Shown one piece after another: positions 1 through 64,000 of a stretch of DNA of 64,000 bases. The stretch comes from Glycera tridactyla (lineage: Eukaryota). Each line of letters starts with the position of its first letter. Within the stretch, counting starts at the first letter, position 1. The translations under genes were made by a program, and so were the position numbers. The notes under the pieces were generated by a model that made no database searches, had not been told where the DNA came from, and was given only the letters and a program-made list of their open reading frames with translations. The stretch spans positions 46,934,001 through 46,998,000 of the forward strand of contig OZ286471.1 in assembly GCA_965644265.1 (NCBI GenBank), in the 5' to 3' direction.

Positions 1-350
1 TTCTTCCCTCCTCTTCTAAACAGTATTTACTCACCCCTTCCTATTGATCTACAATATTTTGGAATTGGATACACTGTATCATCCAACAATATGTACTTCA
101 ATCTTGAGAAGCCATCTCGTATCTCCGCAATACTTCATGCTTCAAACAGACCGATTTTTTGGATTAGTTAAAGAATATTGTCCAAAACATATGTAGTTCT
201 GCCTTCTCGGAATTTCAGGCCATCAATAGCTCCTAACTCGCTCGATTATTCAGTTTCACTTTATACAGAAAATACTACTATCACAGATTGCATGGACTCT
301 ATTGCCATCGCCATGATATATTTCATGATTCCATTCACTGCATTTTCCAG

Positions 351-524
351 ATGGTTGCTATATACCTACAGTGGGTGGAACTGCCAATGGTGCTAGCTGT
401 GTCTTTCCATTTTTCTACGGAGGTGACAAATACTGGCAATGTACTGTCGTGAAGAACAACAATCAGGCATGGTGTTCTACAACTACCTTCTATGATGTTG
501 ACAAAAAATGGGGCAATTGTTTAG
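351..524 (+). CDS. FN2 exon, array unit 1
   Basis: 174 nt, ccag|...|gtaggc; DGCYIPTVGGTANGASCVFPFFYGGDKYWQCTVVKNNNQAWCSTTTFYDVDKKWGNCL. Confidence 0.9.
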
Positions 525-3500
525 GTAGGCAAGTTGGTAATAGACTGCTTGTTTTGTTGTGAACTCAACTTGTTTTCATGGATTTTCATTTCATACTGAT
601 TGTGCCATGAATATATTGAATTTGTGATGCACGTCAATCTTGACCTGAAGTTTGTGAGTTGATTCCGAAGATTCAGAGAGTATCTTCGAAGCAGTCCTGC
701 ATGGCACTGATAAGTAACTGAGATATCTGTAACCGGAACATTCTTACATCCGATTGTTGATTGTTACTCAATTCAACAGTGTGTGATTATGATATGTAGA
801 ATTTCGTTAAAGCAATTTACAACTGTCAAATTGAATTGCACATTCACCAATTGACTATTTCCTGCATACTGCCTGCTCTACATTTTCCTAGATCTCAAAT
901 GTGGCGAATCCACCCTTGTTGCATCAACATTAGTAACAGAGGCATCCTCATCGGCATCACCCAGGCCATCCATACTTCCCACACAGCAAGTCACTCTACC
1001 AGGTAATATACCTCTGGCAGCTATATCATGAAGTTTCTGGCCATTCTCTAAAGGCATTAGGTGATTTTATACGAATGCAAACCCATACTACATCTCTCAC
1101 AAAAAAGATTGCTTGTCGCTTCTGTAACTGCATGATCTGGAATTGCCATTTGGAGCCTGTTATCCAAAAATGCACTAGTTCATAAGTGATGGTTAATATC
1201 TCTGGAATGTCACTGAGGTGAATTGGTCACCAATAATGACCAATGTCTGTCTGTAATTGGTCGCATATTCTTCCCTCCTCTTCTAAACAGTATTTACTCA
1301 GCACTCCCTTTGATCTACAATATTTTGGAATTGGATACACTGTATCATCCAACATTATGTACTTCAATCTTGAGAAGCCATTTAGTATCTCCGCAATACT
1401 TCATGCTTCAAACAGACCGCTTTTTTGGATTAGTTGAAGAATATTGTCCAAAACATATGTAGTTCTCCCCTTTAGGAATTTCAGGCAATCAATTGCTCCT
1501 AACTCGCTCGATTTATCAGTTTCACTTTCTACAGAAAATACAACTCGCTCGATTTATCGGTTTCACTTTCTACAGAAAATACAACCATCACAGATTGCAT
1601 GGACTCCATTGCCATCTCCATGATATATTTCATGGGTTAAATCACTGCATTTTTCAGATGGTTGCTATATACCTACAGTGGGTGGAACTGCCAATGGTGC
1701 TAGCTGTGTCTTTCCATTTTTCTACGGAGGTGACAAATACTGGCAATGTACTGTCGTGAAGAACAACAACCGGGCATGGTGTTCTACAACTACCTTCTAT
1801 GATGTTGACAAAAGATGGGGCAATTGTTTAGGTAGGCAAGTTGGTAAAAGACTGCTAGGCTCGTTGTGAACTCAACTTGTTACTGTGAATTTTAATTTCA
1901 TGCTGAGTGTGCCATGAATGTATTGAGTTTGTGATGCACATATATCTGGACCTGAAGTTTGTGAGTTGATTCCGAACGTTCAGAGAGTATCTTTGAAGCA
2001 GTCCTGCATGGCACTGATGATTAACTGAGATAATGGAAATCGAAACATTCTCACATCCGATCGTTGATTGTTACTCGATTCAACAGTGTGTGATTATGAT
2101 ATGTAGAATCTCATTGAAGCAATTTGCAACTGTAAAATCGAATTGCACATTCACCAGTTGACCATTTCCTGCATACTGCATGCTCTACATTTTCCTAGAT
2201 CTCAAATGCAGCGAATCCACCCTTGTTGCATCAACATTAGTAACAGAGGCATCCTCATCGGCATCACCCAGGCCAACAATACTTCCAACACGGCAAGTCA
2301 CTCTACCAGGTAATATACCTCTGGCACCTATATCATGAAGTTTCTGGCCATTCTCACAAATGCATCAGGTGATAATATACGAACGCAAACCCATATTACA
2401 TCAGTCAAAAAACAGATTGTTCGCCTCTCCTGTGACTGCATGATCTGGAATTGCCATGTTGAGCCTGTTATCCAAAAATGCACTAGTTCATAAGTGAAGG
2501 CCAATGTCTCTCGAATGTCACTGAGGTGAATTGGTCACCAATGATGACCAATGTCTATGTGTAATTGGTCGCAGATTCTTCCCTCCTCTTCCAAACAGTA
2601 TTCACTCGGCACTCCCTTTGATCTACAACATTGTGGAATTGGATAAACTGTATCATCCAACATTATGCACTTCTATCTTGAAAAGCCATTTTGTATCTCC
2701 GCAATACTTCATGCTTCAAACAGACCGCTTTTTTGGATTGGTTAAAGAATATTGTCCAAAACATGTGTAGTTCTCCCTTCTCGGAATTTCAGGCAATCAA
2801 TAGCTCCTAACTCTCTCGATTTATCAGTTTCACTTTCTACAGAAAATACAACTTGCTCGATTTATCAGTTTCACTTTCTACAGAAAATACAACCATCACA
2901 GATTGCATGGACTCCATTGCCATCTCCATGATATATTTCATGGGTTAAATCACTGCATTTTTCAGATGGTTGCTATATACCTACAGTGGGTGGAACTGCC
3001 AATGGTGCTAGCTGTGTCTTTCCATTTTTCTATGGAGGTGACAAATACTGGCAATGTACTGTCGTGAAGAACAACAACCGGGCATGGTGTTCTACAACTA
3101 CCTTCTATGATGTTGACAAAAAGTGGGGCAATTGTTTAGGTAGGCAAGTTGGTAATAGACTGCTAGGTTCGTCGTGAACTCAACTTGTTACTGTGGATTC
3201 TAATTTCATGCTGAGTGTGCCATGAATATATTGAATTTGTGATGCACATATATCTGGACCTGAAGTTTGTGAGTTGATTCCGAAAGTTCAGAGAGTATCT
3301 TTGAAGCAGTCCTGCATGGCACTGATGATTAACTGAGATAATGGTAACCGAAACATTCTCACATCCGATCGTTGATTGTTACTCGATTCAACAGTGTGTG
3401 ATTATGATATGTAGAATCTCATTGAAGCAATTTGCAACTGTAAAATTGAATTGCACATTCACCAGTTGACCATTTCCTGCATACTGCATGCTCTACATTT

Positions 3501-6500
3501 TCCTAGATCTCAAATGCAGCGAATCCACCCTTGTTGCATCAATATTAGTAACAGAGGCATCCTCATCGGCATCACTCAGGCCAACCATACTTCCAACACA
3601 GCAAGTCACTCTACCAGGTAATATACCTCTGGCAGCTATATCATGAAGTTTCTGGCCATTCTCTAAAGGCATTAGGTGATTTTATACAAATGCAAACCCA
3701 TACTACATCTGTCACAAAAAAGATTGCTTGTCGCTTCTGTAACTGCATGATCTGGAATTGCCATTTGGAGCCTGTTGTCAAAAAATGCACTAGTTCATAA
3801 GTGATGGTTAATATCTCTGGAATGTCACTGAGGTGAATTGGTCACCAATAATGACCAATGTCTGTCTGTAATTGGTCGCATATTCTTCCCTCCTCTTCCA
3901 AACAGTATTCACTCAGCACTCCCTTTGATCTACAATATTTTGGAATTGGATACACTGTATCATCCAACAATATGTACTTCAATCTTGAGAAGCCATTTAG
4001 TATCTCCGCAATACTTCATGCTTCAAACAGACCACTTTTTTGGATTAGTTAAAGAATATTGTCCGAAACATGTGTAGTTCTCCCTTCTCGGAATTTCAGG
4101 CAATCAATAGCTCCTAACTCGCTCGATTTATCAGTTTCACTTTCTACAGAAAATACAACCATCACAGATTGCATGGACTCCATTGCCATCTCCATGATAT
4201 ATTTCATGGGTTCATTCACTACATTTTCCAGATGGTTGCTATATACCTACAGTGGGTGGAACTGCCAATGGTGCTAGCTGTGTCTTTCCATTTTTCTACG
4301 GAGGTGACAAATACTGGCAATGTACTGTCGTGAAGAACAACAACCGGGCATGGTGTTCTACAACTACCTTCTATGATGTTGACAAAAGATGGGGCAATTG
4401 TTTAGGTAGGCAAGTTGGTAAAAGACTGCTAGGCTCGTTGTGAACTCAACTTGTTACTGTGAATTTTAATTTCATGCTGAGTGTTCCATGAATATATTGA
4501 GTTTGTGATGCACATATATCTGGACCTGAAGTTTGTGAGTTGATTCCGAAAGTTCAGAGAGTATCTTTGAAGCAGTCCTGCATGGCACTGATAAGTAACT
4601 GAGATAATGGTAACCGAAACATTCTTACATCCGATCATTGATTGTTACTCAATTCAACAGTGTGTGGTTATGATATGTAGAATCTCATTGAAGCAATTTG
4701 CAACTGTAAAATTGAATCGCACATTCACAAGTTGACCATTTCCTGCATACTGCATGCTCTACATTTTCCTAGATCTCAAATGCAGCGAATCCACCCTTGT
4801 TGCATCAACATTAGTAACAGAGGCATCCTCATCGGCATCACCCAGGCCAACCATACTTCCAACACAGCAAGTCACTCTACCAGGTAATATACCTCTGGCA
4901 CCTATATCATAAAGTTTCTGGCCATTCTCACAAATGCATCAGGTGATAATATACGAACGCAAACCCATATTACATCAGTCAAAAAACAGCTTGTTTGCCC
5001 CTCCTGTGACTGCATGATCTGGAATTGCCATGTTGAGCCTGTTATCCAAAAATGCACTAGTTCATAAGTGATAGTCAATGTCTCTTGAATGTCACTGAGG
5101 TGAATTGGTCACCAATGATGACCAATGTCCATGTGTAATTGGTCGCAGATTCTTCCCTCCTCTTCCAAACAGTATTCACTCGGCACTCCCTTTGATCTAC
5201 AACATTGTGGAATTGGATAAACTGTATCATCCAACATTATGCACTTCTATCTTGGAAAGCCATTTTGTATCTCCGCAATACTTCATGCTTCAAACAGACC
5301 GCTTTTTTGGATTGGTTAAAGAATATTGTCCAAAACATGTGTAGTTCTCCCTTCTCGGAATTTCAGGCAATCAATAGCTCCTAACTTGCTCGATTTATCA
5401 GTTTCACTTTCTACAGAAAATACAACTCGCTCGATTTATCAGTTTCACTTTCTACAGAAAATACAACCATCACAGATTGCATGGACTCCTTTGCCATCTC
5501 CATGATATATTTCATGGGTTAAATCACTGCATTTTTCAGATGGTTGCTATATACCTACAGTGGGTGGAACTGCCAATGGTGCTAGCTGTGTCTTTCCATT
5601 TTTCTATGGAGGTGACAAATACTGGCAATGTACTGTCGTGAAGAACAACAACCGGGCATGGTGTTCTACAACTACCTTCTATGATGTTGACAAAAAATGG
5701 GGCAATTGTTTAGGTAGGCAAGTTGGTAATAGACTGCTAGGTTCGTCGTGAACTCAACTTGTTACTGTGGATTCTAATTTCATGCTGAGTGTGCCATGAA
5801 TATATTGAATTTGTGATGCACATATATCTGGACCTGAAGTTTGTGAGTTGATTCCGAAAGTTCAGAGAGTATCTTTGAAGCAGTCCTGCATGGCACTGAT
5901 GATTAACTGAGATAATGGTAACCGAAACATTCTCACATCCGATCGTTGATTGTTACTCGATTCAACAGTGTGTGATTATGATATGTAGAATCTCATTGAA
6001 GCAATTTGCAACTGTAAAATTGAATTGCACATTCACCAGTTGACCATTTCCTGCATACTGCATGCTCTACATTTTCCTAGATCTCAAATGCAGCGAATCC
6101 ACCCTTGTTGCATCAACATTAGTAACAGAGGCATCCTCATCGGCATCACCCAGGCCAACCATACTTCCAACACAGCAAGTCACTCTACCAGGTAATATAC
6201 CTCTGGCAGCTATATCATAAAGTTTCTGGCCTTTCTCAAAAGGCATTAGGTGATTTTATACGAATGCAAACCCATACTACATCTCTCACAAAAAAGATTG
6301 CTTGTCGCTTCTGTAACTGCATGATCTGGAATTGCCATTAGGAGCCTGTTGTCCAAAAATGCACTAGTTCATAAGTGATGGTTAATATCTCTGGAATGTC
6401 ACTGAGGTGAATTGGTCACCAATAATGACCAATGTCTGTCTGTAATTGGTCGCAGATTCTTCCCTCCTCTTCCAAACAGTATTCACTCAGCACTCCCTTT

Positions 6501-9500
6501 GATCTACAATATTTTGGAATTGGATACACTGTATCATCCAACAATATGTACTTCAATCTTGAGAAGCCATTTAGTATCTCCGCAATACTTCATGCTTCAA
6601 ACAGACCACTTTTATGGATTAGTTAAAGAATATTGTCCGAAACATGTGTAGTTCTCCCTTCTCGGAATTTCAGGCAATCAATAGCTCCTAACTCGCTCGA
6701 TTTATCAGTTTCACTTTCTACAGAAAATACCACCATCACAGATTGCATGGACTCCATTGCCATCTCCATGATGTATTTCATGGGTTCATTCACTACATTT
6801 TCCAGATGGTTGCTATATACCTACAGTGGGTGGAACTGCCAATGGTGCTAGCTGTGTCTTTCCATTTTTCTACGGAGGTGACAAATACTGGCAATGTACT
6901 GTCGTGAAGAACAACAACCGGGCATGGTGTTCTACAACTACCTTCTATGATGTTGACAAAAGATGGGGCAATTGTTTAGGTAGGCAAGTTGGTAAAAGAC
7001 TGCTAGGCTCGTTGTGAACTCAACTTGTTACTGTGAATTTTAATTTCATGCTGAGTGTTCCATGAATGTATTGAGTTTGTGATGCACATATATCTGGACC
7101 TGAAGTTTGTGAGTTGATTCCGAAAGTTCAGAGAGTATCTTTGAAGCAGTCCTGCATGGCACTGATAAGTAACTGAGATAATGGTAACCGAAACATTCTT
7201 ACATCCGATCATTGATTGTTACTCAATTCAACAGTGTGTGGTTATGATATGTAGAATCTCATTGAAGCAATTCGCAACTGTAAAATTGAATCGCACATTC
7301 ACCAATTGACCATTTTCTGCATACTGTCTGCTCTACATTTTCCTAGATCTCAAATGCAGCGAATCCACCCTTGTTGCATCAACATTAGTAACAGAGGCAT
7401 CCGCATCGACATCACCCAGGCCAACCATACTTCCAACACAGCAAGTCACTCTACCAGGTAATATACCTCTGGCACCTATATCATGAAGTTTCTGGCCATT
7501 CTCACAAATGCATCAGGTGATAATATACGAACGCAAACCCATATTACATCAGTCAAAAAACAGATTGTTTGCCCCTCCTGTGACTGCATGATCTGGAATT
7601 GCCATGTTGAGCCTGTTATCCAAAAATGAACTAGTTCATAAGTGATAGTCAATGTCTCTGGAATGTCACTGAGGTGAATTGGTCACCAATGATGACCAAT
7701 GTCTATGTGTAATTGGTCGCAGATTCTTCCCTCCTCTTCCGAACAGTATTCACCCGGCACTCCCTTTGATCTACAACATTGTGGAATTGGATAAACTGTA
7801 TCATCCAACAATATGTACTTCAATCTTGAGAAGCCATTTAGTATCTCCGCAATACTTCATGCTTCAAACAGACCACTTTTATGGATTAGTTAAAGAATAT
7901 TGTCCGAAACATGTGTAGTTCTCCCTTCTCGGAATTTCAGGCAATCAATAGCTCCTAACTCGCTCGATTTATCAGTTTCACTTTCTACAGAAAATACCAC
8001 CATCACAGATTGCATGGACTCCATTGCCATCTCCATGATGTATTTCATGGGTTCATTCACTACATTTTCCAGATGGTTGCTATATACCTACAGTGGGTGG
8101 AACTGCCAATGGTGCTAGCTGTGTCTTTCCATTTTTCTACGGAGGTGACAAATACTGGCAATGTACTGTCGTGAAGAACAACAACCGGGCATGGTGTTCT
8201 ACAACTACCTTCTATGATGTTGACAAAAGATGGGGCAATTGTTTAGGTAGGCAAGTTGGTAAAAGACTGCTAGGCTCGTTGTGAACTCAACTTGTTACTG
8301 TGGATTTTAATTTCATGCTGAGTGTTCCATGAATGTATTGAGTTTTTGATGCACATATATCTGGACCTGAAGTTTGTGAGTTGATTCCGAAAGTTCAGAG
8401 AGTATCTTTGAAGCAGTCCTGCATGGCACTGATAAGTAACTGAGATAATGGTAACCGAAACATTCTTACATCCGATCATTGATTGTTACTCAATTCAACA
8501 GTGTGTGGTTATGATATGTAGAATCTCATTGAAGCAATTCGCAACTGTAAAATTGAATCGCACATTCACCAATTGACCATTTTCTGCATACTGTCTGCTC
8601 TACATTTTCCTAGATCTCAAATGCAGCGAATCCACCCTTGTTGCATCAACATTAGTAACAGAGGCATCCGCATCGACATCACCCAGGCCAACCATACTTC
8701 CAACACAGCAAGTCACTCTACCAGGTAATATACCTCTGGCACCTATATCATGAAGTTTCTGGCCATTCTCACAAATGCATCAGGTGATAATATACGAACG
8801 CAAACCCATATTACATCAGTCAAAAAACAGATTGTTTGCCCCTCCTGTGACTGCATGATCTGGAATTGCCATGTTGAGCCTGTTATCCAAAAATGAACTA
8901 GTTCATAAGTGATAGTCAATGTCTCTGGAATGTCACTGAGGTGAATTGGTCACCAATGATGACCAATGTCTATGTGTAATTGGTCGCAGATTCTTCCCTC
9001 CTCTTCCGAACAGTATTCACCCGGCACTCCCTTTGATCTACAACATTGTGGAATTGGATAAACTGTATCATCCAACATTATGCACTTCTATCTTGGAAAG
9101 CCATTTTGTATCTCCGCAATACTTCATGCTTCAAACAGACCACCTTTTTGGATTGGTTAAAGAATATTGTCCAAAACATGTGTAGTTCTCCCTTCTCGGA
9201 ATTTCAGGCAATCAATAGCTCCTAACTCGCTCAATTTATCAGTTCCACTTTCTACAGAAAATACAACTCGCTCGATTTATCAGTTTCACTTTCTACAGAA
9301 AATACAACCATCACAGATTGCATGGACTCCAATGCCATCTCCATGATATATTTCATGGGTTAAATCACTGCATTTTTCAGATGGTTGCTATATACCTACA
9401 GTGGGTGGAACTGCCAATGGTGCTAGCTGTGTCTTTCCATTTTTCTACGGAGGTGACAAATACTGGCAATGTACTGTCGTGAAGAACAACAACCGGGCAT

Positions 9501-12500
9501 GGTGTTCTACAACTACCTTCTATGATGTTGACAAAAAATGGGGCAATTGTTTAGGTAGGCAAGTTGGTAATAGACTGCTAGGTTCGTCGTGAACTCAACT
9601 TGTTACTGTGGATTCTAATTTCATGATGAGTGTGCCATGAATATATTGAATTTGTGATGCACATATATCTGGACCTGAAGTTTGTGAGTTGATTCCGAAA
9701 GTTCAGAGAGTATCTTTGAAGCAGTCCTGCATGGCACTGATGATTAACTGAGATAATGGTAACCGAAACATTCTCACATCCGATCGTTGATTGTTACTCG
9801 ATTCAACAGTGTGTGATTATGATATGTAGAATCTCATTGAAGTAATTTGCAACTGTAAAATTGAATTGCACATTCACCAGTTGACCATTTCCTGCATACT
9901 GCCTGCTCTACATTTTCCTAGATCTCAAATGCAGCGAATCCACCCTTGTTGCATCAACATTAGTAACAGAGGCATCCTCATCGGCATCACCCAGGCCAAC
10001 CATACTTCCAACACAGCAAATCACTCTACCAGGTAATATACCTCTGGCAGCTATATCATGAAGTTTCTGGCCATTCTCTAAAGGCATTAGGTGATTTTAT
10101 ACGAATGCAAACCCATACTTCATCTGTCACAATAATGATTGCTTGTCGCTTCTGTAACTGCATGATCTGGAATTGCCATTTGGAGCCTGTTATCCAAGAA
10201 TGCACTAGTTCATAAGTGATGGTTAATATCTCTGGAATGTCACTGAGGTGAATTGGTCACCAATAATGACCAATGTCTGTCTGTAATTGGTCGCATATTC
10301 TTCCCTCCTCTTCCAAACAGTATTCACTCAGCACTCCCTTTGATCTACAATATTTTGGAATTGGATACACTGTATCATCCAACAATATGTACTTCAATCT
10401 TGAGAAGCCATTTAGTATCTCCGCAATACTTCATGCTTCAAACAGACCACTTTTTTGGATTAGTTAAAGAATATTGTCCGAAACATGTGTAGTTCTCCCT
10501 TCTCGGAATTTCAGGCAATCAATAGCTCCTAACTCGCTCGATTTATCAGTTTCACTTTCTACAGAAAATACCACCATCACAGATTGCATGGACTCCATTG
10601 CCATCTCCATGATATATTTCATGGGTTCATTCACTACATTTTCCAGATGGTTGCTATATACCTACAGTGGGTGGAACTGCCAATGGTGCTAGCTGTGTCT
10701 TTCCATTTTTCTACGGAGGTGACAAATACTGGCAATGTACTGTCGTGAAGAACAACAACCGGGCATGGTGTTCTACAACTACCTTCTATGATGTTGACAA
10801 AAGATGGGGCAATTGTTTAGGTAGGCAAGTTGGTAAAAGACTGCTAGGCTCGTTGTGAACTCAACTTGTTACTGTGAATTTTAATTTCATGCTGAGTGTT
10901 CCATGAATATATTGAGTTTGTGATGCACATATATCTGGACCTGAAGTTTGTGAGTTGATTCCGAAAGTTCAGAGAGTATCTTTGAAGCAGTCCTGCATGG
11001 CTCTGATAAGTAACTGAGATAATGGTAACCGAAACATTCTTACATCCGATCATTGATTGTTACTCAATTCAACAGTGTGTGGTTATGATATGTAGAATCT
11101 CATTGAAGCAATTCGCAACTGTAAAATTGAATCGCACATTCACCAATTGACCATTCTCTGCATACTGCCTGCTCTACATTTTCCTAGATCTCAAATGCAG
11201 CGAATCCACCCTTGTTGCATCAACATTAGTAACAGAGGCATCCTCATCGGCATCACCCAGGCCAACCATACTTCCAACACAGCAAGTCACTCTACCAGGT
11301 AATATACCTCTGGCACCTATATCATGAAGTTTCTGGCCATTCTCACAAATGCATCAGGTGATAATATACGAACGCAAACCCATATTACATCAGTCAAAAA
11401 ACAGATTGTTTGCCCCTCCTGTGACTGCATGATCTGGAATTGCCATGTTGAGCCTGTTATCCAAAAATGCACTAGTTCATAAGTGATAGTCAATGTCTCT
11501 CGAATGACACTGAGGCGAATTGGTCACCAATGATGACCAATGTCTATGTGTAATTGGTCGCAGATTCTTCCCTCCTCTTCCAAACAGTATTCACTCGGCA
11601 CTCCCTTTGATCTACAACATTGTGGAATTGGATAAACTGTATCATCCAACATTATGCACTTCAATCTTGAAAAGCCATTTTGTATCTCCGCAATACTTCA
11701 TGCTTCAAACAGACCGCTTTTTTGGATTGGTTAAAGAATATTGTCCAAAACATGTGTAGTTCTCCCTTCTCGGAATTTCAGGCAATCAATAGCTCCTAAC
11801 TCGCTCGATTTATCAGTTTCACTTTCTACAGAAAATACAACTCGCTCGATTTATCAGTTTCACTTTCTACAGAAAATACAACCATCACAGATTGCATGGA
11901 CTCCATTGCCATCTCCATGATATATTTCATGGGTTAAATCACTGCATTTTTCAGATGGTTGCTATATACCTACAGTGGGTGGAACTGCCAATGGTGCTAG
12001 CTGTGTCTTTCCATTTTTCTACGGAGGTGACAAATACTGGCAATGTACTGTCGTGAAGAACAACAACCGGGCATGGTGTTCTACAACTACCTTCTATGAT
12101 GTTGACAAAAAATGGGGCAATTGTTTAGGTAGGCAAGTTGGTAATAGACTGCTTGGTTCGTCGTGAACTCAACTTGTTACTGTGGATTCTAACTTCATGC
12201 TGAATGTGCCATGAATATATTGAATTTGTGATGCACATATATCTGGACCTGAAGTTTGTGAGTTGATTCCGAAAGTTCAGAAAGTATCTTTGAAGCAGTC
12301 CTGCATGGCACTGATGATTAACTGAGATAATGGTAACCGAAACATTCTCACATCTGATTGTTGATTGTTACTCGATTCAACAGTGTGTGATTATGATATG
12401 TAGAATCTCATTGAAGCAATTTGCAATTGTAAAATTGAATTGCACATTCACCAGTTGACCATTTCCTGCATACTGCATGCTCTACATTTTCCTAGATCTC

Positions 12501-15500
12501 CAATGCAGCGAATCCACCCTTGTTGCATCAACATTAGTAACAGAGGCATCCTCATCGGCATCACCCAGGCCAACCATACTTCCAACACAGCAAGTCACTC
12601 TACCAGGTAATATACCTCTGGCACCTATATCATGAAGTTTCTGGCCATTTTCTAAAGGCATTAGGTGATTTTATACGAATGCAAACCCATACTACATCTG
12701 TCACAAAAAAGATTGCTTGTCGCTTCTGTGACTGCATGATCTGGAATTGCCATTTGGAGCCTGTTATCCAAAAATGCACTGGTTCATAAGTGATGGTTAA
12801 TATCTCTGATAAGTCACTGAGGTGAATCGGTCACCAATAATGACCAATGTCCGTCTTTGATTGGTCGCATATTCTTCCCTCCTCTTCCAAACAGTATTTA
12901 CTCAGCACTCCCTTTGATCTACAATATTTTGGAATTGGATACACTGTATCATCCAACAATATGTACTTCAATCTTGAGAAGCCATTTAGTATCTCCGCAA
13001 TACTTCATGCTTCAAACAGACCGCTTTTTTGGATTAGTTGAAGAATATTGTCCAAAACATATGTAGTTCTCCCCTTTAGGAATTTCAGGCAATCAATTGC
13101 TCCTAACTCGCTCGATTTATCAGTTTCACTTTCTACAGAAAATACAACCATCACAGATTCCGTGGACTCCATTGCCTTATCCATGATATATTTCATGGGT
13201 TTATTCACTGCATTTTCCAGATGGTTGCTATATACCTACAGTGGGTGGAACTGCCAATGGTGCTAGCTGTGTCTTTCCATTTTTCTACGGAGGTGACAAA
13301 TACTGGCAATGTACTGTCGTGAAGAGCAACAACCGGGCATGGTGTTCTACAACTACCTTCTATGATGTTGACAAAAAATGGGGCAATTGTTTAGGTAGGC
13401 AAGTTGGTAATAGACTGCTTGTTTTGTTGTGAACTCAACTTGTTACTGTGAATTTGAATTTCATGCTGAGTGTTCCATTAATATATTGAGTTTGTGATGT
13501 ACATATATCTGGACCTGAAGTTTGTGAGTTGATTCCGAAAGTTCAGAGAGTATCTTTGAAGCAGTCCTGCATGGCACTGATAAGTAACTGAGATAATGGT
13601 AACCGAAACATTCTTACATCCGATCATTGATTGTTACTCAATTCAACAGTGTGTGGTTATGATATGTAGAATCTCATTGAAGCAATTTGCAACTGTAAAA
13701 TTGAATTGCAAATTCACCAATTGACCATTTTCTGCATACTGCCTGCTCTACATTTTCCTAGATCTCAAATGCAGCGAATCCACCCTTGTTGCATCAACAT
13801 TAGTAACAGAGGCATCCTCATCGGCATCACCCAGGCCAACCATACTTCCAACACAGCAAGTCACTCTACCAGGTAATATGCCTCTGGCACCTATATCATG
13901 AAATTTCTGGACATTCTCACAAATGCATCAGGTGATAATATACGAACGCAAACCCATATCACATCAGTCAAAAAACAGATTGTTTGCCCCTCCTGTGACT
14001 GCATGATCTGGAATTGCCATGTGGAGCCTGTTATCCAAAAATGCACTAGTTCATAAGTGATGGTAAATGTCTCTGGAATGTCACTGAGGCGAATTGGTCA
14101 CCAATAATGACCAATGTCTATCTGTAATTGGTCGCATATTCTTCCCTCCTCTTCCAAACAGTATTTACTCAGCACTCCCTTTGATCTACAATATTTTTGA
14201 TTTGGATACACTGTATCATCCATCAATATGTACTTCAATCTTGAGAAGCCATTTAGTATCTCCGCAATACTTCATGCTTCAAACAGACCGCTTTTTTGGA
14301 TTAGTTAAAGAATATTGTCCAAAACATATGTAGTTCTCCCCTTTAGGAATTTCAGGCAATCAATTGTTCCTAACTCACTCGATTTATCAGTTTCGGTTTC
14401 TACAGCAAATACAACCATCACAGATTGCGTGGACTCCATTGCCTTATCCATGATATATTTCATGGGTTAAATCACTGCATTTTTCAGATGGTTGCTATAT
14501 ACCTACAGTGGGTGGAAGTGCCAATGGTGCTAGCTGTGTCTTTCCATTTTTCTACGGAGGTGACAAATACTGGCAATGTACTGTCGTGAAGAACAACAAC
14601 CGGGCATGGTGTTCTACAACTACCTTCTATGATGTTGACAAAAAATGGGGCAATTGTTTAGGTAGGCAAGTTGGTAATAGACTGCTTGGTTCGTCGTGAA
14701 CTCAACTTGTTACTGTGAATTTTAATTTCATGCTGAGTGTTCCATGAATATATTGAGTTTGTGATGCACATATATCTGGACCTGAAGTTTGTGAGTTGAT
14801 TCCGAACGTTCAGAGAGTATCTTTGAAGCAGTCCTGCATGGCACTGATGATTAACTGAGATAATGGTAACCGAAACATTCTCACATCCGATCGTTGATTG
14901 TTACTCGATTCAACAGTGTGTGATTATGATATGTAGAATCTCATTGAAGCAATTTGCAACTGTAAAATTTAATTGCACATTCACCAGTTGACCATTTCCT
15001 GCATACTGCATGCTCTACATTTTCCTAGATCTCAAATGCAGCGAATCCACCCTTGTTGCATCAACATTAGTAACAGAGGCATCCTCATCGGCATCCCCCA
15101 GGCCAACCATACTTCCAACACAGCAAGTCACTCTACCAGGTAATATACCTCTGGCAGCTATATCATGAAGTTTCTGGCCATTCTCTAACGGCATTAGGTG
15201 ATTTTATACGAATGCAAACCCATACTACATCTGTCACAAAAAAAATTGTTTGTCGCTTCTGTGACTGCATGATCGGGAATTGCCATTTGGAGCCTGTTAT
15301 CCGAAAATGCACTAGTTCATAAGTGATAGTCAATGTCTCTGGAATGTCACTGAGGCGAATTGGTCACCAATGATGACCAATGTCTATGTGTAATTGGTCG
15401 CAGATTCTTCCCTCCTCTTCCAAACAGTATTCACTCGGCACTCCCTTTGATCTACAACATTGTGGAATTGGATAAACTGTATCATCCAACATTATGCACT

Positions 15501-18500
15501 TCAATCTTGAAAAGCCATTGAGATTCTTCGCAATACTTCATGCTTCAAACAGACCGCTTTTTTGGATTGGTTAAAGAATATTGTCCAAAACATATGTAGT
15601 TCTCCCCTTTAGGAATTTCAGGCAATCAATTGCTCCTAACTCGCTCGATTTATCAGTTTCACTTTCTACAGAAAATACAACCATCACAGATTGCATGGAC
15701 TCCATTGCCTTATCCATGATATATTTCATGGGTTTATTCACTGCATTTTCCAGATGGTTGCTATATACCTACAGTGGGTGGAACTGCCAATGGTGCTAGC
15801 TGTGTCTTTCCATTTTTCTACGGAGGTGACAAATACTGGCAATGTACTGTCGTGAAGAACAATAACCGGGCATGGTGTTCTACAACTACCTTCTATGATG
15901 TTGACAAAAAATGGGGCAATTGTTTAGGTAGGCAAGTTGGTAATAGTGTAATCCTTCCAATATGACAATGGAATTAAACCAGTCATCCGACAGGCTTGTA
16001 GGAGTATTCCCTCCTCTTCCTTAAGATGCAACCTTGGCAAGAAGCTTATATCTGATTAAATTACCATTATCAAGAACAGCAGGAAGCAATGTAAAGGTTA
16101 ACCGGGCTTTTACCCCATTTATCCCAATGTCAAAATAAATGGCATTGCTCCTGTGGATCGATGTTCACAAAAATATATACGTTGTACTAAAAGATGTTAA
16201 AATGCGCGATCAGTATCACATGTTGAATCCCATTGTTTGCCAGCTCTAATGAAACCATAATTCTATAAAGACATCTCTTTCATCACACAGGGAACTCAAT
16301 TGTTGGTTCAAAAGTATAAGATGACACATAAATAGAGTTGTAGATACATATTTTAATTTGTATAAGTTCACATAGTAGGTAGGTTGTAAATGATAGATCA
16401 TAAATTGAATGAAGCAAAATAGATTATCACGGTATCAATTAGACAAAAAGTCAGTTATACTCATGATGCAATAAATAAATTCATTTCAAACATTCAGATC
16501 TGAATCATATACATATATGACAAGTATGGATGAACTCGTGTTACATAAATACCAGTGATATATCAGAATTATTCAACTCACGACATACACATACACAGGA
16601 TATTCATGTCTAAATGACAAAGTGAGGTACCTCAATGAGTTATACAAGTACACACTCAAATAGTCACAAAATTGAGCTCAAACCCTTTTATAGTACTATC
16701 TTCTTTCTTGTTCCATCGTTGACTTGGGCGCTTGAGAAGTGGCCACTGCAGCTAGCTAGAAATATAAACAAAGTCAAAGACACTGTGTCTAGATAGTTAG
16801 TGCACTTTAGATATATGACTTTAAAAGTTTGGGTTAAAGACCCACGATGCAAGACCGACTTTAAAAGTTAATATAGTGGTGGCCACCTAGTTGCACATGT
16901 GATGACGAACTTTGGTTATATATCCATATCAGCTAGAGAATGATGGTAGCTGATACTAGAACGCGTATCATTGATGGAAGTAGAAGTAAAGAGGAGACAT
17001 CATTCCTCTCGAGTGAAGTAGCTTATCTCGTAAAGATAGCTAACAGCATCTCACCGTGTGAAGAGATTATGTCCTACACATCTCCCATGTGTATAGTGCG
17101 TTTAACACACTAAGGAATATGTAGATGACGGCTAGGCATATCCGCCTATATTAGTAGATTCCCATAAGCCTGGGAGGCGACGTGGGAATGGAGTGGCCTG
17201 AAGAGTACGCACCTCTTCGATTTTACGACATCTCAGACGCGCTGGTCGCTGCAAGAAGATAAAAAAAAGTCTCCTACCAACTTGTCCAAGTATCATAAAG
17301 AAAAGTTTTAATTCAAAAAGTATCTTTAAACAACTCTAAGTTTTATTTATGTTTGTTGCGTGCACTTAGTTACTTGCAGTTGCCAGATCTATTATAGTGG
17401 GAAGGCAGGATCCCACTCTATTCCCCACTAACTAAATAGCATAAGAATTTAACTTACAAGTTACCATTTATCGAGTTACTAGAAATATTTCAACATTCAG
17501 TTGAAGAGATTGTCAAAAGACAATCAGCAAGTATCACCGTTGAAAAGAAATCTCAATGCACTTAAGCCATTATCAACGGAGCAGGCACTGAGCCAACTAA
17601 GTTAACCAATCAATGAACAAGGCATTAAAATATCATCAGCTGTATCAGAGAGAGCTAAGTTCACGGGGAATGAACTAGAAAGGTGAAAACACCAAGTCCT
17701 CTCTCAGTCAGCTGGGATCATGATGCAGCAGCAATACAGCGAAAAAGTTGAAGTCCAACTGTCTGCATGAAAAGAGCAAGCACGCTTTTCAAAATCAAAA
17801 ATAGTTAAGTCCTCATCAAATCAAATTCAAAAATTTGAATAAATTCTAAGTTAAGAATCCAAGATAGAGAAATCAATCTATTCAGAACAGGTGGTCTTTG
17901 TAGACAGTATCAGATAAAGTCACCACTCACCGAAGCAAGAGGCAAGATCTGAAATCAACCCAAGTTCCCCCTCCCTTACACTGTGAGTATGACCTACCTA
18001 ACATAGACCGGAACGAACTAAGTCACAGCTGCAACAGCAGCGGGGTCTAAGTTCCGATCTACCAAGTCCGTGCTAAGTTCGAATTCTAAAATTCACCAAA
18101 TCCCAATTTCAACTCATTTCAAGCCATTTGGTAATGTCTAAAGTCGAAATTAGTCATGTAATTCCAGAAATATAAGAGCGAAATGCATTTACATGCAGTC
18201 CCATATGTCACAAACCTCAAACACAAATGTGCTTACTAGGTAAGACCATGAGTAAGTCCGGTAAGCATCGTGCTGAGTTTCAGTCAACGCGCTAAGTCCG
18301 CGCTGTCAAATCACAAATAGCGCTAAAGCCAGCACACTGAAGTTCTACAAAAGCAATCCGCACATAACGAGAAACAGTTCCGATCAATTCTAAAGCATCT
18401 AAAAGCTTTTATCCAAAAGTGATAAAGTTTCAAACTTGTTGAAAAGTGTAAAGTGGATCGGAGGCTCAAAGTGAGGCTCATACATGTGGCGGATGGAAAT

Positions 18501-21500
18501 CCAAAATGGCGGATTGTTTACATCTGACCGATCAGTCAGAAACAGCTGTTCATTCCAGATCGCTCAGAAAGTGTTCCGGAGCTCAAATGACAGCGCATTG
18601 CAGCTTATTCATTACGAGAGCAAAACAATTACAAATATAGCCGTTTGAAGGTCTAAAATCAATTCAAAAGAATTTTCCTTCGAAAATACAGCCCAACGTG
18701 ATGTCGCAGATCATATAGACCAAAAATCTCACGGTGGTCACATGTGACAGGTTGGTCTCAATACGGAGGTTCCCTCAAAAAAGTAGGTCACGGGACTTAG
18801 GGACATCACACAAGACTAAGCAAGCTTAGGACGGGTCCGTGCTTAGGATATACGGCGCTTAGGACAGAAATCAAGCTTATCAGAGTGGACCTCCTCTGAA
18901 AAAGTCTAAATTCAGGCCGGGCACATGAATCACAAGCAGGCACTACGTGTAAACAAAACAAGTCTCGGTTTGTCGTCTCCCCTACATGTCTATTACAAGT
19001 ACGAGCACCAAAAACATTTCACCGGATCTTCAATTGACAAATACGACAGTTGTGGTCATGGAAATTGAAATACCATCAAACTAGCACTTGATCGTTTATA
19101 AACAAGCTTGTTGCAAGCCGAAATAAATTCAGAATACTGAAATTGAAGCATATTTGATCGGTCGATTAATCGATTAATCGATCGGTTAACCGTCAAAGAA
19201 TTTCAGATTTTCACACCATATGAACGACGTTAGATTATTACCTTCTCAAAACAAGCCGTTTCAATGAAAATACGTTTTTCAATAAAGTATTTCACTCGGA
19301 AAAGAAAAGATTGACTGGATCTCTATTCATATGATCAGGGAAGCTAAAGAAAACAGATCAGCTGTGTGTGCTATTTACGAAACCAGCAGCAGAGTTCACC
19401 TCAGCGGTGACCTGGTTAGTACACATGACAGCGAGCTGCCATTGTCATACCGAGATAGGCATGTTCATTTCAACTCAGCCCACATGGACTGGTAGAGTAG
19501 CCGGGTCTAAAAACACACAGATTCAGAGAGAAAAGACACAGTCGTCTCTGCTGATATTTCAACTGAAAATGATCTTACAGAAATATTCCTTTCACAATAT
19601 TATTCCTATAGGGAAATCCCGTGAATATAATTGAATTTTGAATGATTCAATCATCTAATTCACACAGAAATCCGAAATATTACACAAATGATCAGAATCT
19701 GATCGGTAGGAGCTATATTGAGACGTGTTAGCAGTTCATACACACAGCTTCCCTCACCCGGAGGATTCAGTGAGTCCAAGCGTTAAATACTATATTACGA
19801 ATTCCTGCATAGCCCTGTTCCACCCAAACAGGCGTACTGCACCGGGAACAACGCAGGAGGAACACGGCATAGTTCCACGCAGTTCCACTTGTTCCAAAAT
19901 CACCGGAACAGCACAGGGAATTTACAGAAACAGATAGAACTACCAATATCCGCGAGAATTATCAGCTAGTTGTTTGGATCAGGACGGCATTTATGGAACA
20001 AAATCCTATCATCCAAAATGATCCAAAATCATCCAAAAACATGCAAATTCTAGATTTTGACCACGTATGCTCGAAAGATGGTACATTCAATACAAAACAC
20101 GGAAGATCCGATGACATGAAATGGCATGATACTAAAAATGGCCATTTGGGCAAATGGGGAAAATGACTCCTAATAAAGCCTCCTAAAAGGATCCTAAAAC
20201 ATTTCTAAATCTCATGAACACTTACTGGATGTAGTAGAGCTCAGGACGATATAGTGGAGTCCATAGTTTCTATTCCAGTGCAGCGATACTGGAGAAGCAA
20301 GATGTTCTCTGCTCCCGACTCCCTCAGCTCCGGTGCGTACTCTTCAGGACAGAATTTCCAAGTGCCAGAACTCCTGTCTGGAATACTTTTATGTATCCGT
20401 CCTGAAGAGCCAGCAAAGAGCGGGAAAAAAGAGCGGGAGAAGCGATGTCAAGCTCCCCGAGTCAGCTACCTCGAAAGTATTCGCTCGAGACTTTTCTAGA
20501 TCGATTACAGAAGATTTTCTGAGAAAACATGTACATTGCATGTACATTGCAGATCACTTTCCTCCTGCGCGACTCCGAGCTCCTCCTGCTCAGGGAGTCG
20601 TTCACTATACTGTGTGATCAACTATGTTGGCAAAAAACCATCCGATAAACGGCCTATCCCACGGACTAACAATTTTGCCTCAAAAGATACACTTCCCATC
20701 TTCGGGATATCTTCAGCCCTAATACAGATACGTATCGTGTTAAAATATGGTCCCCCTACGTCCATTATTCATGAAGATATCGCATTTCTACTGTTTCACC
20801 CTAGAAACACTGCAAGCTGGGCACCCACCGCGAACGGCGATTCCACTGCGTGTAACTCGAGCTCTAGTTGCCACACCAACAACCAGATAGGTGAAACAAC
20901 TAATATTAGAAAACTAACAAGATTGCCACTGTTTTTCAACTAATAGAAGTGAAACTATCTCATGCTTCTGGAGTAGGAAGGGATAAATATAATTCTAGTA
21001 GCGTTAAACTAGTGCCGCGGGCCTCAAAAGAGGAATTCCGCGAATTCCGCTACCAGAAATCCCTATATTGTTCATGTTATTCTAACAAACGTCACATGTT
21101 CAAAAACGTGGCGTTACAATAGACTGCTTGTTTTGTTGTGAACTCAACTTGTTACTGTGAATTTGAATTTCATGCTGAGTGTTCCATGAATATATTGAGT
21201 TTGTGATGCACATATATCTGGACCTGAAGTTTGTGAGTTGATTCCGAAAGTTCAGAGAGTATCTTTGAAGCAGTCCTGCATGGCACTGATAAGTAACTGA
21301 GATAATGGTAACCAAAACATTCTTACATCCGATCATTGATTGTTACTCAATGCAACAGTGTGTGGTTATGATATGTAGAATCTCATTGAAGCAATTTGCA
21401 ACTGTAAAATTGAATTGCACATTCACCAATTGACCATTTTCTGCATACTGCCTGCTCTACATTTTCCTAGATCTCAAATGCAGCGAATCCACCCTTGTTG

Positions 21501-24500
21501 CATCAACATTAGTAACAGAGGCATCCTCATCGGCATCACCCAGGCCAACCATACTTCCAACACAGCAAGTCACTCTACCAGGTAATATGCCTCTGGCACC
21601 TATATCATGAAATTTCTGGACATTCTCACAAATGCATCAGGTGATAATATACGAACGCAAACCCATATCACATCAGTCAAAAAACAGATTGTTTGCCCCT
21701 CCTGTGACTGCATGATCTGGAATTGCCATGTGGAGCCTGTTATCCAAAAATGCACTAGTTCATAAGTGATAGTCAATGTCTCTGGAATGTCACTGAGGCG
21801 AATTGGTCACCAATAATGACCAATGTCTATCTGTAATTGGTCGCATATTCTTCCCTCCTCTTCCAAACAGTATTTACTCAGCACTCCCTTTGATCTACAA
21901 TATTTTGGATTTGGATACACTGTATCATCCAACAATATGTACTTCAATCTTGAGAAGCCATTTAGTATCTCCGCAATACTTCATGCTTCAAACAGACCGC
22001 TTTTTTGGATTAGTTAAAGAATATTGTCCAAAACATATGTAGTTCTCCCCTTTAGGAATTTCAGGCAATCAATTGCTCCTAACTCGCTCGATTTATCAGT
22101 TTCACTTTCTACAGAAAATACAACCATCACAGATTGCATGGACTCCATTGCCTTATCCATGATATATTTCATGGGTTTATTCACTGCATTTTCCAGATGG
22201 TTGCTATATACCTACAGTGGGTGGAACTGCCAATGGTGCTAGCTGTGTCTTTCCATTTTTCTACGGAGGTGACAAATACTGGCAATGTACTGTCGTGAAG
22301 AACAACAACCGGGCATGGTGTTCTACAACTACCTTCTATGATGTTGACAAAAAATGGGGCAATTGTTTAGGTAGGCAAGTTGGTAATAGACTGCTTGTTT
22401 TGTTGTGAACTCAACTTGTTACTGTGAATTTGAATTTCATGCTGAGTGTTCCATGAATATATTGAGTTTGTGATGCACATATATCTGGACCTGAAGTTTG
22501 TGAGTTGATTCCGAAAGTTCAGAGAGTATCTTTGAAGCAGTCCTGCATGGCACTGATAAGTAACTGAGATAATGGTAACCAAAACATTCTTACATCCGAT
22601 CATTGATTGTTACTCAATGCAACAGTGTGTGGTTATGATATGTAGAATCTCATTGAAGCAATTTGCAACTGTAAAATTGAATTGCACATTCACCAATTGA
22701 CCATTTTCTGCATACTGCCTGCTCTACATTTTCCTAGATCTCAAATGCAGCGAATCCACCCTTGTTGCATCAACATTAGTAACAGAGGCATCCTCATCGG
22801 CATCACCCAGGCCAACCATACTTCCAACACAGCAAGTCACTCTACCAGGTAATATGCCTCTGGCACCTATATCATGAAATTTCTGGACATTCTCACAAAT
22901 GCATCAGGTGATAATATACGAACGCAAACCCATATCACATCAGTCAAAAAACAGATTGTTTGCCCCTCCTGTGACTGCATGATCTGGAATTGCCATGTGG
23001 AGCCTGTTATCCAAAAATGCACTAGTTCATAAGTGATAGTCAATGTCTCTGGAATGTCACTGAGGCGAATTGGTCACCAATAATGACCAATGTCTATCTG
23101 TAATTGGTCGCATATTCTTCCCTCCTCTTCCAAACAGTATTTACTCAGCACTCCCTTTGATCTACAATATTTTGGATTTGGATACACTGTATCATCCAAC
23201 AATATGTACTTCAATCTTGAGAAGCCATTTAGTATCTCCGCAATACTTCATGCTTCAAACAGACCGCTTTTTTGGATTAGTTAAAGAATATTGTCCAAAA
23301 CATATGTAGTTCTCCCCTTTAGGAATTTCAGGCAATCAATTGTTCCTAACTCACTCGATTTATCAGTTTCGGTTTCTACAGCAAATACAACCATCACAGA
23401 TTGCGTGGACTCCATTGCCTTATCCATGATATATTTCATGGGTTAAATCACTGCATTTTTCAGATGGTTGCTATATACCTACAGTGGGTGGAACTGCCAA
23501 TGGTGCTAGCTGTGTCTTTCCATTTTTCTACGGAGGTGACAAATACTGGCAATGTACTGTCGTGAAGAACAACAACCGGGCATGGTGTTCTACAACTACC
23601 TTCTATGATGTTGACAAAAAATGGGGCAATTGTTTAGGTAGGCAAGTTGGTAATAGACTGCTTGGTTCGTCGTGAACTCAACTTGTTACTGTGAATTTTA
23701 ATTTCATGCTGAGTGTTCCATGAATATATTGAGTTTGTGATGCACATATATCTGGACCTGAAGTTTGTGAGTTGATTCCGAACGTTCAGAGAGTATCTTT
23801 GAAGCAGTCCTGCATGGCACTGATAAGTAACTGAGATAATGGTAACCGAAACATTCTCACATCCGATCGTTGATTGTTACTCGATTCAACAGTGTGTGAT
23901 TATGATATGTAGAATCTCATTGAAGCAATTTGCAACTGTAAAATTTAATTGCACATTCACCAGTTGACCATTTCCTGCATACTGCATGCTCTACATTTTC
24001 CTAGATCTCAAATGCAGCGAATCCACCCTTGTTGCATCAACATTAGTAACAGAGGCATCCTCATCGGCATCCCCCAGGCCAACCATACTTCCAACACAGC
24101 AAGTCACTCTACCAGGTAATATACCTCTGGCAGCTATATCATGAAGTTTCTGGCCATTCTCTAACGGCATTAGGTGATTTTATACGAATGCAAACCCATA
24201 CTACATCTGTCACAAAAAAAATTGTTTGTCGCTTCTGTGACTGCATGATCGGGAATTGCCATTTGGAGCCTGTTATCCGAAAATGCACTAGTTCATAAGT
24301 GATAGTCAATGTCTCTGGAATGTCACTGAGGCGAATTGGTCACCAATGATGACCAATGTCTATGTGTAATTGGTCGCAGATTCTTCCCTCCTCTTCCAAA
24401 CAGTATTCACTCAGCACTCCCTTTGATCTACAACATTGTGGAATTGGATAAACTGTATCATCCAACATTATGCACTTCTATCTTGAAAAGCCATTTTGTA

Positions 24501-27500
24501 TCTCCGCAATACTTCATGCTTCAAACAGACTGCTTTTTTGGATTGGTTAAAGAATATTGTACAAAACATGTGTAGTTCTCCCTTCTCGGAATTTCAGGCA
24601 ATCAATAGCTCCTAACTCGCTCGATTTATCAGTTTCACTTTCTACAGAAAATACAACTCGCTCGATTTATCAGTTTCACTTTCTACAGAAAATACAACCA
24701 TCACAGATTGCATGGACTCCATTGCCATCTCCATGATATATTTCATGGGTTCATTCACTACATTTTCCAGATGGTTGCTATATACCTACAGTGGGTGGAA
24801 CTGCTAATGGTGCTAGCTGTGTCTTTCCATTTTTCTACGGAGGTGACAAATACTGGCAATGTACTGTCGTGAAGAACAACAACCGGGCATGGTGTTCTAC
24901 AACTAGCTTCTATGATGTTGACAAAAGATGGGGCAATTGTTTAGGTAGGCAAGTTGGTAATAGACTGCTAGGTTCGTCGTGAACTCAACTTGTTACTGTG
25001 AATTTGAATTTCATGCTGAGTGTGCCATGAATATATTGAATTTGTGATGCACATATATCTGGACCTGAAGTTTGTGAGTTGATTCTGAACGTTCAGAGAG
25101 TATCTTTGAAGCAGTCCTGCATGGCACTGATGATTAACTGAGATAATGGTAACCGAAACATTCTCACATCCGATCGTTGATTGTTACTCGATTCAACAGT
25201 GTGTGATTATGATATGTAGAATCTCATTGAAGCAATTTGCAACTGTAAAATTGAATTGCACATTCACCAGTTGACCATTTCCTGCATACTGCCTGCTCTA
25301 CATTTTCCTAGATCTCAAATGCAGCGAATCCACCCTTGTTGCATCAACATTAGTAACAGAGGCATCCTCATCGGCATCACCCAGGCCAACTATACTTCCA
25401 ACACAGCAAGTCACTCTACCAGGTAAAAAGCCTCTGGCACCTATATCATGAAGTTTCTGGCCATTTTCTAACGGCATTAGGTGATTTTATACGAATGCAA
25501 ACCCATACTAAGTGATGGTTAATATCTCTGGAATGTCACTGAGGTGAATTGGTCACCAATAATGACCATGTCTGTCTGTAATTGGTCGCATATTCTTCCC
25601 TCCTCTTCCAAACAGTATTTACTCAGCACTCCCTTTGATCTACAATATTTTGGAATTGGATACACTGTATCATCCAACAATATGTACTTCAATCTTGAGA
25701 AGCCATTTAGTATCTCCGCAATACTTCATGCTTCAAACAGACCGCTTTTTTTGATTAGTTAAAGAATATTGTCCAAAACATATGTAGTGTTCCTATTTAG
25801 GAATTTCAGGCAATCAATTGCTCCTAACTCGCTCGATTTATCAGTTTCGGTTTCTACAGCAAATACAACCATCACAGATTGCGTGGACTCCATTGCCTTA
25901 TCCATGATATATTTCATGGGTTTATTCACTGCATTTTCCAGATGGTTGCTATATACCTACAGTGGGTGGAACTGCCAATGGTGCTAGCTGTGTCTTTCCA
26001 TTTTTCTACGGAGGTGACAAATACTGGCAATGTACTGTCGTGAAGAACAACAACCGGGCATGGTGTTCTACAACTACCTTCTATGATGTTGACAAAAAAT
26101 GGGGCAATTGTTTAGGTAGGCAAGTTGGTAAAAGACTGCTAGGTTCGTTGTGAACTCAGCTTGTTATTGTGGATTCTAATTTCATGCTGAGTGTGCTATG
26201 AATATATTGAATTCGTGATGCACATATATCTGGACCTGAAGTTTGTGAGTTGATTCCGAAAGTTCAGAGAGTATCTTTGAAGCAGTCCTGCATGGCACTG
26301 ATGAGTAACTGAGATAATGGTAACCGAAACATTCTCACATCCGATCGTTGATTGTTACTAGATTCAACAGTGTGTGATCATGATATGTAGAATCTCATTG
26401 AAGCAATTTGCAACTGTAAAATTGAATTGCACATTCACCAGTTGACCATTTCCTGCATACTGCATGCTCTACATTTTCCTAGATCTCAAATGCAGCGAAT
26501 CCACCCTTGTTGCATCAACATTAGTAACAGAGGCATCCTCATCGGCATCCCCCAGGCCAACCATACTTCCAACACAGCAAGTCACTCTACCAGGTAATAT
26601 GCCTCTGGCACCTATATCATGAAGTTTCTGGACATTCTCACAAATGCATCAGGTGATAATATACGAACGCAAACCCATATCACATCAGTCAAAGAAAAAG
26701 ATTGTTTGCTGCTCCTGTGACTGCATGATCTGGAATTGCCATGTGGAGCCTATTATCCAAAAATGCACTAGTTCATAAGTGATGGTAAATGTCTCTGGAA
26801 TGTCACTGAGGCGAATTGGTCACCAATACTGACCAATGTCTGTCTGTATATGGTTGCAGCTTCTTCCCTCCTCTTCCAAACAGTATTCACTCAGCACTCC
26901 CTCTGATCTACAACATTGTGGAATTGGATAAACTGTATCATCCAACATTATGCACTTCAATCTTGAAAAGCCATTCAGATTCTCCGCAATACTTCATGCT
27001 TCAAACAGACCACTTTTTTGGATTGGATAAAGAATATTGTCCAAAACATGTGTAGTTCTCCCTTCTCGGAATTTCAGGCAATCAATAGCTCCTAACTCGC
27101 TCGATTTATCAGTTTCACTTTCTACAGAAAATACAACCATCACAGATTGCATGGACTCCATTGCCATCTCCATGATATATTTCATGGGTTCATTCACTAC
27201 ATTTTCCAGATGGTTGCTATATACCTACAGTGGGTGGAACTGCCAATGGTGCTAGCTGTGTCTTTCCATTTTTCTACGGAGGTGACAAATACTGGCAATG
27301 TACTGTCGTGAAGAACAACAACCGGGCATGGTGTTCTACAACTACCTTCTATGATGTTGACAAAAAATGGGGCAATTGTTTAGGTAGGCAAGTTGGTAAT
27401 AGACTGCTTGGTTCGTCGTGAACTCAACTTGTTACTGTGAATTTTAATTTCATGCTGAGTGTTCCATGAATATATTGAGTTTGTGATGCACATATATCTG

Positions 27501-30500
27501 GACCTGAAGTTTGTGAGTTGATTCCGAACGTTCAGAGAGTATCTTTGAAGCAGTCCTGCATGGCACTGATGATTAACTGAGATAATGGTAACCGAAACAT
27601 TCTCACATCCGATCGTTGATTGTTACTCGATTCAACAGTGTGTGATTATGATATGTAGAATCTCATTGAAGCAATTTGCGACTGTAAAATTTAATTGCAC
27701 ATTCACCAGTTGACCATTTCCTGCATACTGCATGCTCTACATTTTCCTAGATCTCAAATGCAGCGAATCCACCCTTGTTGCATCAACATTAGTAACAGAG
27801 GCATCCTCATCGGCATCCCCCAGGCCAACCATACTTCCAACACAGCAAGTCACTCTACCAGGTAATATACCTCTGGCAGCTATATCATGAAGTTTCTGGC
27901 CATTCTCTAACGGCATTAGGTGATTTTATACGAATGCAAACCCATACTACATCTGTCACAAAAAAAATTGTTTGTCGCTTCTGTGACTGCATGATCGGGA
28001 ATTGCCATTTGGAGCCTGTTATCCGAAAATGCACTAGTTCATAAGTGATAGTCAATGTCTCTGGAATGTCACTGAGGCGAATTGGTCACCAATGATGACC
28101 AATGTCTATCTGTAATTGGTCGCAGATTCTTCCCTCCTCTTCCAAACAGTATTCACTCGGCACTCCCTTTGATCTACAACATTGTGGAATTGGATAAACT
28201 GTATCATCCAACATTATGCACTTCTATCTTGAAAAGCCATTTTGTATCTCCGCAATACTTCATGCTTCAAACAGACTGCTTTTTTGGATTGGTTAAAGAA
28301 TATTGTACAAAACATGTGTAGTTCTCCCTTCTCGGAATTTCAGGCAATCAATAGCTCCTAACTCGCTCGATTTATCAGTTTCACTTTTTACAGAAAATAC
28401 AACCATCACAGATTGCATGGACTCCATTGCCATCTCCATGATATATTTCATGGGTTCATTCACTACATTTTCCAGATGGTTGCTATATACCTACAGTGGG
28501 TGGAACTGCCAATGGTGCTAGCTGTGTCTTTCCATTTTTCTACGGAGGTGACAAATACTGGCAATGTACTGTCGTGAAGAACAACAACCGGGCATGGTGT
28601 TCTACAACTACCTTCTATGATGTTGACGAAAGATGGGGCAATTGTTTAGGTAGGCAAGTTGGTAATAGACTGCTAGGCTCGTTGTGAACTCAACTTGTTA
28701 CTGCGAATTTTGATTTCATGCTGAGTGTTCCATGAATATATTGAGTTTGTGATGCACATATATCTGGACCTGAAGTTTGTGAGTTGATTCCGAACGTTCA
28801 GAGAGTATCTTTGAAGTAGTCCTGCATGGCACTGATAAGTAACTGAGATAATGGTAACCGAAACATTCTTACATCAGATCGTTGATTGTTACTCAATTCA
28901 ACAGTGTGTGATTATGATATGTAGAATCTCATTGAAGCAATTTGCAACTGTAAAATTGAATCGCACATTCACCAATTGACCATTTTCTGCATACTGCCTG
29001 CTCTACATTTTCCTAGATCTCAAATGCAGCGAATCCACCCTTGTTGCATCAACATTAGTAACAGAGGCATCCTCATCGGCATCACCCAGGCCAACTATAC
29101 TTCCAACACAGCAAGTCACTCTACCAGGTAATATACCTCTGGCACCTATATCATGAAGTTTCTGGCCATTAACGGCATTAGGTGATTTTATACGAATGCA
29201 AACCCATACTACATCTGTCACAAAAAAGATTGTTTTTTTCGCTTCTGTGACTGCATGATCTGGAATTGCCATGTGGAGCCTGTTATCCAAAATGCACTAG
29301 TTCATAAGTGATGGTTAATATCTCTGGAATGTCACTGAGGTGAATTGGTCACCAATAATGACCAATGTCTGTCTGTAATTGATTGCATATTCTTCCCTCC
29401 TCTTCCAAACAGTATTTACTCAGCACTCCCTTTGATCTACAATATTTTGGAATTGGATACACTGTATCATCCAACAATATGTACTTCAATCTTGAGAAGC
29501 CATTTAGTATCTCCGCAATACTTCATACTTCAAACAGACCACTTTTTTGGATTAGTTAAAGAATATTGTCCAAAACATATGTAGTTCTCCCCTTTAGGAA
29601 TTTCAGGCAATCAACTGCTCCTAACTCGCTCGATTTATAAATTTCACTTTCTACAGAAAATACAACCATCACAGATTGCGTGGACTCCATTGCCATATCC
29701 ATGATATATTTCATGGGTTCATTCACTGCATTTTCCAGATGGTTGCTATATACCTACAGTGGGTGGAACTGCCAATGGTGCTAGCTGTGTCTTTCCATTT
29801 TTCTACGGAGGTGACAAATACTGGCAATGTACTGTCGTGAAGAACAACAACCGGGCATGGTGTTCTACAACTACCTTCTATGATGTTGACAAAAAATGGG
29901 GCAATTGTTTAGGTAGGCAAGTTGGTAATAGACTGCTAGGCTCGTTGTGAACTCAACTTGTTACTGTGAATTTTAATTTCATGCTGAGTGTTCCATGAAT
30001 ATATTGAGTTTGTGATGCACATATATCTGGACCTGAAGTTTGTGAGTTGATTCTGAACGTTCAGAGAGTATCTTTGAAGCAGTCCTACATGGCACTGATA
30101 AGTAACTGAGATAATGGTAACCGAAACATTCTTACATCCGATCGTTGATTGTTACTCAATTCAACAGTGTGCGATTATGATATGTAAAATCTCATTGAAG
30201 CAATTTGCAACTGTGAAATTGAATTGCACATTCACCAGTTGACCATTTCCTGCATACTGCCTGCTCTACATTTTCTTAGATCTCAAATGCAGCGAATCCA
30301 CCCTCGTTGCATCAACATTAGTAACAGAGGCATCCTCATCGGCATCACCCAGGCCAACCATACTTCCAACACAGCAAGTCACTCTACCAGGTAATATACC
30401 TCTGGCACCTATATCATGAAGTTTCTGGCCATTCTCACAAGTGCATCAGGTGATAATATACGAACGCAAACCCATATTACATCAGTCAAAAAAAAGATTG

Positions 30501-33500
30501 TTTGCCCCTCCTGTGACTGCATGATCTGGAATTGCCATGTGGAGGCTGTTATCCAAAAATGCACTAGTTCATGAGTGATAGTCAATTTCTCTGGAATGTC
30601 ACTGAGGCGAATTGGTCACCAATGATGACCAATGTCTATCTGTAATTGGTCGCAGATTCTTCCCTCCTCTTCCAAACAGCATTTACTCAGCACTCCCTTT
30701 GATCTACAACATTGTGGAATTGGATAAACTGTATCATCCAACATTATGCACTTCAATCTTGAAAAGCCATTTTGTATCTCCGAAATACTTCATGCTTCAA
30801 ACAGACCGCTTTTTTGGATTGGTTAAAGAATATTGTCCAAAACATATGTAGTTCTCCCATCTTGGAATTTCAGGCAATCAATAGCTCCTAACCCGCTTGA
30901 TTCATCAGTTTAACTTTCTACAGAAAATACAACCATCACAGATTGCATGGACTCCATTGCCATCTCCATGATATATTTCATGGGTTCATTCACTGCATTT
31001 TTCAGATGGTTGCTATATACCTACAGTGGGTGGAACTGCCAATGGTGCTAGCTGTGTCTTTCCATTTTTCTACGGAGGTGACAAATACTGGCAATGTACT
31101 GTCGTGAAGAACAACAACCGGGCATGGTGTTCTACAACTACCTTCTATGATGTTGACAAAAAATGGGGCAATTGTTTAGGTAGGCAAGTTGGTAATAGAC
31201 TGCTAGGTTCGTTGTGAACTCAACTTGTTACTGTGGATTCTAATTTCATGCTGAGTGTGCCATGAATATATTGAGTTTGTGATGCACATATATCTGGACC
31301 TGAAGTTTGTGAGTTGATTCCGAAAGTTCAGAGAGTATCTTTGAAGCAGTCCTGCATGGCACTGATAAGTAACTGAGATAATGGTAACCGAAACATTCTT
31401 ACATCCGATCATTGATTGTTACTCAATTCAACAGTGTGTGGTTATGATATGTAGAATCTCATTGAAGCAATTTGCAACTGTAAAATTGGATCGCACATTC
31501 ATCAATTGACCATTTTCTGCATACTGCCTGCTCTACATTTTCCTAGATCTCAAATGCAGCGAATCCACCCTTGTTGCATCAACATTAGTAACAGAGGCAT
31601 CCTCATCGGCATCCCCCAGGCCAACCATACTTCCAACACAGCAAGTCACTCTACCAGGTAATATACCTCTGGCACCTATATCATGAAGTTTCTGGCCATT
31701 CTCACAAATGCATCAGTTGATAATATACAAATGCAAACCCATATTACATCAGTCAAAAAAAAGATTGTTTGCTGCTCCTATGACTGCATGATCTTGAATT
31801 GCCGTGTGGTTACATAATACCGTCCTTTTCATATGTAGTTCATATGTAGTTCATAAATGGCATGCACATGTAAGCAGGGCAGGCAGATTTTCCAGAGGGG
31901 CATTTGGATTTCCATGATGTCTTCTCGCCCTGGTGAGGTGATGAATTTTAGGGCTAGCTCTCTCAAACTTTGTGTTCCCACTCTCTTGGGCCATGGATTC
32001 ACGGCTGTCGAATGGTTTCCAGACAATAAATTTGTGAGTTTCAGCGCTAGCCTTCTCAATCTTGGTGTACAGCCTTTTATAGACTATGCCAACACACCCA
32101 TTGATTTTTCAGTGGCTATCTTCAATTTCAAGGTCACTGAATGCAAAAAGGTCAAAAGAGTTTCTTGACAATCACCTCATAAATTACAGAGGTGGCTTTC
32201 GCAAACTTGGTGTACAGACATTCCCAGGCTATTGCTAGATTTTGGGGTTGCCATCTCAACTTTCAAGGTCATTGAGTGTGAACATGTATTACTTTTGTTC
32301 ATATATTTCACTTTTCTCATTTACTCTTCCTGTGACAAGCAAACACTCAGCACGGGGCAATCACACCCATTGAGTGCATCCACAGGCTAGTGGTGATACA
32401 CCAGCATTTTGATGACAGTGCCAAAAGGTCAAAAGTCAAGGTCACAGGAGCTATTTTCAGAATTTAATATTTTTCACTATAATTTGACTAAACATCAATC
32501 AGTATGTAGAAATCTCACTTGGTGAATTTTTCTAGTTTCCTAGGTCACCATGACCTGATCAAAGGCTTCCCTTGTCAGCAAGATTCCAGTCAAACTGCTG
32601 ACCCAAATTCAACTGAACGTCTCTGATGCTTGGGCATATTCTCGAGGACAAGTCCTACCCTAGGAGACCCCCCCCCCCCCCGGATCACAGTACACCTCAT
32701 ACCCCAGGACACATTGTCATACTTATGATTAGGTATTCTACATCATTGGTCACTCAAAGGATAATCGGCAACCAATAATGTCTAGTTCATCAGTGAGCAT
32801 GCTCACTCGAAGATGAATAAACAAGCAGGTGGGAAGCCAGACAGGCATGCAGGTAGTAAATAATAACACATCTGGGGGAGACATATTGAGTGAGGAGGTG
32901 CCTCACTAAAATTCTAGTTGCATACTTCATTGCCATTTCCGATATATATTCTTGATGGGTTCATCTATGCATTTCCAGATGGTTGTTATATACCTACAGT
33001 GGGCGGAAATGCCGATGGTGCTCGCTGTGTCTTCCCATTCTTTTACCGCGGTGACAAATACTGGCAATGTACTGTCATAAAGAACGACAACAAGGCATGG
33101 TGTTCTACAACTAGCTTCTATGATGTTGACAAACGATGGGGCAATTGTTTAGGTAGGCAAGATAATGATAAACTGCTTATCACTTTGTGAATTCAATTGG
33201 TTGAAATTAATTTTCATCTCATATTGAATGCCTGAAGAATTGAATGGAAAGCCATTACTACCTGACGTTCATGGGATGATATTGAATATTGAGAGAATCT
33301 GGAATGAACAACTTAAACCAATCTGCCTTAGATCATGAATTTTCATCCAATGATAATAAATGCACATCATGAGATTATTGGCAGATTGTTTTGAATGTAT
33401 TGTGCATGCTACTTTATAGCTGGGTGAGAACTACTTTTTGACCATTCCGTCCCTAATCCACGTGATTAAAGCAAGAATATATGGCCGTGAGGTAAAATGC

Positions 33501-36500
33501 AATACCAAACTAAATTCGCTATGCTGGCGAAATTGACACCTTGTTCGGTATTGCGTTTTTACTTCACGGACATATATTCTTACTAAAGTATTCTGTTTTT
33601 ATCAATCAGAGCTCCTCTGCAGCGCATCTTTATTCATGTGATTCTGTAATCCCTGTGTGTTGCATTCATTTGAGGTATTTGAGTTAGCTTTGTTTAGAAA
33701 AGGTGCGCTTCAGGGAATGCTTAGTTCCATAGATTCTTGTTCTTGAACTAACAAATTATATTTCATCACCAATAGATCAGTTATGCAGCACAACGGTATC
33801 CACGACCCTCGGCATCAGCAGCTCAGCGGCACCCATTGTATGTTACATACCAACTACTGGCGGCAATGGTAATGGTATGCAGTGCGTGATCCCCTTCATA
33901 TACAATGGGAATGTGTTCACTTCATGCACAGCTGTCCGGAATAATGGCATACCTTGGTGTTCTATCACTGCAAATTATGATGAAGATAAACTTTGGGGAA
34001 TCTGTTTAGGTAAGTCTTCTCGGGGCGATTTCCTGTGAGGAACTATTATTTGATATTCTGCAGATGACTCAAATCAGGAGACATTATTTGCTATTGGGAA
34101 ACATGGAGTTAAGGATGCTGCTATACCAAGGAATTTGACAAGAAAATCACATGGATATGACGATTGTTCAGTCGTCCTAGTATTTCCTTATCGATGTAAT
34201 TGTAACTCTGGCTTGTTCTGGATTGGGATGAATTATCACATCTCGGAGGTGGGAAGTTAGATATGGTTTTCATGACAAACACATAAGATGTACTGCTTAA
34301 CATACCAGCAATGTTACATCGACCAAACTATGCCAAGCTCAATGCTCGACCAAAATGGTTGATCATTTCAGTAGGTCTGGAAACTGATGTTAATAAATTG
34401 GGATCAGTTTGCATGTATTCGGTTCATTTTGTGTGAGATTCATATCCATTAATATGCGAGATGAATTTTGTTGTAAATGTTCACATTGGCCGCCAGTTAG
34501 TAGATGTTTGGACTAGATGATTTGGTGGTAAACAGAACAACACATATTCTTGGAAGACAATACAGATATATGAGGTTCCACCATCTACTATGACCACAAT
34601 GCTGATGAAGATCTTCTATCGTAGATATAAATACTTCCATATTGATCCGACCAACTTGTATAATTCTGTTCACTTGGGGATATGTTTACTCTTACATTTC
34701 CATAAGATATCCTAACCAGAGCTCCACACTCAACTCGTCTGTATTACAGCTATGGATAACCACCTGGAAATATCATATTCAAGCAGATATTTCATATAAT
34801 AATTTTATTAGATAAGATTTGAAGTCACATTTTCGGTGCATGAAATCACAATTCACTCCAATCCATACGTTCTTATTGTTCAAGATGTTATATGTGATGA
34901 ATCAACCAGCGGTCCTTCAACATCCCCGTCGATCAGTAGTCCATCAACTACTCCAGTGCTGACAGCACTGCCAACACAGGCACCCAGCACTCTTCCAGGT
35001 ACATNNNNNNNNNNNNNNNNNNNNNNNNNNNNNNNNNNNNNNNNNNNNNNNNNNNNNNNNNNNNNNNNNNNNNNNNNNNNNNNNNNNNNNNNNNNNNNNN
35101 NNNNNNNNNNNNNNNNNNNNNNNNNNNNNNNNNNNNNNNNNNNNNNNNNNNNNNNNNNNNNNNNNNNNNNNNNNNNNNNNNNNNNNNNNNNNNNNACCCA
35201 CGCCCCATCGTCCCGGACAAGTGCATGCACCCTGTCGGGCAAGTTCCTGTCTTTACAGCTTGTCCTAAGGGCAAGCATGTAAACAAGGTGTATTTAGGGT
35301 GAGCTGGCAGGTGGGGCCATCTCATGACTCCAGCAAACTAAATTGGACTATGATTGGTAGAGAGAGAGCACAATATATGCCAATTCGATATGTAGGTATA
35401 ATAAAATGTGGTGTATTAGGGCTCAAACTAGATGATCACTTTGTAATCATTCACCCCTTGATATCTGGGCAGGTGCATGTGAGATTCGGGCAAGTACCTC
35501 TTGGGTCTACTTGCCCTATGGGCAAGTACTCATTCTCACTTTCGTCGACCACTGGATAGATAAGGCTCACGTACAATAATAATACTCCTGCATAAGCAGA
35601 TATTACTCATATCCTATGACAATGTCAATAGCAAGGATAGCAGACTTAGTCTATTCGTTGGTGTGCATTAATTGGTCTGTCTTCGAAATCCTTCCATTCC
35701 CTTGTATCTTTACCAGGTAATTCGTGTTTTGTGTGGTAATTCCTTCTGAAATACCAATTATATAATTGATATCATGTAATGCATGATTAGTGTGGGGGTC
35801 CCAGGGGGCTTTGCCCTCCCCTGATTAGGATGAAATCTTAGAATGAGGAGTGGTTGGAAGGATTCTAAATTCCCATACCAATGAGGTAGGTTGGACTCTG
35901 AGAACTCCTGATTCTCTTCCATAGATGGATGTTACATACCAACATTCGGAGGAAATGCGAAAGGAAATTCTTGTGCATTCCCATTCTTCTATAAAGGTAA
36001 CAAATATTGGGAATGCATAACCATCGACAACGGAAATGCACCTTGGTGTTCGACAACAACGTTTTATGATGTCGACAAACGCTGGGGAAACTGCTTAGGT
36101 AAAGCAACATCACTTCCATGTCCAGATCGACAAAATGGTTATTCACATCGATAAAAATCACTGATGATATGTTATTCCACACTGTAGAGAGTACCCTTCT
36201 TCAACTAGAGATAACATTCAAATATCTAAGCTTGTGTCGTTTTATCTATGAAAGGAAATATACAACCATTCAGTATTGTATGCTATCTGTATGGTATGAC
36301 TTTTAAAGAATGTCGCAATTGAGAAGGGATTCGTTTGATGACTAAGAAATCCCAAGCATGTACAGATGGAATGGCAATCATGTCACTACATTCATGGTAA
36401 TGTCTCAATCTCCACTGTGCATATTTCTTAGATATCATCTGTGATGGAACAACAATTGTTCAATCTACGTTTGTGACTGGTGCTGGAACAACTACATCAG

Positions 36501-39500
36501 ATCCAACAGCATTACCTACCGGGCGCCCAGTAACCATACCAGGTACATATGTCCGTTATTACTTATGCTACCCTCTGCCCTATCATGCTGTGATTGGTTC
36601 ATTTACTGTTCATCCAGGTCAGTGTGAGACCACAACCCTTCCCATTGATCAGTGTGTTGGTCTGCAGCATTGGCTATGAGAAATGAATGGTAAATTCCCT
36701 GTCCTTCATGAAGTAGCCTCCTACTCAAATCAAATTGTCTTATGTATTTCACCTGTGAATTAGAATATGTTTTAAGCATGATAAACAATAACAATACCAT
36801 TTGTGCACGTATCAGTTGACATCTTAAAGTGTAGTACCTCCCGTGCCCTGTTTAGTAGTGTATCATACCTGGGGATGGTCAAACAAGTACACAATCATGG
36901 AGGGATCATCAAGATCAGGCACCAAACAAGTTTGCAGAGACTGTAGGATGATTCGATAACACCAGAGCCATATTGAGACTCTGGTGCAATGGGCATGGGT
37001 ATGGGTGGATTGTGGGGTATAGCAACGTATTTCGCAGTTTTGACTGATCAATTAGCCAGTGAGAATTGTCCTCTCACAATCAGACAAAAACAATACTTGA
37101 GTATCAATTGGTTTCTGTCACATTTGTACGTCCACGTAATGAAAATAAGTTCTTGCTGGCAATCATCATTTTCCCGAAATGTTCACGTAATGGTCATGTA
37201 AAGTAGTCTTGCTGGCATGATGTTTCACCTCAGATGACTTGTCAGATGTTCTCTGAAGACCATTACGTCGATCATTTTAGTTAGTGTATATATTACATTC
37301 GAGGACGATTATTTTCAAGATTATTGTTAGCGAGCTCGCCTGAACCCCGAGACTGATCATAACATTGCAAAGAGTCTTTCGCTTTTCTTAACCAGTCGCA
37401 ATGTCAGTTCTGATTTGCAACTGCTTTTCCAACTATATTGGTTTGGAGTCATATCATAAACGAAAAGGAAAGACAATAGGATTTCCTAATCATGTCTATA
37501 ATGCTTGTGATCTCAACGTAAATTCAGAATCTCCTCCCAACTTTGGCCCACACAGGCGCTGTCATGCCATTTGGAATGTGAATGCCATCATATAATGTAT
37601 TTTGCAGTCAAGACGATTTCACGTACTTGTTGAGACAAAGGTGAATCTGGGGGGGAATCTTGGGGGAGATCCTCCTGCCCCGATGCAGCCAGAATCTAGC
37701 GGGTGATACTGGAGTTCAACCATATTGTTCGTATCGTACAATTTGATTGATGGAGATTCGAGGTTTCACGAACATTCCTCTATCAACCCTTGGGTGTATC
37801 GCTTCTTTGCAGATATATGTTTTATACCAACAAGTGGAGGGACTGCAAATGGGGCTGCCTGTACATTCCCTTTTTTCTATCGTGGTGAAAAATACTGGCA
37901 GTGTACAACGATACGAAATGATGGTACCCTGTGGTGCTCAACGACAACTTTTTATGACGGGAACAAGCAATGGGGGAATTGTTTAGGTAATGGCCCACAC
38001 AATACTTCATACGGTGACAGTCAATATCAAAATCACTGGTTGTCGGTGGAAGGCAGGTAAAAGCATTACAGATGTGGAGAAAAAAGCCATGTTCATCATG
38101 GTGGATTTTCACATCACTGCAACCAAATTATAGCATGGGAATAGTTACATTCAATCTCAGATATCAAGATGGAGCTCTCGATTTCAGCTGTACCTCTCAT
38201 AGAGCCGATCATGGGAGGATTAAAAAAGCTAGATGCCTAACAATCTCGAATTTTGACTTTATGTCTGTATTCTTTTGCTTCAACGTTGAAGCATTAGTAG
38301 TACGCATAAGATATTCCCCGCGACTACTTTTCCTCAAGAGATGGATTAGTAGATACGTGGACATGTACTCTTCGTCATAATATGACTTTGTACATGCTTA
38401 ATGATATTGGAAAACCTATCAAATATACAAACATCGACACTTTTGTGATCTAATAACACAGCCGTGATATATTTTTTGCATCAATGCGGGCTGAGCTCCT
38501 GATAGATGCATGTACATTCAGGGACAAGAAATCATTGACTCCTGGCTAATATTGCTTCCAGATAAGTCTATTCTTGTAGAAATCCAGACAAAACACACCA
38601 TTGATTTTTTTTTTTCATGATTCGTAGATATTATCTGCGATGAGTCAACGGTAGTTCCTTCTACAATGGTGACTGATACTCAATCTACCAAAACACCGGG
38701 ACCAACAGCATTACCAACCCAAGCACCCAGCACTCTGCAAGGTAACTCTGAACTCATCTATGGTGGAGCCTATCAAACATGTATATGTGCCATGCGGGAG
38801 TTCATTGCATTGAGATCAAATATGCATAACAGTTTGGGGAAGAACACTAACTTAAACAATGTCCGAACCCTTTCCTGATTATTTTATTGGAAGGGGTTGA
38901 AACAAAAAGACTTTCTCTACCTGTGTAAATGGTGACTTGAAACTTGGTCGTGATGATGATGGAGAGAAAAACACAGTTATGTGTGTCAAGATATGACTGT
39001 AGTAATCCACTTGATGTACATATCTGCGTTCGTACATCTATGCTGTTCATGTGTGAGCGACAACCATATCTCATATTTGCGACGTAGGCATCGCCAAAAT
39101 ACATGTATACGGTGTCACGCACCAAATGAATCATGAATTCCGTTTTAGTTAGTTGTGCGATGATGTTTCAGATGGCTGCTATATTCCCACATCGGGAGGC
39201 ACTGCTGCTGGCGCATTTTGTGCATTCCCTTTTTACTACCGTGGGGAAAGATATGACTCATGCACAACAGTCAGGAACAACAATCGACCGTGGTGCTCAA
39301 CTACAACATTCTATGATGTTGACAAACTCTGGGGAAACTGTCTCGGTATTGTGAACCTGATTTATTTTCCTGATTTTCATCACACTGTCATCATCTACAT
39401 CTATCCATATTTGACCATTCATGGTGTAGTGCCCTTGATCGTACATAATGATCAGTAAAAATAAGTCCACAGCATACCATGTGTAATGATGCAGCCAATC

Positions 39501-39614
39501 CCTGTAATTTATCTGATTCAATGCATGTACAGGGACCATTTATATCTTGCCATCATTTAGTTTCATATTTAGTTGTTTTGTATCTACAGGAATCAATATG
39601 GTCATGTAATGAAC

Positions 39615-39665
<51 letters not shown>

Positions 39666-42600
39666 GAAATCACCATGCATCCTTTTCATTCCTGTACTGC
39701 ATGAGTAGAAAACGTGTGTGCATGATCACAGTGTGGTAAATTAGAATGTGCTTATTACCCCTCTACACTGTGCCAGATACTCATCATTCTTGTCGACGAC
39801 CTATCCTGCTGCTGGTGATAAACTGTACATTGACTAAATGTCTCCATGATAATTAATTCTTATCCCAAGACTCCCACTGGTACATATTCACAATCGCCAC
39901 CAATCAAAATAATACCGTACAACATTCGAGAATGGTGCATTTGTTCATACCAAGCAGTGTGAGATGGCCGTTTTGGCAGAATATACAATAGAACGTTCTA
40001 AGAGAATGACTGCCATGACTGACCTGGCTAAGTAACCTCCACAGGACATATCCTGTTGATGAACATGAGATTTGGCAAGTTTGTCTAAATAATAATTACG
40101 CAAGTTATTATATGTACACTGGTTGTTGACCCGTGCATCGAGTACCCTAATTGCCAGAGTGAATGATGAAGATGCACGAGACCAACAAAAAGGCAGGTAG
40201 GTATCATCTTGGTGTTTTACTCAGTGTTCAGTTCTTAGTTACCACCACTCAGCTGATTGACGTTCAAATATGAATGGGGGAGGGGGGGGGGGGGTAGTCA
40301 AAAGTTATCTTGCATACAACCTAATTCTTGGTATGGCACCGAGAGTCCAAATACTTGTGTTATTGAGTATTATTTGAGTGGGAATATGTTAAACCTGAGC
40401 AGTTTCGGCTGATGGTTGGTAATATCATGAATAATCCGTCTTACTGTCTATTGACACAGTCCTATTCACGAATAAGACAAACTGCGGGGCCGTGTAAATG
40501 GTTCCTAATCCATGTATTTTCATGGCTGAATTTCATGGATCATTCAATTTTGAAACTCAACTTGATTTCTTTGTTCTGTCTGGATATCGGAATTTATTCT
40601 TCACACTTGTCGAGATTCACTTGTCGAGATTCAGACTTGTTGCATGAATTACCAGGTTATCATAGCCTTTTCAACCTGTTGTAAACATATTATGACTGTA
40701 ATGATTTCGGAGAAATCATATCTCAACGAGATGAGAAGAGAAATGCCCCTTCGGCGCTTCGTTAGGCGACCTACTTCTTACACTCTCTCTCACAAATACT
40801 TTATGACAAAAGCATTAGAATATTTCGAGAGGTAATGATGATGCCACAGGAAAATGCTATTGAACACACTGAATATGCCGAATAACAGAATTTGGTATGG
40901 CTTTGCTTGCCATAATGTACGGAAGAATTCTTTCTTGTATATCTGATCTTCATGATATTGTGTTGTCACCTGATCCCGAAATTCTGTGCAGTAGTGATCC
41001 GACCAATAACCATTATGTGTGGTGTATTATGATGAATCTTCACCACCGATTGTTTCATTCGGATCCGTGGATGGCTTATCAGTTTTTCTAGATTACAAGT
41101 CCGAAATGTACGTCTGCATATCGTTCATATCCATCAAGAGAGGAGCATTACAACAAGACTAGAATTCACAGATATTCATAGATAAGTACTCTACATCGAT
41201 TCATGGAGAATTCCGAAAGATTGAGTGTTATCATACTTGAAATACCCCCAGAGATTACCCTGTAACACCTCTGAAGGAGTCTTCATACAATTGGGAAAAT
41301 GCTAGTGATCACCTATGCTGCATTCACCCTCATGTGAACACGCCCAGGCTAGTTGTAGTCATGTATATGCATGTAATGTTATGAAAGGCACTCGCACACA
41401 ACTATCATTGACAATTATAACGCCAAATATCTAGTTGACACCCTGTTCATTTCAGGTCCCATATGTCAGATGACATCTGTGCCAACTGCTGCACTCACCA
41501 GCACGGTGATACCAAGTGATTGTTACATACCGACAACTGGTGGCAATGGCAATGGATTGAAATGTTACATTCCCTTCGTGTATGAGGCAGTTATCTACAC
41601 AGCCTGCACAACAGTCAGGAATAATGGTGTTCCGTGGTGTTCAATCACTTCGAATTATGATGAGGACAAACTGTGGGGGAACTGTTTAGGTATGATTCTG
41701 TTCATATCTATACTTGGTACATGGATTTTGTCAGGCAACTCACTCCATAAATGACCCTTTCCTTGCAAGAGCAGTTACAGATTGAATGAATGGTGCATTT
41801 TGTTCAGAAATGATTTTAAAATGGGCCAATTCAAAACTTTTCACTTCAACCCGGAAATTAGCATCGTGATGAGTGGTGCACTCCATGATAAAATATATCT
41901 ATTATGCGAATAAATGGCCCACTGGTTTATGTACTCATTCCATGCATTACATTACTAACACCACCACCATCGTCATCATTGTCATCATTCCTGTTATCAG
42001 ACGAGCGATGTGGAACATCATCTGCACCCACGAGTGTGACTCCAAAAGATGGGTCAACATCAACTGAGAGATATAGTACCCTGTCAGGTAACTTCAATTT
42101 TCATGGTTGAGCAGATTATTCCTAATTATATAAGCGATGTGAAGATACTGGTTCGTCCACAAAAATGAAATATCATATCAATGTCATGAGTCTAATGGGG
42201 ACAATTGCTGTCAGGTCTGATATTGCTCGACATTACTTCACCTGATTTGCGTAGAAGATCTGGAGTACCCGGTTGTTTCTCAAGGGCAATCGCCGATTGG
42301 TACGATGCTTAACAATATATTTTTATCTCAGGGTGATCGGTTATTCTGTCCTCTACATCGATCACTCAAACGAAGGCAGAACAAAAGATGATGGGGAAAG
42401 AGAAATGTATGATACGATGATAGATAGGTTTGTTGTTCAGATGGAGATTGTCAGGGATATTCCTTGATGTTATTCGGCAGATGGCTGTTACATTCCCACG
42501 ATTGGTGGAACTGCAGCTGGGGCACCATGCGAATTCCCCTTCTACTACATGGGTGATAAATACTGGACATGTATTCTTGGCGGAAGTCAAGCTCGACTAT

Positions 42601-45600
42601 GGTGTTCAACTACAACATTCTACGATGTTGATGGACAATGGGGCAACTGTCTAGGTATGCAGGCTTACTTCAAACTCACTCCGATTTAAGAATATTATGA
42701 ATGCTGTCGTATCCTTAACATAGAAATCTCTGTGTGAGTTGATCGGGTGCAATCATGATCCAATACCTTTACATCTGAATGACATGCCAGACAAAGATTT
42801 TATATTGGACCCCCACATAGTCCATGAATCTTCCTCTCACAGGCAGTATTCTGTCTTAAAGAGGTGGAGACAGACCCGATACATTGATTTTCTCTGTCCA
42901 TGGCAATAAATGTCGAAACAATCAAGCGATCTTCACGGGTAATTTTCAGTGATCCTAGGCAGGAATAACCTCAGAGAATCCCGTATCATGCGCTTTTTTG
43001 TCTCTCCTTGGACAGGTCTTGTGTGTGGAGAAACAACAGTTATTAAATCGACACAAAAAACGACCACTATCTCATCATCACCACCGTCTTCTCAAACAGT
43101 ACTTCCTACACAACCTCCCGTGACACTCCCAGGTAACCCTGAATCCAAATGTGCAAATAGAATCTGATTAAGTAAGGCAATGTGATGCGAGGAAAGGTGG
43201 ACCAATAATGTGAGGTCAAGCGTCGGCTCTCTATTTCATCACTGGATGTGATTTGGTGGAAATGCACTGTCAGGCTATGCGTCATTTTATGCCAGTCGAC
43301 CAGCGCAGTATGCCCAAACAAAGCACATGGCAAAAAGCCATTATCTCTTAGCAATCTGGTGTTTGATTTGATTTGATGAACTTTATTCAAACTCGTAAAA
43401 CAGAAGTACCACATGAAGTGGCTATTTCACAGAACACAAGTGTTCAGGTGAAGATAGTTAGAGATATGTTCTTTTTTCCAGATGGGTGCTACATCCCCAC
43501 ATATGATGGAAATGCAGATGGGGCTGCATGTGAATTTCCCTTCTACTACGAGGGTGACAAATACTGGCAATGCACTCCTATCAAGAATGGAAATATACCA
43601 TGGTGCTCAACAACAACATTCTATGGTGTTGATAGAAAATGGGGCAATTGTTTAGGTATGAAATATTACGTTTTTGGGGGTTGTGAAATATGACTATATT
43701 CATTGAAATGCTACGTAAGGCAAAGTAACCATGTTGCTGGTTTAGTAATGTTGTCTTGCTTCATATATNNNNNNNNNNNNNNNNNNNNNNNNNNNNNNNN
43801 NNNNNNNNNNNNNNNNNNNNNNNNNNNNNNNNNNNNNNNNNNNNNNNNNNNNNNNNNNNNNNNNNNNNNNNNNNNNNNNNNNNNNNNNNNNNNNNNNNNN
43901 NNNCTCTTTCTATCTCTCTCCCCCGTCTCTTATCTTCAACTACTTTCATGGTCAGAAAACACACATTAAATTGAAGCTTACAATGGCGGGATTTCGACGA
44001 CATTCCCAGTGATGCCCTGTATTTGTGATATATATTTATTGAACGTTTAAATCCAATGTAGCATCGAATCCAAGTTAAAATTCTTGGTACCATCTGTCTC
44101 ATCTTTGCCTGCACAGATCTCGTCTGTGATGGTTCAACAATTATACCATCAACATCAACAGTCATTCCATCATCATCACAGTCTGTACGGACTGAATTTC
44201 CAACACAACCTCCAGCAACACTTCCAGGTAATCTTTCGATGATTCATGCAAAACGAATATGAAGATAAAATTGAGACGATCACACTTCACGCGATAATTG
44301 TTCGTAGTCATGGTGACATAAGTGACCAAATAGCTCTACTGTTGGAAATCAAGCAACTCTACATTGTTTTATTACAGCTTACAATAATTGGTGTTCCAAT
44401 GAACCATGGTATATTTCTAGTGTTTTCTCTTGATCAACCAGACACTACTGTGAAGTACCGATGAATGTCTTGAGCGACGACGCATGAGTAGATGAGACCC
44501 ATTTGTTCATATCAACTTCCCTGCCTGTTTTCCTCGTCCATTGCATCTGGGAACAACTGTCACGAAATTATCACCCTGAATATCAAGTTTTCCACAATTC
44601 CTACAACAAAAGAAAGTACATCTGGTCATATCGAGAATTCCAGTTTAGATCTACCATGGAACATACTGATACCGACTACAGAGTTAGAGTAGGCCTATGG
44701 CTTAAAAGTATCCTTATAATTATATGCTGTATTTTGTGTATACAATTGTACTGTTTACGCCTGGCATGACAGTCGAAAAGTACTACAATCCACCTGGTTA
44801 GGTAATCGGGTGATGAGATACATGGGTGTCTTCATATGACAATAAGCTTGAACCTTGACCCAACCAATGGATCATTCTGAGCAGCACAATTCCCTGTTTC
44901 AGATGGATGTTTCATCCCCACAACTGGGGGAACTGCAAATGGTGCTGTGTGTGTTTTCCCATTTATTTACCGTGGCATTGAATATCGGGAATGTACTACC
45001 GAGCGAAACGAGGGTATACCTTGGTGTTCAACGACTGCATTATATGACAAACAGTGGGGAAACTGTTTAGGTATGAATAGGAATTACACACAACTCAGTC
45101 TAGACATTCAGTGGGCATTATGCATGTTGCCTCAATATGATATCCAGAAAGAAACGCTCTTTTATACATCTTTATTTGCATCTATGGACAAGCTCCTCTT
45201 TGGCATATATGATCTGAAAAAATACTTATTTTCTGAAGGTATCAAAGTTCATCGAGTCACACCTTGATCAGTGGTGATATGTATAAATAATCATACTCGG
45301 AATAATTTGTGCATTCGCCAATTGCATTAGCTTTATACTATCTGGATATATTGCATCATCTGGTGAATGATACACTGGACCCATATTTCAGATGTTGTTT
45401 GTGGAGAATCAACAGTTGTTCGATCCACACTGGTCACGGACGTTACCTCCCAATCTACGGCGCTCCCATCAACAGTTGTTCGATCCACACTGGTCACGGA
45501 CGTTACCTCCCAATCTACGGCGCTCCCATCCCAGTCCCCAGTCACCCTTCCCGGTAATCATATTCTCCTGCATCTGATCCAGGAACTTGAAATATCGTGG

Positions 45601-48600
45601 GCAGGGAACATTTGAAATGCTGCAACGAATTCTTTCAATTTTCTCTCCACATCGATGATATATAAGTAGGCAGGTTACGAGCAAGCGATTTGAGTGTTTC
45701 GACCCGATCAGTTTAGGTAGATGAGAGAGGTGCTGGTGAACATTGCCAGGAAAGGACTCCAAAATCGAATGTTCTTCAAAATACTATAGCAAGACTATGT
45801 GGCCGTGAAGTGAAAACGCAATACCAAACAAGGTGTGAATTTCACCGGATGCCTGATGAAATTCAAACCGAGTTTTGTATTGCATTTTTACCTCATGGTC
45901 ATACTGCCTTGCTTTTATCACATGGATTCGGGGGGAGAAATCGTCGAAAAGTTGTTCTCACCCAGCTGTTAAGTATCACATGCAATACTCAACATCTGAT
46001 ATTTGTGATAACAGCCTACACATGCATGTAATAACAGCCTATACATCCTCTGGGTTGAATGGTATTGGTTGAACCGTGACCCCTTTTTTGCAGAGGGTTG
46101 TGTCATCCCCACATCTGGTGGAACAGCTGATGGGGCAGCTTGTGTGTTTCCTTTCTACTATGATGGCAAAAAATACTGGGAGTGTACTCCAGTGAAGAAC
46201 GACAATGTGCCCTGGTGTTCAACAACAACATTTTACAATATCGACAAACGATGGGGGAATTGTTTGGGTATGAGATATTTTAGTACATTTCTTAAGCCAG
46301 ACGCTTCGTAAATATTGCAATTAATTATTCTATGAAATAGATGGTCAATCGCACATGGGATATCAATATGTATGTTTACATGTATGTATTAATGTATGTG
46401 TGCGTGTATATGCGTGCGTGCATGCATGCATACATACATGAATGTCTACATGAATTTGTGTAATAATATAGACAATGGATAGCATTTCTCTTGAATAGAT
46501 AGTTTAGAAAAACGAGCTATCATCATTCAGGAAACATCTATCACATGAAAGTGTCATCTTGATACCTCAGAACCAGCTTCATGAGAAAATATTCAAGGAA
46601 AACAGATGTAATATTCACTGATGAATGTTCTCAGTCATCAAGTCGTATTTCAATATGAAAAAATGAATCAGGAAACTGGACTCACGTTACAGCTCGAAGA
46701 GTTTACAGTCTGTAGAAAGCTAGAGGTTCAAGCCGCAATCGCATTCGTTGTGAGTCCAGTTTCTTGATTCATTTCTTCTTTGTAATATGCTTCACGTACT
46801 TCGAGATGTAAAATAGGTAAAGTAGCATGTGGAATAAACTCGTCGGAAAGACCTGGGAAATATATTTATCAGTTCATCCTGATTATTGCCGAGGAGTGGA
46901 ACATCTCAGTTCAGTGGGTCCCGACACGAATGACATAAGCCTCATTTTCCTGCAGATCTGGTATGTGGGGAAGATACTACGGCCCCCTCCACTCCATCCA
47001 CCGTGCCTTCAACTCAGACCAGCAGTGGTCCAGCTGGCACCGAGACATTCCTGCCACCGAATTGCATTATTCCAACATCAGGAGGAACAGGGATGGGTCA
47101 AAACTGCGTTTTTCCTTTCATCTACCGAAATCGTGAATTCACTGCATGCACCACGATCAGACATGATAGGGCGTGGTGTGCTGTCACATGGGACTATGAC
47201 CAAGATGAACTCTGGGGAAATTGTTTAGGTATGACTAATATATCTGGTGACATATTTGTGCGACGGTGTGCGAGGGTGACTATGTGTATGCAGGTGTTAA
47301 GGAGACTGACAAAATTTGTCGCTCTCTCTGATCAGAATAGTAGTATATTGGAGAAGAATGTTTTGGTACTCAGAGTAAACTCAACTATAGAGAGCTTTCA
47401 GGGCACATCAATACTGTTTCGTCAGCTTCGTAGCGATTGTGGCATTGCTGTTGTCTGATCACGTGACCTTATGTCATTGGTTGGTTGGTTCTGGTTTAAC
47501 GTCATGTCAGCCCCATCTGGGCTATATTATGACGCCCTTTCAATGGGCATGGGAGAGATCTGGGTCCCAAACGGAAGGTGGACATTTATGAAATTCACAG
47601 ACACTCAAGGTGCCATTTTTGTCAATGCGTGCACCAAAGGCGAAATGCAGTATATGGGACAATCACCATCTGACCGAATTTGTCTAAGGTTTGGAAAATT
47701 TGACTCAGTCTTATTCATGTAAGGTCAGTTGTAAACCATCCATATGAATTGCTACATATATCCTATCATACTGGCTAAGTCTAAACTTTCTTGCCCATCA
47801 TACAGATCTGGTGTGTGATACTTCCACAACCTCGGCAGGTACAATGATCCCAACAGCGACGGCAAAATCCGTGTCCTCGACAAACCTGCCAGGTAAGGAG
47901 TGGTTGTTCGTGACGTTTACATGAGATGACGATACATTTCAGCAATACTTGATACTCACAGATCAAACAATGAATAACTTCTATTTGTCATAATTGCAGT
48001 ATGACGAGTTACATTGATTTCTTTCCCATGTTAGCTGCATACCGTATGTTGTGGGCTATAATGTGAAACACTGGTAAGGGAAGATCATGAAATCCAATAG
48101 AACAATAACGATGATTCTGAATGCATCAGCGGTTGGTTGGTTCTGGTTTAAAGTCACGTCAGCACCATCTGGGCTATAAGGTGATGCCCGTGCAATGGAC
48201 ATGGGAGGGATCTTCCGACCCCTCCCTCTGGGTCCCCAACGGAAGGTGAGATGATATGAAAATCACACAAGGTGCCATTTCATCAGCGGCAAATATAGTG
48301 ACCGGATTCATGTGAAATGTTGAATCATGCATTCGCAAACCCTTTCTCACGTATACTTTCCAGATGGTTGCTTCATCACAACAGCAGGGGGAACAGCTGG
48401 TGGTGCCTTCTGTACCTTGCCTTTCTTCTATAATGGTGTGAGCTACAGCCAGTGTATAACATTCATTCGTGGGAGGCCATGGTGTGCTACGACAGTTTTC
48501 TTTGAGTTTGATCAGCTCTGGGGCTACTGTGAAGGTATGAAATCTTGGGAGTGTTCATCTCACTATATTCTGTCCAATATTGCTCATGTAATATGGCATG

Positions 48601-51600
48601 TGCATATTTCATGCAACAAATATCTCAATTAAATGATTTCTTCCTGGCAAATGGAAAACATGAGGGTCTCCAGGACATGACAGATTGATCAGCTTGGCGA
48701 TTAGGTCATACGTCATGGCCACCACATTGTCACATTATTGACATAATGTGTGTCAGACTGATTGCATATCTGTGAATATTTATCACAACAATGAATAAAA
48801 TTGTGTATGTGGGTCATGGACACATATATGTGGCTTTTCAAAGAATTTCCAAATGGAAAGGTATCTGTGACAAAATGAGCCAGACATAAGTCTCACAAAT
48901 CCAAATGGGACAGTTAAGTCTCAGACGCTCAAGTCATCATTCCTTAAAAGATTCGAGATTCAGTAGCATGAATGAATTGTATATGTCTTCATGCGATCAT
49001 CGAACCTGATTCCAGATAGTCTGTGTGCTTTTGAAAAGGATATGCTCTCTGTTTAGTGCATCTATACAACAACACTGCCAGCGTGATATTGTCTGACATT
49101 TTGTGTTCAAAGTCATGGAGATACAGCCACCATACACACCATGAATCTAGTGAGAGATTGACATATTTGTTGCGCTGTGGTCGTATATACAATTGAACTT
49201 CATTGTGGCCGCCGTTCAAGTCACCAGCGATGTCAATCCCATGCAAATTCACAGTACTAAAGTGGGAATATACCCGTACTGTCAGGACTTCAGCGGATGT
49301 CGAGAACGTTGCTGATCAATACAATGAGCTACAGATGAACATATAATTGTCTAAAATATTATGTAGAACACCAGTCTTCCGGATTCAAACTAAAATCATG
49401 CAATTTTAGTCAGATGCCAATGTATGCTTCCTCATTATCATTATTCACTGATCAAGAAGGAATATTTTCCAAGGCTGCAAATGTCATATTTTATTCAGAT
49501 CGTGTTTGCCCCTCGTCTACATCTGCTGCACCATCTCCGACTACTCCGTCACCATTCCTGAATGTTCCACCTGGTTGTCAGGTTCGAACAACAGGTGGTA
49601 ATGCTAACGGGGACTATTGCTATTTCCCATTTGTCTACAAATCTGACCGCTATGATTCATGTACCATGAGAAACCATGACCAGTACTGGTGCTCAGTGAC
49701 ACAGTTCTACTCTGTGGGGAGTCGTTGGGGGAATTGTTTAGGTAAGTTGTACGTCGGTATATGGTTAGAGTTATGGTTTCTCCACTCACGATCATACACA
49801 GAATGACATGGTCGTCAGTTGGTTAGGTGGATTGTCCATCATTGGTGGTGCATCTTTTGATGACTATCAACATCCTATGTCGTGCCCGGATTACTTTATT
49901 GTCAACCTCAATGAGATCTTATGAATGACTCTATTTCCACATTGATGATTATAAAGTTGATTCAAAAAAATTTCAGAACATAAAGTCGTCGTAGTTCTGT
50001 CATTTGCAATCGATTGTTTAGCAAAACCATCAAGACAACATCTAGAACATCTCCCTAATGCTCTGCTTCCATGATGTGGATGTTTGATCCGATATATGAT
50101 TCTTTCTGATTTGATATAACCCAATGAAATAGCTCCTAATTTTCCTATCAATTAAATGATGCAGATGTTATTATTGTATGAAAGCAGATATGAATTTGTT
50201 ACGACCATTGGCTTCATAGGGATATTATGTTTGTCTTGAAATAGAAGTGGTATGTGAAAGTGAGACCACAGAAGAAATTGTATCAACCACAACTCAAGCC
50301 AGGCCAACTCCTACAACGACCACTACACGCCAACCATATACACAAGGGAACTGCTACATACGTACGACAGGTGGACGTGCCGGAGATTCACAGTGCTACT
50401 TCCCTTATGTTTACAAGAGTGTTACATACTATGAATGTACAGTGGTGGATAATAATGGCATTCCATGGTGCTACACAACCAGCGATTACAAGAATGATCA
50501 CCTGTGGGGCAATTGTCTAGGTTAGTGGTCTTCACTTGCTTCACCAAAAGGACATACATATAATTTGTATCATACTTGTGTCTCAGAAATATGTTACTGT
50601 CAGCAGCATTTGAAAAGTCTTCATCAGATTGCAAGTACTTTAGTCCCAAAGATGTAACTTTTCTGATATCTATTGCATACGAAATATAAACTACAATATA
50701 GATATTAAGTATGATTTCATGTCAGTTTTTCAGTAATGAATACTTGTTGCATGCATGACTGAATACTAACATGATCATATTTCAAGTATATATGGCATTG
50801 TCAAGTGCATTTCTGCTTGTGAATGTGATCTTAGTCATCCAATTCCTATCTCACTCCATTCCACAGATCAAGTTTGCAGTACCTCGTCATCTTTACCCGA
50901 AGTCACATCTATCCAAGCAACAACCATACCAGGTAGCTCTTTTTAGAACAAGACATGAATAGACAGACAGTCAGGCCAATAAACAGACAGACAGACAGAC
51001 AGACATACATTTGCATGGTTTGAAGGATAATTTGATGGATGAATGAATGGATTGGTGTGAAAAATGAAGCAGGAAGAGATAGGAGGATCGTAGATGAATG
51101 GGTAGATGGAGAGATGTATGATTCCAGGTTAGGAACTTGGGGAGGGGGGGGGGGGGGGTCACTTAGGATGGCGATCACTCTCAACAACACCTGGTACTCC
51201 CAGATCAAGAGTAGGTAGACGTGTGTCTGAACTGTCAGATCACAGATCAAGCGATAAATGACATTTTGCGCAGCCACCCATATTCTAATTGTCTGTCACA
51301 CTCGGAATTGCAGTATGATGAGTTACAGTGATATCTGGCCAATTTTCATTGAATAGTTATGCAAAGAGCTATACTGTAAAAGATTTTAGAGGGGAGATAG
51401 CGAGATCCAATAAGACAACAACAATGATTCACAATGCAACAGCAGAAAATATAGTTACAGGGCTCATGTGAAATGTCCAATCATGCATTCGCAAACCCAT
51501 TCTCACATATACATTCCAGATGGTTGCTTCATCACATCATCAGGCGGAACAGCTGGTGGTGCTTTCTGTACCTTTCCTTTCTTCTATAATGGTGTGAGCT

Positions 51601-54600
51601 ACAGCCAGTGTATAACATTCATTCGTGGGAGGCCATGGTGTGCTACGACAGTTTTCTTTGAGTTTGATCAGCTCTGGGGCTACTGTGAAGGTATGAAATC
51701 TTGGGTATGCTCATCTCACTATATTCTGTCCAATATTGCTCATGTAATATGGCATGTGCATATTTCATGCCATCAAATATCTCAATCAAAGGATTCTTTT
51801 CTTGGAGATGAAATACCTCTGGCAACTGAACACCAATCTTTTTGTTGATGGTCTCTGTGCCTGGACATGACAGATTGATCAGCTTGGCAATCAAGTCACA
51901 TGTCATGGGCACAACATTGTCACGTCATTGACATAATGTGGATCAGACTGAATGTATTTCCGTCAATATTTGTCACAGCGACGAATATAGTTTGGTATGT
52001 AACTCTTGGACACACATATATATGCCTTTTCACAGAATTTGCGAGTTCATCGAAAGAGTTGTGTGTCAATGAATTGAACGAATTGTATAGATTTTTCACG
52101 GTAATCTTCAAACCTGATTTTGAATAGTCTACCTTCTTCCAAAGATGATTTGCTCTTATAGGGGTGCATTTATATGACAAAACTGCCCGATTTGTATCAT
52201 CTGAATTTTCATATTTTAAGTGATGGCCACCATACTCGCCATGAAACCGGTGTGAAATTGACATATTTATTCTGCTGTGTTGAAATATACAATTCAACTT
52301 CATTGTGGCCACAGTTTGAGTCACCAGAGATGTCAATCCCATGCATATTTGTAAGGTTAGAGTGAAAAATGTACTCATAATGTCGGGACTCAGTCAACGT
52401 TGAAGACGTTGCTGATTTATATGATGATCTACAGAAGAACACATAATTGTCTTGATTGTTGTGTACAACTCCAGTCTTCCTGGTTCAACCTATGATCATA
52501 CAATTTCAGCCAGATGCCAGTGTATGCTATTTCATTCGTGATATTCACTGATCAAGTAGCAATGTTTTCCAAGGCTGCCAATGTCATAGTATTTATATTT
52601 CATTCAGATCGTGTTTGCCCCTCGTCTACATCTGCTGCACCATCTCCGACTACTCCGTCACCATTCCTGAATGTCCCACCTGGTTGTCAGGTTCGAACAA
52701 CAGGTGGTAATGCTAATGGGGACTATTGCTACTTCCCTTTTGTCTACAAATCTGACCGCTATGATTCATGTACCATGAGAAACCATGACCAGTACTGGTG
52801 CTCAGTGACACAGTTCTACTCTGTGGGAAGTCGTTGGGGAAATTGCTTAGGTAAGTTGTGCATCAAAATGATCAGAGTGATGGTTTCTCCTCTTACTGAT
52901 CATACGGTTTGTTTGTTTAATTGTTTGTTTGAGTTTAACGTCAGGGGATGGCATGGTTGTCAGTTGGCTGGGTGGGTGGTCTGTTGATGGTTCATATTTC
53001 AATAATTATCAACATCTTATGTCATGCCCAAATCACTTTATTGTCAATCTCACTGAGCGAAACCTCAAACATATTCCTACTGAAGATTGATATTGATAGT
53101 CATCGTAGTTGTTGTTTGCAGTTAGTTGTTTAGCAGAACCACCTCAAAATATCAAGTCAACAGCTAGAATATCTCTCTAATGCACTGCTTCCATGATGTT
53201 GTTCATTGGTTTGATATCTGATACATTTTGCTTTGACATGCCGGATAAAATAGCATTCAATATTTGTATCAATCAAATCATGCAAATTTCATTCTAAAAT
53301 GAAAGTAAATATGAATATAATATTACCACTGGCTACATAAGGATGTCATGCTTGCCTTGATATAGAAGTTGTATGCGAAAGTGAGACCACCAAACAAACT
53401 GTATCAACCACAACCCGAGCCAGGCCAACTCCTACAACGACCACTACACGCCAACCATATACACAAGGGAACTGCTACATACGTACGACAGGTGGACGTG
53501 CCGGGGATTCACAATGCTACTTCCCTTTTGTATACAAGAGTGTTACATACTATGAATGTACAGTGGTGGATAATAATGGCATTCCATGGTGCTACACGAC
53601 CAGCGATTACAAGAATGATCACCTGTGGGGCAATTGTCTAGGTTAGTGGTCTTCACTTCTCTAATCAAAAGGACATACATACGATTTGTATCACACCTGT
53701 CAGCAGCATATCGATATTGCAAAGTCTTCAGTCATAAAGATGTAACATTTCTGATCTCTGTCATATATTATCTATCGACTACCATATTCATCAGATATGA
53801 TTCCATGTCATTTTGCCAGTGGAGAATACGCGTTGCATGTATTACTGAATACTAACTCAAGTTTTGTTTTTGACACTAATTAGTGCTCATATTTCAAGTA
53901 TATATGGCATTACCACATGCATTTCTACTTGTGAATATGATATGTACCAGGGTCATTTCAATTCGATCCCACTCCATTCCACAGATCAAGTTTGCAGTAC
54001 GTCATCATCTGTATCTGAAGTCACATCCATCCACGCTACAAGTATACCAGGTACTCATTATTTTGTCGAAGGCATAGACTCCAAATCGTCTATAGCTTCA
54101 GCACCAGTGCACTGGACAATTTCGCTGTTCCACCATTTTCCAATAATATGCCAACGACTAGTCTGTGAATATAATACCTGCTTCATCTGTTGAGAGAGAC
54201 GAACAGACAGACAGATAGGCAGACAAACAGACAGACAGACAAACAGACAGACAGATATAGACAGGCAGCAGCCAGGCAGATAGACAGAAATATGCATGGT
54301 TGAGAGCATGGATAGTTGAATTTATCGATGAAAAGGAGCATTGGATGAAAGAAAAGAGCAGAACCACCCAATGAACCACAAGAATAGACAGATTGACAAA
54401 CAGAAAAAAACATTTATTGAGATACTTATGTGTCTCAGATATTAACAGGCACACATTGTGGTGTTGCTGACTAATAATCTACACATGAACTTCCATATTG
54501 ATGGAATGTATCCTACAATATGCCGGTTCATGACAACCATCAAACGCGTTTACAGATGGGTGCTATATTCGGACTTTTGGCGGAACATCGAATGGGGGTC

Positions 54601-57600
54601 GTTGCTTTATCCCATTCTTCTATGATGGAAAATTTCATGAGCAGTGTATCTCATTGGATCGCAGACAACCATGGTGTTCTACAACAGCATTTTTCGATAT
54701 AGATCAGCTGTGGGGATATTGTCTAGGTAATGTATACATTCCGTGAATATTTGCCTACAGATTACTTTCCCCAGAGCAACATTTTCGTCACAGCCATGTA
54801 TTGAGATTCCTCATCACCAGATGATAACATGCCTCCATGATACGTACCATTTCTGTCGACTAGACTTGCTGTCATTCTTCACAATTTTGTGATTCTACAC
54901 TTTTGTGCAACATTTGATACTGAGCAAAGGGACCACTTGCAAATACCTGAATTACGTCATTGGAGATGATGCTGAAAATATGGAGAAAATCGGATCAGCA
55001 TTTTCTAGCTATCTGGGTTATGTGCAATCGCTCTGAGTACGGAAATAGAGCATACCTAAACTGATTGACACTGATATGTCTCCTCATGTATATAACTTTT
55101 TTCTCAGATCGAGTGTGCCCAGCCCCAACAACGCCAGCATTACCAACAACCACAGAACCAGCTTTTCTCAATGTTCCATCGGGATGCTTCGTTAGAACAA
55201 CTGGTGGTACAGCAAATGGCGACTATTGCCAGTTCCCCTTCACCTACAAATCACAACGCTATGATACATGCACGAAGAAAAATCATGATCGGTATTGGTG
55301 CTCAGTTGTACGGATTTATTCCATTGGCCAACGATGGGGAAATTGCCTAGGTATCAATTGATTGATTATTCCCGATTTCGATGCACGTACATAGGGAAAC
55401 GTAAATGTGGCCACATAGTCAATAATCATATTGGCCATTTATTCTGAACATGTAACTGCTATTGTATCATCATGCTTTGGACTGAACTGGCCATTGAATC
55501 ATTGTGACTAAGGGGAGTCAGTATTTGTTGATTATTTCTTCTTCTACAAACACAATTCATGGGAGAAAGAGGGAGATAGAGAAAGAGTGAGAGAAAGAGT
55601 GAGAGAGAGATAGAGAGATGACTAAAGATGTATAATCGAAGGATGCAGTATCAAGAGTGGAGTATCTTCTGTGAACTTCTGATTTCTCGTTGTATTTATT
55701 TATAGATCTATGTTTGCGCCATACATATTCTGTATGTTTAAGGCAATAGATGAACATGACTTTCCTATGATCGGCCACTCTACCATGAATATATCTCAAT
55801 TCCGGCATTTCCTTCGTGAGATACCTAAATGAGATATTGTGTTTTATTGTGACAGATGTTGTTTGCGAAACTACAGAAAAGACAACAACTACAAAACGTC
55901 CAACTACCACACCCACAACCACGACTGAACCCTACACACAAGGAGATTGTTCTATCTCTACGTTTGGTGGAACCGCTGGTAACTCACAGTGCTCGCTTCC
56001 ATTTGAGTACAAGGGTGTGACTTATTATGACTGCACGACGCGAGATAATGATGGCGTGCGATGGTGCTACACAACTGCTAACTACAGAAATGATCATTTA
56101 TGGGCAAATTGCTTAGGTGTGTCATTATATAGACTCAGCACTACCATTCGTGTTATCTTGCCCCCCCCCCCCCCCTTCATGAATTAATCAAAAGACTTTC
56201 TCCCTCTATTCAGAAAATTATAAACCATTCGATACAATTCACCAATCATGATATAAATGGATGCACACTAATCGGTACTGAAAGTGTACCCGAGTATTTT
56301 TATCACCCGCATGAAGACAGTGATTGCAAGTACGCATGAGACATTCATACTGAGATCAAACATCGAGAAATTCATGTCAGTGTGTATTCATTCAATGAAA
56401 TGGTTATTTCGCTCAATTCACCGAAGTCATGACTCGGATCTTCCCTATCTGTGGAACATGGCCGGGAATTTCTATGAAGTCAGCCCACTACAAAACTTAT
56501 GCGATGCATCTCTATCGACTCGTTATGCTTTTTGCAATCAATGTTTGTATTATGGCTCATGAGAACGTGTTGCAGGATTCATTTGTGTGCGTCTCCCAGT
56601 GTTTTGTCAGATATGTCACAGTCATCACTGTATGTTCGAATACCTGTCTATTTTAATTGGCCACTCGAGAAAAAGAAGTTTCAGAGTAGGCAATTTGTGA
56701 GGCCTATCTCAAATCACATCAGTAGAAATCGATTGGTTTTTCTATCCTGTCAAGGAATGCCAACTGAACCAAATTTAGTCCATTCGTAGATTTATTTAAT
56801 TTCCATTTTGATCTCATGAACTGTTTATGTTCACCTGGTGATGGACATGTGTCATATATATATCGCGGAAATCTTAACTACTCAACAATTTAGCTGATTA
56901 GATGTCAATCCGAGATGTGGACCCATCATCAATGAGAAATGACATTTTATCTGAATGACAGCTTGTAATCTGATTTCGTCAGATTGGCGTCAGTGTTCGT
57001 ACTATACATACTACGGGAGATTGGTGGTTTATTGCCAATTACTANNNNNNNNNNNNNNNNNNNNNNNNNNNNNNNNNNNNNNNNNNNNNNNNNNNNNNNN
57101 NNNNNNNNNNNNNNNNNNNNNNNNNNNNNNNNNNNNNNNNNNNNNNNNNNNNNNNNNNNNNNNNNNNNNNNNNNNNNNNNNNNNNNNNNGAGTAAAACAT
57201 TTGACCCATCATGGCACAGTGTAAGGGGAATATGTGAAGCACTCAGATTTGATCACATGTTTATCAATTTTCTTGTCATTGCATGCTGCATGAGTGGTCT
57301 GTCTTGCCAACTTATGTATGTCTTAGAACGATCTATTTCATTAAACTCCTCACACTTTGCCTGCTTGGAAAAACCTGAAGCTCATCCTCATCAGGTCCAA
57401 ATGCCTGAGTCATTCAAAGATACTTACCCTTCACCAATTTCTACTCAGCGAATGTTATTCCCAAGTTTCTCATATGCACCATGACTTTATATTAACATGA
57501 AAACACATGGCGAATGTTATTACCAGGTTTCTCATATGCATCATGACTCATTTTACCAACAGATGTAGTTTGTTCCACCTCGTCGACTGCACCGGCAACT

Positions 57601-60600
57601 CTATCTTCAATGTTGACAGCAGACATATCGGCAACACCCATTCCAGGTAGACATAGTACCCTCTATGTACTGATGCCAACAAGCATAGTGACAGAATGAT
57701 ACTACTATGAGATATCAGATGTATGCAATGCCCAGCGACAGATCAGTTTTGCATGAAGTTCATTGATGACGTGGTTGATATGCAGCTGATATATAAATAT
57801 ATGTATGGGAGGGCATTTAATCATGGCAGGACACATACATTGACACACGACGACATATAAACACACAAAACACAACACAAAAAAGAGTTTTCATCGCGTA
57901 TACTGTATGTAAATTACATGCATACATGCATGAATTCATGAGTCTTACCTAGTTTCATGTAAATTCAGATTGCATTCTACATATCATGCGATGATCAGAT
58001 GGATACTATTGTATATGCTATGATATACTTTCACGCATCAGGCCATGAAACGCTTGCTTTTTTTGCAGATGGATGCTTTATTCAGACGTTGGGAGGGACA
58101 GCAGCGGGAGGGCACTGCACTTTTCCATTCTTTTACAAAGGAATATTTCATAACCAGTGCATACGGTTGGATCGCAGACAACCTTGGTGTTCAACTACTG
58201 CCTTTTTCGAGTTGGACCAAATGTGGGGATATTGTTTAGGTAATACTTGGCTTCTGTCTATATTCTTCAACATACTGAAGAGATATCAGGTTTGCAAACA
58301 GTTCAATATTTATCTCAATGCAATTAGGAAATGGCTTCAGTCATCATATACCAGTGTCCTGTTCTTCAGTCGTTCGATTTATAGTCTTGCTTCTATGTTT
58401 GTTGATCCTGAAAAAGGGTCTGAATTGTAAATAGCATTATAATACCAGTATCGAAAGTATCAGTACTTCTCATTATATCTTCATACTTTTGAATATGATA
58501 TTCGTATTTGCAGTTGTACATAAAGTTTATGAGGCTATGAAATGACCAAAGTTGATGGGATTGTAGTGAGTTGTACCTGATAATCATGATCTCAAGTGAA
58601 AGCTCAATATGGAGAAAGCTCAAATATATTTAATTTCATATCTTTTTCATTAGATCTTGTGTGCGTCTCATCTACAACAACAGAGGCACCAGCTTCGACG
58701 TTGCCAGCCTTTCTCAATGTTCCAGCTGGTTGCTTTGTTAGAACAACTGGTGGTAATGCGAATGGCGATTATTGTCACTTTCCCTTCGTCTACAAATCGG
58801 AACGCTATGATACATGTATCAAGCTAAATCACGATCGGTATTGGTGCTCGGTTGCATCAATATATGCTGTGGGCCAACGATGGGGAAATTGCCTAGGTAA
58901 CGATTCATCACTTGTGGTCTCACAATATTCATCTAATATCTGTCACACCCTGCAGTGCAAATGCATATCCTGGTCAATATATCATACTTCATGATCTCCA
59001 GATGGATCACAAATATCTAATTTTGATCTCTGAATGGATCCGAAGTAATCACCTATGAATATTATAGCACCGGACCTACATAATGGCAAAAGTTACTATT
59101 ATCCCCATTCCTTCGTGGATTGGAATCGATATTTAGATTTTGATTCATCACTCATTCGCAACAAGTCTCTCTTGATTACACACTGATTTAGATATTGTTT
59201 GATAAGTCTCAGTGGGAATGGTCGTTACATTGTATAATCATACTCTTTCATTTTGATAGATGTTATATGCGAGACGACAGATAGAACAACCACAACAAGT
59301 AAACGTCCTACTACCACACCGACGACCACTTCTGAACCGTATACACAAGGAGACTGTTTTATACCTACAACTGGTGGTTCTGCTGGTAACTCACGGTGCT
59401 ATTTCCCTTTTGTGTACAAGGATGTGACATATTATGATTGTTCAACAAGGAATAATGATGGTGTGCGATGGTGCTACACATCGCCTACCTACAGAAATGA
59501 TCGTCTTTGGGGCAACTGCTTAGGTGCGTGACAATTCAGGAGGGGAGCAATTCTGATTGAATGCATGATTTGACTATACATACGAGCACACATCAACGTG
59601 AACACATATACCCATACCTACCTACCTGCTCACCTATGTATCCACCTGCTTGCCCACCTACCGAATGATATACATACATGCATACGGATATACGTACGCA
59701 CGTACGGAAAGATGGGTGGGCGTACCAATGAATGCACCGAAGGACAGAAGCACACATGCGTTCACAAATAGTGGTACAGGAAGCTGTTTCATATCAGATA
59801 AATACGCTGCACTCTATCGCCTCTGTTCCCAATCATCAGTATACAATATCTAACCTGCCACATGTCACTGGAGCATGCTTTGTAAGTCTCAAGTGTCTGC
59901 ATTGGATAACCTGTAACGAAATCATTGCCTGGTTTTCACCAGATTGGTGTTGCTTCTACACGCATTACATTACAATTCGCACATCTCTATTCATAATCAC
60001 ATGCTTTCATGGCACACTGCCTTCATCCAGCTTCAGCTTTGAAGAGGGTCGGAGCATGATTGAGAGCTCTCCGACTTCCCAGAAATACGTATGATCTCAA
60101 AACATGATTCGCGACAGAAGAAAGCAGCATACTTGAGTCTCTCTTCATTAGATTGAGAATCTTGCCTTCGGGCTATGGTGTCAGAGATATATGTATATTT
60201 TGCCGAGGTCAAACGGCATAGTGGATCCATAGATCATCCCCTACCTATACTTATAATTATAAATGGCACTCACCAAAAGTACATAGATATGAGAGTTGCT
60301 AATTCATGCACTGATTATAAGATTTTCTCCTTCCTAGACTCACATATGTCGCTGCTGCTTATCAGTGAACTGTCAGATCATCAACTGTCTCATGACAGGA
60401 TACTGCTGGTCAGTTGCATGAATGCCATGAATGAACACAAATCATCATACACAGGTCGCATTTGTTTCTCACCGACAAATCACAGCACCTATATACACAT
60501 GAATATGCTCACACAAATTGCCAATACATAATCAGGCCCGAACACACGTATTTCGAATGAGCATCTCCGATGTGTTTTCAACAGGCGAAGATCAGACAGG

Positions 60601-63330
60601 TATGCAACATATCATTTGAAGCGCTCCTCGCCAACCATCTGAAGAACTGGACTTATCTTCATATACCAAATTCGTGATTATATGAATTGTATTGTACAAT
60701 GACGTTTTTCAGACTGCAAGATCTCGATCCCCTTGTCCAAGATGAATGGCTTTGGTTCAAAAGCTATCCAATGTAGTTTTTGAGAGCAGTCGAATCCGCC
60801 TCTGAACACTGAATCAGTGACAAAGAGAAGGGTGATATAGTCACTAATGCAGGGTCATGGTACAGTGTAGCAGGGGTGATCCAGCACTTGAGGGATGTGA
60901 TAACTGCTATCTGCATGTCGCATGAGCACTAAGTGAATGATTATCGTACCTTGTCCTGTTTGCATTCATCTGATGTGCAGGAACATCTGTACATCTGTGT
61001 CGATTATGCTTAACCAAAGTTATCCTTTGAAGTCAATTCAAGCATTTGACCCATCGTGGCACGGTGTAAGGGAATATGTGAAGCACTCAGATTTGATCAC
61101 ATTTTTATCAATGTTCTTGTTATTGCATGAGTGGTCTGTCTTGCCAACTTATGTCTGTCTTAGAACGATCTATTTCATTAAGCTCCTCACACTTTGCCTG
61201 CTAAGAAAATTCGGAGGGTCATCTTCATCAGGTCCATATGCCTTAGTCATTCAAACATACTTCCCTTCACCAATTTCTACTCAGCGAATGTTATTACCAG
61301 GTTTCTCATATGCATCATGACTCATTTTTTCGACAGATGTAGTTTGTTCCACCTCGTCGACTGCACCGGCAACTCTATCGACTGCAGACATATCGGCAAC
61401 ACCCATTCCAGGTAGACATAGTACCCTCTATGTACTGATGCCAACAAGCATAGTGACAGAATGATACTACTATGAGATATCAGATGTATGCAATGCCCAG
61501 CGATAGATCAGTTTTGCATGAAGTTCATTGATGGCGTGGTTGATATGCAGCTGATATATAAATATATGTATGGGAGGGCATTTAATCATGGCAGGACACA
61601 TACATTGACACACGACGACATATAAACACACAAAACACAACACAAAAAAGAGTTTTCATCGCATATATTGTATGTCAATTACATGCGCACATGCATAAAT
61701 TCATGAGTCTTACCTAGTTTCATGTAGATTTAGATTGCATTCTACATATCATGCGATGATCAGATGGATACTATTGTATATGCTATGATATACTTTCACG
61801 CATCAGGCCATGAAACGCTTGCTTTTTTTGCAGATGGATGCTTTATTCAGACGTTGGGAGGGACAGCAGCGGGAGGGCACTGCACTTTTCCATTCTTTTA
61901 CAAAGGAATATTTCATAACCAGTGCATACGGTTGGATCGCAGACAACCTTGGTGTTCAACTACTGCCTTTTTCGAGTTGGACCAAATGTGGGGATATTGT
62001 TTAGGTAATACTTGGCTTCTGTCTATATTCTTCAACATACTGAAGAGATATCAGGTTTGCAAACAGTTCAATATTCATCTCAATGCGATTAGAAAATGCC
62101 TTCAGTCATCATATACCAGTGTCCTGTTCTTCAGTCGTTCGATTTATAGTCTTGCTTCTATGTTTGTTGATCCTGAAAAAGGGTCTGAATTGTAAATAGC
62201 ATTATAATACCAGTATCGAAAGTATCAGTACTTCTTATTATATCTTCATACTTTTGAATATGATATTCGTATCTGCAGTTGTACATAAGATTTATGAGGC
62301 TATGAAAAGTGGTTGAAGAAGTGCCAAAAATTTTGAAATGACCAAAATTGACGGGGATCGTAGTGAGTTGTACCTGATAATCATGATCTCAAGTGAAAGC
62401 TCAATATGGAGAAAGCTCAAATATATTCAATTTCATATCTTTTTCATTAGATCTTGTGTGCGTCTCATCTACAACAACAGAGGCACCAGCTTCGACGTTG
62501 CCAGCCTTTCTCAATGTTCCAGCTGGTTGCTTCGTTAGAACAACTGGTGGTAATGCGAATGGCGATTATTGTCACTTTCCCTTCGTCTACAAATCGGAAC
62601 GCTATGATACATGTATCAAGCTAAATCACGATCGGTATTGGTGCTCGGTTGCATCAATATATGCTGTGGGCCAACGATGGGGAAATTGCCTAGGTAACGA
62701 TTCATCACTTGTGGTCTCACAATATTCATCTAATATCTGACACACCCTGCAGTGCAAATGTATATTCTGGTCAATATATCATAATTCATGATCTCCAGAT
62801 GGATCACAAATATCTAATTTTGATTTCTGGATGGATCCGAAGTAATCACCTATGAATATTATAGCACCAGACATACATGATGGCAAAAGTTGCTATTATC
62901 CCCATCCCTCCGTTGATTGGAATCAATGATATTTAGATTTTGAGTCATCACTCATTGACAACAAACCCATGTGATATCTCGATTACACACTGATTTAGAT
63001 ATTGTTTGATTAGTCTCAGTGGGAATGGTCGTTACATTGTATAATCATACTCTTTCATTTTGATAGATGTTATATGCGAGACGACAGATAGAACAACCAC
63101 AACAAGTAAACGTCCTACTACCACACCGACGACCACTTCTGAACCGTATACACAAGGAGACTGTTTTATACCTACAACTGGTGGTTCTGCTGGTAACTCA
63201 CGGTGCTATTTCCCTTTTGTGTACAAGGATGTGACATATTATGATTGTTCAACAAGGAATAATGATGGTGTGCGATGGTGCTACACATCGCCTACCTACA
63301 GAAATGATCGTCTTTGGGGCAACTGCTTAG
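351..63330 (+). CDS. Partial multi-exon gene (80 exons in window) for a giant secreted-type protein with 47 FN2-like modules and S/T/P-rich linkers; 5' and 3' ends outside window
   Basis: Every exon listed below has an AG acceptor and GT donor, phase 1-1 and length 3n. Joined frame is 12,717 nt without stop. FN2 motif C-x-[FI]PF-x-Y...C...WC-x4-[YF]...WG-x-C recurs 47 times. Confidence 0.88.
892..1002 (+). CDS. S/T/P linker exon, unit 1
   Basis: 111 nt, ctag|...|gtaat; DLKCGESTLVASTLVTEASSSASPRPSILPTQQVTLP. Confidence 0.85.
1503..1584 (+). repeat. 41-bp intronic tandem duplication (CTCGCTCGATTTATCAGTTTCACTTTCTACAGAAAATACAA x2), also in the introns after units 2, 4, 7, 9 and 15
   Basis: Accounts for the ~1308 versus ~1266 bp unit lengths. 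Confidence 0.9.
1658..1831 (+). CDS. FN2 exon, unit 2
   Basis: 174 nt, AG/GT, phase 1-1. Confidence 0.9.
2199..2309 (+). CDS. Linker exon, unit 2
   Basis: 111 nt, AG/GT, DLKCSES...VTLP. Confidence 0.85.
2966..3139 (+). CDS. FN2 exon, unit 3
   Basis: 174 nt, AG/GT. Confidence 0.9.
3507..3617 (+). CDS. Linker exon, unit 3
   Basis: 111 nt, AG/GT. Confidence 0.85.
4232..4405 (+). CDS. FN2 exon, unit 4
   Basis: 174 nt, AG/GT. Confidence 0.9.
4773..4883 (+). CDS. Linker exon, unit 4
   Basis: 111 nt, AG/GT. Confidence 0.85.
5540..5713 (+). CDS. FN2 exon, unit 5
   Basis: 174 nt, AG/GT. Confidence 0.9.
6081..6191 (+). CDS. Linker exon, unit 5
   Basis: 111 nt, AG/GT. Confidence 0.85.
6806..6979 (+). 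CDS. FN2 exon, unit 6
   Basis: 174 nt, AG/GT. Confidence 0.9.
7347..7457 (+). CDS. Linker exon, unit 6
   Basis: 111 nt, AG/GT. Confidence 0.85.
8073..8246 (+). CDS. FN2 exon, unit 7
   Basis: 174 nt, AG/GT. Confidence 0.9.
8614..8724 (+). CDS. Linker exon, unit 7
   Basis: 111 nt, AG/GT. Confidence 0.85.
9381..9554 (+). CDS. FN2 exon, unit 8
   Basis: 174 nt, AG/GT. Confidence 0.9.
9922..10032 (+). CDS. Linker exon, unit 8
   Basis: 111 nt, AG/GT. Confidence 0.85.
10647..10820 (+). CDS. FN2 exon, unit 9
   Basis: 174 nt, AG/GT. Confidence 0.9.
11188..11298 (+). CDS. Linker exon, unit 9
   Basis: 111 nt, AG/GT. Confidence 0.85.
11955..12128 (+). CDS. FN2 exon, unit 10
   Basis: 174 nt, AG/GT. 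Confidence 0.9.
12496..12606 (+). CDS. Linker exon, unit 10
   Basis: 111 nt, AG/GT, DLQCSES variant. Confidence 0.85.
13221..13394 (+). CDS. FN2 exon, unit 11
   Basis: 174 nt, AG/GT, KSNN variant. Confidence 0.9.
13762..13872 (+). CDS. Linker exon, unit 11
   Basis: 111 nt, AG/GT. Confidence 0.85.
14488..14661 (+). CDS. FN2 exon, unit 12
   Basis: 174 nt, AG/GT, GGSANG variant. Confidence 0.9.
15029..15139 (+). CDS. Linker exon, unit 12
   Basis: 111 nt, AG/GT. Confidence 0.85.
15754..15927 (+). CDS. FN2 exon, unit 13
   Basis: 174 nt, AG/GT; following intron carries the 5.2-kb insertion. Confidence 0.9.
15947..21118. mobile_element. 5,172-bp non-coding insertion with TGTAA...TTACA termini and 4-bp TSD (ATAG); probable large solo LTR or non-autonomous element
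   Basis: Empty site in other units reads GGTAATAGACTGC. Here it reads GGTAATAG|TGTAATCC...GGCGTTACA|ATAG ACTGC. Unit spacing 6443 = 1267 + 5172 + 4. No long ORF and no internal LTR pair seen. Confidence 0.8.
21471..21581 (+). CDS. Linker exon, unit 13
   Basis: 111 nt, AG/GT. Confidence 0.85.
22197..22370 (+). CDS. FN2 exon, unit 14
   Basis: 174 nt, AG/GT. Confidence 0.9.
22738..22848 (+). CDS. Linker exon, unit 14
   Basis: 111 nt, AG/GT. Confidence 0.85.
23464..23637 (+). CDS. FN2 exon, unit 15
   Basis: 174 nt, AG/GT. Confidence 0.9.
24005..24115 (+). CDS. Linker exon, unit 15
   Basis: 111 nt, AG/GT. Confidence 0.85.
24771..24944 (+). CDS. FN2 exon, unit 16
   Basis: 174 nt, AG/GT, TTSFY variant. 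Confidence 0.9.
25312..25422 (+). CDS. Linker exon, unit 16
   Basis: 111 nt, AG/GT. Confidence 0.85.
25942..26115 (+). CDS. FN2 exon, unit 17
   Basis: 174 nt, AG/GT. Confidence 0.9.
26483..26593 (+). CDS. Linker exon, unit 17
   Basis: 111 nt, AG/GT. Confidence 0.85.
27210..27383 (+). CDS. FN2 exon, unit 18
   Basis: 174 nt, AG/GT. Confidence 0.9.
27751..27861 (+). CDS. Linker exon, unit 18
   Basis: 111 nt, AG/GT. Confidence 0.85.
28476..28649 (+). CDS. FN2 exon, unit 19
   Basis: 174 nt, AG/GT, DERW variant. Confidence 0.9.
29017..29127 (+). CDS. Linker exon, unit 19
   Basis: 111 nt, AG/GT. Confidence 0.85.
29739..29912 (+). CDS. FN2 exon, unit 20
   Basis: 174 nt, AG/GT. Confidence 0.9.
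30280..30390 (+). CDS. Linker exon, unit 20
   Basis: 111 nt, ttag|...|gtaat. Confidence 0.85.
31006..31179 (+). CDS. FN2 exon, unit 21
   Basis: 174 nt, AG/GT. Confidence 0.9.
31547..31657 (+). CDS. Linker exon, unit 21
   Basis: 111 nt, AG/GT. Confidence 0.85.
31810..32915. repeat. Sequence unrelated to the array unit, probably interspersed-repeat relics
   Basis: Replaces most of the array-type intron; contains AAAGGTCAAAAG and CAAGGTCA motifs and a poly-C tract; family not identified. Confidence 0.3.
32979..33152 (+). CDS. FN2 exon 22 (diverged edge copy of array exon)
   Basis: 174 nt; DGCYIPTVGGNADGARCVFPFFYRGDKYWQCTVIKNDNKAWCSTTSFYDVDKRWGNCL. Confidence 0.9.
33467..33587. mobile_element. 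~120-bp MITE-like foldback
   Basis: Imperfect ~42-bp inverted repeat AAGCAAGAATATATGGCCGTGAGGTAAAATGCAATACCAAAC / GTTCGGTATTGCGTTTTTACTTCACGGACATATATTCTTACT. Confidence 0.55.
33776..34009 (+). CDS. Fused linker+FN2 exon (FN2 23)
   Basis: 234 nt; DQLCSTTVSTTLGISSSAAPIVCYIPTTGGNGNGMQCVIPFIYNG...WCSITANYDEDKLWGICL; donor gtaagt. Confidence 0.88.
34885..34998 (+). CDS. Linker exon
   Basis: 114 nt; DVICDESTSGPSTSPSISSPSTTPVLTALPTQAPSTLP. Confidence 0.82.
35005..35195. other. N run (191 nt), intronic
   Basis: Undetermined bases. Confidence 0.95.
35925..36098 (+). CDS. FN2 exon 24
   Basis: 174 nt; DGCYIPTFGGNAKGNSCAFPFFYKGNKYWECITIDNGNAPWCSTTTFYDVDKRWGNCL (missed by ORF track). Confidence 0.88.
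36432..36542 (+). CDS. Linker exon
   Basis: 111 nt; DIICDGTTIVQSTFVTGAGTTTSDPTALPTGRPVTIP. Confidence 0.82.
37813..37986 (+). CDS. FN2 exon 25
   Basis: 174 nt; DICFIPTSGGTANGAACTFPFFYRGEKYWQC...WGNCL. Confidence 0.88.
   Translation: MYVLYQQVEGLQMGLPVHSLFSIVVKNTGSVQRYEMMVPCGAQRQLFMTGTSNGGIV
38628..38741 (+). CDS. Linker exon
   Basis: 114 nt; DIICDESTVVPSTMVTDTQSTKTPGPTALPTQAPSTLQ. Confidence 0.82.
39172..39345 (+). CDS. FN2 exon 26
   Basis: 174 nt; DGCYIPTSGGTAAGAFCAFPFYYRGERYDSC...DKLWGNCL. Confidence 0.88.
39618..39662. repeat. (AT)n microsatellite
   Basis: Uninterrupted AT dinucleotide run. Confidence 0.95.
41456..41689 (+). CDS. Fused linker+FN2 exon (FN2 27)
   Basis: 234 nt; GPICQMTSVPTAALTSTVIPSDCYIPTTGGNGNGLKCYIPFVY...DEDKLWGNCL; paralog of 33776..34009. 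Confidence 0.88.
42001..42087 (+). CDS. Linker exon
   Basis: 87 nt; DERCGTSSAPTSVTPKDGSTSTERYSTLS. Confidence 0.78.
42481..42654 (+). CDS. FN2 exon 28
   Basis: 174 nt; DGCYIPTIGGTAAGAPCEFPFYYMGDKYWTCILGGSQARLWCSTTTFYDVDGQWGNCL (frame missed by ORF track). Confidence 0.88.
   Translation: MAVTFPRLVELQLGHHANSPSTTWVINTGHVFLAEVKLDYGVQLQHSTMLMDNGATV
43016..43132 (+). CDS. Linker exon
   Basis: 117 nt; GLVCGETTVIKSTQKTTTISSSPPSSQTVLPTQPPVTLP. Confidence 0.82.
43482..43655 (+). CDS. FN2 exon 29
   Basis: 174 nt; DGCYIPTYDGNADGAACEFPFYYEGDKYWQC...DRKWGNCL. Confidence 0.88.
   Translation: MGATSPHMMEMQMGLHVNFPSTTRVTNTGNALLSRMEIYHGAQQQHSMVLIENGAIV
43769..43903. other. N run (135 nt), intronic, flanked by AT/CT simple repeats
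   Basis: Undetermined bases. Confidence 0.95.
44117..44227 (+). CDS. Linker exon
   Basis: 111 nt; DLVCDGSTIIPSTSTVIPSSSQSVRTEFPTQPPATLP. Confidence 0.82.
44903..45070 (+). CDS. FN2 exon 30 (two codons shorter)
   Basis: 168 nt; DGCFIPTTGGTANGAVCVFPFIYRGIEYRECTTERNEGIPWCSTTALYDKQWGNCL. Confidence 0.88.
   Translation: MDVSSPQLGELQMVLCVFSHLFTVALNIGNVLPSETRVYLGVQRLHYMTNSGETV
45392..45553 (+). CDS. Linker exon with internal 60-bp duplication
   Basis: 162 nt; DVVCGE(STVVRSTLVTDVTSQSTALP)x2 SQSPVTLP. Confidence 0.82.
45409..45530 (+). repeat. Perfect 60-bp tandem duplication inside linker exon
   Basis: TCAACAGTTGTTCGATCC...CGCTCCCA repeated with 60-nt period. Confidence 0.95.
46094..46267 (+). 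CDS. FN2 exon 31
   Basis: 174 nt; EGCVIPTSGGTADGAACVFPFYYDGKKYWEC...DKRWGNCL. Confidence 0.88.
46661..46774. mobile_element. ~114-bp MITE-like element with 25-bp terminal inverted repeats
   Basis: AAATGAATCAGGAAACTGGACTCAC (46661..46685) versus GTGAGTCCAGTTTCTTGATTCATTT (46750..46774), 24/25 complementary. Confidence 0.6.
46956..47228 (+). CDS. Fused linker+FN2 exon (FN2 32)
   Basis: 273 nt; DLVCGEDTTAPSTPSTVPSTQTSSGPAGTETFLPPNCIIPTSGG...WCAVTWDYDQDELWGNCL. Confidence 0.88.
   Translation: MWYVGKILRPPPLHPPCLQLRPAVVQLAPRHSCHRIALFQHQEEQGWVKTAFFLSSTEIVNSLHAPRSDMIGRGVLSHGTMTKMNSGEIV
47480..47619 (-). mobile_element. Short SINE-like element, copy 1
   Basis: (GGTT)n-CTGGTTTAACGTC...CAAGGTGCCATTT; flanks TGTCATTG / TGTCAATG resemble a degenerate TSD; paralog at 48133. 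Confidence 0.5.
47806..47892 (+). CDS. Linker exon (cassette 1)
   Basis: 87 nt; DLVCDTSTTSAGTMIPTATAKSVSSTNLP. Confidence 0.8.
48133..48280 (-). mobile_element. Short SINE-like element, copy 2, with 9-bp TSD
   Basis: CATCAGCGG at 48124..48132 and 48281..48289; the paralogous intron at ~51435-51455 lacks the insert. Confidence 0.65.
48364..48534 (+). CDS. FN2 exon 33 (cassette 1)
   Basis: 171 nt; DGCFITTAGGTAGGAFCTLPFFYNGVSYSQCITFIRGRPWCATTVFFEFDQLWGYCE. Confidence 0.88.
49499..49741 (+). CDS. Fused linker+FN2 exon 34 (cassette 1)
   Basis: 243 nt; DRVCPSSTSAAPSPTTPSPFLNVPPGCQVRTTGGNANGDYCYFPFVYKS...SRWGNCL. Confidence 0.88.
50245..50520 (+). CDS. Fused linker+FN2 exon 35 (cassette 1)
   Basis: 276 nt; EVVCESETTEEIVSTTTQARPTPTTTTTRQPYTQGNCYIRTTGG...NDHLWGNCL. 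Confidence 0.88.
   Translation, partial: KWYVKVRPQKKLYQPQLKPGQLLQRPLHANHIHKGTATYVRQVDVPEIHSATSLMFTRVLHTMNVQWWIIMAFHGATQPAITRMITCGAIV
50867..50932 (+). CDS. Linker exon (cassette 2)
   Basis: 66 nt; DQVCSTSSSLPEVTSIQATTIP. Confidence 0.78.
50960..51005. repeat. (GACA)n tetranucleotide tract
   Basis: Imperfect GACA run; larger paralogous tract at ~54195-54290. Confidence 0.8.
51520..51690 (+). CDS. FN2 exon 36 (cassette 2)
   Basis: 171 nt; paralog of 48364..48534. Confidence 0.88.
52608..52850 (+). CDS. Fused linker+FN2 exon 37 (cassette 2)
   Basis: 243 nt; same protein as 49499..49741 with synonymous changes. Confidence 0.88.
53366..53641 (+). CDS. Fused linker+FN2 exon 38 (cassette 2)
   Basis: 276 nt; EVVCESETTKQTVSTTTRARP...NDHLWGNCL. 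Confidence 0.88.
   Translation, partial: KLYAKVRPPNKLYQPQPEPGQLLQRPLHANHIHKGTATYVRQVDVPGIHNATSLLYTRVLHTMNVQWWIIMAFHGATRPAITRMITCGAIV
53985..54050 (+). CDS. Linker exon (cassette 3)
   Basis: 66 nt; DQVCSTSSSVSEVTSIHATSIP. Confidence 0.78.
54195..54290. repeat. (GACA)n-like tract
   Basis: Imperfect tetranucleotide run. Confidence 0.8.
54556..54726 (+). CDS. FN2 exon 39 (cassette 3)
   Basis: 171 nt; DGCYIRTFGGTSNGGRCFIPFFYDGKFHEQCISLDRRQPWCSTTAFFDIDQLWGYCL (frame missed by ORF track). Confidence 0.88.
55108..55350 (+). CDS. Fused linker+FN2 exon 40 (cassette 3)
   Basis: 243 nt; DRVCPAPTTPALPTTTEPAFLNVPSGCFVRTTGG...QRWGNCL. Confidence 0.88.
   Translation: MECAQPQQRQHYQQPQNQLFSMFHRDASLEQLVVQQMATIASSPSPTNHNAMIHARRKIMIGIGAQLYGFIPLANDGEIA
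55560..55620. repeat. GA-rich simple repeat
   Basis: Imperfect (GA)n / (GAGAAAGAGT)n. Confidence 0.75.
55856..56116 (+). CDS. Fused linker+FN2 exon 41 (cassette 3)
   Basis: 261 nt; DVVCETTEKTTTTKRPTTTPTTTTEPYTQGDCSISTFGG...NDHLWANCL. Confidence 0.88.
57045..57189. other. N run (145 nt), intronic
   Basis: Undetermined bases. Confidence 0.95.
57563..57646 (+). CDS. Linker exon (cassette 4)
   Basis: 84 nt; DVVCSTSSTAPATLSSMLTADISATPIP. Confidence 0.8.
58069..58239 (+). CDS. FN2 exon 42 (cassette 4)
   Basis: 171 nt; DGCFIQTLGGTAAGGHCTFPFFYKGIFHNQC...DQMWGYCL. Confidence 0.88.
   Translation: MDALFRRWEGQQREGTALFHSFTKEYFITSAYGWIADNLGVQLLPFSSWTKCGDIV
58654..58896 (+). CDS. Fused linker+FN2 exon 43 (cassette 4)
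   Basis: 243 nt; DLVCVSSTTTEAPASTLPAFLNVPAGCFVRTTGG...QRWGNCL. Confidence 0.88.
59260..59523 (+). CDS. Fused linker+FN2 exon 44 (cassette 4)
   Basis: 264 nt; DVICETTDRTTTTSKRPTTTPTTTSEPYTQGDCFIPTTGG...NDRLWGNCL. Confidence 0.88.
61337..61411 (+). CDS. Linker exon (cassette 5)
   Basis: 75 nt; DVVCSTSSTAPATLSTADISATPIP (in-frame 9-nt deletion versus 57563..57646). Confidence 0.8.
61834..62004 (+). CDS. FN2 exon 45 (cassette 5)
   Basis: 171 nt; matches 58069..58239. Confidence 0.88.
   Translation: MDALFRRWEGQQREGTALFHSFTKEYFITSAYGWIADNLGVQLLPFSSWTKCGDIV
62451..62693 (+). CDS. Fused linker+FN2 exon 46 (cassette 5)
   Basis: 243 nt; matches 58654..58896. Confidence 0.88.
63067..63330 (+). CDS. 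Fused linker+FN2 exon 47 (cassette 5)
   Basis: 264 nt; matches 59260..59523. Confidence 0.88.
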
Positions 63331-64000
63331 GTGCGTGACAATTCAGGAGGGGAGCAATTCTAATTGAATGCATGATTTGACTATACATACGAGCACACAT
63401 TAACGTGGACACATATACACATACCTACCTACCTGCTCACCTACGTATCCACCTGCTTGCCCACCTACCGAATGATATACATACATGCGTACGGATATAC
63501 GTACGCACAGACAGAAAGATGGGTGGGCGTACCAATGAACGCAACGAAGGACCGAAGCACACATGCATTCACAAATAGTGGTACATGAAGCTATTTCATA
63601 TCAGACAAATACGCTGCACTCTATCGCCTCTGTTCCCAATCGTCAGTATACAATATCTAACCTGCCACATGTCACGAGAGCATGCTTTGTGAGTCCCAAG
63701 TGTCTGCATTGGTTAACCTGTAACGAAATCATTACCTGATTTTCACCAGATCGGTGTTGCTTCTACACGCATTACATAACAATCCACACATCTCTATTCA
63801 TAATCACACGCTTTCATGGCGCACTGCCTTCATCCAGCTTCAGCTTTGAAGAGGGTCGGAGCAGGATTGAGAGCTCTCCGACTATCCAGAAATACGTATG
63901 ATCTCAGAACACGATTTGCGACAGAAGAAAGCAGCATACTTGAGTCTCTCTTCATTAGATTGAGAATGTTACCTTTTGGGCCATGCTGTCAGAGATACAG

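Follow-up and report, generated by a model that had tools for sequence, protein, structure and literature searches.

Coding macro-repeats that consist of whole exons are uncommon, and assemblies usually miss or collapse them; in humans, their effects are strong. Among the human cases, LPA is associated with cardiovascular risk, and DMBT1 has a link to mucosal defence. The mucin VNTRs, exemplified by the PTS repeats of MUC1 and MUC2, are short repeats inside one large exon. The kringle of LPA and the FN2 module that concerns us here are both class 1-1 modules and fall into one fold class, termed "kringle-like". The KIV-2 array of LPA is built from a 5.5-kb unit that contains two exons (160 + 182 bp) and is present in 1 to >40 copies (PMC4378929). 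In DMBT1 (gp340, or salivary agglutinin), the unit number changes by multi- and single-unit CNVs, with 7-20 SRCR domains per allele (PMC4851238).

The sequence that we examined is a 64,000-nt stretch of the Glycera tridactyla assembly GCA_965644265.1 (OZ286471.1:46,934,001-46,998,000, plus strand), referred to below as the window; together with its flanks, 244 kb of the locus was read, and the whole assembly comprises 2.04 Gb. The k-mer distance spectrum of the window has peaks at 1267, 1266, 1308, and 2574, and positions 1-15946 and 21118-31809 are tiled by a unit query at 91-100% identity. Both results bear out the original prediction of at least 21 tandem two-exon units of ~1.27/1.31 kb; the head-to-tail units measure 1.25-1.31 kb each (typically 1.27 kb), and 21 exon pairs lie in the window. 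Tandem Repeats Finder is blind to the array, as its longest period (500) is below the unit length. The array had been placed at 1-31809, of which the 3′ end at 31809 stands, but the start does not: the array extends 41.5 kb upstream of the window, to about window coordinate -41580 (G000:C32:46892420), and a 5.17-kb solo LTR breaks it at 15947-21117. In all, the intragenic array covers ~73 kb and holds 54 exon pairs that are all intact and of which 46 are young; the window contains the 3′ half of the array and 21 of the 54 pairs. Since an ordinary DNA search with the unit skips very common words and leaves the units uncountable, genome-wide unit counts were taken from an exact-pattern search. 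The unspliced exon B/intron 2 boundary gave 47 matches in the 2.04-Gb assembly, all 47 of which fall on the plus strand of C32:46,893,505-46,965,673, and thus at a single locus.

Within the window, the array (1-31809, plus strand) opens with the intron 2 tail of the preceding unit (1-350), followed by 21 complete exon pairs, all on the plus strand and all with AG/GT splice sites, open frames, and phase 1-1. The units that precede the solo LTR are unit 1 at 351-1002 (exon A 351-524, exon B 892-1002), unit 2 at 1658-2309 (A 1658-1831, B 2199-2309), unit 3 at 2966-3617 (A 2966-3139, B 3507-3617), unit 4 at 4232-4883 (A 4232-4405, B 4773-4883), unit 5 at 5540-6191 (A 5540-5713, B 6081-6191), unit 6 at 6806-7457 (A 6806-6979, B 7347-7457), unit 7 at 8073-8724 (A 8073-8246, B 8614-8724), unit 8 at 9381-10032 (A 9381-9554, B 9922-10032), unit 9 at 10647-11298 (A 10647-10820, B 11188-11298), unit 10 at 11955-12606 (A 11955-12128, B 12496-12606), unit 11 at 13221-13872 (A 13221-13394, B 13762-13872), and unit 12 at 14488-15139 (A 14488-14661, B 15029-15139). 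Unit 13 (15754-21581; A 15754-15927, B 21471-21581) carries the solo LTR in its intron 1. It is followed by unit 14 at 22197-22848 (A 22197-22370, B 22738-22848), unit 15 at 23464-24115 (A 23464-23637, B 24005-24115), and unit 16 at 24771-25422 (A 24771-24944, B 25312-25422), which is short (1171 bp) because of a ~96-bp deletion in intron 2. The remaining units are unit 17 at 25942-26593 (A 25942-26115, B 26483-26593), unit 18 at 27210-27861 (A 27210-27383, B 27751-27861), unit 19 at 28476-29127 (A 28476-28649, B 29017-29127), unit 20 at 29739-30390 (A 29739-29912, B 30280-30390), and unit 21, the last young unit, at 31006-31657 (A 31006-31179, B 31547-31657), beyond which unit homology breaks at 31809.

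The product of exon A (174 nt) is one whole FN2 domain with an additional N-terminal Cys; exon B (111 nt) encodes the closing Cys (DLKC) and a linker of 33 residues, of which 39% are Ser/Thr and 12% Pro. Each unit thus contributes 174 + 111 = 285 nt, or the 95 aa of FN2 plus linker that had been anticipated, and every intron is in phase 1. The spliced contigs described below use the acceptor that gives the 174-nt exon A; a shorter exon A starting from the proximal AG (153 nt, 88 aa per unit) was rejected because both contigs use the AG 21 nt upstream. Exons were searched singly, and exon pairs were joined only for codon statistics. The Pfam fn2 profile (PF00040) matches exon A with 55-56 bits (cut-off 22.2) and E = 4e-15 over profile positions 1-42 of 42, and by this full-length match above the curated cut-off, the exon A product is classed as an FN2 domain. 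Pfam gave no kringle match in the unit domain, and an ESM Atlas look-up returned generic FN2 clusters only. The four core Cys and the aromatic residues of the pattern C-x-FPF ... C ... WC ... YD ... WG-x-C are invariant in 54 of 54 units, and the modules of MMP-2 and MMP-9 can be aligned to the pattern residue for residue.

Of the relatives with solved structures, the FN2 modules of MMP-2, MMP-9, and fibronectin match best, with E = 2e-30 for MMP-2 over three modules. The third MMP-2 module (domain E = 1e-12) aligns over residues 5-56, and both the four core Cys and the residues of the aromatic pocket are conserved. Unlike these relatives, the units have two extra Cys per module and a C2-C3 loop that is one residue shorter. 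The sixth Cys is encoded in exon B, and a third, outer disulfide is proposed. Whereas MMP-2, MMP-9, and fibronectin contain 2-3 FN2 modules, the array alone has 54, and the 244 kb at least 136.

Transcription and serial splicing of the unit exons are seen over 2-3 consecutive exons. The RNA evidence consists of two short contigs (254 and 315 nt, with 2-3 consecutive exons each) from two public runs, X2 and X3, whose RNA status is presumed. Contig 9 of X2 joins 29127 to 29739 across GT..AG, skipping 611 nt, so that the donor of unit 19 is seen in use, and contig 16 of X3 reads B-A-B. Further spliced joints connect 29912 to 29017 and 30390 to 29739, and exon A of unit 20 is spliced at both ends to exon B sequence in the X2 and X3 contigs. 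The B-A and A-B joins occur at exactly the predicted sites. The spliced-junction 30-mer has 0 genomic matches at ≤2 mismatches, and no intron pieces of the array were found in the X2 or X3 contigs.

Pairwise unit identity averages 94.3% (range 90.8-100). The units had been described as near-identical even in introns, which is too strong: the introns differ by ~7%, and 99-100% is reached by a subset of block pairs only. Diversity amounts to 1.44% (exon A) and 2.69% (exon B), compared with 7.0% and 6.8% in introns 1 and 2, respectively; variable sites number 41 of 285 in the exons versus 341 of 982 in the introns. All 26 of 26 indel events lie in introns (P about 0.0013), and pN/pS in the unit exons is 0.32. 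Purifying selection acts on the exons, and the introns drift. As a self-megablast picked up next to no long blocks, units were compared one by one in an identity matrix. In this matrix, runs of units at least 98% identical appear at offsets of 1, 2, 3, 5, and 10 units, and one 3-unit block is repeated at 98.2, 99.8, 100, and 98.8%. Block duplications at several offsets, up to 100% identical, point to repeated unequal exchange; the array grew by many independent single- and multi-unit duplications, some of them very recent. Older, more diverged units occupy both array edges. A single resolved array of ~54 units shows every stage, from diverged edges to a younger block-duplicated core, with selected exons and drifting introns.

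The insertion in intron 1 of unit 13 (15947-21117, plus strand, 5171-5172 bp) is the solo LTR of a giant-LTR retrotransposon, as judged from its TG..CA ends, its target-site duplication (AATAG or ATAG, at 15942-15946 and 21118-22), and the direct pairs of LTR copies found elsewhere. No internal repeat was found within 15947-21117. Many contigs carry full-length copies at 98-99% identity, which frequently form same-strand pairs with a spacing of 11,828 bp (at least 11 such pairs, with a few others at 12.6-13.4 kb). This recent solo LTR can be used as an internal landmark of the array.

Tandem arrays are error-prone in assemblies, and one unit pair here is 100% identical, both of which would fit an array over-expanded by the assembler or two haplotypes joined in tandem. 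We regard such an artefact as very improbable. The units are individually distinguishable, mostly 1-9% apart, and the array contains no N runs. Concatenated haplotypes would give a long colinear diagonal at large offset, which the identity matrix lacks, and the whole-assembly search revealed no second copy or haplotig; neither analysis gave a sign of merged haplotypes. An independent low-coverage DNA run (X1) also contains unit intron pieces at multi-copy word depth (7-28), while the single-copy flank is without coverage. It is similarly hard to credit that the repeat exons are mostly decaying pseudo-exons skipped in mature mRNA. Damaged pieces do occur at the older 5′ edge, namely, exons B and A fused at L004:5919-6065 and fragments of exons that lack splice sites. 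However, 46 of 46 young units have both exons open, exactly 285 nt in total, and flanked by AG/GT; their exons are free of indels, the pN/pS value is that of constrained sequence, and spliced B-A-B contigs exist, with a word depth (a weak measure) ~15 times that of neighbouring single-copy exons.

With the array taken as real and expressed, the question of copy number divides into two readings. The original prediction held that length is probably polymorphic, and we put this forward tentatively, at somewhat less than even odds: alleles whose counts of FN2 + linker units are far apart (tens of units, thousands of residues) may segregate in the species and thereby alter the valency or size of a giant mucus or cuticle protein with affinity for collagen or matrix. 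Instability is plausible from the mosaic of recent block duplications, a mosaic that does not by itself amount to length polymorphism. A copy number that is effectively fixed, in an old, selected, and diverged repeat region that is no population VNTR, appears to us rather unlikely, although the mean unit identity of only 94.3%, introns 7% apart, and a remainder of the gene made of old, diverged FN2 exons speak for it. Several block pairs that are 99-100% identical at different registers indicate instead that duplication continued until recently. Moreover, X1 carries a 15-nt intron deletion absent from all assembly units; this is a variant of the unit and does not amount to length polymorphism either, but that it is missing from the assembly also counts against a fixed state. 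If the array is polymorphic, LPA and DMBT1 would have a counterpart in an invertebrate, with the kringle-like FN2 module as its building block, and the array would be a natural system for exon-pair array expansion within a gene of >130 modules; if unit number varies, it would offer a tractable model for the tuning of matrix or mucus protein valency.

The comparison with LPA KIV-2 is a fair analogy, not one of membership. As in KIV-2, a head-to-tail two-exon unit encodes one small disulfide-rich module and a linker in frame, in tens of copies. Whole exons are repeated in frame and in tandem (54 units, 174 + 111 nt, phase 1), and the units are transcribed and spliced in series, with 2-3 consecutive exons per contig. 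The apolipoprotein(a)-like architecture that had been proposed therefore stands as regards the tandem two-exon in-frame units, the module with its Ser/Thr/Pro-rich linker, and their splicing, but the units are much less homogeneous and the module is FN2, not a kringle. Membership in the apolipoprotein(a)/plasminogen family is ruled out, as the domain is fn2 with no kringle match. Unlike LPA, the locus is without a plasminogen-type protease, the unit is 1.27 kb rather than 5.5 kb, and a single exon encodes FN2 except for the last Cys, which the following exon supplies, whereas the kringle is split mid-domain. KIV-2 copies are almost identical, whereas the units here, introns included, are not (91-100%, mean 94%), and their mean difference of ~6% lowers the rate of unequal exchange relative to KIV-2. 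A further difference from LPA is that >130 FN2 modules already make up the gene, in which this array is the youngest layer.

DMBT1, with its SRCR + SID exons, is at least as close. There, too, domain units alternate with Ser/Thr/Pro-rich spacers in a regular tandem array of a large glycoprotein, which for DMBT1 is a secreted one, and the mixed single- and multi-unit block duplications seen here match its CNV pattern. The domain differs (FN2, not SRCR), as does the number of units (~54 versus 13); in DMBT1, CNV is demonstrated and the ligand is bacteria, whereas in the present array CNV is a possibility and the ligand a predicted one. With the mucin VNTRs, the array shares repeated Ser/Thr/Pro-rich spacers whose number sets glycoprotein length, but its repeat is a 1.27-kb genomic unit of two exons and two introns that encodes a folded domain.

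Taken as a whole, we consider it highly probable that the array lies within the gene for a giant, probably secreted, beads-on-a-string glycoprotein of an invertebrate animal. The transcript evidence is too short to place all 54 units in one transcript; at least 136 FN2 modules were found in the 244 kb read, 54 of them in the array. Our literature search returned no description of a giant or repeat-array FN2 protein, which is no proof of absence; the array contributes ~5,000 residues to a protein that may exceed in size all FN2 proteins seen to date. In the proposed mechanism, misaligned homologous recombination would gain or lose whole units, and such gain or loss would keep the reading frame because all introns are in phase 1. 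Each unit gained or lost would amount to 95 aa and one predicted FN2 binding site. By homology, the FN2 beads may bind a collagen- or gelatin-like ligand, and the linkers are probably O-glycosylated. The array could in this way tune how long and how multivalent a protein of the matrix, mucus, or cuticle is, with a copy number that may still differ among individuals.

On its 3′ side, the middle of intron 2 of the last unit is replaced by one or more high-copy interspersed repeats (31810-32917, strand not assigned), for which contig word depth reaches ~15,000 in all four runs, and unit homology returns at 32918. An older flanking family member follows, with an exon A at 32979-33152 (plus strand) that is 89.7% identical and has AG/GT sites and an open frame. 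The same gene continues with 25 further, more diverged FN2 exons on the plus strand (33883-63326), some of which have their own linker exons, for example at 45391-45570. The window contains N runs at 35005-35195, 43769-43903, and 57045-57189, all 3′ of the array.

Distances between recurring k-mers in the window peak at 1267, 1266, 1308, and 2574 bp, the last being the period that results from alternation of 1267- and 1308-bp units. With a 1.3-kb stretch of the window as the query, head-to-tail matches of 91-100% identity cover 1-15946 and 21118-31809. TRF, with its period limit of 500, missed the array. Each unit contains two open exons with AG/GT boundaries, an FN2 exon (exon A) and an exon encoding a closing Cys and a Ser/Thr/Pro-rich linker (exon B). 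The window holds 21 copies of each, all open, as expected from the original prediction of at least 21 two-exon units. Every intron of the array is in phase 1. Exon A has two candidate in-frame acceptors separated by 21 nt, and the exon sizes were settled by spliced contigs from two public sequencing runs, X2 and X3. The X2 contig (254 nt) is spliced from 29127 to 29739 across GT..AG, while in the X3 contig (315 nt) the end of an exon B (30390) is followed by exon A (29739-29912) and then by the start of an exon B (29017). Both use only the upstream acceptor, which gives 174 nt for exon A and 111 nt for exon B, or 285 nt per unit, and upholds the predicted increment of 95 aa. The X2 and X3 contigs contain no array intron pieces, and a spliced 30-mer, with up to 2 mismatches allowed, has 0 matches in the entire 2.04-Gb assembly, in which the unspliced exon B/intron boundary occurs 47 times. 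The spliced contigs are therefore RNA-derived and do not represent a retrocopy. We note that the second in-frame AG, located 21 nt into exon A (e.g., at 29758-29759), is kept in all units; an exon A spliced there would lose GCYIPTV, seven residues that contain the first extra Cys.

The unit protein reads D-G-C-YIPT..., a four-Cys FN2 core, ...GNCL-D-L-K-C, and a linker of 33 residues, of which 13 are Ser/Thr and 4 are Pro; the linker may be O-glycosylated. Both extra Cys residues are unchanged in all units. Exon A matches the whole Pfam fn2 profile with 56 bits (cutoff 22.2, E = 4e-15), and among solved structures it comes closest to the gelatin-binding FN2 modules of MMP-2, MMP-9, and fibronectin. 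The protein may thus act as a multivalent collagen- or gelatin-type binder of matrix, mucus, or cuticle.

We examined 100 kb upstream and 80 kb downstream of the window. The array had been placed at 1-31809; its 3' end at 31809 stands, but its start does not, as the array is already under way at window position 1. The unit family extends from about -41580 (negative coordinates lie upstream of the window) to 31809, ~73 kb with an insertion included, and comprises 54 intact exon A copies. These are divided into 46 young units (-31315 to 31006), seven older units at the 5' edge (exon A identity 92-94%), and one older unit at the 3' edge (32979-33152, 89.7%). The coding capacity of the array is ~5,100 residues, and it is embedded in a far longer FN2 exon run of 136 FN2 cores from -99270 to +90217, all on the + strand. 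The diverged part of the gene has three N runs (35005-35195, 43769-43903, and 57045-57189), and the young array has none. In the older 5' part, a deletion has left a fused exon at -34081 to -33935 (positions 5919-6065 of the upstream piece L004) that begins as exon B and continues from mid-exon A. This 147-nt exon has AG/GT boundaries and keeps the frame; it would encode an FN2 domain lacking its first two Cys. Exon fragments without splice sites are found at -41357 and -32553.

The units had been described as near-identical even in introns, which is too strong. Full-length alignment of 45 young units gives a mean identity of 94.3% (range 90.8-100%), with pairwise diversities of 7.0% in intron 1 and 6.8% in intron 2 vs 1.44% in exon A and 2.69% in exon B. 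Variable sites number 41/285 in exons vs 341/982 in introns, all 26 distinct indel events are intronic (P about 0.0013 under random placement), and pN/pS over the exons is 0.32, with pS = 4.0%. The exons are under purifying selection while the introns drift, which is in itself strong evidence for functional coding units. We regard the array as a real, expressed, and selected exon-pair repeat.

Could the array be an artifact of joined or duplicated haplotypes? All 47 boundary-pattern matches lie on the + strand at 46,893,505-46,965,673 of the contig bearing the window, with none elsewhere in the assembly, so the array is one locus without a haplotig. The unit identity matrix contains no long colinear diagonal at a large offset, which eliminates a tandem concatenation of two haplotypes. 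The matrix is a mosaic, with runs of at least 98% identity at offsets of 1, 2, 3, 5, and 10 units; the clearest case is a 3-unit block (~3.74 kb) that recurs between -31315 and -22560 (98.2/99.8/100/98.8%). The oldest units lie at both edges of the array. In arrays that undergo unequal exchange, old units typically sit at the edges, which escape homogenization. Misaligned recombination would add or remove 95-aa FN2 + linker beads with the frame kept, because every unit is phase 1-1. Against the rival view of an old array with a fixed copy number, the recent block duplications lead us to consider polymorphism in copy number between individuals somewhat the more probable. In an independent low-coverage DNA run, X1, unit introns were assembled at a word depth of 7-28 while the adjoining single-copy flank was uncovered, which fits a multicopy array in this sample too, although word depth measures copy number only weakly. 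In addition, an intron deletion of 15 nt present in X1 is absent from every unit of the assembly; array content therefore differs between samples, a difference distinct from any measurement of copy number.

The likeness to human LPA (apolipoprotein(a)) that had been proposed holds for the logic of in-frame gain and loss of exon-pair units, which is that of kringle IV-2 (PMC4378929), but not for the domain or for the almost complete identity among the units of that repeat, which the present units do not reach. Membership in the apo(a)/plasminogen family is rejected because the domain is FN2. The array resembles DMBT1 at least as closely as LPA; in DMBT1, Ser/Thr/Pro-rich SID spacers separate successive SRCR domains, and single- and multiunit CNVs both occur (PMC4851238).

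The last FN2 exon, at 90095-90217, has a phase-1 donor. Downstream on the same strand are ~19 PAN/Apple-domain exons (92943-132304; Pfam PAN_1, E = 1e-7 to 1e-4), among them L013:8943-9266, L014:1937-2284, L015:29-337, L016:8580-8942, and L017:8035-8304 in the downstream pieces. Two of them, examined at base level, are phase 1-1 and end in Thr/Pro-rich tails. The PAN exons are probably the C-terminal part of the same putative gene, and since FN2 is kringle-like, the combination loosely recalls plasminogen and HGF. Within the gene, blocks of three FN2 exons each are duplicated (57195-61000 vs 61040-64860; 48281-50935 vs 51437-54053); one pair shares 93% identity over 3.6 kb, and an older pair shares 76-84%, yet with FN2 cores identical as protein. 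At 45391-45570 lies a diverged, exon B-type linker exon (D-VVC-GES...VTLP, phase 1-1); within it, 60 bp (20 aa) are perfectly duplicated in tandem at 45408-45530, so repeats grow inside linker exons too. FN2 is massively expanded genome-wide; first-look candidates number at least 1,038 and fall in several clusters, including sites on contigs C42 (45.55-46.01 and 72.98-73.42 Mb), C39 (76.7 and 80.7 Mb), and C28 (32.7-33.1 Mb). Other regularly spaced arrays exist, e.g., with ~2.3-kb spacing at C42:45.65-45.69 Mb, and at C42:73,181,984-73,183,071 the cores are merely ~160 bp apart.

One unit carries a 5.17-kb insertion in an intron (15947-21117); it is a solo LTR, and the LTRs of its family are unusually long. 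Copies of this 5,171-bp sequence with 98-99% identity recur elsewhere in the genome, often in pairs on the same strand with a spacing of 11,828 bp, which implies elements of about 17 kb; with >7,000 first-look candidates, the family looks to have been very recently active. A very high-copy interspersed repeat (31810-32917 and 33400-33600), whose contig word depth reaches ~15,000 in each of the four public runs, one labeled as a third organism, takes the place of the middle of intron 2 in the last unit; the young array has its 3' edge here.

What the first reader, a model, noticed from the sequence alone, without database searches (positions are those of the whole stretch)
351..63330. Giant FN2 bead-on-string protein: at least 47 FN2-like modules on mucin-like tethers
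Seen: 80 in-frame exons give 4,239 codons containing only FN2-like modules and S/T/P linkers, with no start, stop or other domain in 64 kb. Established: characterised FN2 proteins carry few modules (fibronectin 2, MMP-2/9 3, BSP/PDC-109 2, ELSPBP1 4, mannose-receptor family 1). FN2 binds collagen/gelatin or choline phospholipids. Inference: this is an extended, O-glycosylated, highly multivalent extracellular protein (mucus, adhesive, matrix or gamete coat) of a type I do not recognise as a named gene.
Basis: partly seen in the sequence, partly recalled or inferred. Interest (0 to 1): 0.88.

Follow-up and report, generated by a model that had tools for sequence, protein, structure and literature searches.

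The report
Giant FN2-bead, mucin-linker gene slice
This 64-kb window is an internal piece of a very large animal gene. It strings together 47 intact collagen-binding-type (fibronectin type II) beads on short sugar-bearing spacers, more than 2.5 times as many as in any predicted protein I found in public data.

Summary
It has 47 FN2 modules (Pfam PF00040), with none on the minus strand and none decayed. Between them lie spacers of about 33 residues, 52% Ser/Thr/Pro.

The exons are under purifying selection. In paralogous units they diverge 0.1-4.6% against 5-26% for introns, and dN/dS is about 0.2. The three N gaps all fall in predicted introns.

Every exon is phase 1-1, so "in frame" is automatic. 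The one-gene reading therefore rests on three points: the unbroken alternation of exon types, a sixth cysteine that each module takes from the next exon (46 of 46), and the absence of any start, stop or other domain. No transcript evidence could be obtained.

The design is not unique. Uncharacterised proteins with 16-18 FN2 modules exist, including one with the same six-cysteine bead plus linker unit. The scale is what stands out.

The scan flagged the same array in five neighbouring windows and on one other scaffold. Together these notes suggest about 300 modules, which I could not verify.

The most likely role is a secreted, O-glycosylated, highly multivalent binder of collagen-type ligands. 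This is a new variant of a known kind.

The parts
351..63330 (+). Internal slice of one transcription unit: 80 phase 1-1 exons, 4,239 codons, open at both ends. The full exon list is in notebook entry 4.
351..31657 (+). Zone 1: young tandem array of 1,266/1,308-bp units. It holds 21 near-identical FN2 exons, each followed by a 111-nt linker exon. Units differ by 0.5-8% and show higher-order (two-unit) structure.
351..524 (+). Representative FN2 exon of 174 nt. It begins D-G-C-Y-I-P-T-x-G-G, with an extra Cys 13 residues before the first FN2 Cys. It ends C-L plus one base of the next codon.
892..1002 (+). Representative linker exon of 111 nt. It supplies the sixth Cys (C-L-D-L-K-C across the junction), then an S/T/P-rich spacer ending T-L-P.
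15947..21122 (.). A 5.18-kb insertion in an intron, 19 nt after the donor of exon 15754-15927. Its ends are TGTAA...TTACA, it carries a 4-bp target duplication ATAG, and it has no ORF with a Pfam hit. Probably a decayed mobile element.
32979..47892 (+). Zone 2: 11 old, diverged FN2 modules, three of them fused to their linker in one exon, with separate linker exons of 87-162 nt. Synonymous sites are saturated between modules.
45408..45530 (+). Exact 60-nt tandem duplication inside linker exon 45392-45553, which lengthens that spacer by 20 residues.
48364..63330 (+). Zone 3: five triplet units of 2.5-3.8 kb, each with three distinct FN2 types (A stand-alone, B and C fused to their linkers) plus a short linker exon. 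Triplets 1/2 and 4/5 are recent duplicates.
59260..59523 (+). Representative fused exon: V-I-C-E, a Thr-rich spacer, then a C-type FN2.
35005..35195 (.). Assembly gap 1, in the intron after linker exon 34885-34998.
43769..43903 (.). Assembly gap 2, in the intron between FN2 exon 43482-43655 and linker exon 44117-44227.
57045..57189 (.). Assembly gap 3, in the intron between exon 55856-56116 and linker exon 57563-57646. Its right flank is collinear with the paralogous intron.

Best explanation
The window is an internal 64-kb piece of one very large gene for a secreted beads-on-a-string glycoprotein. Each bead is a fibronectin type II module of the gelatinase/fibronectin (collagen-binding) kind. 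It probably carries a third, kringle-like outer disulfide between a Cys 13 residues upstream and a Cys four residues after the last FN2 Cys; the downstream Cys is encoded on the next exon. Beads are separated by spacers of about 33 residues rich in Ser/Thr/Pro, which are probably O-glycosylated and extended. The product would bind its ligand with very high avidity through many weak sites. The ligand is most likely collagen or denatured collagen in a matrix, cuticle or mucus layer. Shown here: the exon anatomy, the module family, module intactness and purifying selection. Inferred: one transcript, secretion, glycosylation, disulfide pairing and ligand.
For: There are 47 of 47 intact FN2 modules on one strand, none decayed, and they match Pfam fn2 at E 1e-12 to 2e-17. 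All 80 exons have AG/GT and phase 1-1 and give 4,239 codons without a stop. Exon types alternate without a break, F-l-F-l and so on. The pre-FN2 Cys is invariant, and 46 of 46 junctions make C-[L/E]-x3-C with the next exon, so each FN2 exon depends on its downstream exon. In database homologues the upstream and downstream Cys co-occur (odds ratio 5.1). In P0002 the first module has neither Cys and the last has both. Selection is clear. Diversity in zone 1 is 0.009 for FN2 exons, 0.019 for linker exons and 0.059 for introns. Triplets 4/5 differ at 1 of 678 exon sites against 76 of 1,446 intron sites. Triplets 1/2 diverge 4.6% in exons against 25.6% in introns, with no exon indels. dN/dS is about 0.2 and dS is saturated between old modules. 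The nearest solved relatives are the collagen-binding FN2 modules of MMP-9, MMP-2 and fibronectin, with the match running into the strand before the first Cys. The aromatic positions P19, Y22, W40 and W53 are invariant and F20 is conserved in at least 90%. Linkers average 33 aa, 39% S/T and 52% S/T/P. No other domain and no start exon was found. A complete smaller relative, P0031, has signal peptide, FN2 x6 and PAN x4 with Thr-rich linkers on one transcript-like contig. That matches earlier notes of PAN/Apple modules in the next window.
Against: There is no transcript or peptide evidence. A protein search with one exon found no fragments from this species. Because all exons are phase 1-1, reading-frame continuity does not separate one gene from several, or constitutive from cassette splicing. 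Start and stop lie outside the window. The three gaps could hide more units. The spacers are short for a classical mucin domain. Ligand specificity of FN2 cannot be read from sequence, since collagen, choline lipids and other ligands are all known for the family. The organism is unknown; earlier scan notes guess an annelid, which I did not verify.
Confidence: 0.6

Rival explanations
1. The array is a cluster of several tandem genes, each with a handful of FN2 modules, whose first and last exons I failed to recognise.
For: Known multi-FN2 genes have at most 18 modules. The salmon louse has over 200 FN2 copies spread over more than 80 genes (PMC7201535). Phase 1-1 exons make frame continuity uninformative. 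Zone boundaries near 32 kb and 48 kb could be gene boundaries.
Against: No ATG-initiated signal-peptide-like exon with a phase-1 donor is convincing. No FN2 exon has an in-frame Met upstream of the domain. No exon ends in a stop. The F-l alternation and the cross-exon Cys pair run straight through the zone boundaries. Intron sizes at the boundaries (1,321 nt and 471-577 nt) leave little room for a terminator plus promoter plus first exon.
Confidence: 0.15
2. It is one gene, but the symmetric exons are used as cassettes, so mature proteins carry far fewer and variable numbers of modules.
For: All 80 exons are phase 1-1. Skipping any FN2+linker pair keeps both the frame and the six-Cys pattern. 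Giant modular genes often splice this way (general knowledge).
Against: The 21 zone-1 modules are nearly identical, so choosing among them would produce no diversity. All have equally good splice sites. All 47 modules, not a subset, are kept intact by selection.
Confidence: 0.2
3. The anatomy is the same, but the beads bind something other than collagen. Candidates are choline phospholipids (as in seminal BSP proteins), microbial surfaces or glycans. The protein would then be a coat, an immune lectin-like trap or an adhesive.
For: The FN2 pocket that binds gelatin also binds phosphorylcholine in PDC-109, and that family is also hit (1h8p). Louse FN2 proteins come from exocrine tegumental glands and were proposed as surface coat or lubricant.
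Against: The best sequence matches are gelatinase and fibronectin modules, including the N-terminal strand. This is only a weak indicator of ligand.
Confidence: 0.25
4. The array is an assembly artefact or a dead, decaying repeat.
For: There are three assembly gaps, and zone 1 units are highly similar.
Against: Units differ by 0.5-8% in a structured pattern. Introns diverge 5-26% while exons stay at 0.1-4.6%. None of the 47 modules carries a stop or frameshift.
Confidence: 0.02

Closest known systems
Apolipoprotein(a) (LPA) kringle-IV array
   Same: It is a beads-on-a-string secreted protein. Small disulfide-closed modules are repeated tens of times and separated by spacers of about 30 residues rich in S/T/P, which are O-glycosylated. 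Each module plus linker is encoded by two exons within a near-identical genomic tandem unit. The last two Cys of a kringle are spaced C-x4-C as here. These apo(a) and kringle features are recalled from the literature, not tested here.
   Different: The module here is FN2 by sequence, with no Kringle hit even at E<=10. The upstream Cys is 13 rather than about 21 residues before the next Cys. No protease domain was seen. The genomic unit is 1.3 kb against 5.5 kb. The array also contains old, diverged module types.
Collagen-binding FN2 modules of MMP-2/MMP-9 and fibronectin
   Same: They belong to the same Pfam family and are the best solved matches (E 3e-50 to 1e-31 for whole chains). The aromatic pocket positions are conserved. 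There is one module per symmetric exon; I recall 174-bp FN2 exons in the gelatinase genes, and 28 of 34 stand-alone FN2 exons here are also 174 nt.
   Different: Those proteins have 2-3 modules, four Cys per module, no mucin spacers, and sit inside enzymes or fibronectin.
P0002, an uncharacterised 1,552-aa protein on a metagenome-assembled eukaryotic contig (ENA ERZ22147071)
   Same: It has 16 FN2 modules with the same unit: upstream Cys, FN2, downstream Cys, then an S/T/P linker, with a period of about 95-105 aa. It aligns collinearly with the spliced model over about 1,590 columns at 31% identity.
   Different: It has one third as many modules, encoded in a single intron-less 4.7-kb ORF with its own stop. 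Its downstream Cys spacing is x7 rather than x4.
Other predicted multi-FN2 proteins: Sardina pilchardus XP_062381919.1 (17), Branchiostoma belcheri KAI8499649.1 (18 FN2 + SEA + mucin region), the prawn proteins XP_064112099.1 and XP_068216971.1 (17-18), and salmon-louse FNII gland proteins
   Same: They are extracellular proteins made mostly of FN2 repeats, several with S/T-rich regions. The louse genes are expressed in exocrine tegumental glands.
   Different: They have at most 18 modules. The Sardina modules are packed back to back without spacers. The amphioxus protein is a membrane mucin with SEA domains. None has been functionally characterised.
P0031 (975 aa, Logan SRR14460572): signal peptide, FN2 x6, PAN x4
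   Same: It has six-Cys FN2 modules and Thr-rich linkers. The FN2 modules are followed by PAN/Apple modules, the order that earlier notes report for this locus and the next window.
   Different: It is small and complete on a 3.1-kb contig, and its organism is unknown.
Drosophila Dumpy (giant apical-matrix protein with hundreds of EGF/DPY modules)
   Same: This is a functional analogy only: a megadalton chain of small disulfide-rich modules that ties epidermis to cuticle (recalled from the literature).
   Different: It uses unrelated module families, and no ZP or transmembrane part was seen here.

Membership tests
Fibronectin type II domain (Pfam PF00040) | Match to the family HMM above its gathering score | tested here: met
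   All 21 representatives scanned (of the 47 modules) match PF00040. The five whose scores are on record give 46.7-63.3 bits against a cut-off of 22.2.
Fibronectin type II domain (Pfam PF00040) | Four Cys in the C1-C3, C2-C4 pattern, with conserved F-P-F, Y, W-C and W-G aromatic positions | tested here: met
   C16, C30, C41, C56, P19, Y22, W40 and W53 are invariant in the alignment of 21 representatives (A1). Actual disulfide pairing was not tested.
Fibronectin type II domain (Pfam PF00040) | Binding of gelatin/collagen or choline ligands in the aromatic pocket | not testable with these tools
   This needs recombinant modules and binding assays.
Kringle (Pfam PF00051) | Match to the Kringle HMM | tested here: not met
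   No Kringle hit for any of 21 modules, even at E<=10. Kringle clusters appear only as a distant second set in the Atlas feature search.
Kringle (Pfam PF00051) | Six Cys with an outer C1-C6 disulfide closing the module | tested here: inconclusive
   The two extra Cys are present in all modules (46/46 junctions) and co-occur in homologues. Their pairing is inferred, not shown.
Mucin-like (PTS) protein | Long regions rich in Ser/Thr/Pro that carry dense O-glycans | tested here: inconclusive
   45 spacers average 33 aa, 39% S/T and 52% S/T/P. The composition fits, but each stretch is short and glycosylation cannot be tested.
Single giant gene (one transcription unit) | Spliced transcript joining all exons, with one start and one stop | not testable with these tools
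   No RNA data were available. No start, stop or foreign exon lies in the window. Both ends run off the window.

The most novel reading that the evidence does not exclude
This window and its neighbours form one gene of about 370 kb or more. Earlier scan notes report 43, 66, 82 and 48 further FN2 modules upstream, and 26 FN2 plus 17 PAN/Apple modules downstream. The product would carry roughly 300 kringle-clamped FN2 beads and exceed 25,000 residues, making it one of the largest animal proteins. It would be a micrometre-long collagen-binding mucin that could run along, or cross-link, giant cuticle collagen. Its six-Cys module with kringle-like C-x4-C spacing could be a surviving intermediate between kringles and FN2.
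Probability: 0.3. Interest if true: 0.85.

Novelty: new variant of a known kind. Interest (0 to 1): 0.72.

Why it matters
FN2 is the classic collagen- or choline-binding mini-domain and has been studied only in proteins with one to four copies. A selected gene with 47 copies in one window, and possibly several hundred in all, on glycosylated spacers would be an extreme natural experiment in multivalent matrix binding. It is also an FN2 counterpart of apolipoprotein(a). It offers a testable candidate for how a mucus or cuticle layer is tied to collagen in an invertebrate. Its six-cysteine module bears on the long-discussed kringle-FN2 relationship. The young 1.3-kb array is also a likely site of copy-number variation.

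Tried and rejected
- **Kringle identity:** rejected by Pfam.
- **Decayed or pseudogene modules:** none found.
- **Other domains in the longest non-FN2 ORFs on both strands:** none.
- **Signal-peptide first exons with a phase-1 donor:** 18 weak candidates, none convincing.
- **Spliced fragments of this gene in public protein data:** a word-indexed search with exon 59262-59522 gave nothing. The species seems absent from that collection in the 48-152 aa range.
- **An annotated protein with 40 or more modules:** none among 1.84 billion representatives. The top hit has 17 modules. Dinoflagellate-like hits with 27-29 'stretches' have only 4-7 true fn2 hits, plus TSP1.
- **Continuity across gaps by paralogue collinearity:** informative only for the right flank of gap 3.
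- **Literature:** searches for giant FN2 proteins or FN2 mucins in invertebrates found only the salmon-louse FNII genes and a planarian nidovirus with FN2 next to a Thr-rich region. Ozhogina et al. 2001 was not available. A search to confirm the 174-bp gelatinase exons found nothing useful.
- **Structure prediction:** not run. The tool returns no coordinates, so it could not test the third disulfide. The sixth Cys lies on another exon, so no single reference covers a full module.

Full report
**What is in the sequence**

The window is eukaryotic DNA with about 40% G+C. A pattern scan finds 47 fibronectin type II (FN2) cores, all on the plus strand, between 398 and 63326. I built an HMM from 21 representative modules and searched every stop-to-stop fragment in six frames. 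It gives 47 full-length hits on plus, none on minus, and no partial or decayed copies. All 21 representatives match Pfam fn2 (PF00040). E-values for the five individually listed modules run from 3e-12 to 2e-17, and none matches Kringle even at E<=10.

**Exon model**

- Every FN2 core sits in an open segment bounded by a conserved acceptor and a donor placed right after C-L. One base is carried over on each side, so the exons are phase 1-1.
- I enumerated all phase 1-1 AG...GT open segments and chained them. This recovers a second exon class between the FN2 exons. It starts x-[L/I/V]-x-C-[G/S/D]-E-S/T, is rich in Ser/Thr/Pro and usually ends T-L-P.
- After curating two donor choices the model has 80 exons: 34 FN2, 33 linker and 13 with linker and FN2 fused. 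That is 12,717 nt or 4,239 codons with no stop.
- The exon order is strictly F-l-F-l, with fused exons standing in for l+F.
- The first exon needs an upstream partner and the last has a donor, so the unit runs off both edges of the window.

**The N gaps**

All three gaps lie in predicted introns, and the exon order is regular across each. Because each exon is a self-contained symmetric cassette, an error in gap length cannot break the frame. Physical continuity cannot be proven from the window. Only the right flank of gap 3 is collinear with the paralogous intron. Extra units could be hidden in a gap.

**Is it real coding sequence?**

Yes, on four lines of evidence.

- In the 19 aligned units of the 5' array, nucleotide diversity is 0.009 in FN2 exons, 0.019 in linker exons and 0.059 in introns.
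- Paralogous triplet units show the same pattern. Triplets 4/5 have 1 mismatch in 678 exon sites against 76 in 1,446 intron sites. Triplets 1/2 diverge 4.6% in exons against 25.6% in introns. There are no indels in exons and hundreds of gap columns in introns.
- dN/dS is about 0.2 in both halves, and synonymous sites are saturated among the old modules.
- Units of the young array differ by 0.5-8% in a structured, higher-order pattern, so it is not a collapsed or duplicated assembly artefact.

**Anatomy: three zones**

- Zone 1 (351-31657) has 21 near-identical FN2 exons with 111-nt linker exons in 1,266/1,308-bp units. One intron is interrupted by a 5.18-kb insertion.
- Zone 2 (32979-47892) has 11 old, diverged modules.
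- Zone 3 (48364-63330) has five triplets of three distinct FN2 types.

**The extra cysteines**

A Cys 13 residues before the first FN2 Cys is invariant. In 46 of 46 cases the next exon supplies a Cys that makes C-[L/E]-x3-C. In database homologues the two extra Cys co-occur (odds ratio 5.1). In P0002 the first module has neither and the last has both. This fits an intramodule, kringle-like outer disulfide better than a linker-closing one. The C-x4-C spacing is what I recall for the last two Cys of kringles; I did not test that.

**Spacers and sequons**

Spacers average 33 residues, 39% S/T and 52% S/T/P. The model contains no N-x-S/T sequon at all, against 14.8 +/- 3.4 expected in shuffles of the 34 non-redundant exon peptides. 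This is unexplained.

**One gene or several?**

Frame continuity is uninformative here because all exons are phase 1-1. The evidence for one unit is as follows.

- The exon alternation is unbroken across zone boundaries.
- Each FN2 exon depends on the next exon for its sixth Cys.
- No FN2 exon has an in-frame Met upstream of the domain.
- No exon ends in a stop.
- No other domain occurs in any long ORF.
- There is no convincing signal-peptide exon.

No RNA evidence could be obtained, and a protein search with one exon found nothing from this species. I put one transcription unit across the window at about 0.8. The full best explanation, which adds secretion and collagen-type binding, I put at 0.6.

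**Comparison with what is known**

The nearest solved relatives are the collagen-binding FN2 modules of MMP-9, MMP-2 and fibronectin. Solved chains carry 1-3 modules.

A profile search of 1.84 billion representative proteins gave 5,657 hits. The richest true FN2 proteins have 16-18 modules:

- Sardina pilchardus, 17 modules;
- an amphioxus SEA-mucin, 18;
- two prawn proteins, 17-18;
- P0002, 16.

Hits listed with 27-29 stretches have only 4-7 real fn2 matches, plus TSP1.

P0002 has the same unit as here (upstream Cys, FN2, downstream Cys, S/T/P linker). It aligns collinearly with the spliced model at 31% identity, but it is encoded without introns. P0031 is a complete small protein with signal peptide, six FN2 and four PAN domains joined by Thr-rich linkers.

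In the salmon louse FN2 is the most expanded domain. Some FN2-only proteins come from exocrine tegumental glands and were proposed as surface coat or lubricant (PMC7201535). So the design is known at small scale and remains uncharacterised. The copy number here is unprecedented in the data I could search. By architecture the best analogue is apolipoprotein(a), and by possible role, giant apical-matrix proteins such as Dumpy. Both comparisons come from memory.

**Earlier notes of this scan**

The same array was flagged in neighbouring windows: 43, 66, 82 and 48 (one overlapping note says at least 46) FN2 modules upstream, out to about 247 kb, and 26 FN2 plus 17 PAN/Apple modules downstream. It was also flagged on another scaffold. 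These are unverified leads. If all belong to one gene, the protein would have about 300 FN2 beads. Other notes guess an annelid with a giant cuticle collagen. I could not verify the organism.

**Most likely mechanism**

The protein is probably secreted. Each bead folds independently and is closed by three disulfides, so the chain enters and leaves at one side. The O-glycosylated spacers would hold beads roughly 8-10 nm apart; this is my estimate from 33 residues in extended form. Many weak pocket interactions would add up to very high avidity for a repetitive ligand, most plausibly collagen in a matrix, cuticle or mucus interface. The module family, intactness and selection are shown. Secretion, glycosylation, pairing of the extra Cys, the ligand and the tissue are inferred.

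**Verdict**

This is a new variant, extreme in scale, of a known but uncharacterised kind. Interest 0.72.

Noticed in passing
whole spliced model, 351-63330: The 4,238-residue model has no N-x-S/T sequon. Within-exon shuffles of the 34 non-redundant exon peptides give 14.8 +/- 3.4, with a minimum of 3 in 2,000. N-glycosylation sites seem to be avoided although S/T are abundant.
   Followed up: partly
window 15947-21122: A 5.18-kb insertion lies in an intron, 19 nt after a donor site. It has ends TGTAA...TTACA and a 4-bp target duplication ATAG. It has no long terminal repeats, no ORF with a Pfam hit, and is A-rich on the + strand. It is probably a decayed mobile element tolerated in the intron.
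   Followed up: partly
window 45408-45530: An exact 60-nt tandem duplication inside linker exon 45392-45553 adds 20 residues to one spacer. It shows how linker length can change.
   Followed up: no
window 351-31657: The young array has higher-order structure. Units of 1,308 and 1,266 bp tend to alternate, lag-2 neighbours are more alike than lag-1 (3.6% vs 5.5%), and some distant units differ by only 0.5-0.8%. This suggests recent multi-unit duplication or conversion and probable copy-number variation.
   Followed up: partly
window, 34 stand-alone FN2 exons: 28 of the 34 stand-alone FN2 exons are exactly 174 nt and phase 1-1. I recall the same length for the three FN2 exons of the vertebrate gelatinase genes. 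If correct, the exon boundaries of this module are very old.
   Followed up: no
L001:10001-14659 (ENA ERZ22147071 ctg30976l): A eukaryote-like 1.09-Mb metagenome contig (37% G+C locally) encodes a 16-module six-Cys FN2 + linker protein in one intron-less ORF. Its organism is unknown.
   Followed up: partly
L002:115-3042 (Logan SRR14460572): A complete 975-aa ORF carries signal peptide, FN2 x6 and PAN x4 with Thr-rich linkers. It is a small counterpart of the FN2 + PAN/Apple order that earlier notes report for this locus.
   Followed up: partly

Follow-up and report, generated by a model that had tools for sequence, protein, structure and literature searches.

Six-cysteine FN2 modules with the sixth cysteine encoded on the following exon in a 64-kb invertebrate DNA window

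The 64,000 nucleotides analyzed here (the window) encoded 47 intact FN2 modules, each of which carried an extra cysteine ahead of its four core cysteines and a phase-1 intron just behind them. A sixth cysteine stood near the start of the following exon in all 46 modules for which that exon is inside the window. The window probably lies within a very large invertebrate gene that is transcribed and encodes a secreted, mucin-like protein, in which FN2 beads are strung together and each bead holds an intramodule cysteine clasp. The most likely and most economical reading of the extra pair is a disulfide inside each module, topologically like the 1-6 bond of kringles, as suggested by the cysteine parity of the linkers, the terminal modules of related arrays and an AlphaFold model of a proxy module.

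FN2 is taught as a module of ~40-60 residues with two disulfides and was long held to be vertebrate-specific. Vertebrate FN2 modules contain four Cys in two disulfides, for example 187-213 and 201-228 in Endo180 (PMC4635314). The window modules differed from these in having six Cys, the sixth on the following exon, mucin-like spacers between modules, and a repeat number far above that of any described FN2 protein.

In total, 46 FN2 cores were found on the + strand by a six-frame scan and a 47th was found in the exon at 55856-56116. The unit singled out by the first-pass annotation lay exactly at 351-1002 and consisted of an FN2 exon (351-524, + strand, 174 nt, phase 1 at both ends, AG at 349-350 and GT at 525-526), a phase-1 GT..AG intron between core C4 and the extra C-terminal Cys (525-891, + strand), and a linker exon (892-1002, + strand, 111 nt, ending in phase 1). 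The FN2 exon encoded D-G-C(extra)-YIPTVGGTANGAS-C1...C4-L plus the first base of the following codon, with the codon of the extra N-terminal Cys at 356-358. The linker exon opened with (G)AT CTC AAA TGT, or D-L-K-C, which placed the extra C-terminal Cys codon at 900-902; a 33-residue, Ser/Thr/Pro-rich, mucin-like spacer without Cys followed.

A homogenised array of 21 such units (351-31657, + strand) repeated the order FN2 exon, intron, linker exon, intron with periods of 1266/1308 nt, and its units were 93-99.5% identical, introns counted. Unit 21 (31006-31657, + strand; exons 31006-31179 and 31547-31657) was the contig reference for splicing. Foreign DNA of ~5.4 kb (15953-21349, no strand assigned) occupied the FN2-to-linker intron of unit 13; neither a long ORF nor terminal repeats were found in this insert. 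No credible Rfam family or tRNA was found in high-depth repeats at 31.9-33.6 kb.

Beyond the array, 26 diverged six-Cys FN2 modules (32979-63330, + strand) comprised modules 22-46 and the module at 55856-56116. These were encoded by a mix of separate FN2 and linker exons and of fused linker+FN2 exons, and all 26 retained the phase-1 intron after C4-L-G. The fused exon at 46956-47228 (+ strand; Pfam fn2 E 1.2e-15) began with D-L-V-C, which closes module 31, continued with a 32-residue S/T/P linker and ended with the complete core of module 32 up to C4-L-G. The fused exon at 55856-56116 (+ strand) held the 47th module intact, with a core ending in WANC and the extra Cys 13 residues before C1. 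Two duplications of three-module blocks were seen: modules 33-35 resembled modules 36-38, and modules 41-43 resembled modules 44-46.

The first-pass annotation had claimed an extra N-terminal Cys for every module, and this Cys was present in 47/47, exactly 13 residues before core C1, within the motif C-[YF]-[IV]-x-T-x-G-G-x-x-x-G-x-x-C. Among 22 distinct modules (44-98% identical) it was as invariant in the alignment as the four core Cys. The donor was in phase 1 after C4-(L/E)-G in 47/47 modules. The annotation had further stated that each exon after an FN2 opens with [D/E/G]-x-x-C, giving C4-x4-C, and this was likewise found in 46/46 modules with the following exon inside the window (that of the last module falls beyond its edge). 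All 46 following exons showed a polypyrimidine tract and AG, then D/E/G-x-x-C, then a Ser/Thr/Pro-rich, Cys-free linker. The three residues preceding the extra C-terminal Cys varied: DLK, DLQ, DQL, GPI, DER, EVV, DRV, DVV, DII, DVI, DLV, and GLV. The span from first to sixth Cys was 61-62 residues in most window modules. Phase 1 at both exon ends is expected for mobile extracellular modules (PMC8001218), and the window FN2 exon followed this pattern.

Contigs from runs tentatively taken as RNA showed splicing in the array unit, while the diverged modules were almost without read support. Contigs from runs X2 and X3 joined 31179|31547 (GT..AG), and contigs from runs X1-X4 joined 31657 back to 31006, that is, a linker exon to the next FN2 exon. 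The raw contig joints were 31176->31544 (cut +3, GT..AG) and 31654->31003, the latter going back 652. By homology, these joints would correspond to 524|892 and 1002|1658. A contig from a second species (L001) encoded an FN2 that was 75% identical, with acceptor and donor unchanged and a linker exon opening with DVVC. A word-index protein search with the 90-aa fused exon returned zero matches, and the searched collection held no spliced product of the gene. The same type of search with the 57-aa FN2 exon returned a sole match, P0153, which was a genomic read-through call on a metagenome contig and was without the sixth Cys.

Pfam, PDB sequence matches and the fold predicted for proxy modules all identify the window modules as genuine FN2. 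Four different modules matched Pfam fn2 at 43.7-57.6 bits (cut-off 22.2) over profile positions 1-42 of 42 (E 1e-11 to 1e-15), and exon 351-524 matched across C1..C4 (E 9.6e-15). All PDB sequence matches were FN2: MMP2 (2e-30)/MMP9, fibronectin, and mannose receptor. Four core Cys at FN2 spacing and an aromatic cluster (FPF, Y, WC, W-G-x-C) were present in 47/47 modules, and the invariant alignment columns were C16, P19, Y22, C30, W40, C41, W53, G54, and C56. Vertebrate FN2 modules (fibronectin, MMP-2/MMP-9, PDC-109, mannose-receptor family, factor XII; PF00040) share the same core, C-x13-C-x9/10-C-x14-C with FPF, Y, WC and WG-x-C, together with an N-terminal lead-in, P-T-x-G-G-N-x-x-G. MMP-9 aligned from residue one of the window module, with V at the position of the extra Cys. 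ESM Atlas feature and shape searches returned generic FN2 clusters only, mostly chordate.

Each linker between FN2 cores in the window contained exactly two Cys, and the spacers themselves (18-50 residues, mean 57% S/T/P) contained none. This parity by itself fits an intramodule bond and an across-linker bond alike. In the latter arrangement the closing Cys of module n would bond the opening Cys of module n+1, each spacer would become a disulfide-closed loop and the beads would be stapled end to end. Such stapling is very unlikely, even though a linker count of 0 or 2 suits it equally well and the first and last modules of the gene are not in the window. With both ends of the window gene outside the window, the terminal-module test came from relatives only, namely the best 150 of 5579 HMM matches.

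Among these best 150 of 5579 matches, linkers between FN2 cores contained no Cys in 282 cases, two Cys in 172 cases and one Cys in 22 cases, and 38 proteins, copepod and sponge proteins among them, had mostly two-Cys linkers. In the two-Cys-linker arrays of this set, a Cys was present in the N flank of 36/40 first modules and in the C flank of 36/41 last modules; in the zero-Cys arrays the last module had a C-flank Cys in 10/65. The terminal Cys of the two-Cys arrays would stay unpaired if each bond crossed a linker. Several relatives ended 0-2 residues past the C-terminal extra Cys (…NANC, …RSNC, …GDSC, …NC, …KSC), so that this Cys belongs to the preceding module. In P0130 the linkers C-V-C and C-I-C left one residue between a closing Cys and the opening Cys that follows it. 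This speaks against a bond joining the two, which would be strained and vicinal.

Proxy models of relatives also bear on the pairing. For P0002:372-443, a clean six-Cys module encoded by an ORF without introns, the AlphaFold model had a mean pLDDT of 87.8. Sixty-three residues had pLDDT >= 70, which corresponds exactly to the stretch bounded by extra Cys 5 and extra Cys 67 with per-residue values inferred from block means and counts. The model thus appears to be ordered over the whole distance between the two extra Cys, which speaks for a bond within one module and against a bond across the linker. It also contained isolated beta-bridge residues at 8 and 65; if these are paired with each other, residues 5/6 would adjoin 67. 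In the first proxy model, built on P0130, where stray Cys lie nearby, the termini were weak (pLDDT 62 and 51). This structural evidence came from relatives with spacings of (12,3) and (15,7), not the (13,4) of the window.

If the extra Cys instead formed interchain bonds or stayed as free thiols, the giant protein would become a gel or cement through cross-links like those made by the cysteine-rich ends of gel-forming mucins. In favour of this, its S/T/P spacers are mucin-like, and nearly a hundred extra Cys in the window alone would permit dense cross-linking. Against this stand the fixed sites at both domain boundaries with strict pairing per module, the same arrangement in small proteins of 3-6 modules, which points to a structural role within the domain, and the ordered termini of the proxy model; cross-linking is accordingly highly improbable as the role of these Cys.

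Each bead would hold the usual FN2 disulfides C1-C3 and C2-C4, and it carries one extra Cys 14 positions before C1 and another 5 positions after C4. With an intramodule clasp, the two extra Cys would bond together and fasten the N terminus of the domain to its C terminus in the kringle 1-6 topology. The phase-1 intron one residue past C4 is conserved throughout, and the codon of the closing Cys comes early in the exon that follows; because of this intron position, exon and folding unit would be out of register by four residues. Ser/Thr/Pro-rich spacers of 18-50 residues, presumably O-glycosylated, separate the beads. The clasp may raise the resistance of a bead to unfolding and proteolysis, and may pass tensile load from spacer to spacer via the disulfide and not via the fold. 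We infer the bond between the extra Cys, the secretion, the glycosylation and the mechanical role.

Kringles are ~80 residues long, with a loop of ~28 residues between the second and third Cys, bonds 1-6, 2-4 and 3-5, a C-x4-C end, and a C-Y start. FN2 and kringle (PF00051) both belong to the 'kringle-like' superfamily. The C-x4-C end of the window modules (46/46) matches that of kringles, as would their presumed 1-6, 2-4, 3-5 bond pattern, whereas the window modules have ~60 residues and a loop of 13 residues from the second Cys to the third. An origin of FN2 from kringles has been proposed (Ozhogina et al. 2001, as cited in PMC6211748 and bioRxiv 10.1101/2021.03.15.435234). The first-pass annotation had described the modules as FN2 cores clamped by a C1-C6 bond, either a kringle/FN2 intermediate or a convergent re-closure. 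The FN2 core with conserved Cys at its ends was upheld, and the clamp gained support from the linker parity, the terminal modules and the proxy model; the intermediate did not hold up, as Pfam matched fn2 only, all PDB matches were FN2, the spacing was that of FN2, and the proxy fold was FN2.

The kringle comparison was negative at several levels. Pfam gave no kringle match at E<=1 and there was no kringle among the PDB sequence matches; a scan of the 150 relatives for the kringle signature found none. The C1-C2 spacing of 13 in the window modules was the FN2 value, not that of the long kringle loop. Structure comparison of the six-Cys proxy models agreed with the proposed FN2 core, giving FN2 matches at Z 5-9.5 (1j7m/2fn2, rmsd 1.6-2.0 Å). 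It gave little to the proposed kringle kinship: prothrombin kringle 2 was matched at Z 2.3-2.4 by one model, and the other model matched no kringle at Z>=2.

It is quite unlikely that the module is a surviving kringle-to-FN2 intermediate that kept the ancestral 1-6 bond and C-x4-C end. The C4-x4-C end and C-Y start do mimic kringle ends, kringle was the only non-FN2 fold matched (Z 2.3-2.4), six-Cys FN2s reach as deep as homoscleromorph sponges, and the module tree is compatible with a single six-Cys origin. By sequence, by loop length and by predicted fold, however, the core is an ordinary FN2, and the extra Cys lie at many different distances across lineages (6-16 residues on the N side, 1-8 on the C side), so that the x4 match to kringles is probably coincidental. 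A tree was built from 122 FN2 cores over 41 columns; its best topology required 10 changes between four and six Cys, and the well-supported branches forced one; at this resolution the tree does not separate an ancestral from a convergent six-Cys origin.

A related and unlikely scenario makes the outer clasp ancestral to FN2, from an ancestor shared with kringles. The window modules would then represent a pre-shuffling, kringle-like state, and the intron between C4 and the closing Cys would explain the four-Cys FN2 of vertebrates. If the clasp were ancestral, the mobile 174-nt exon would carry the position of the opening Cys and never the closing one; a shuffled copy would arrive with an unpaired Cys and then lose it.

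Six-Cys FN2 arrays were found, as database entries only, in the copepods Lepeophtheirus salmonis and Caligus rogercresseyi, in the homoscleromorph sponges Corticium candelabrum and Oscarella lobularis, and in P0002 (1552 aa, no introns). Like the window, these arrays had one extra Cys on each side, two Cys per linker and often Ser/Thr-rich spacers (P0002, P0037, P0085). Unlike the window gene, they were mostly small proteins with 3-13 modules, and in none was the clasp split by an intron. Their spacings included (7,3) for copepods, (8,1) and (7,7) for sponges, and also (11,7), (15,7) and (12,3), compared with (13,4) in the window. The occurrence of six-Cys FN2 in copepods, homoscleromorph sponges and other eukaryotes at such varied spacings marks it as a widespread subtype.

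The salmon-louse genome paper counted 192 FNII domains in 74 genes and never mentioned cysteines, and full-text searches of the literature, as far as it was searchable, turned up no account of six-Cys FN2. The first pass had raised the chance that six-Cys FN2 is already a described, common subtype: common it is (38 of the 150 best matches), described it is not, as far as the literature search reached. Domain models miss the extra Cys pair because Pfam fn2 spans C1-C4 only. An end-closed FN2 with a putative third disulfide is thus common outside vertebrates, in the window gene and in many copepod, sponge and other eukaryote proteins. Since the feature is present elsewhere and its chemistry is inferred, the finding carries moderate weight; it is not unique to this locus.

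The clasped FN2 offers a specific and testable way into the question of how kringle and FN2 are related, and the window is a clear case of exon and folding unit out of register, in which splicing alone would complete the clasp. CysD domains interrupt the PTS regions of gel-forming mucins. The window protein would be similar, in that small, disulfide-rich globular beads break up the O-glycosylated Ser/Thr/Pro tracts of a giant secreted chain; the CysD fold is unrelated to FN2 and the likeness is one of function. For very long extracellular bead proteins, a terminal clasp that would protect every bead against force and proteases may be a design principle.

A six-frame scan of the window revealed 46 FN2 cores on the + strand, and a 47th intact six-Cys module was found in exon 55856-56116, which fuses a linker to an FN2 module and whose core ends WANC. 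The closing exon of this module opens DVVC at 57563, past a run of N at 57045-57189; a poly-C tract (56160-56176) lies just past the donor of the 47th module. As the first-pass annotation had claimed, every module contained an extra N-terminal (opening) Cys: in 47 of 47 it stood exactly 13 residues ahead of the first of the four core Cys (C1-C4). A phase-1 donor immediately followed C4-(L/E)-G in 47/47, and the intron one residue past C4 was kept without exception. Downstream exons with a pyrimidine tract and AG, opening D/E/G-x-x-C and supplying the extra C-terminal (closing) Cys, were found for 46 modules; the annotation's figure of 46 checkable modules was exactly right, because the window ends before the exon that follows the last module. 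The spacers after these 46 openings were Cys-free, 18-50 residues long and on average 57% Ser/Thr/Pro. In an alignment of 22 distinct modules (44-98% identity), the opening Cys was invariant, as were the four core Cys, and the residues surrounding the closing Cys varied freely.

The feature originally placed at 351-1002 coincided exactly with one repeat unit. Its FN2 exon (351-524, 174 nt, + strand) has AG before it and GT after it at 525-526; joined to the final base of the preceding exon, it encodes D-G-C-YIPTVGGTANGAS-C-VFPFFYGGDKYWQ-C-TVVKNNNQAW-C-STTTFYDVDKKWGN-C-L plus one base. Its linker exon (892-1002, 111 nt, + strand) completes an Asp codon and encodes D-L-K-C, then a Ser/Thr/Pro-rich stretch. 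In the array units the separate FN2 exon was 174 nt long, in phase 1 on either side. Vertebrate gelatinase genes have three FN2 exons, presumably of 174 bp as well, and this shared size would mean that exon borders are conserved between phyla. Phase-1 introns flank mobile extracellular modules (PMC8001218), as they do in this gene.

The first 31.7 kb formed a homogenised array of 21 units (351-31657) repeating every 1266 or 1308 nt. The units were 93-99.5% identical, introns included, and the two unit lengths recurred in partly alternating order. The homogenised introns and the two recurring lengths suggest that the array underwent unequal crossing-over or gene conversion recently. The remaining 32 kb contained 26 diverged modules; in some, FN2 and linker lie on separate exons, and in others one exon carries a linker together with the FN2 that follows. 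Three-module blocks were duplicated here (modules 33-35 resembling 36-38, and 41-43 resembling 44-46; 48364-53641 and 58069-63330), with FN2 peptides identical or nearly so between blocks.

The junction from FN2 exon to linker exon (31179|31547, GT..AG) was found in contigs of two of four public sequencing runs, and that from linker exon to next FN2 exon (31657 to 31006) in contigs of all four. That the runs are RNA is a guess, and the diverged modules were almost without coverage in them. With both junctions present, the array unit is spliced as the first-pass annotation had assumed. A related species, represented by a metagenome contig (FN2 75% identical), has the same acceptor and donor; an upstream exon there opens D-V-V-C and continues as a Ser/Thr-rich stretch.

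A profile built from the 22 window modules was run against 1.84 billion representative proteins (E<=0.001), giving 5579 matches, of which the best 150 were analysed. Among these 150, linkers between adjacent FN2 cores contained zero Cys in 282 cases, two in 172 and rarely one (22); two-Cys linkers predominated in 38 proteins and zero-Cys linkers in 65. The extra-Cys distances, written as residues before C1 and after C4, varied by lineage within the same 150: (7,3) in the copepods Lepeophtheirus salmonis and Caligus rogercresseyi, (8,1) in the sponge Corticium candelabrum, (7,7) in the sponge Oscarella lobularis, (12,3) in the relative P0130 and (6,4) in very long proteins of unnamed source. 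The window's own spacing (13,4) was rare among them. The relative P0002 is encoded by an intron-less 4.6-kb ORF (L002:3001-7659) on a 1.09-Mb metagenome contig and contained 13 or more FN2 modules with Ser/Thr-rich spacers; of these, the first carries four Cys and the majority of the others six, spaced (11,7) or (15,7).

Judged by sequence, the six-Cys FN2 subtype is widespread in databases. The annotation had allowed that it might be a common, already described subtype; common it is, and no description was found in the searched literature. Published accounts give FN2 two disulfides (PMC4635314; PMC6211748), and a salmon-louse genome preprint that reports a large FNII expansion and argues for an FN2/kringle split in an early metazoan nowhere mentions cysteines. 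The automatic names of relatives ('MMP9', 'epididymal sperm-binding protein 1-like', 'fibronectin-like') indicate that the subtype has never been set apart. The outer Cys have been overlooked because the Pfam fn2 model reaches only from C1 to C4.

The extra Cys likely form a clasp within each module, that is, a third disulfide from opening to closing Cys (kringle 1-6 topology). Linker-Cys parity by itself fits equally well a bond across each linker, from the closing Cys to the opening Cys of the next module, but four observations favour the clasp. In two-Cys-linker arrays the first module carried an N-flank Cys in 36/40 and the last a C-flank Cys in 36/41, versus a C-flank Cys on the last module in 10/65 zero-Cys arrays; several relatives end 0-2 residues past this Cys. 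P0130 has one residue between a closing Cys and the next opening Cys, and the window spacers resemble extended, glycosylated mucin stalks rather than loops. Lastly, an AlphaFold model of a clean six-Cys module of P0002 (1552 aa, one uninterrupted ORF) had a mean pLDDT of 87.8, its counts and block means fitting an ordered span of exactly extra Cys 5 to extra Cys 67. Residues 8 and 65 are in isolated beta bridges and, if mutually paired, would put both extra Cys side by side in the model. The P0130 proxy model, with stray neighbouring Cys, had lower confidence at its ends.

Of the proposed clamped kringle/FN2 intermediate, the clamp is likely, and the intermediate status fell away. Pfam matched fn2 only (44-58 bits, cut-off 22), and PDB sequence matches comprised MMP-2/9, fibronectin, PDC-109, the mannose-receptor family and factor XII, with kringle absent. 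The alignment to MMP-9 begins with the exon's first residue and has Val at the extra-Cys position, so the lead-in segment is ordinary FN2 sequence. Fold comparison by Foldseek (P0130 model) and VIA-align (both models, which represent six-Cys relatives of the window modules) recovered FN2 structures at TM 0.6-0.74 and Z 5-9.5, with rmsd 1.6-2.0 Å to 1j7m and 2fn2. Structural likeness to kringles was confined to prothrombin kringle 2, the sole non-FN2 fold, at Z 2.3-2.4 with one proxy model; the other matched nothing besides FN2 at Z>=2. Together with loop lengths at FN2 values, these results identify the module as a true FN2 with a probable outer bond, added or retained. The C-x4-C end of the window modules equals that of kringles, a likeness that is probably coincidental since the closing Cys of relatives lies 1-8 residues past C4. 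Kringles have been proposed as the FN2 ancestor (Ozhogina et al., 2001, as cited in PMC6211748). A tree of 122 cores (41 columns) was too short to separate a single from several origins.

Among intronic features, interspersed repeats (31859-32954 and 33366-33639) had many variant copies, with very high summed contig depths (hundreds to about 37,000) in the four runs, and matched no credible Rfam family or tRNA; a single sub-threshold mir-142 match is probably due to chance. In array unit 13, about 5.4 kb of foreign DNA (15953-21349) stands in place of some 220 nt of an intron that is normally 367 nt long. This insert was without ORFs >135 aa and without direct or inverted terminal repeats, and its AT skew was positive, unlike the array. 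A (TA)n-like microsatellite lies at about 39600, in the intron after module 26.
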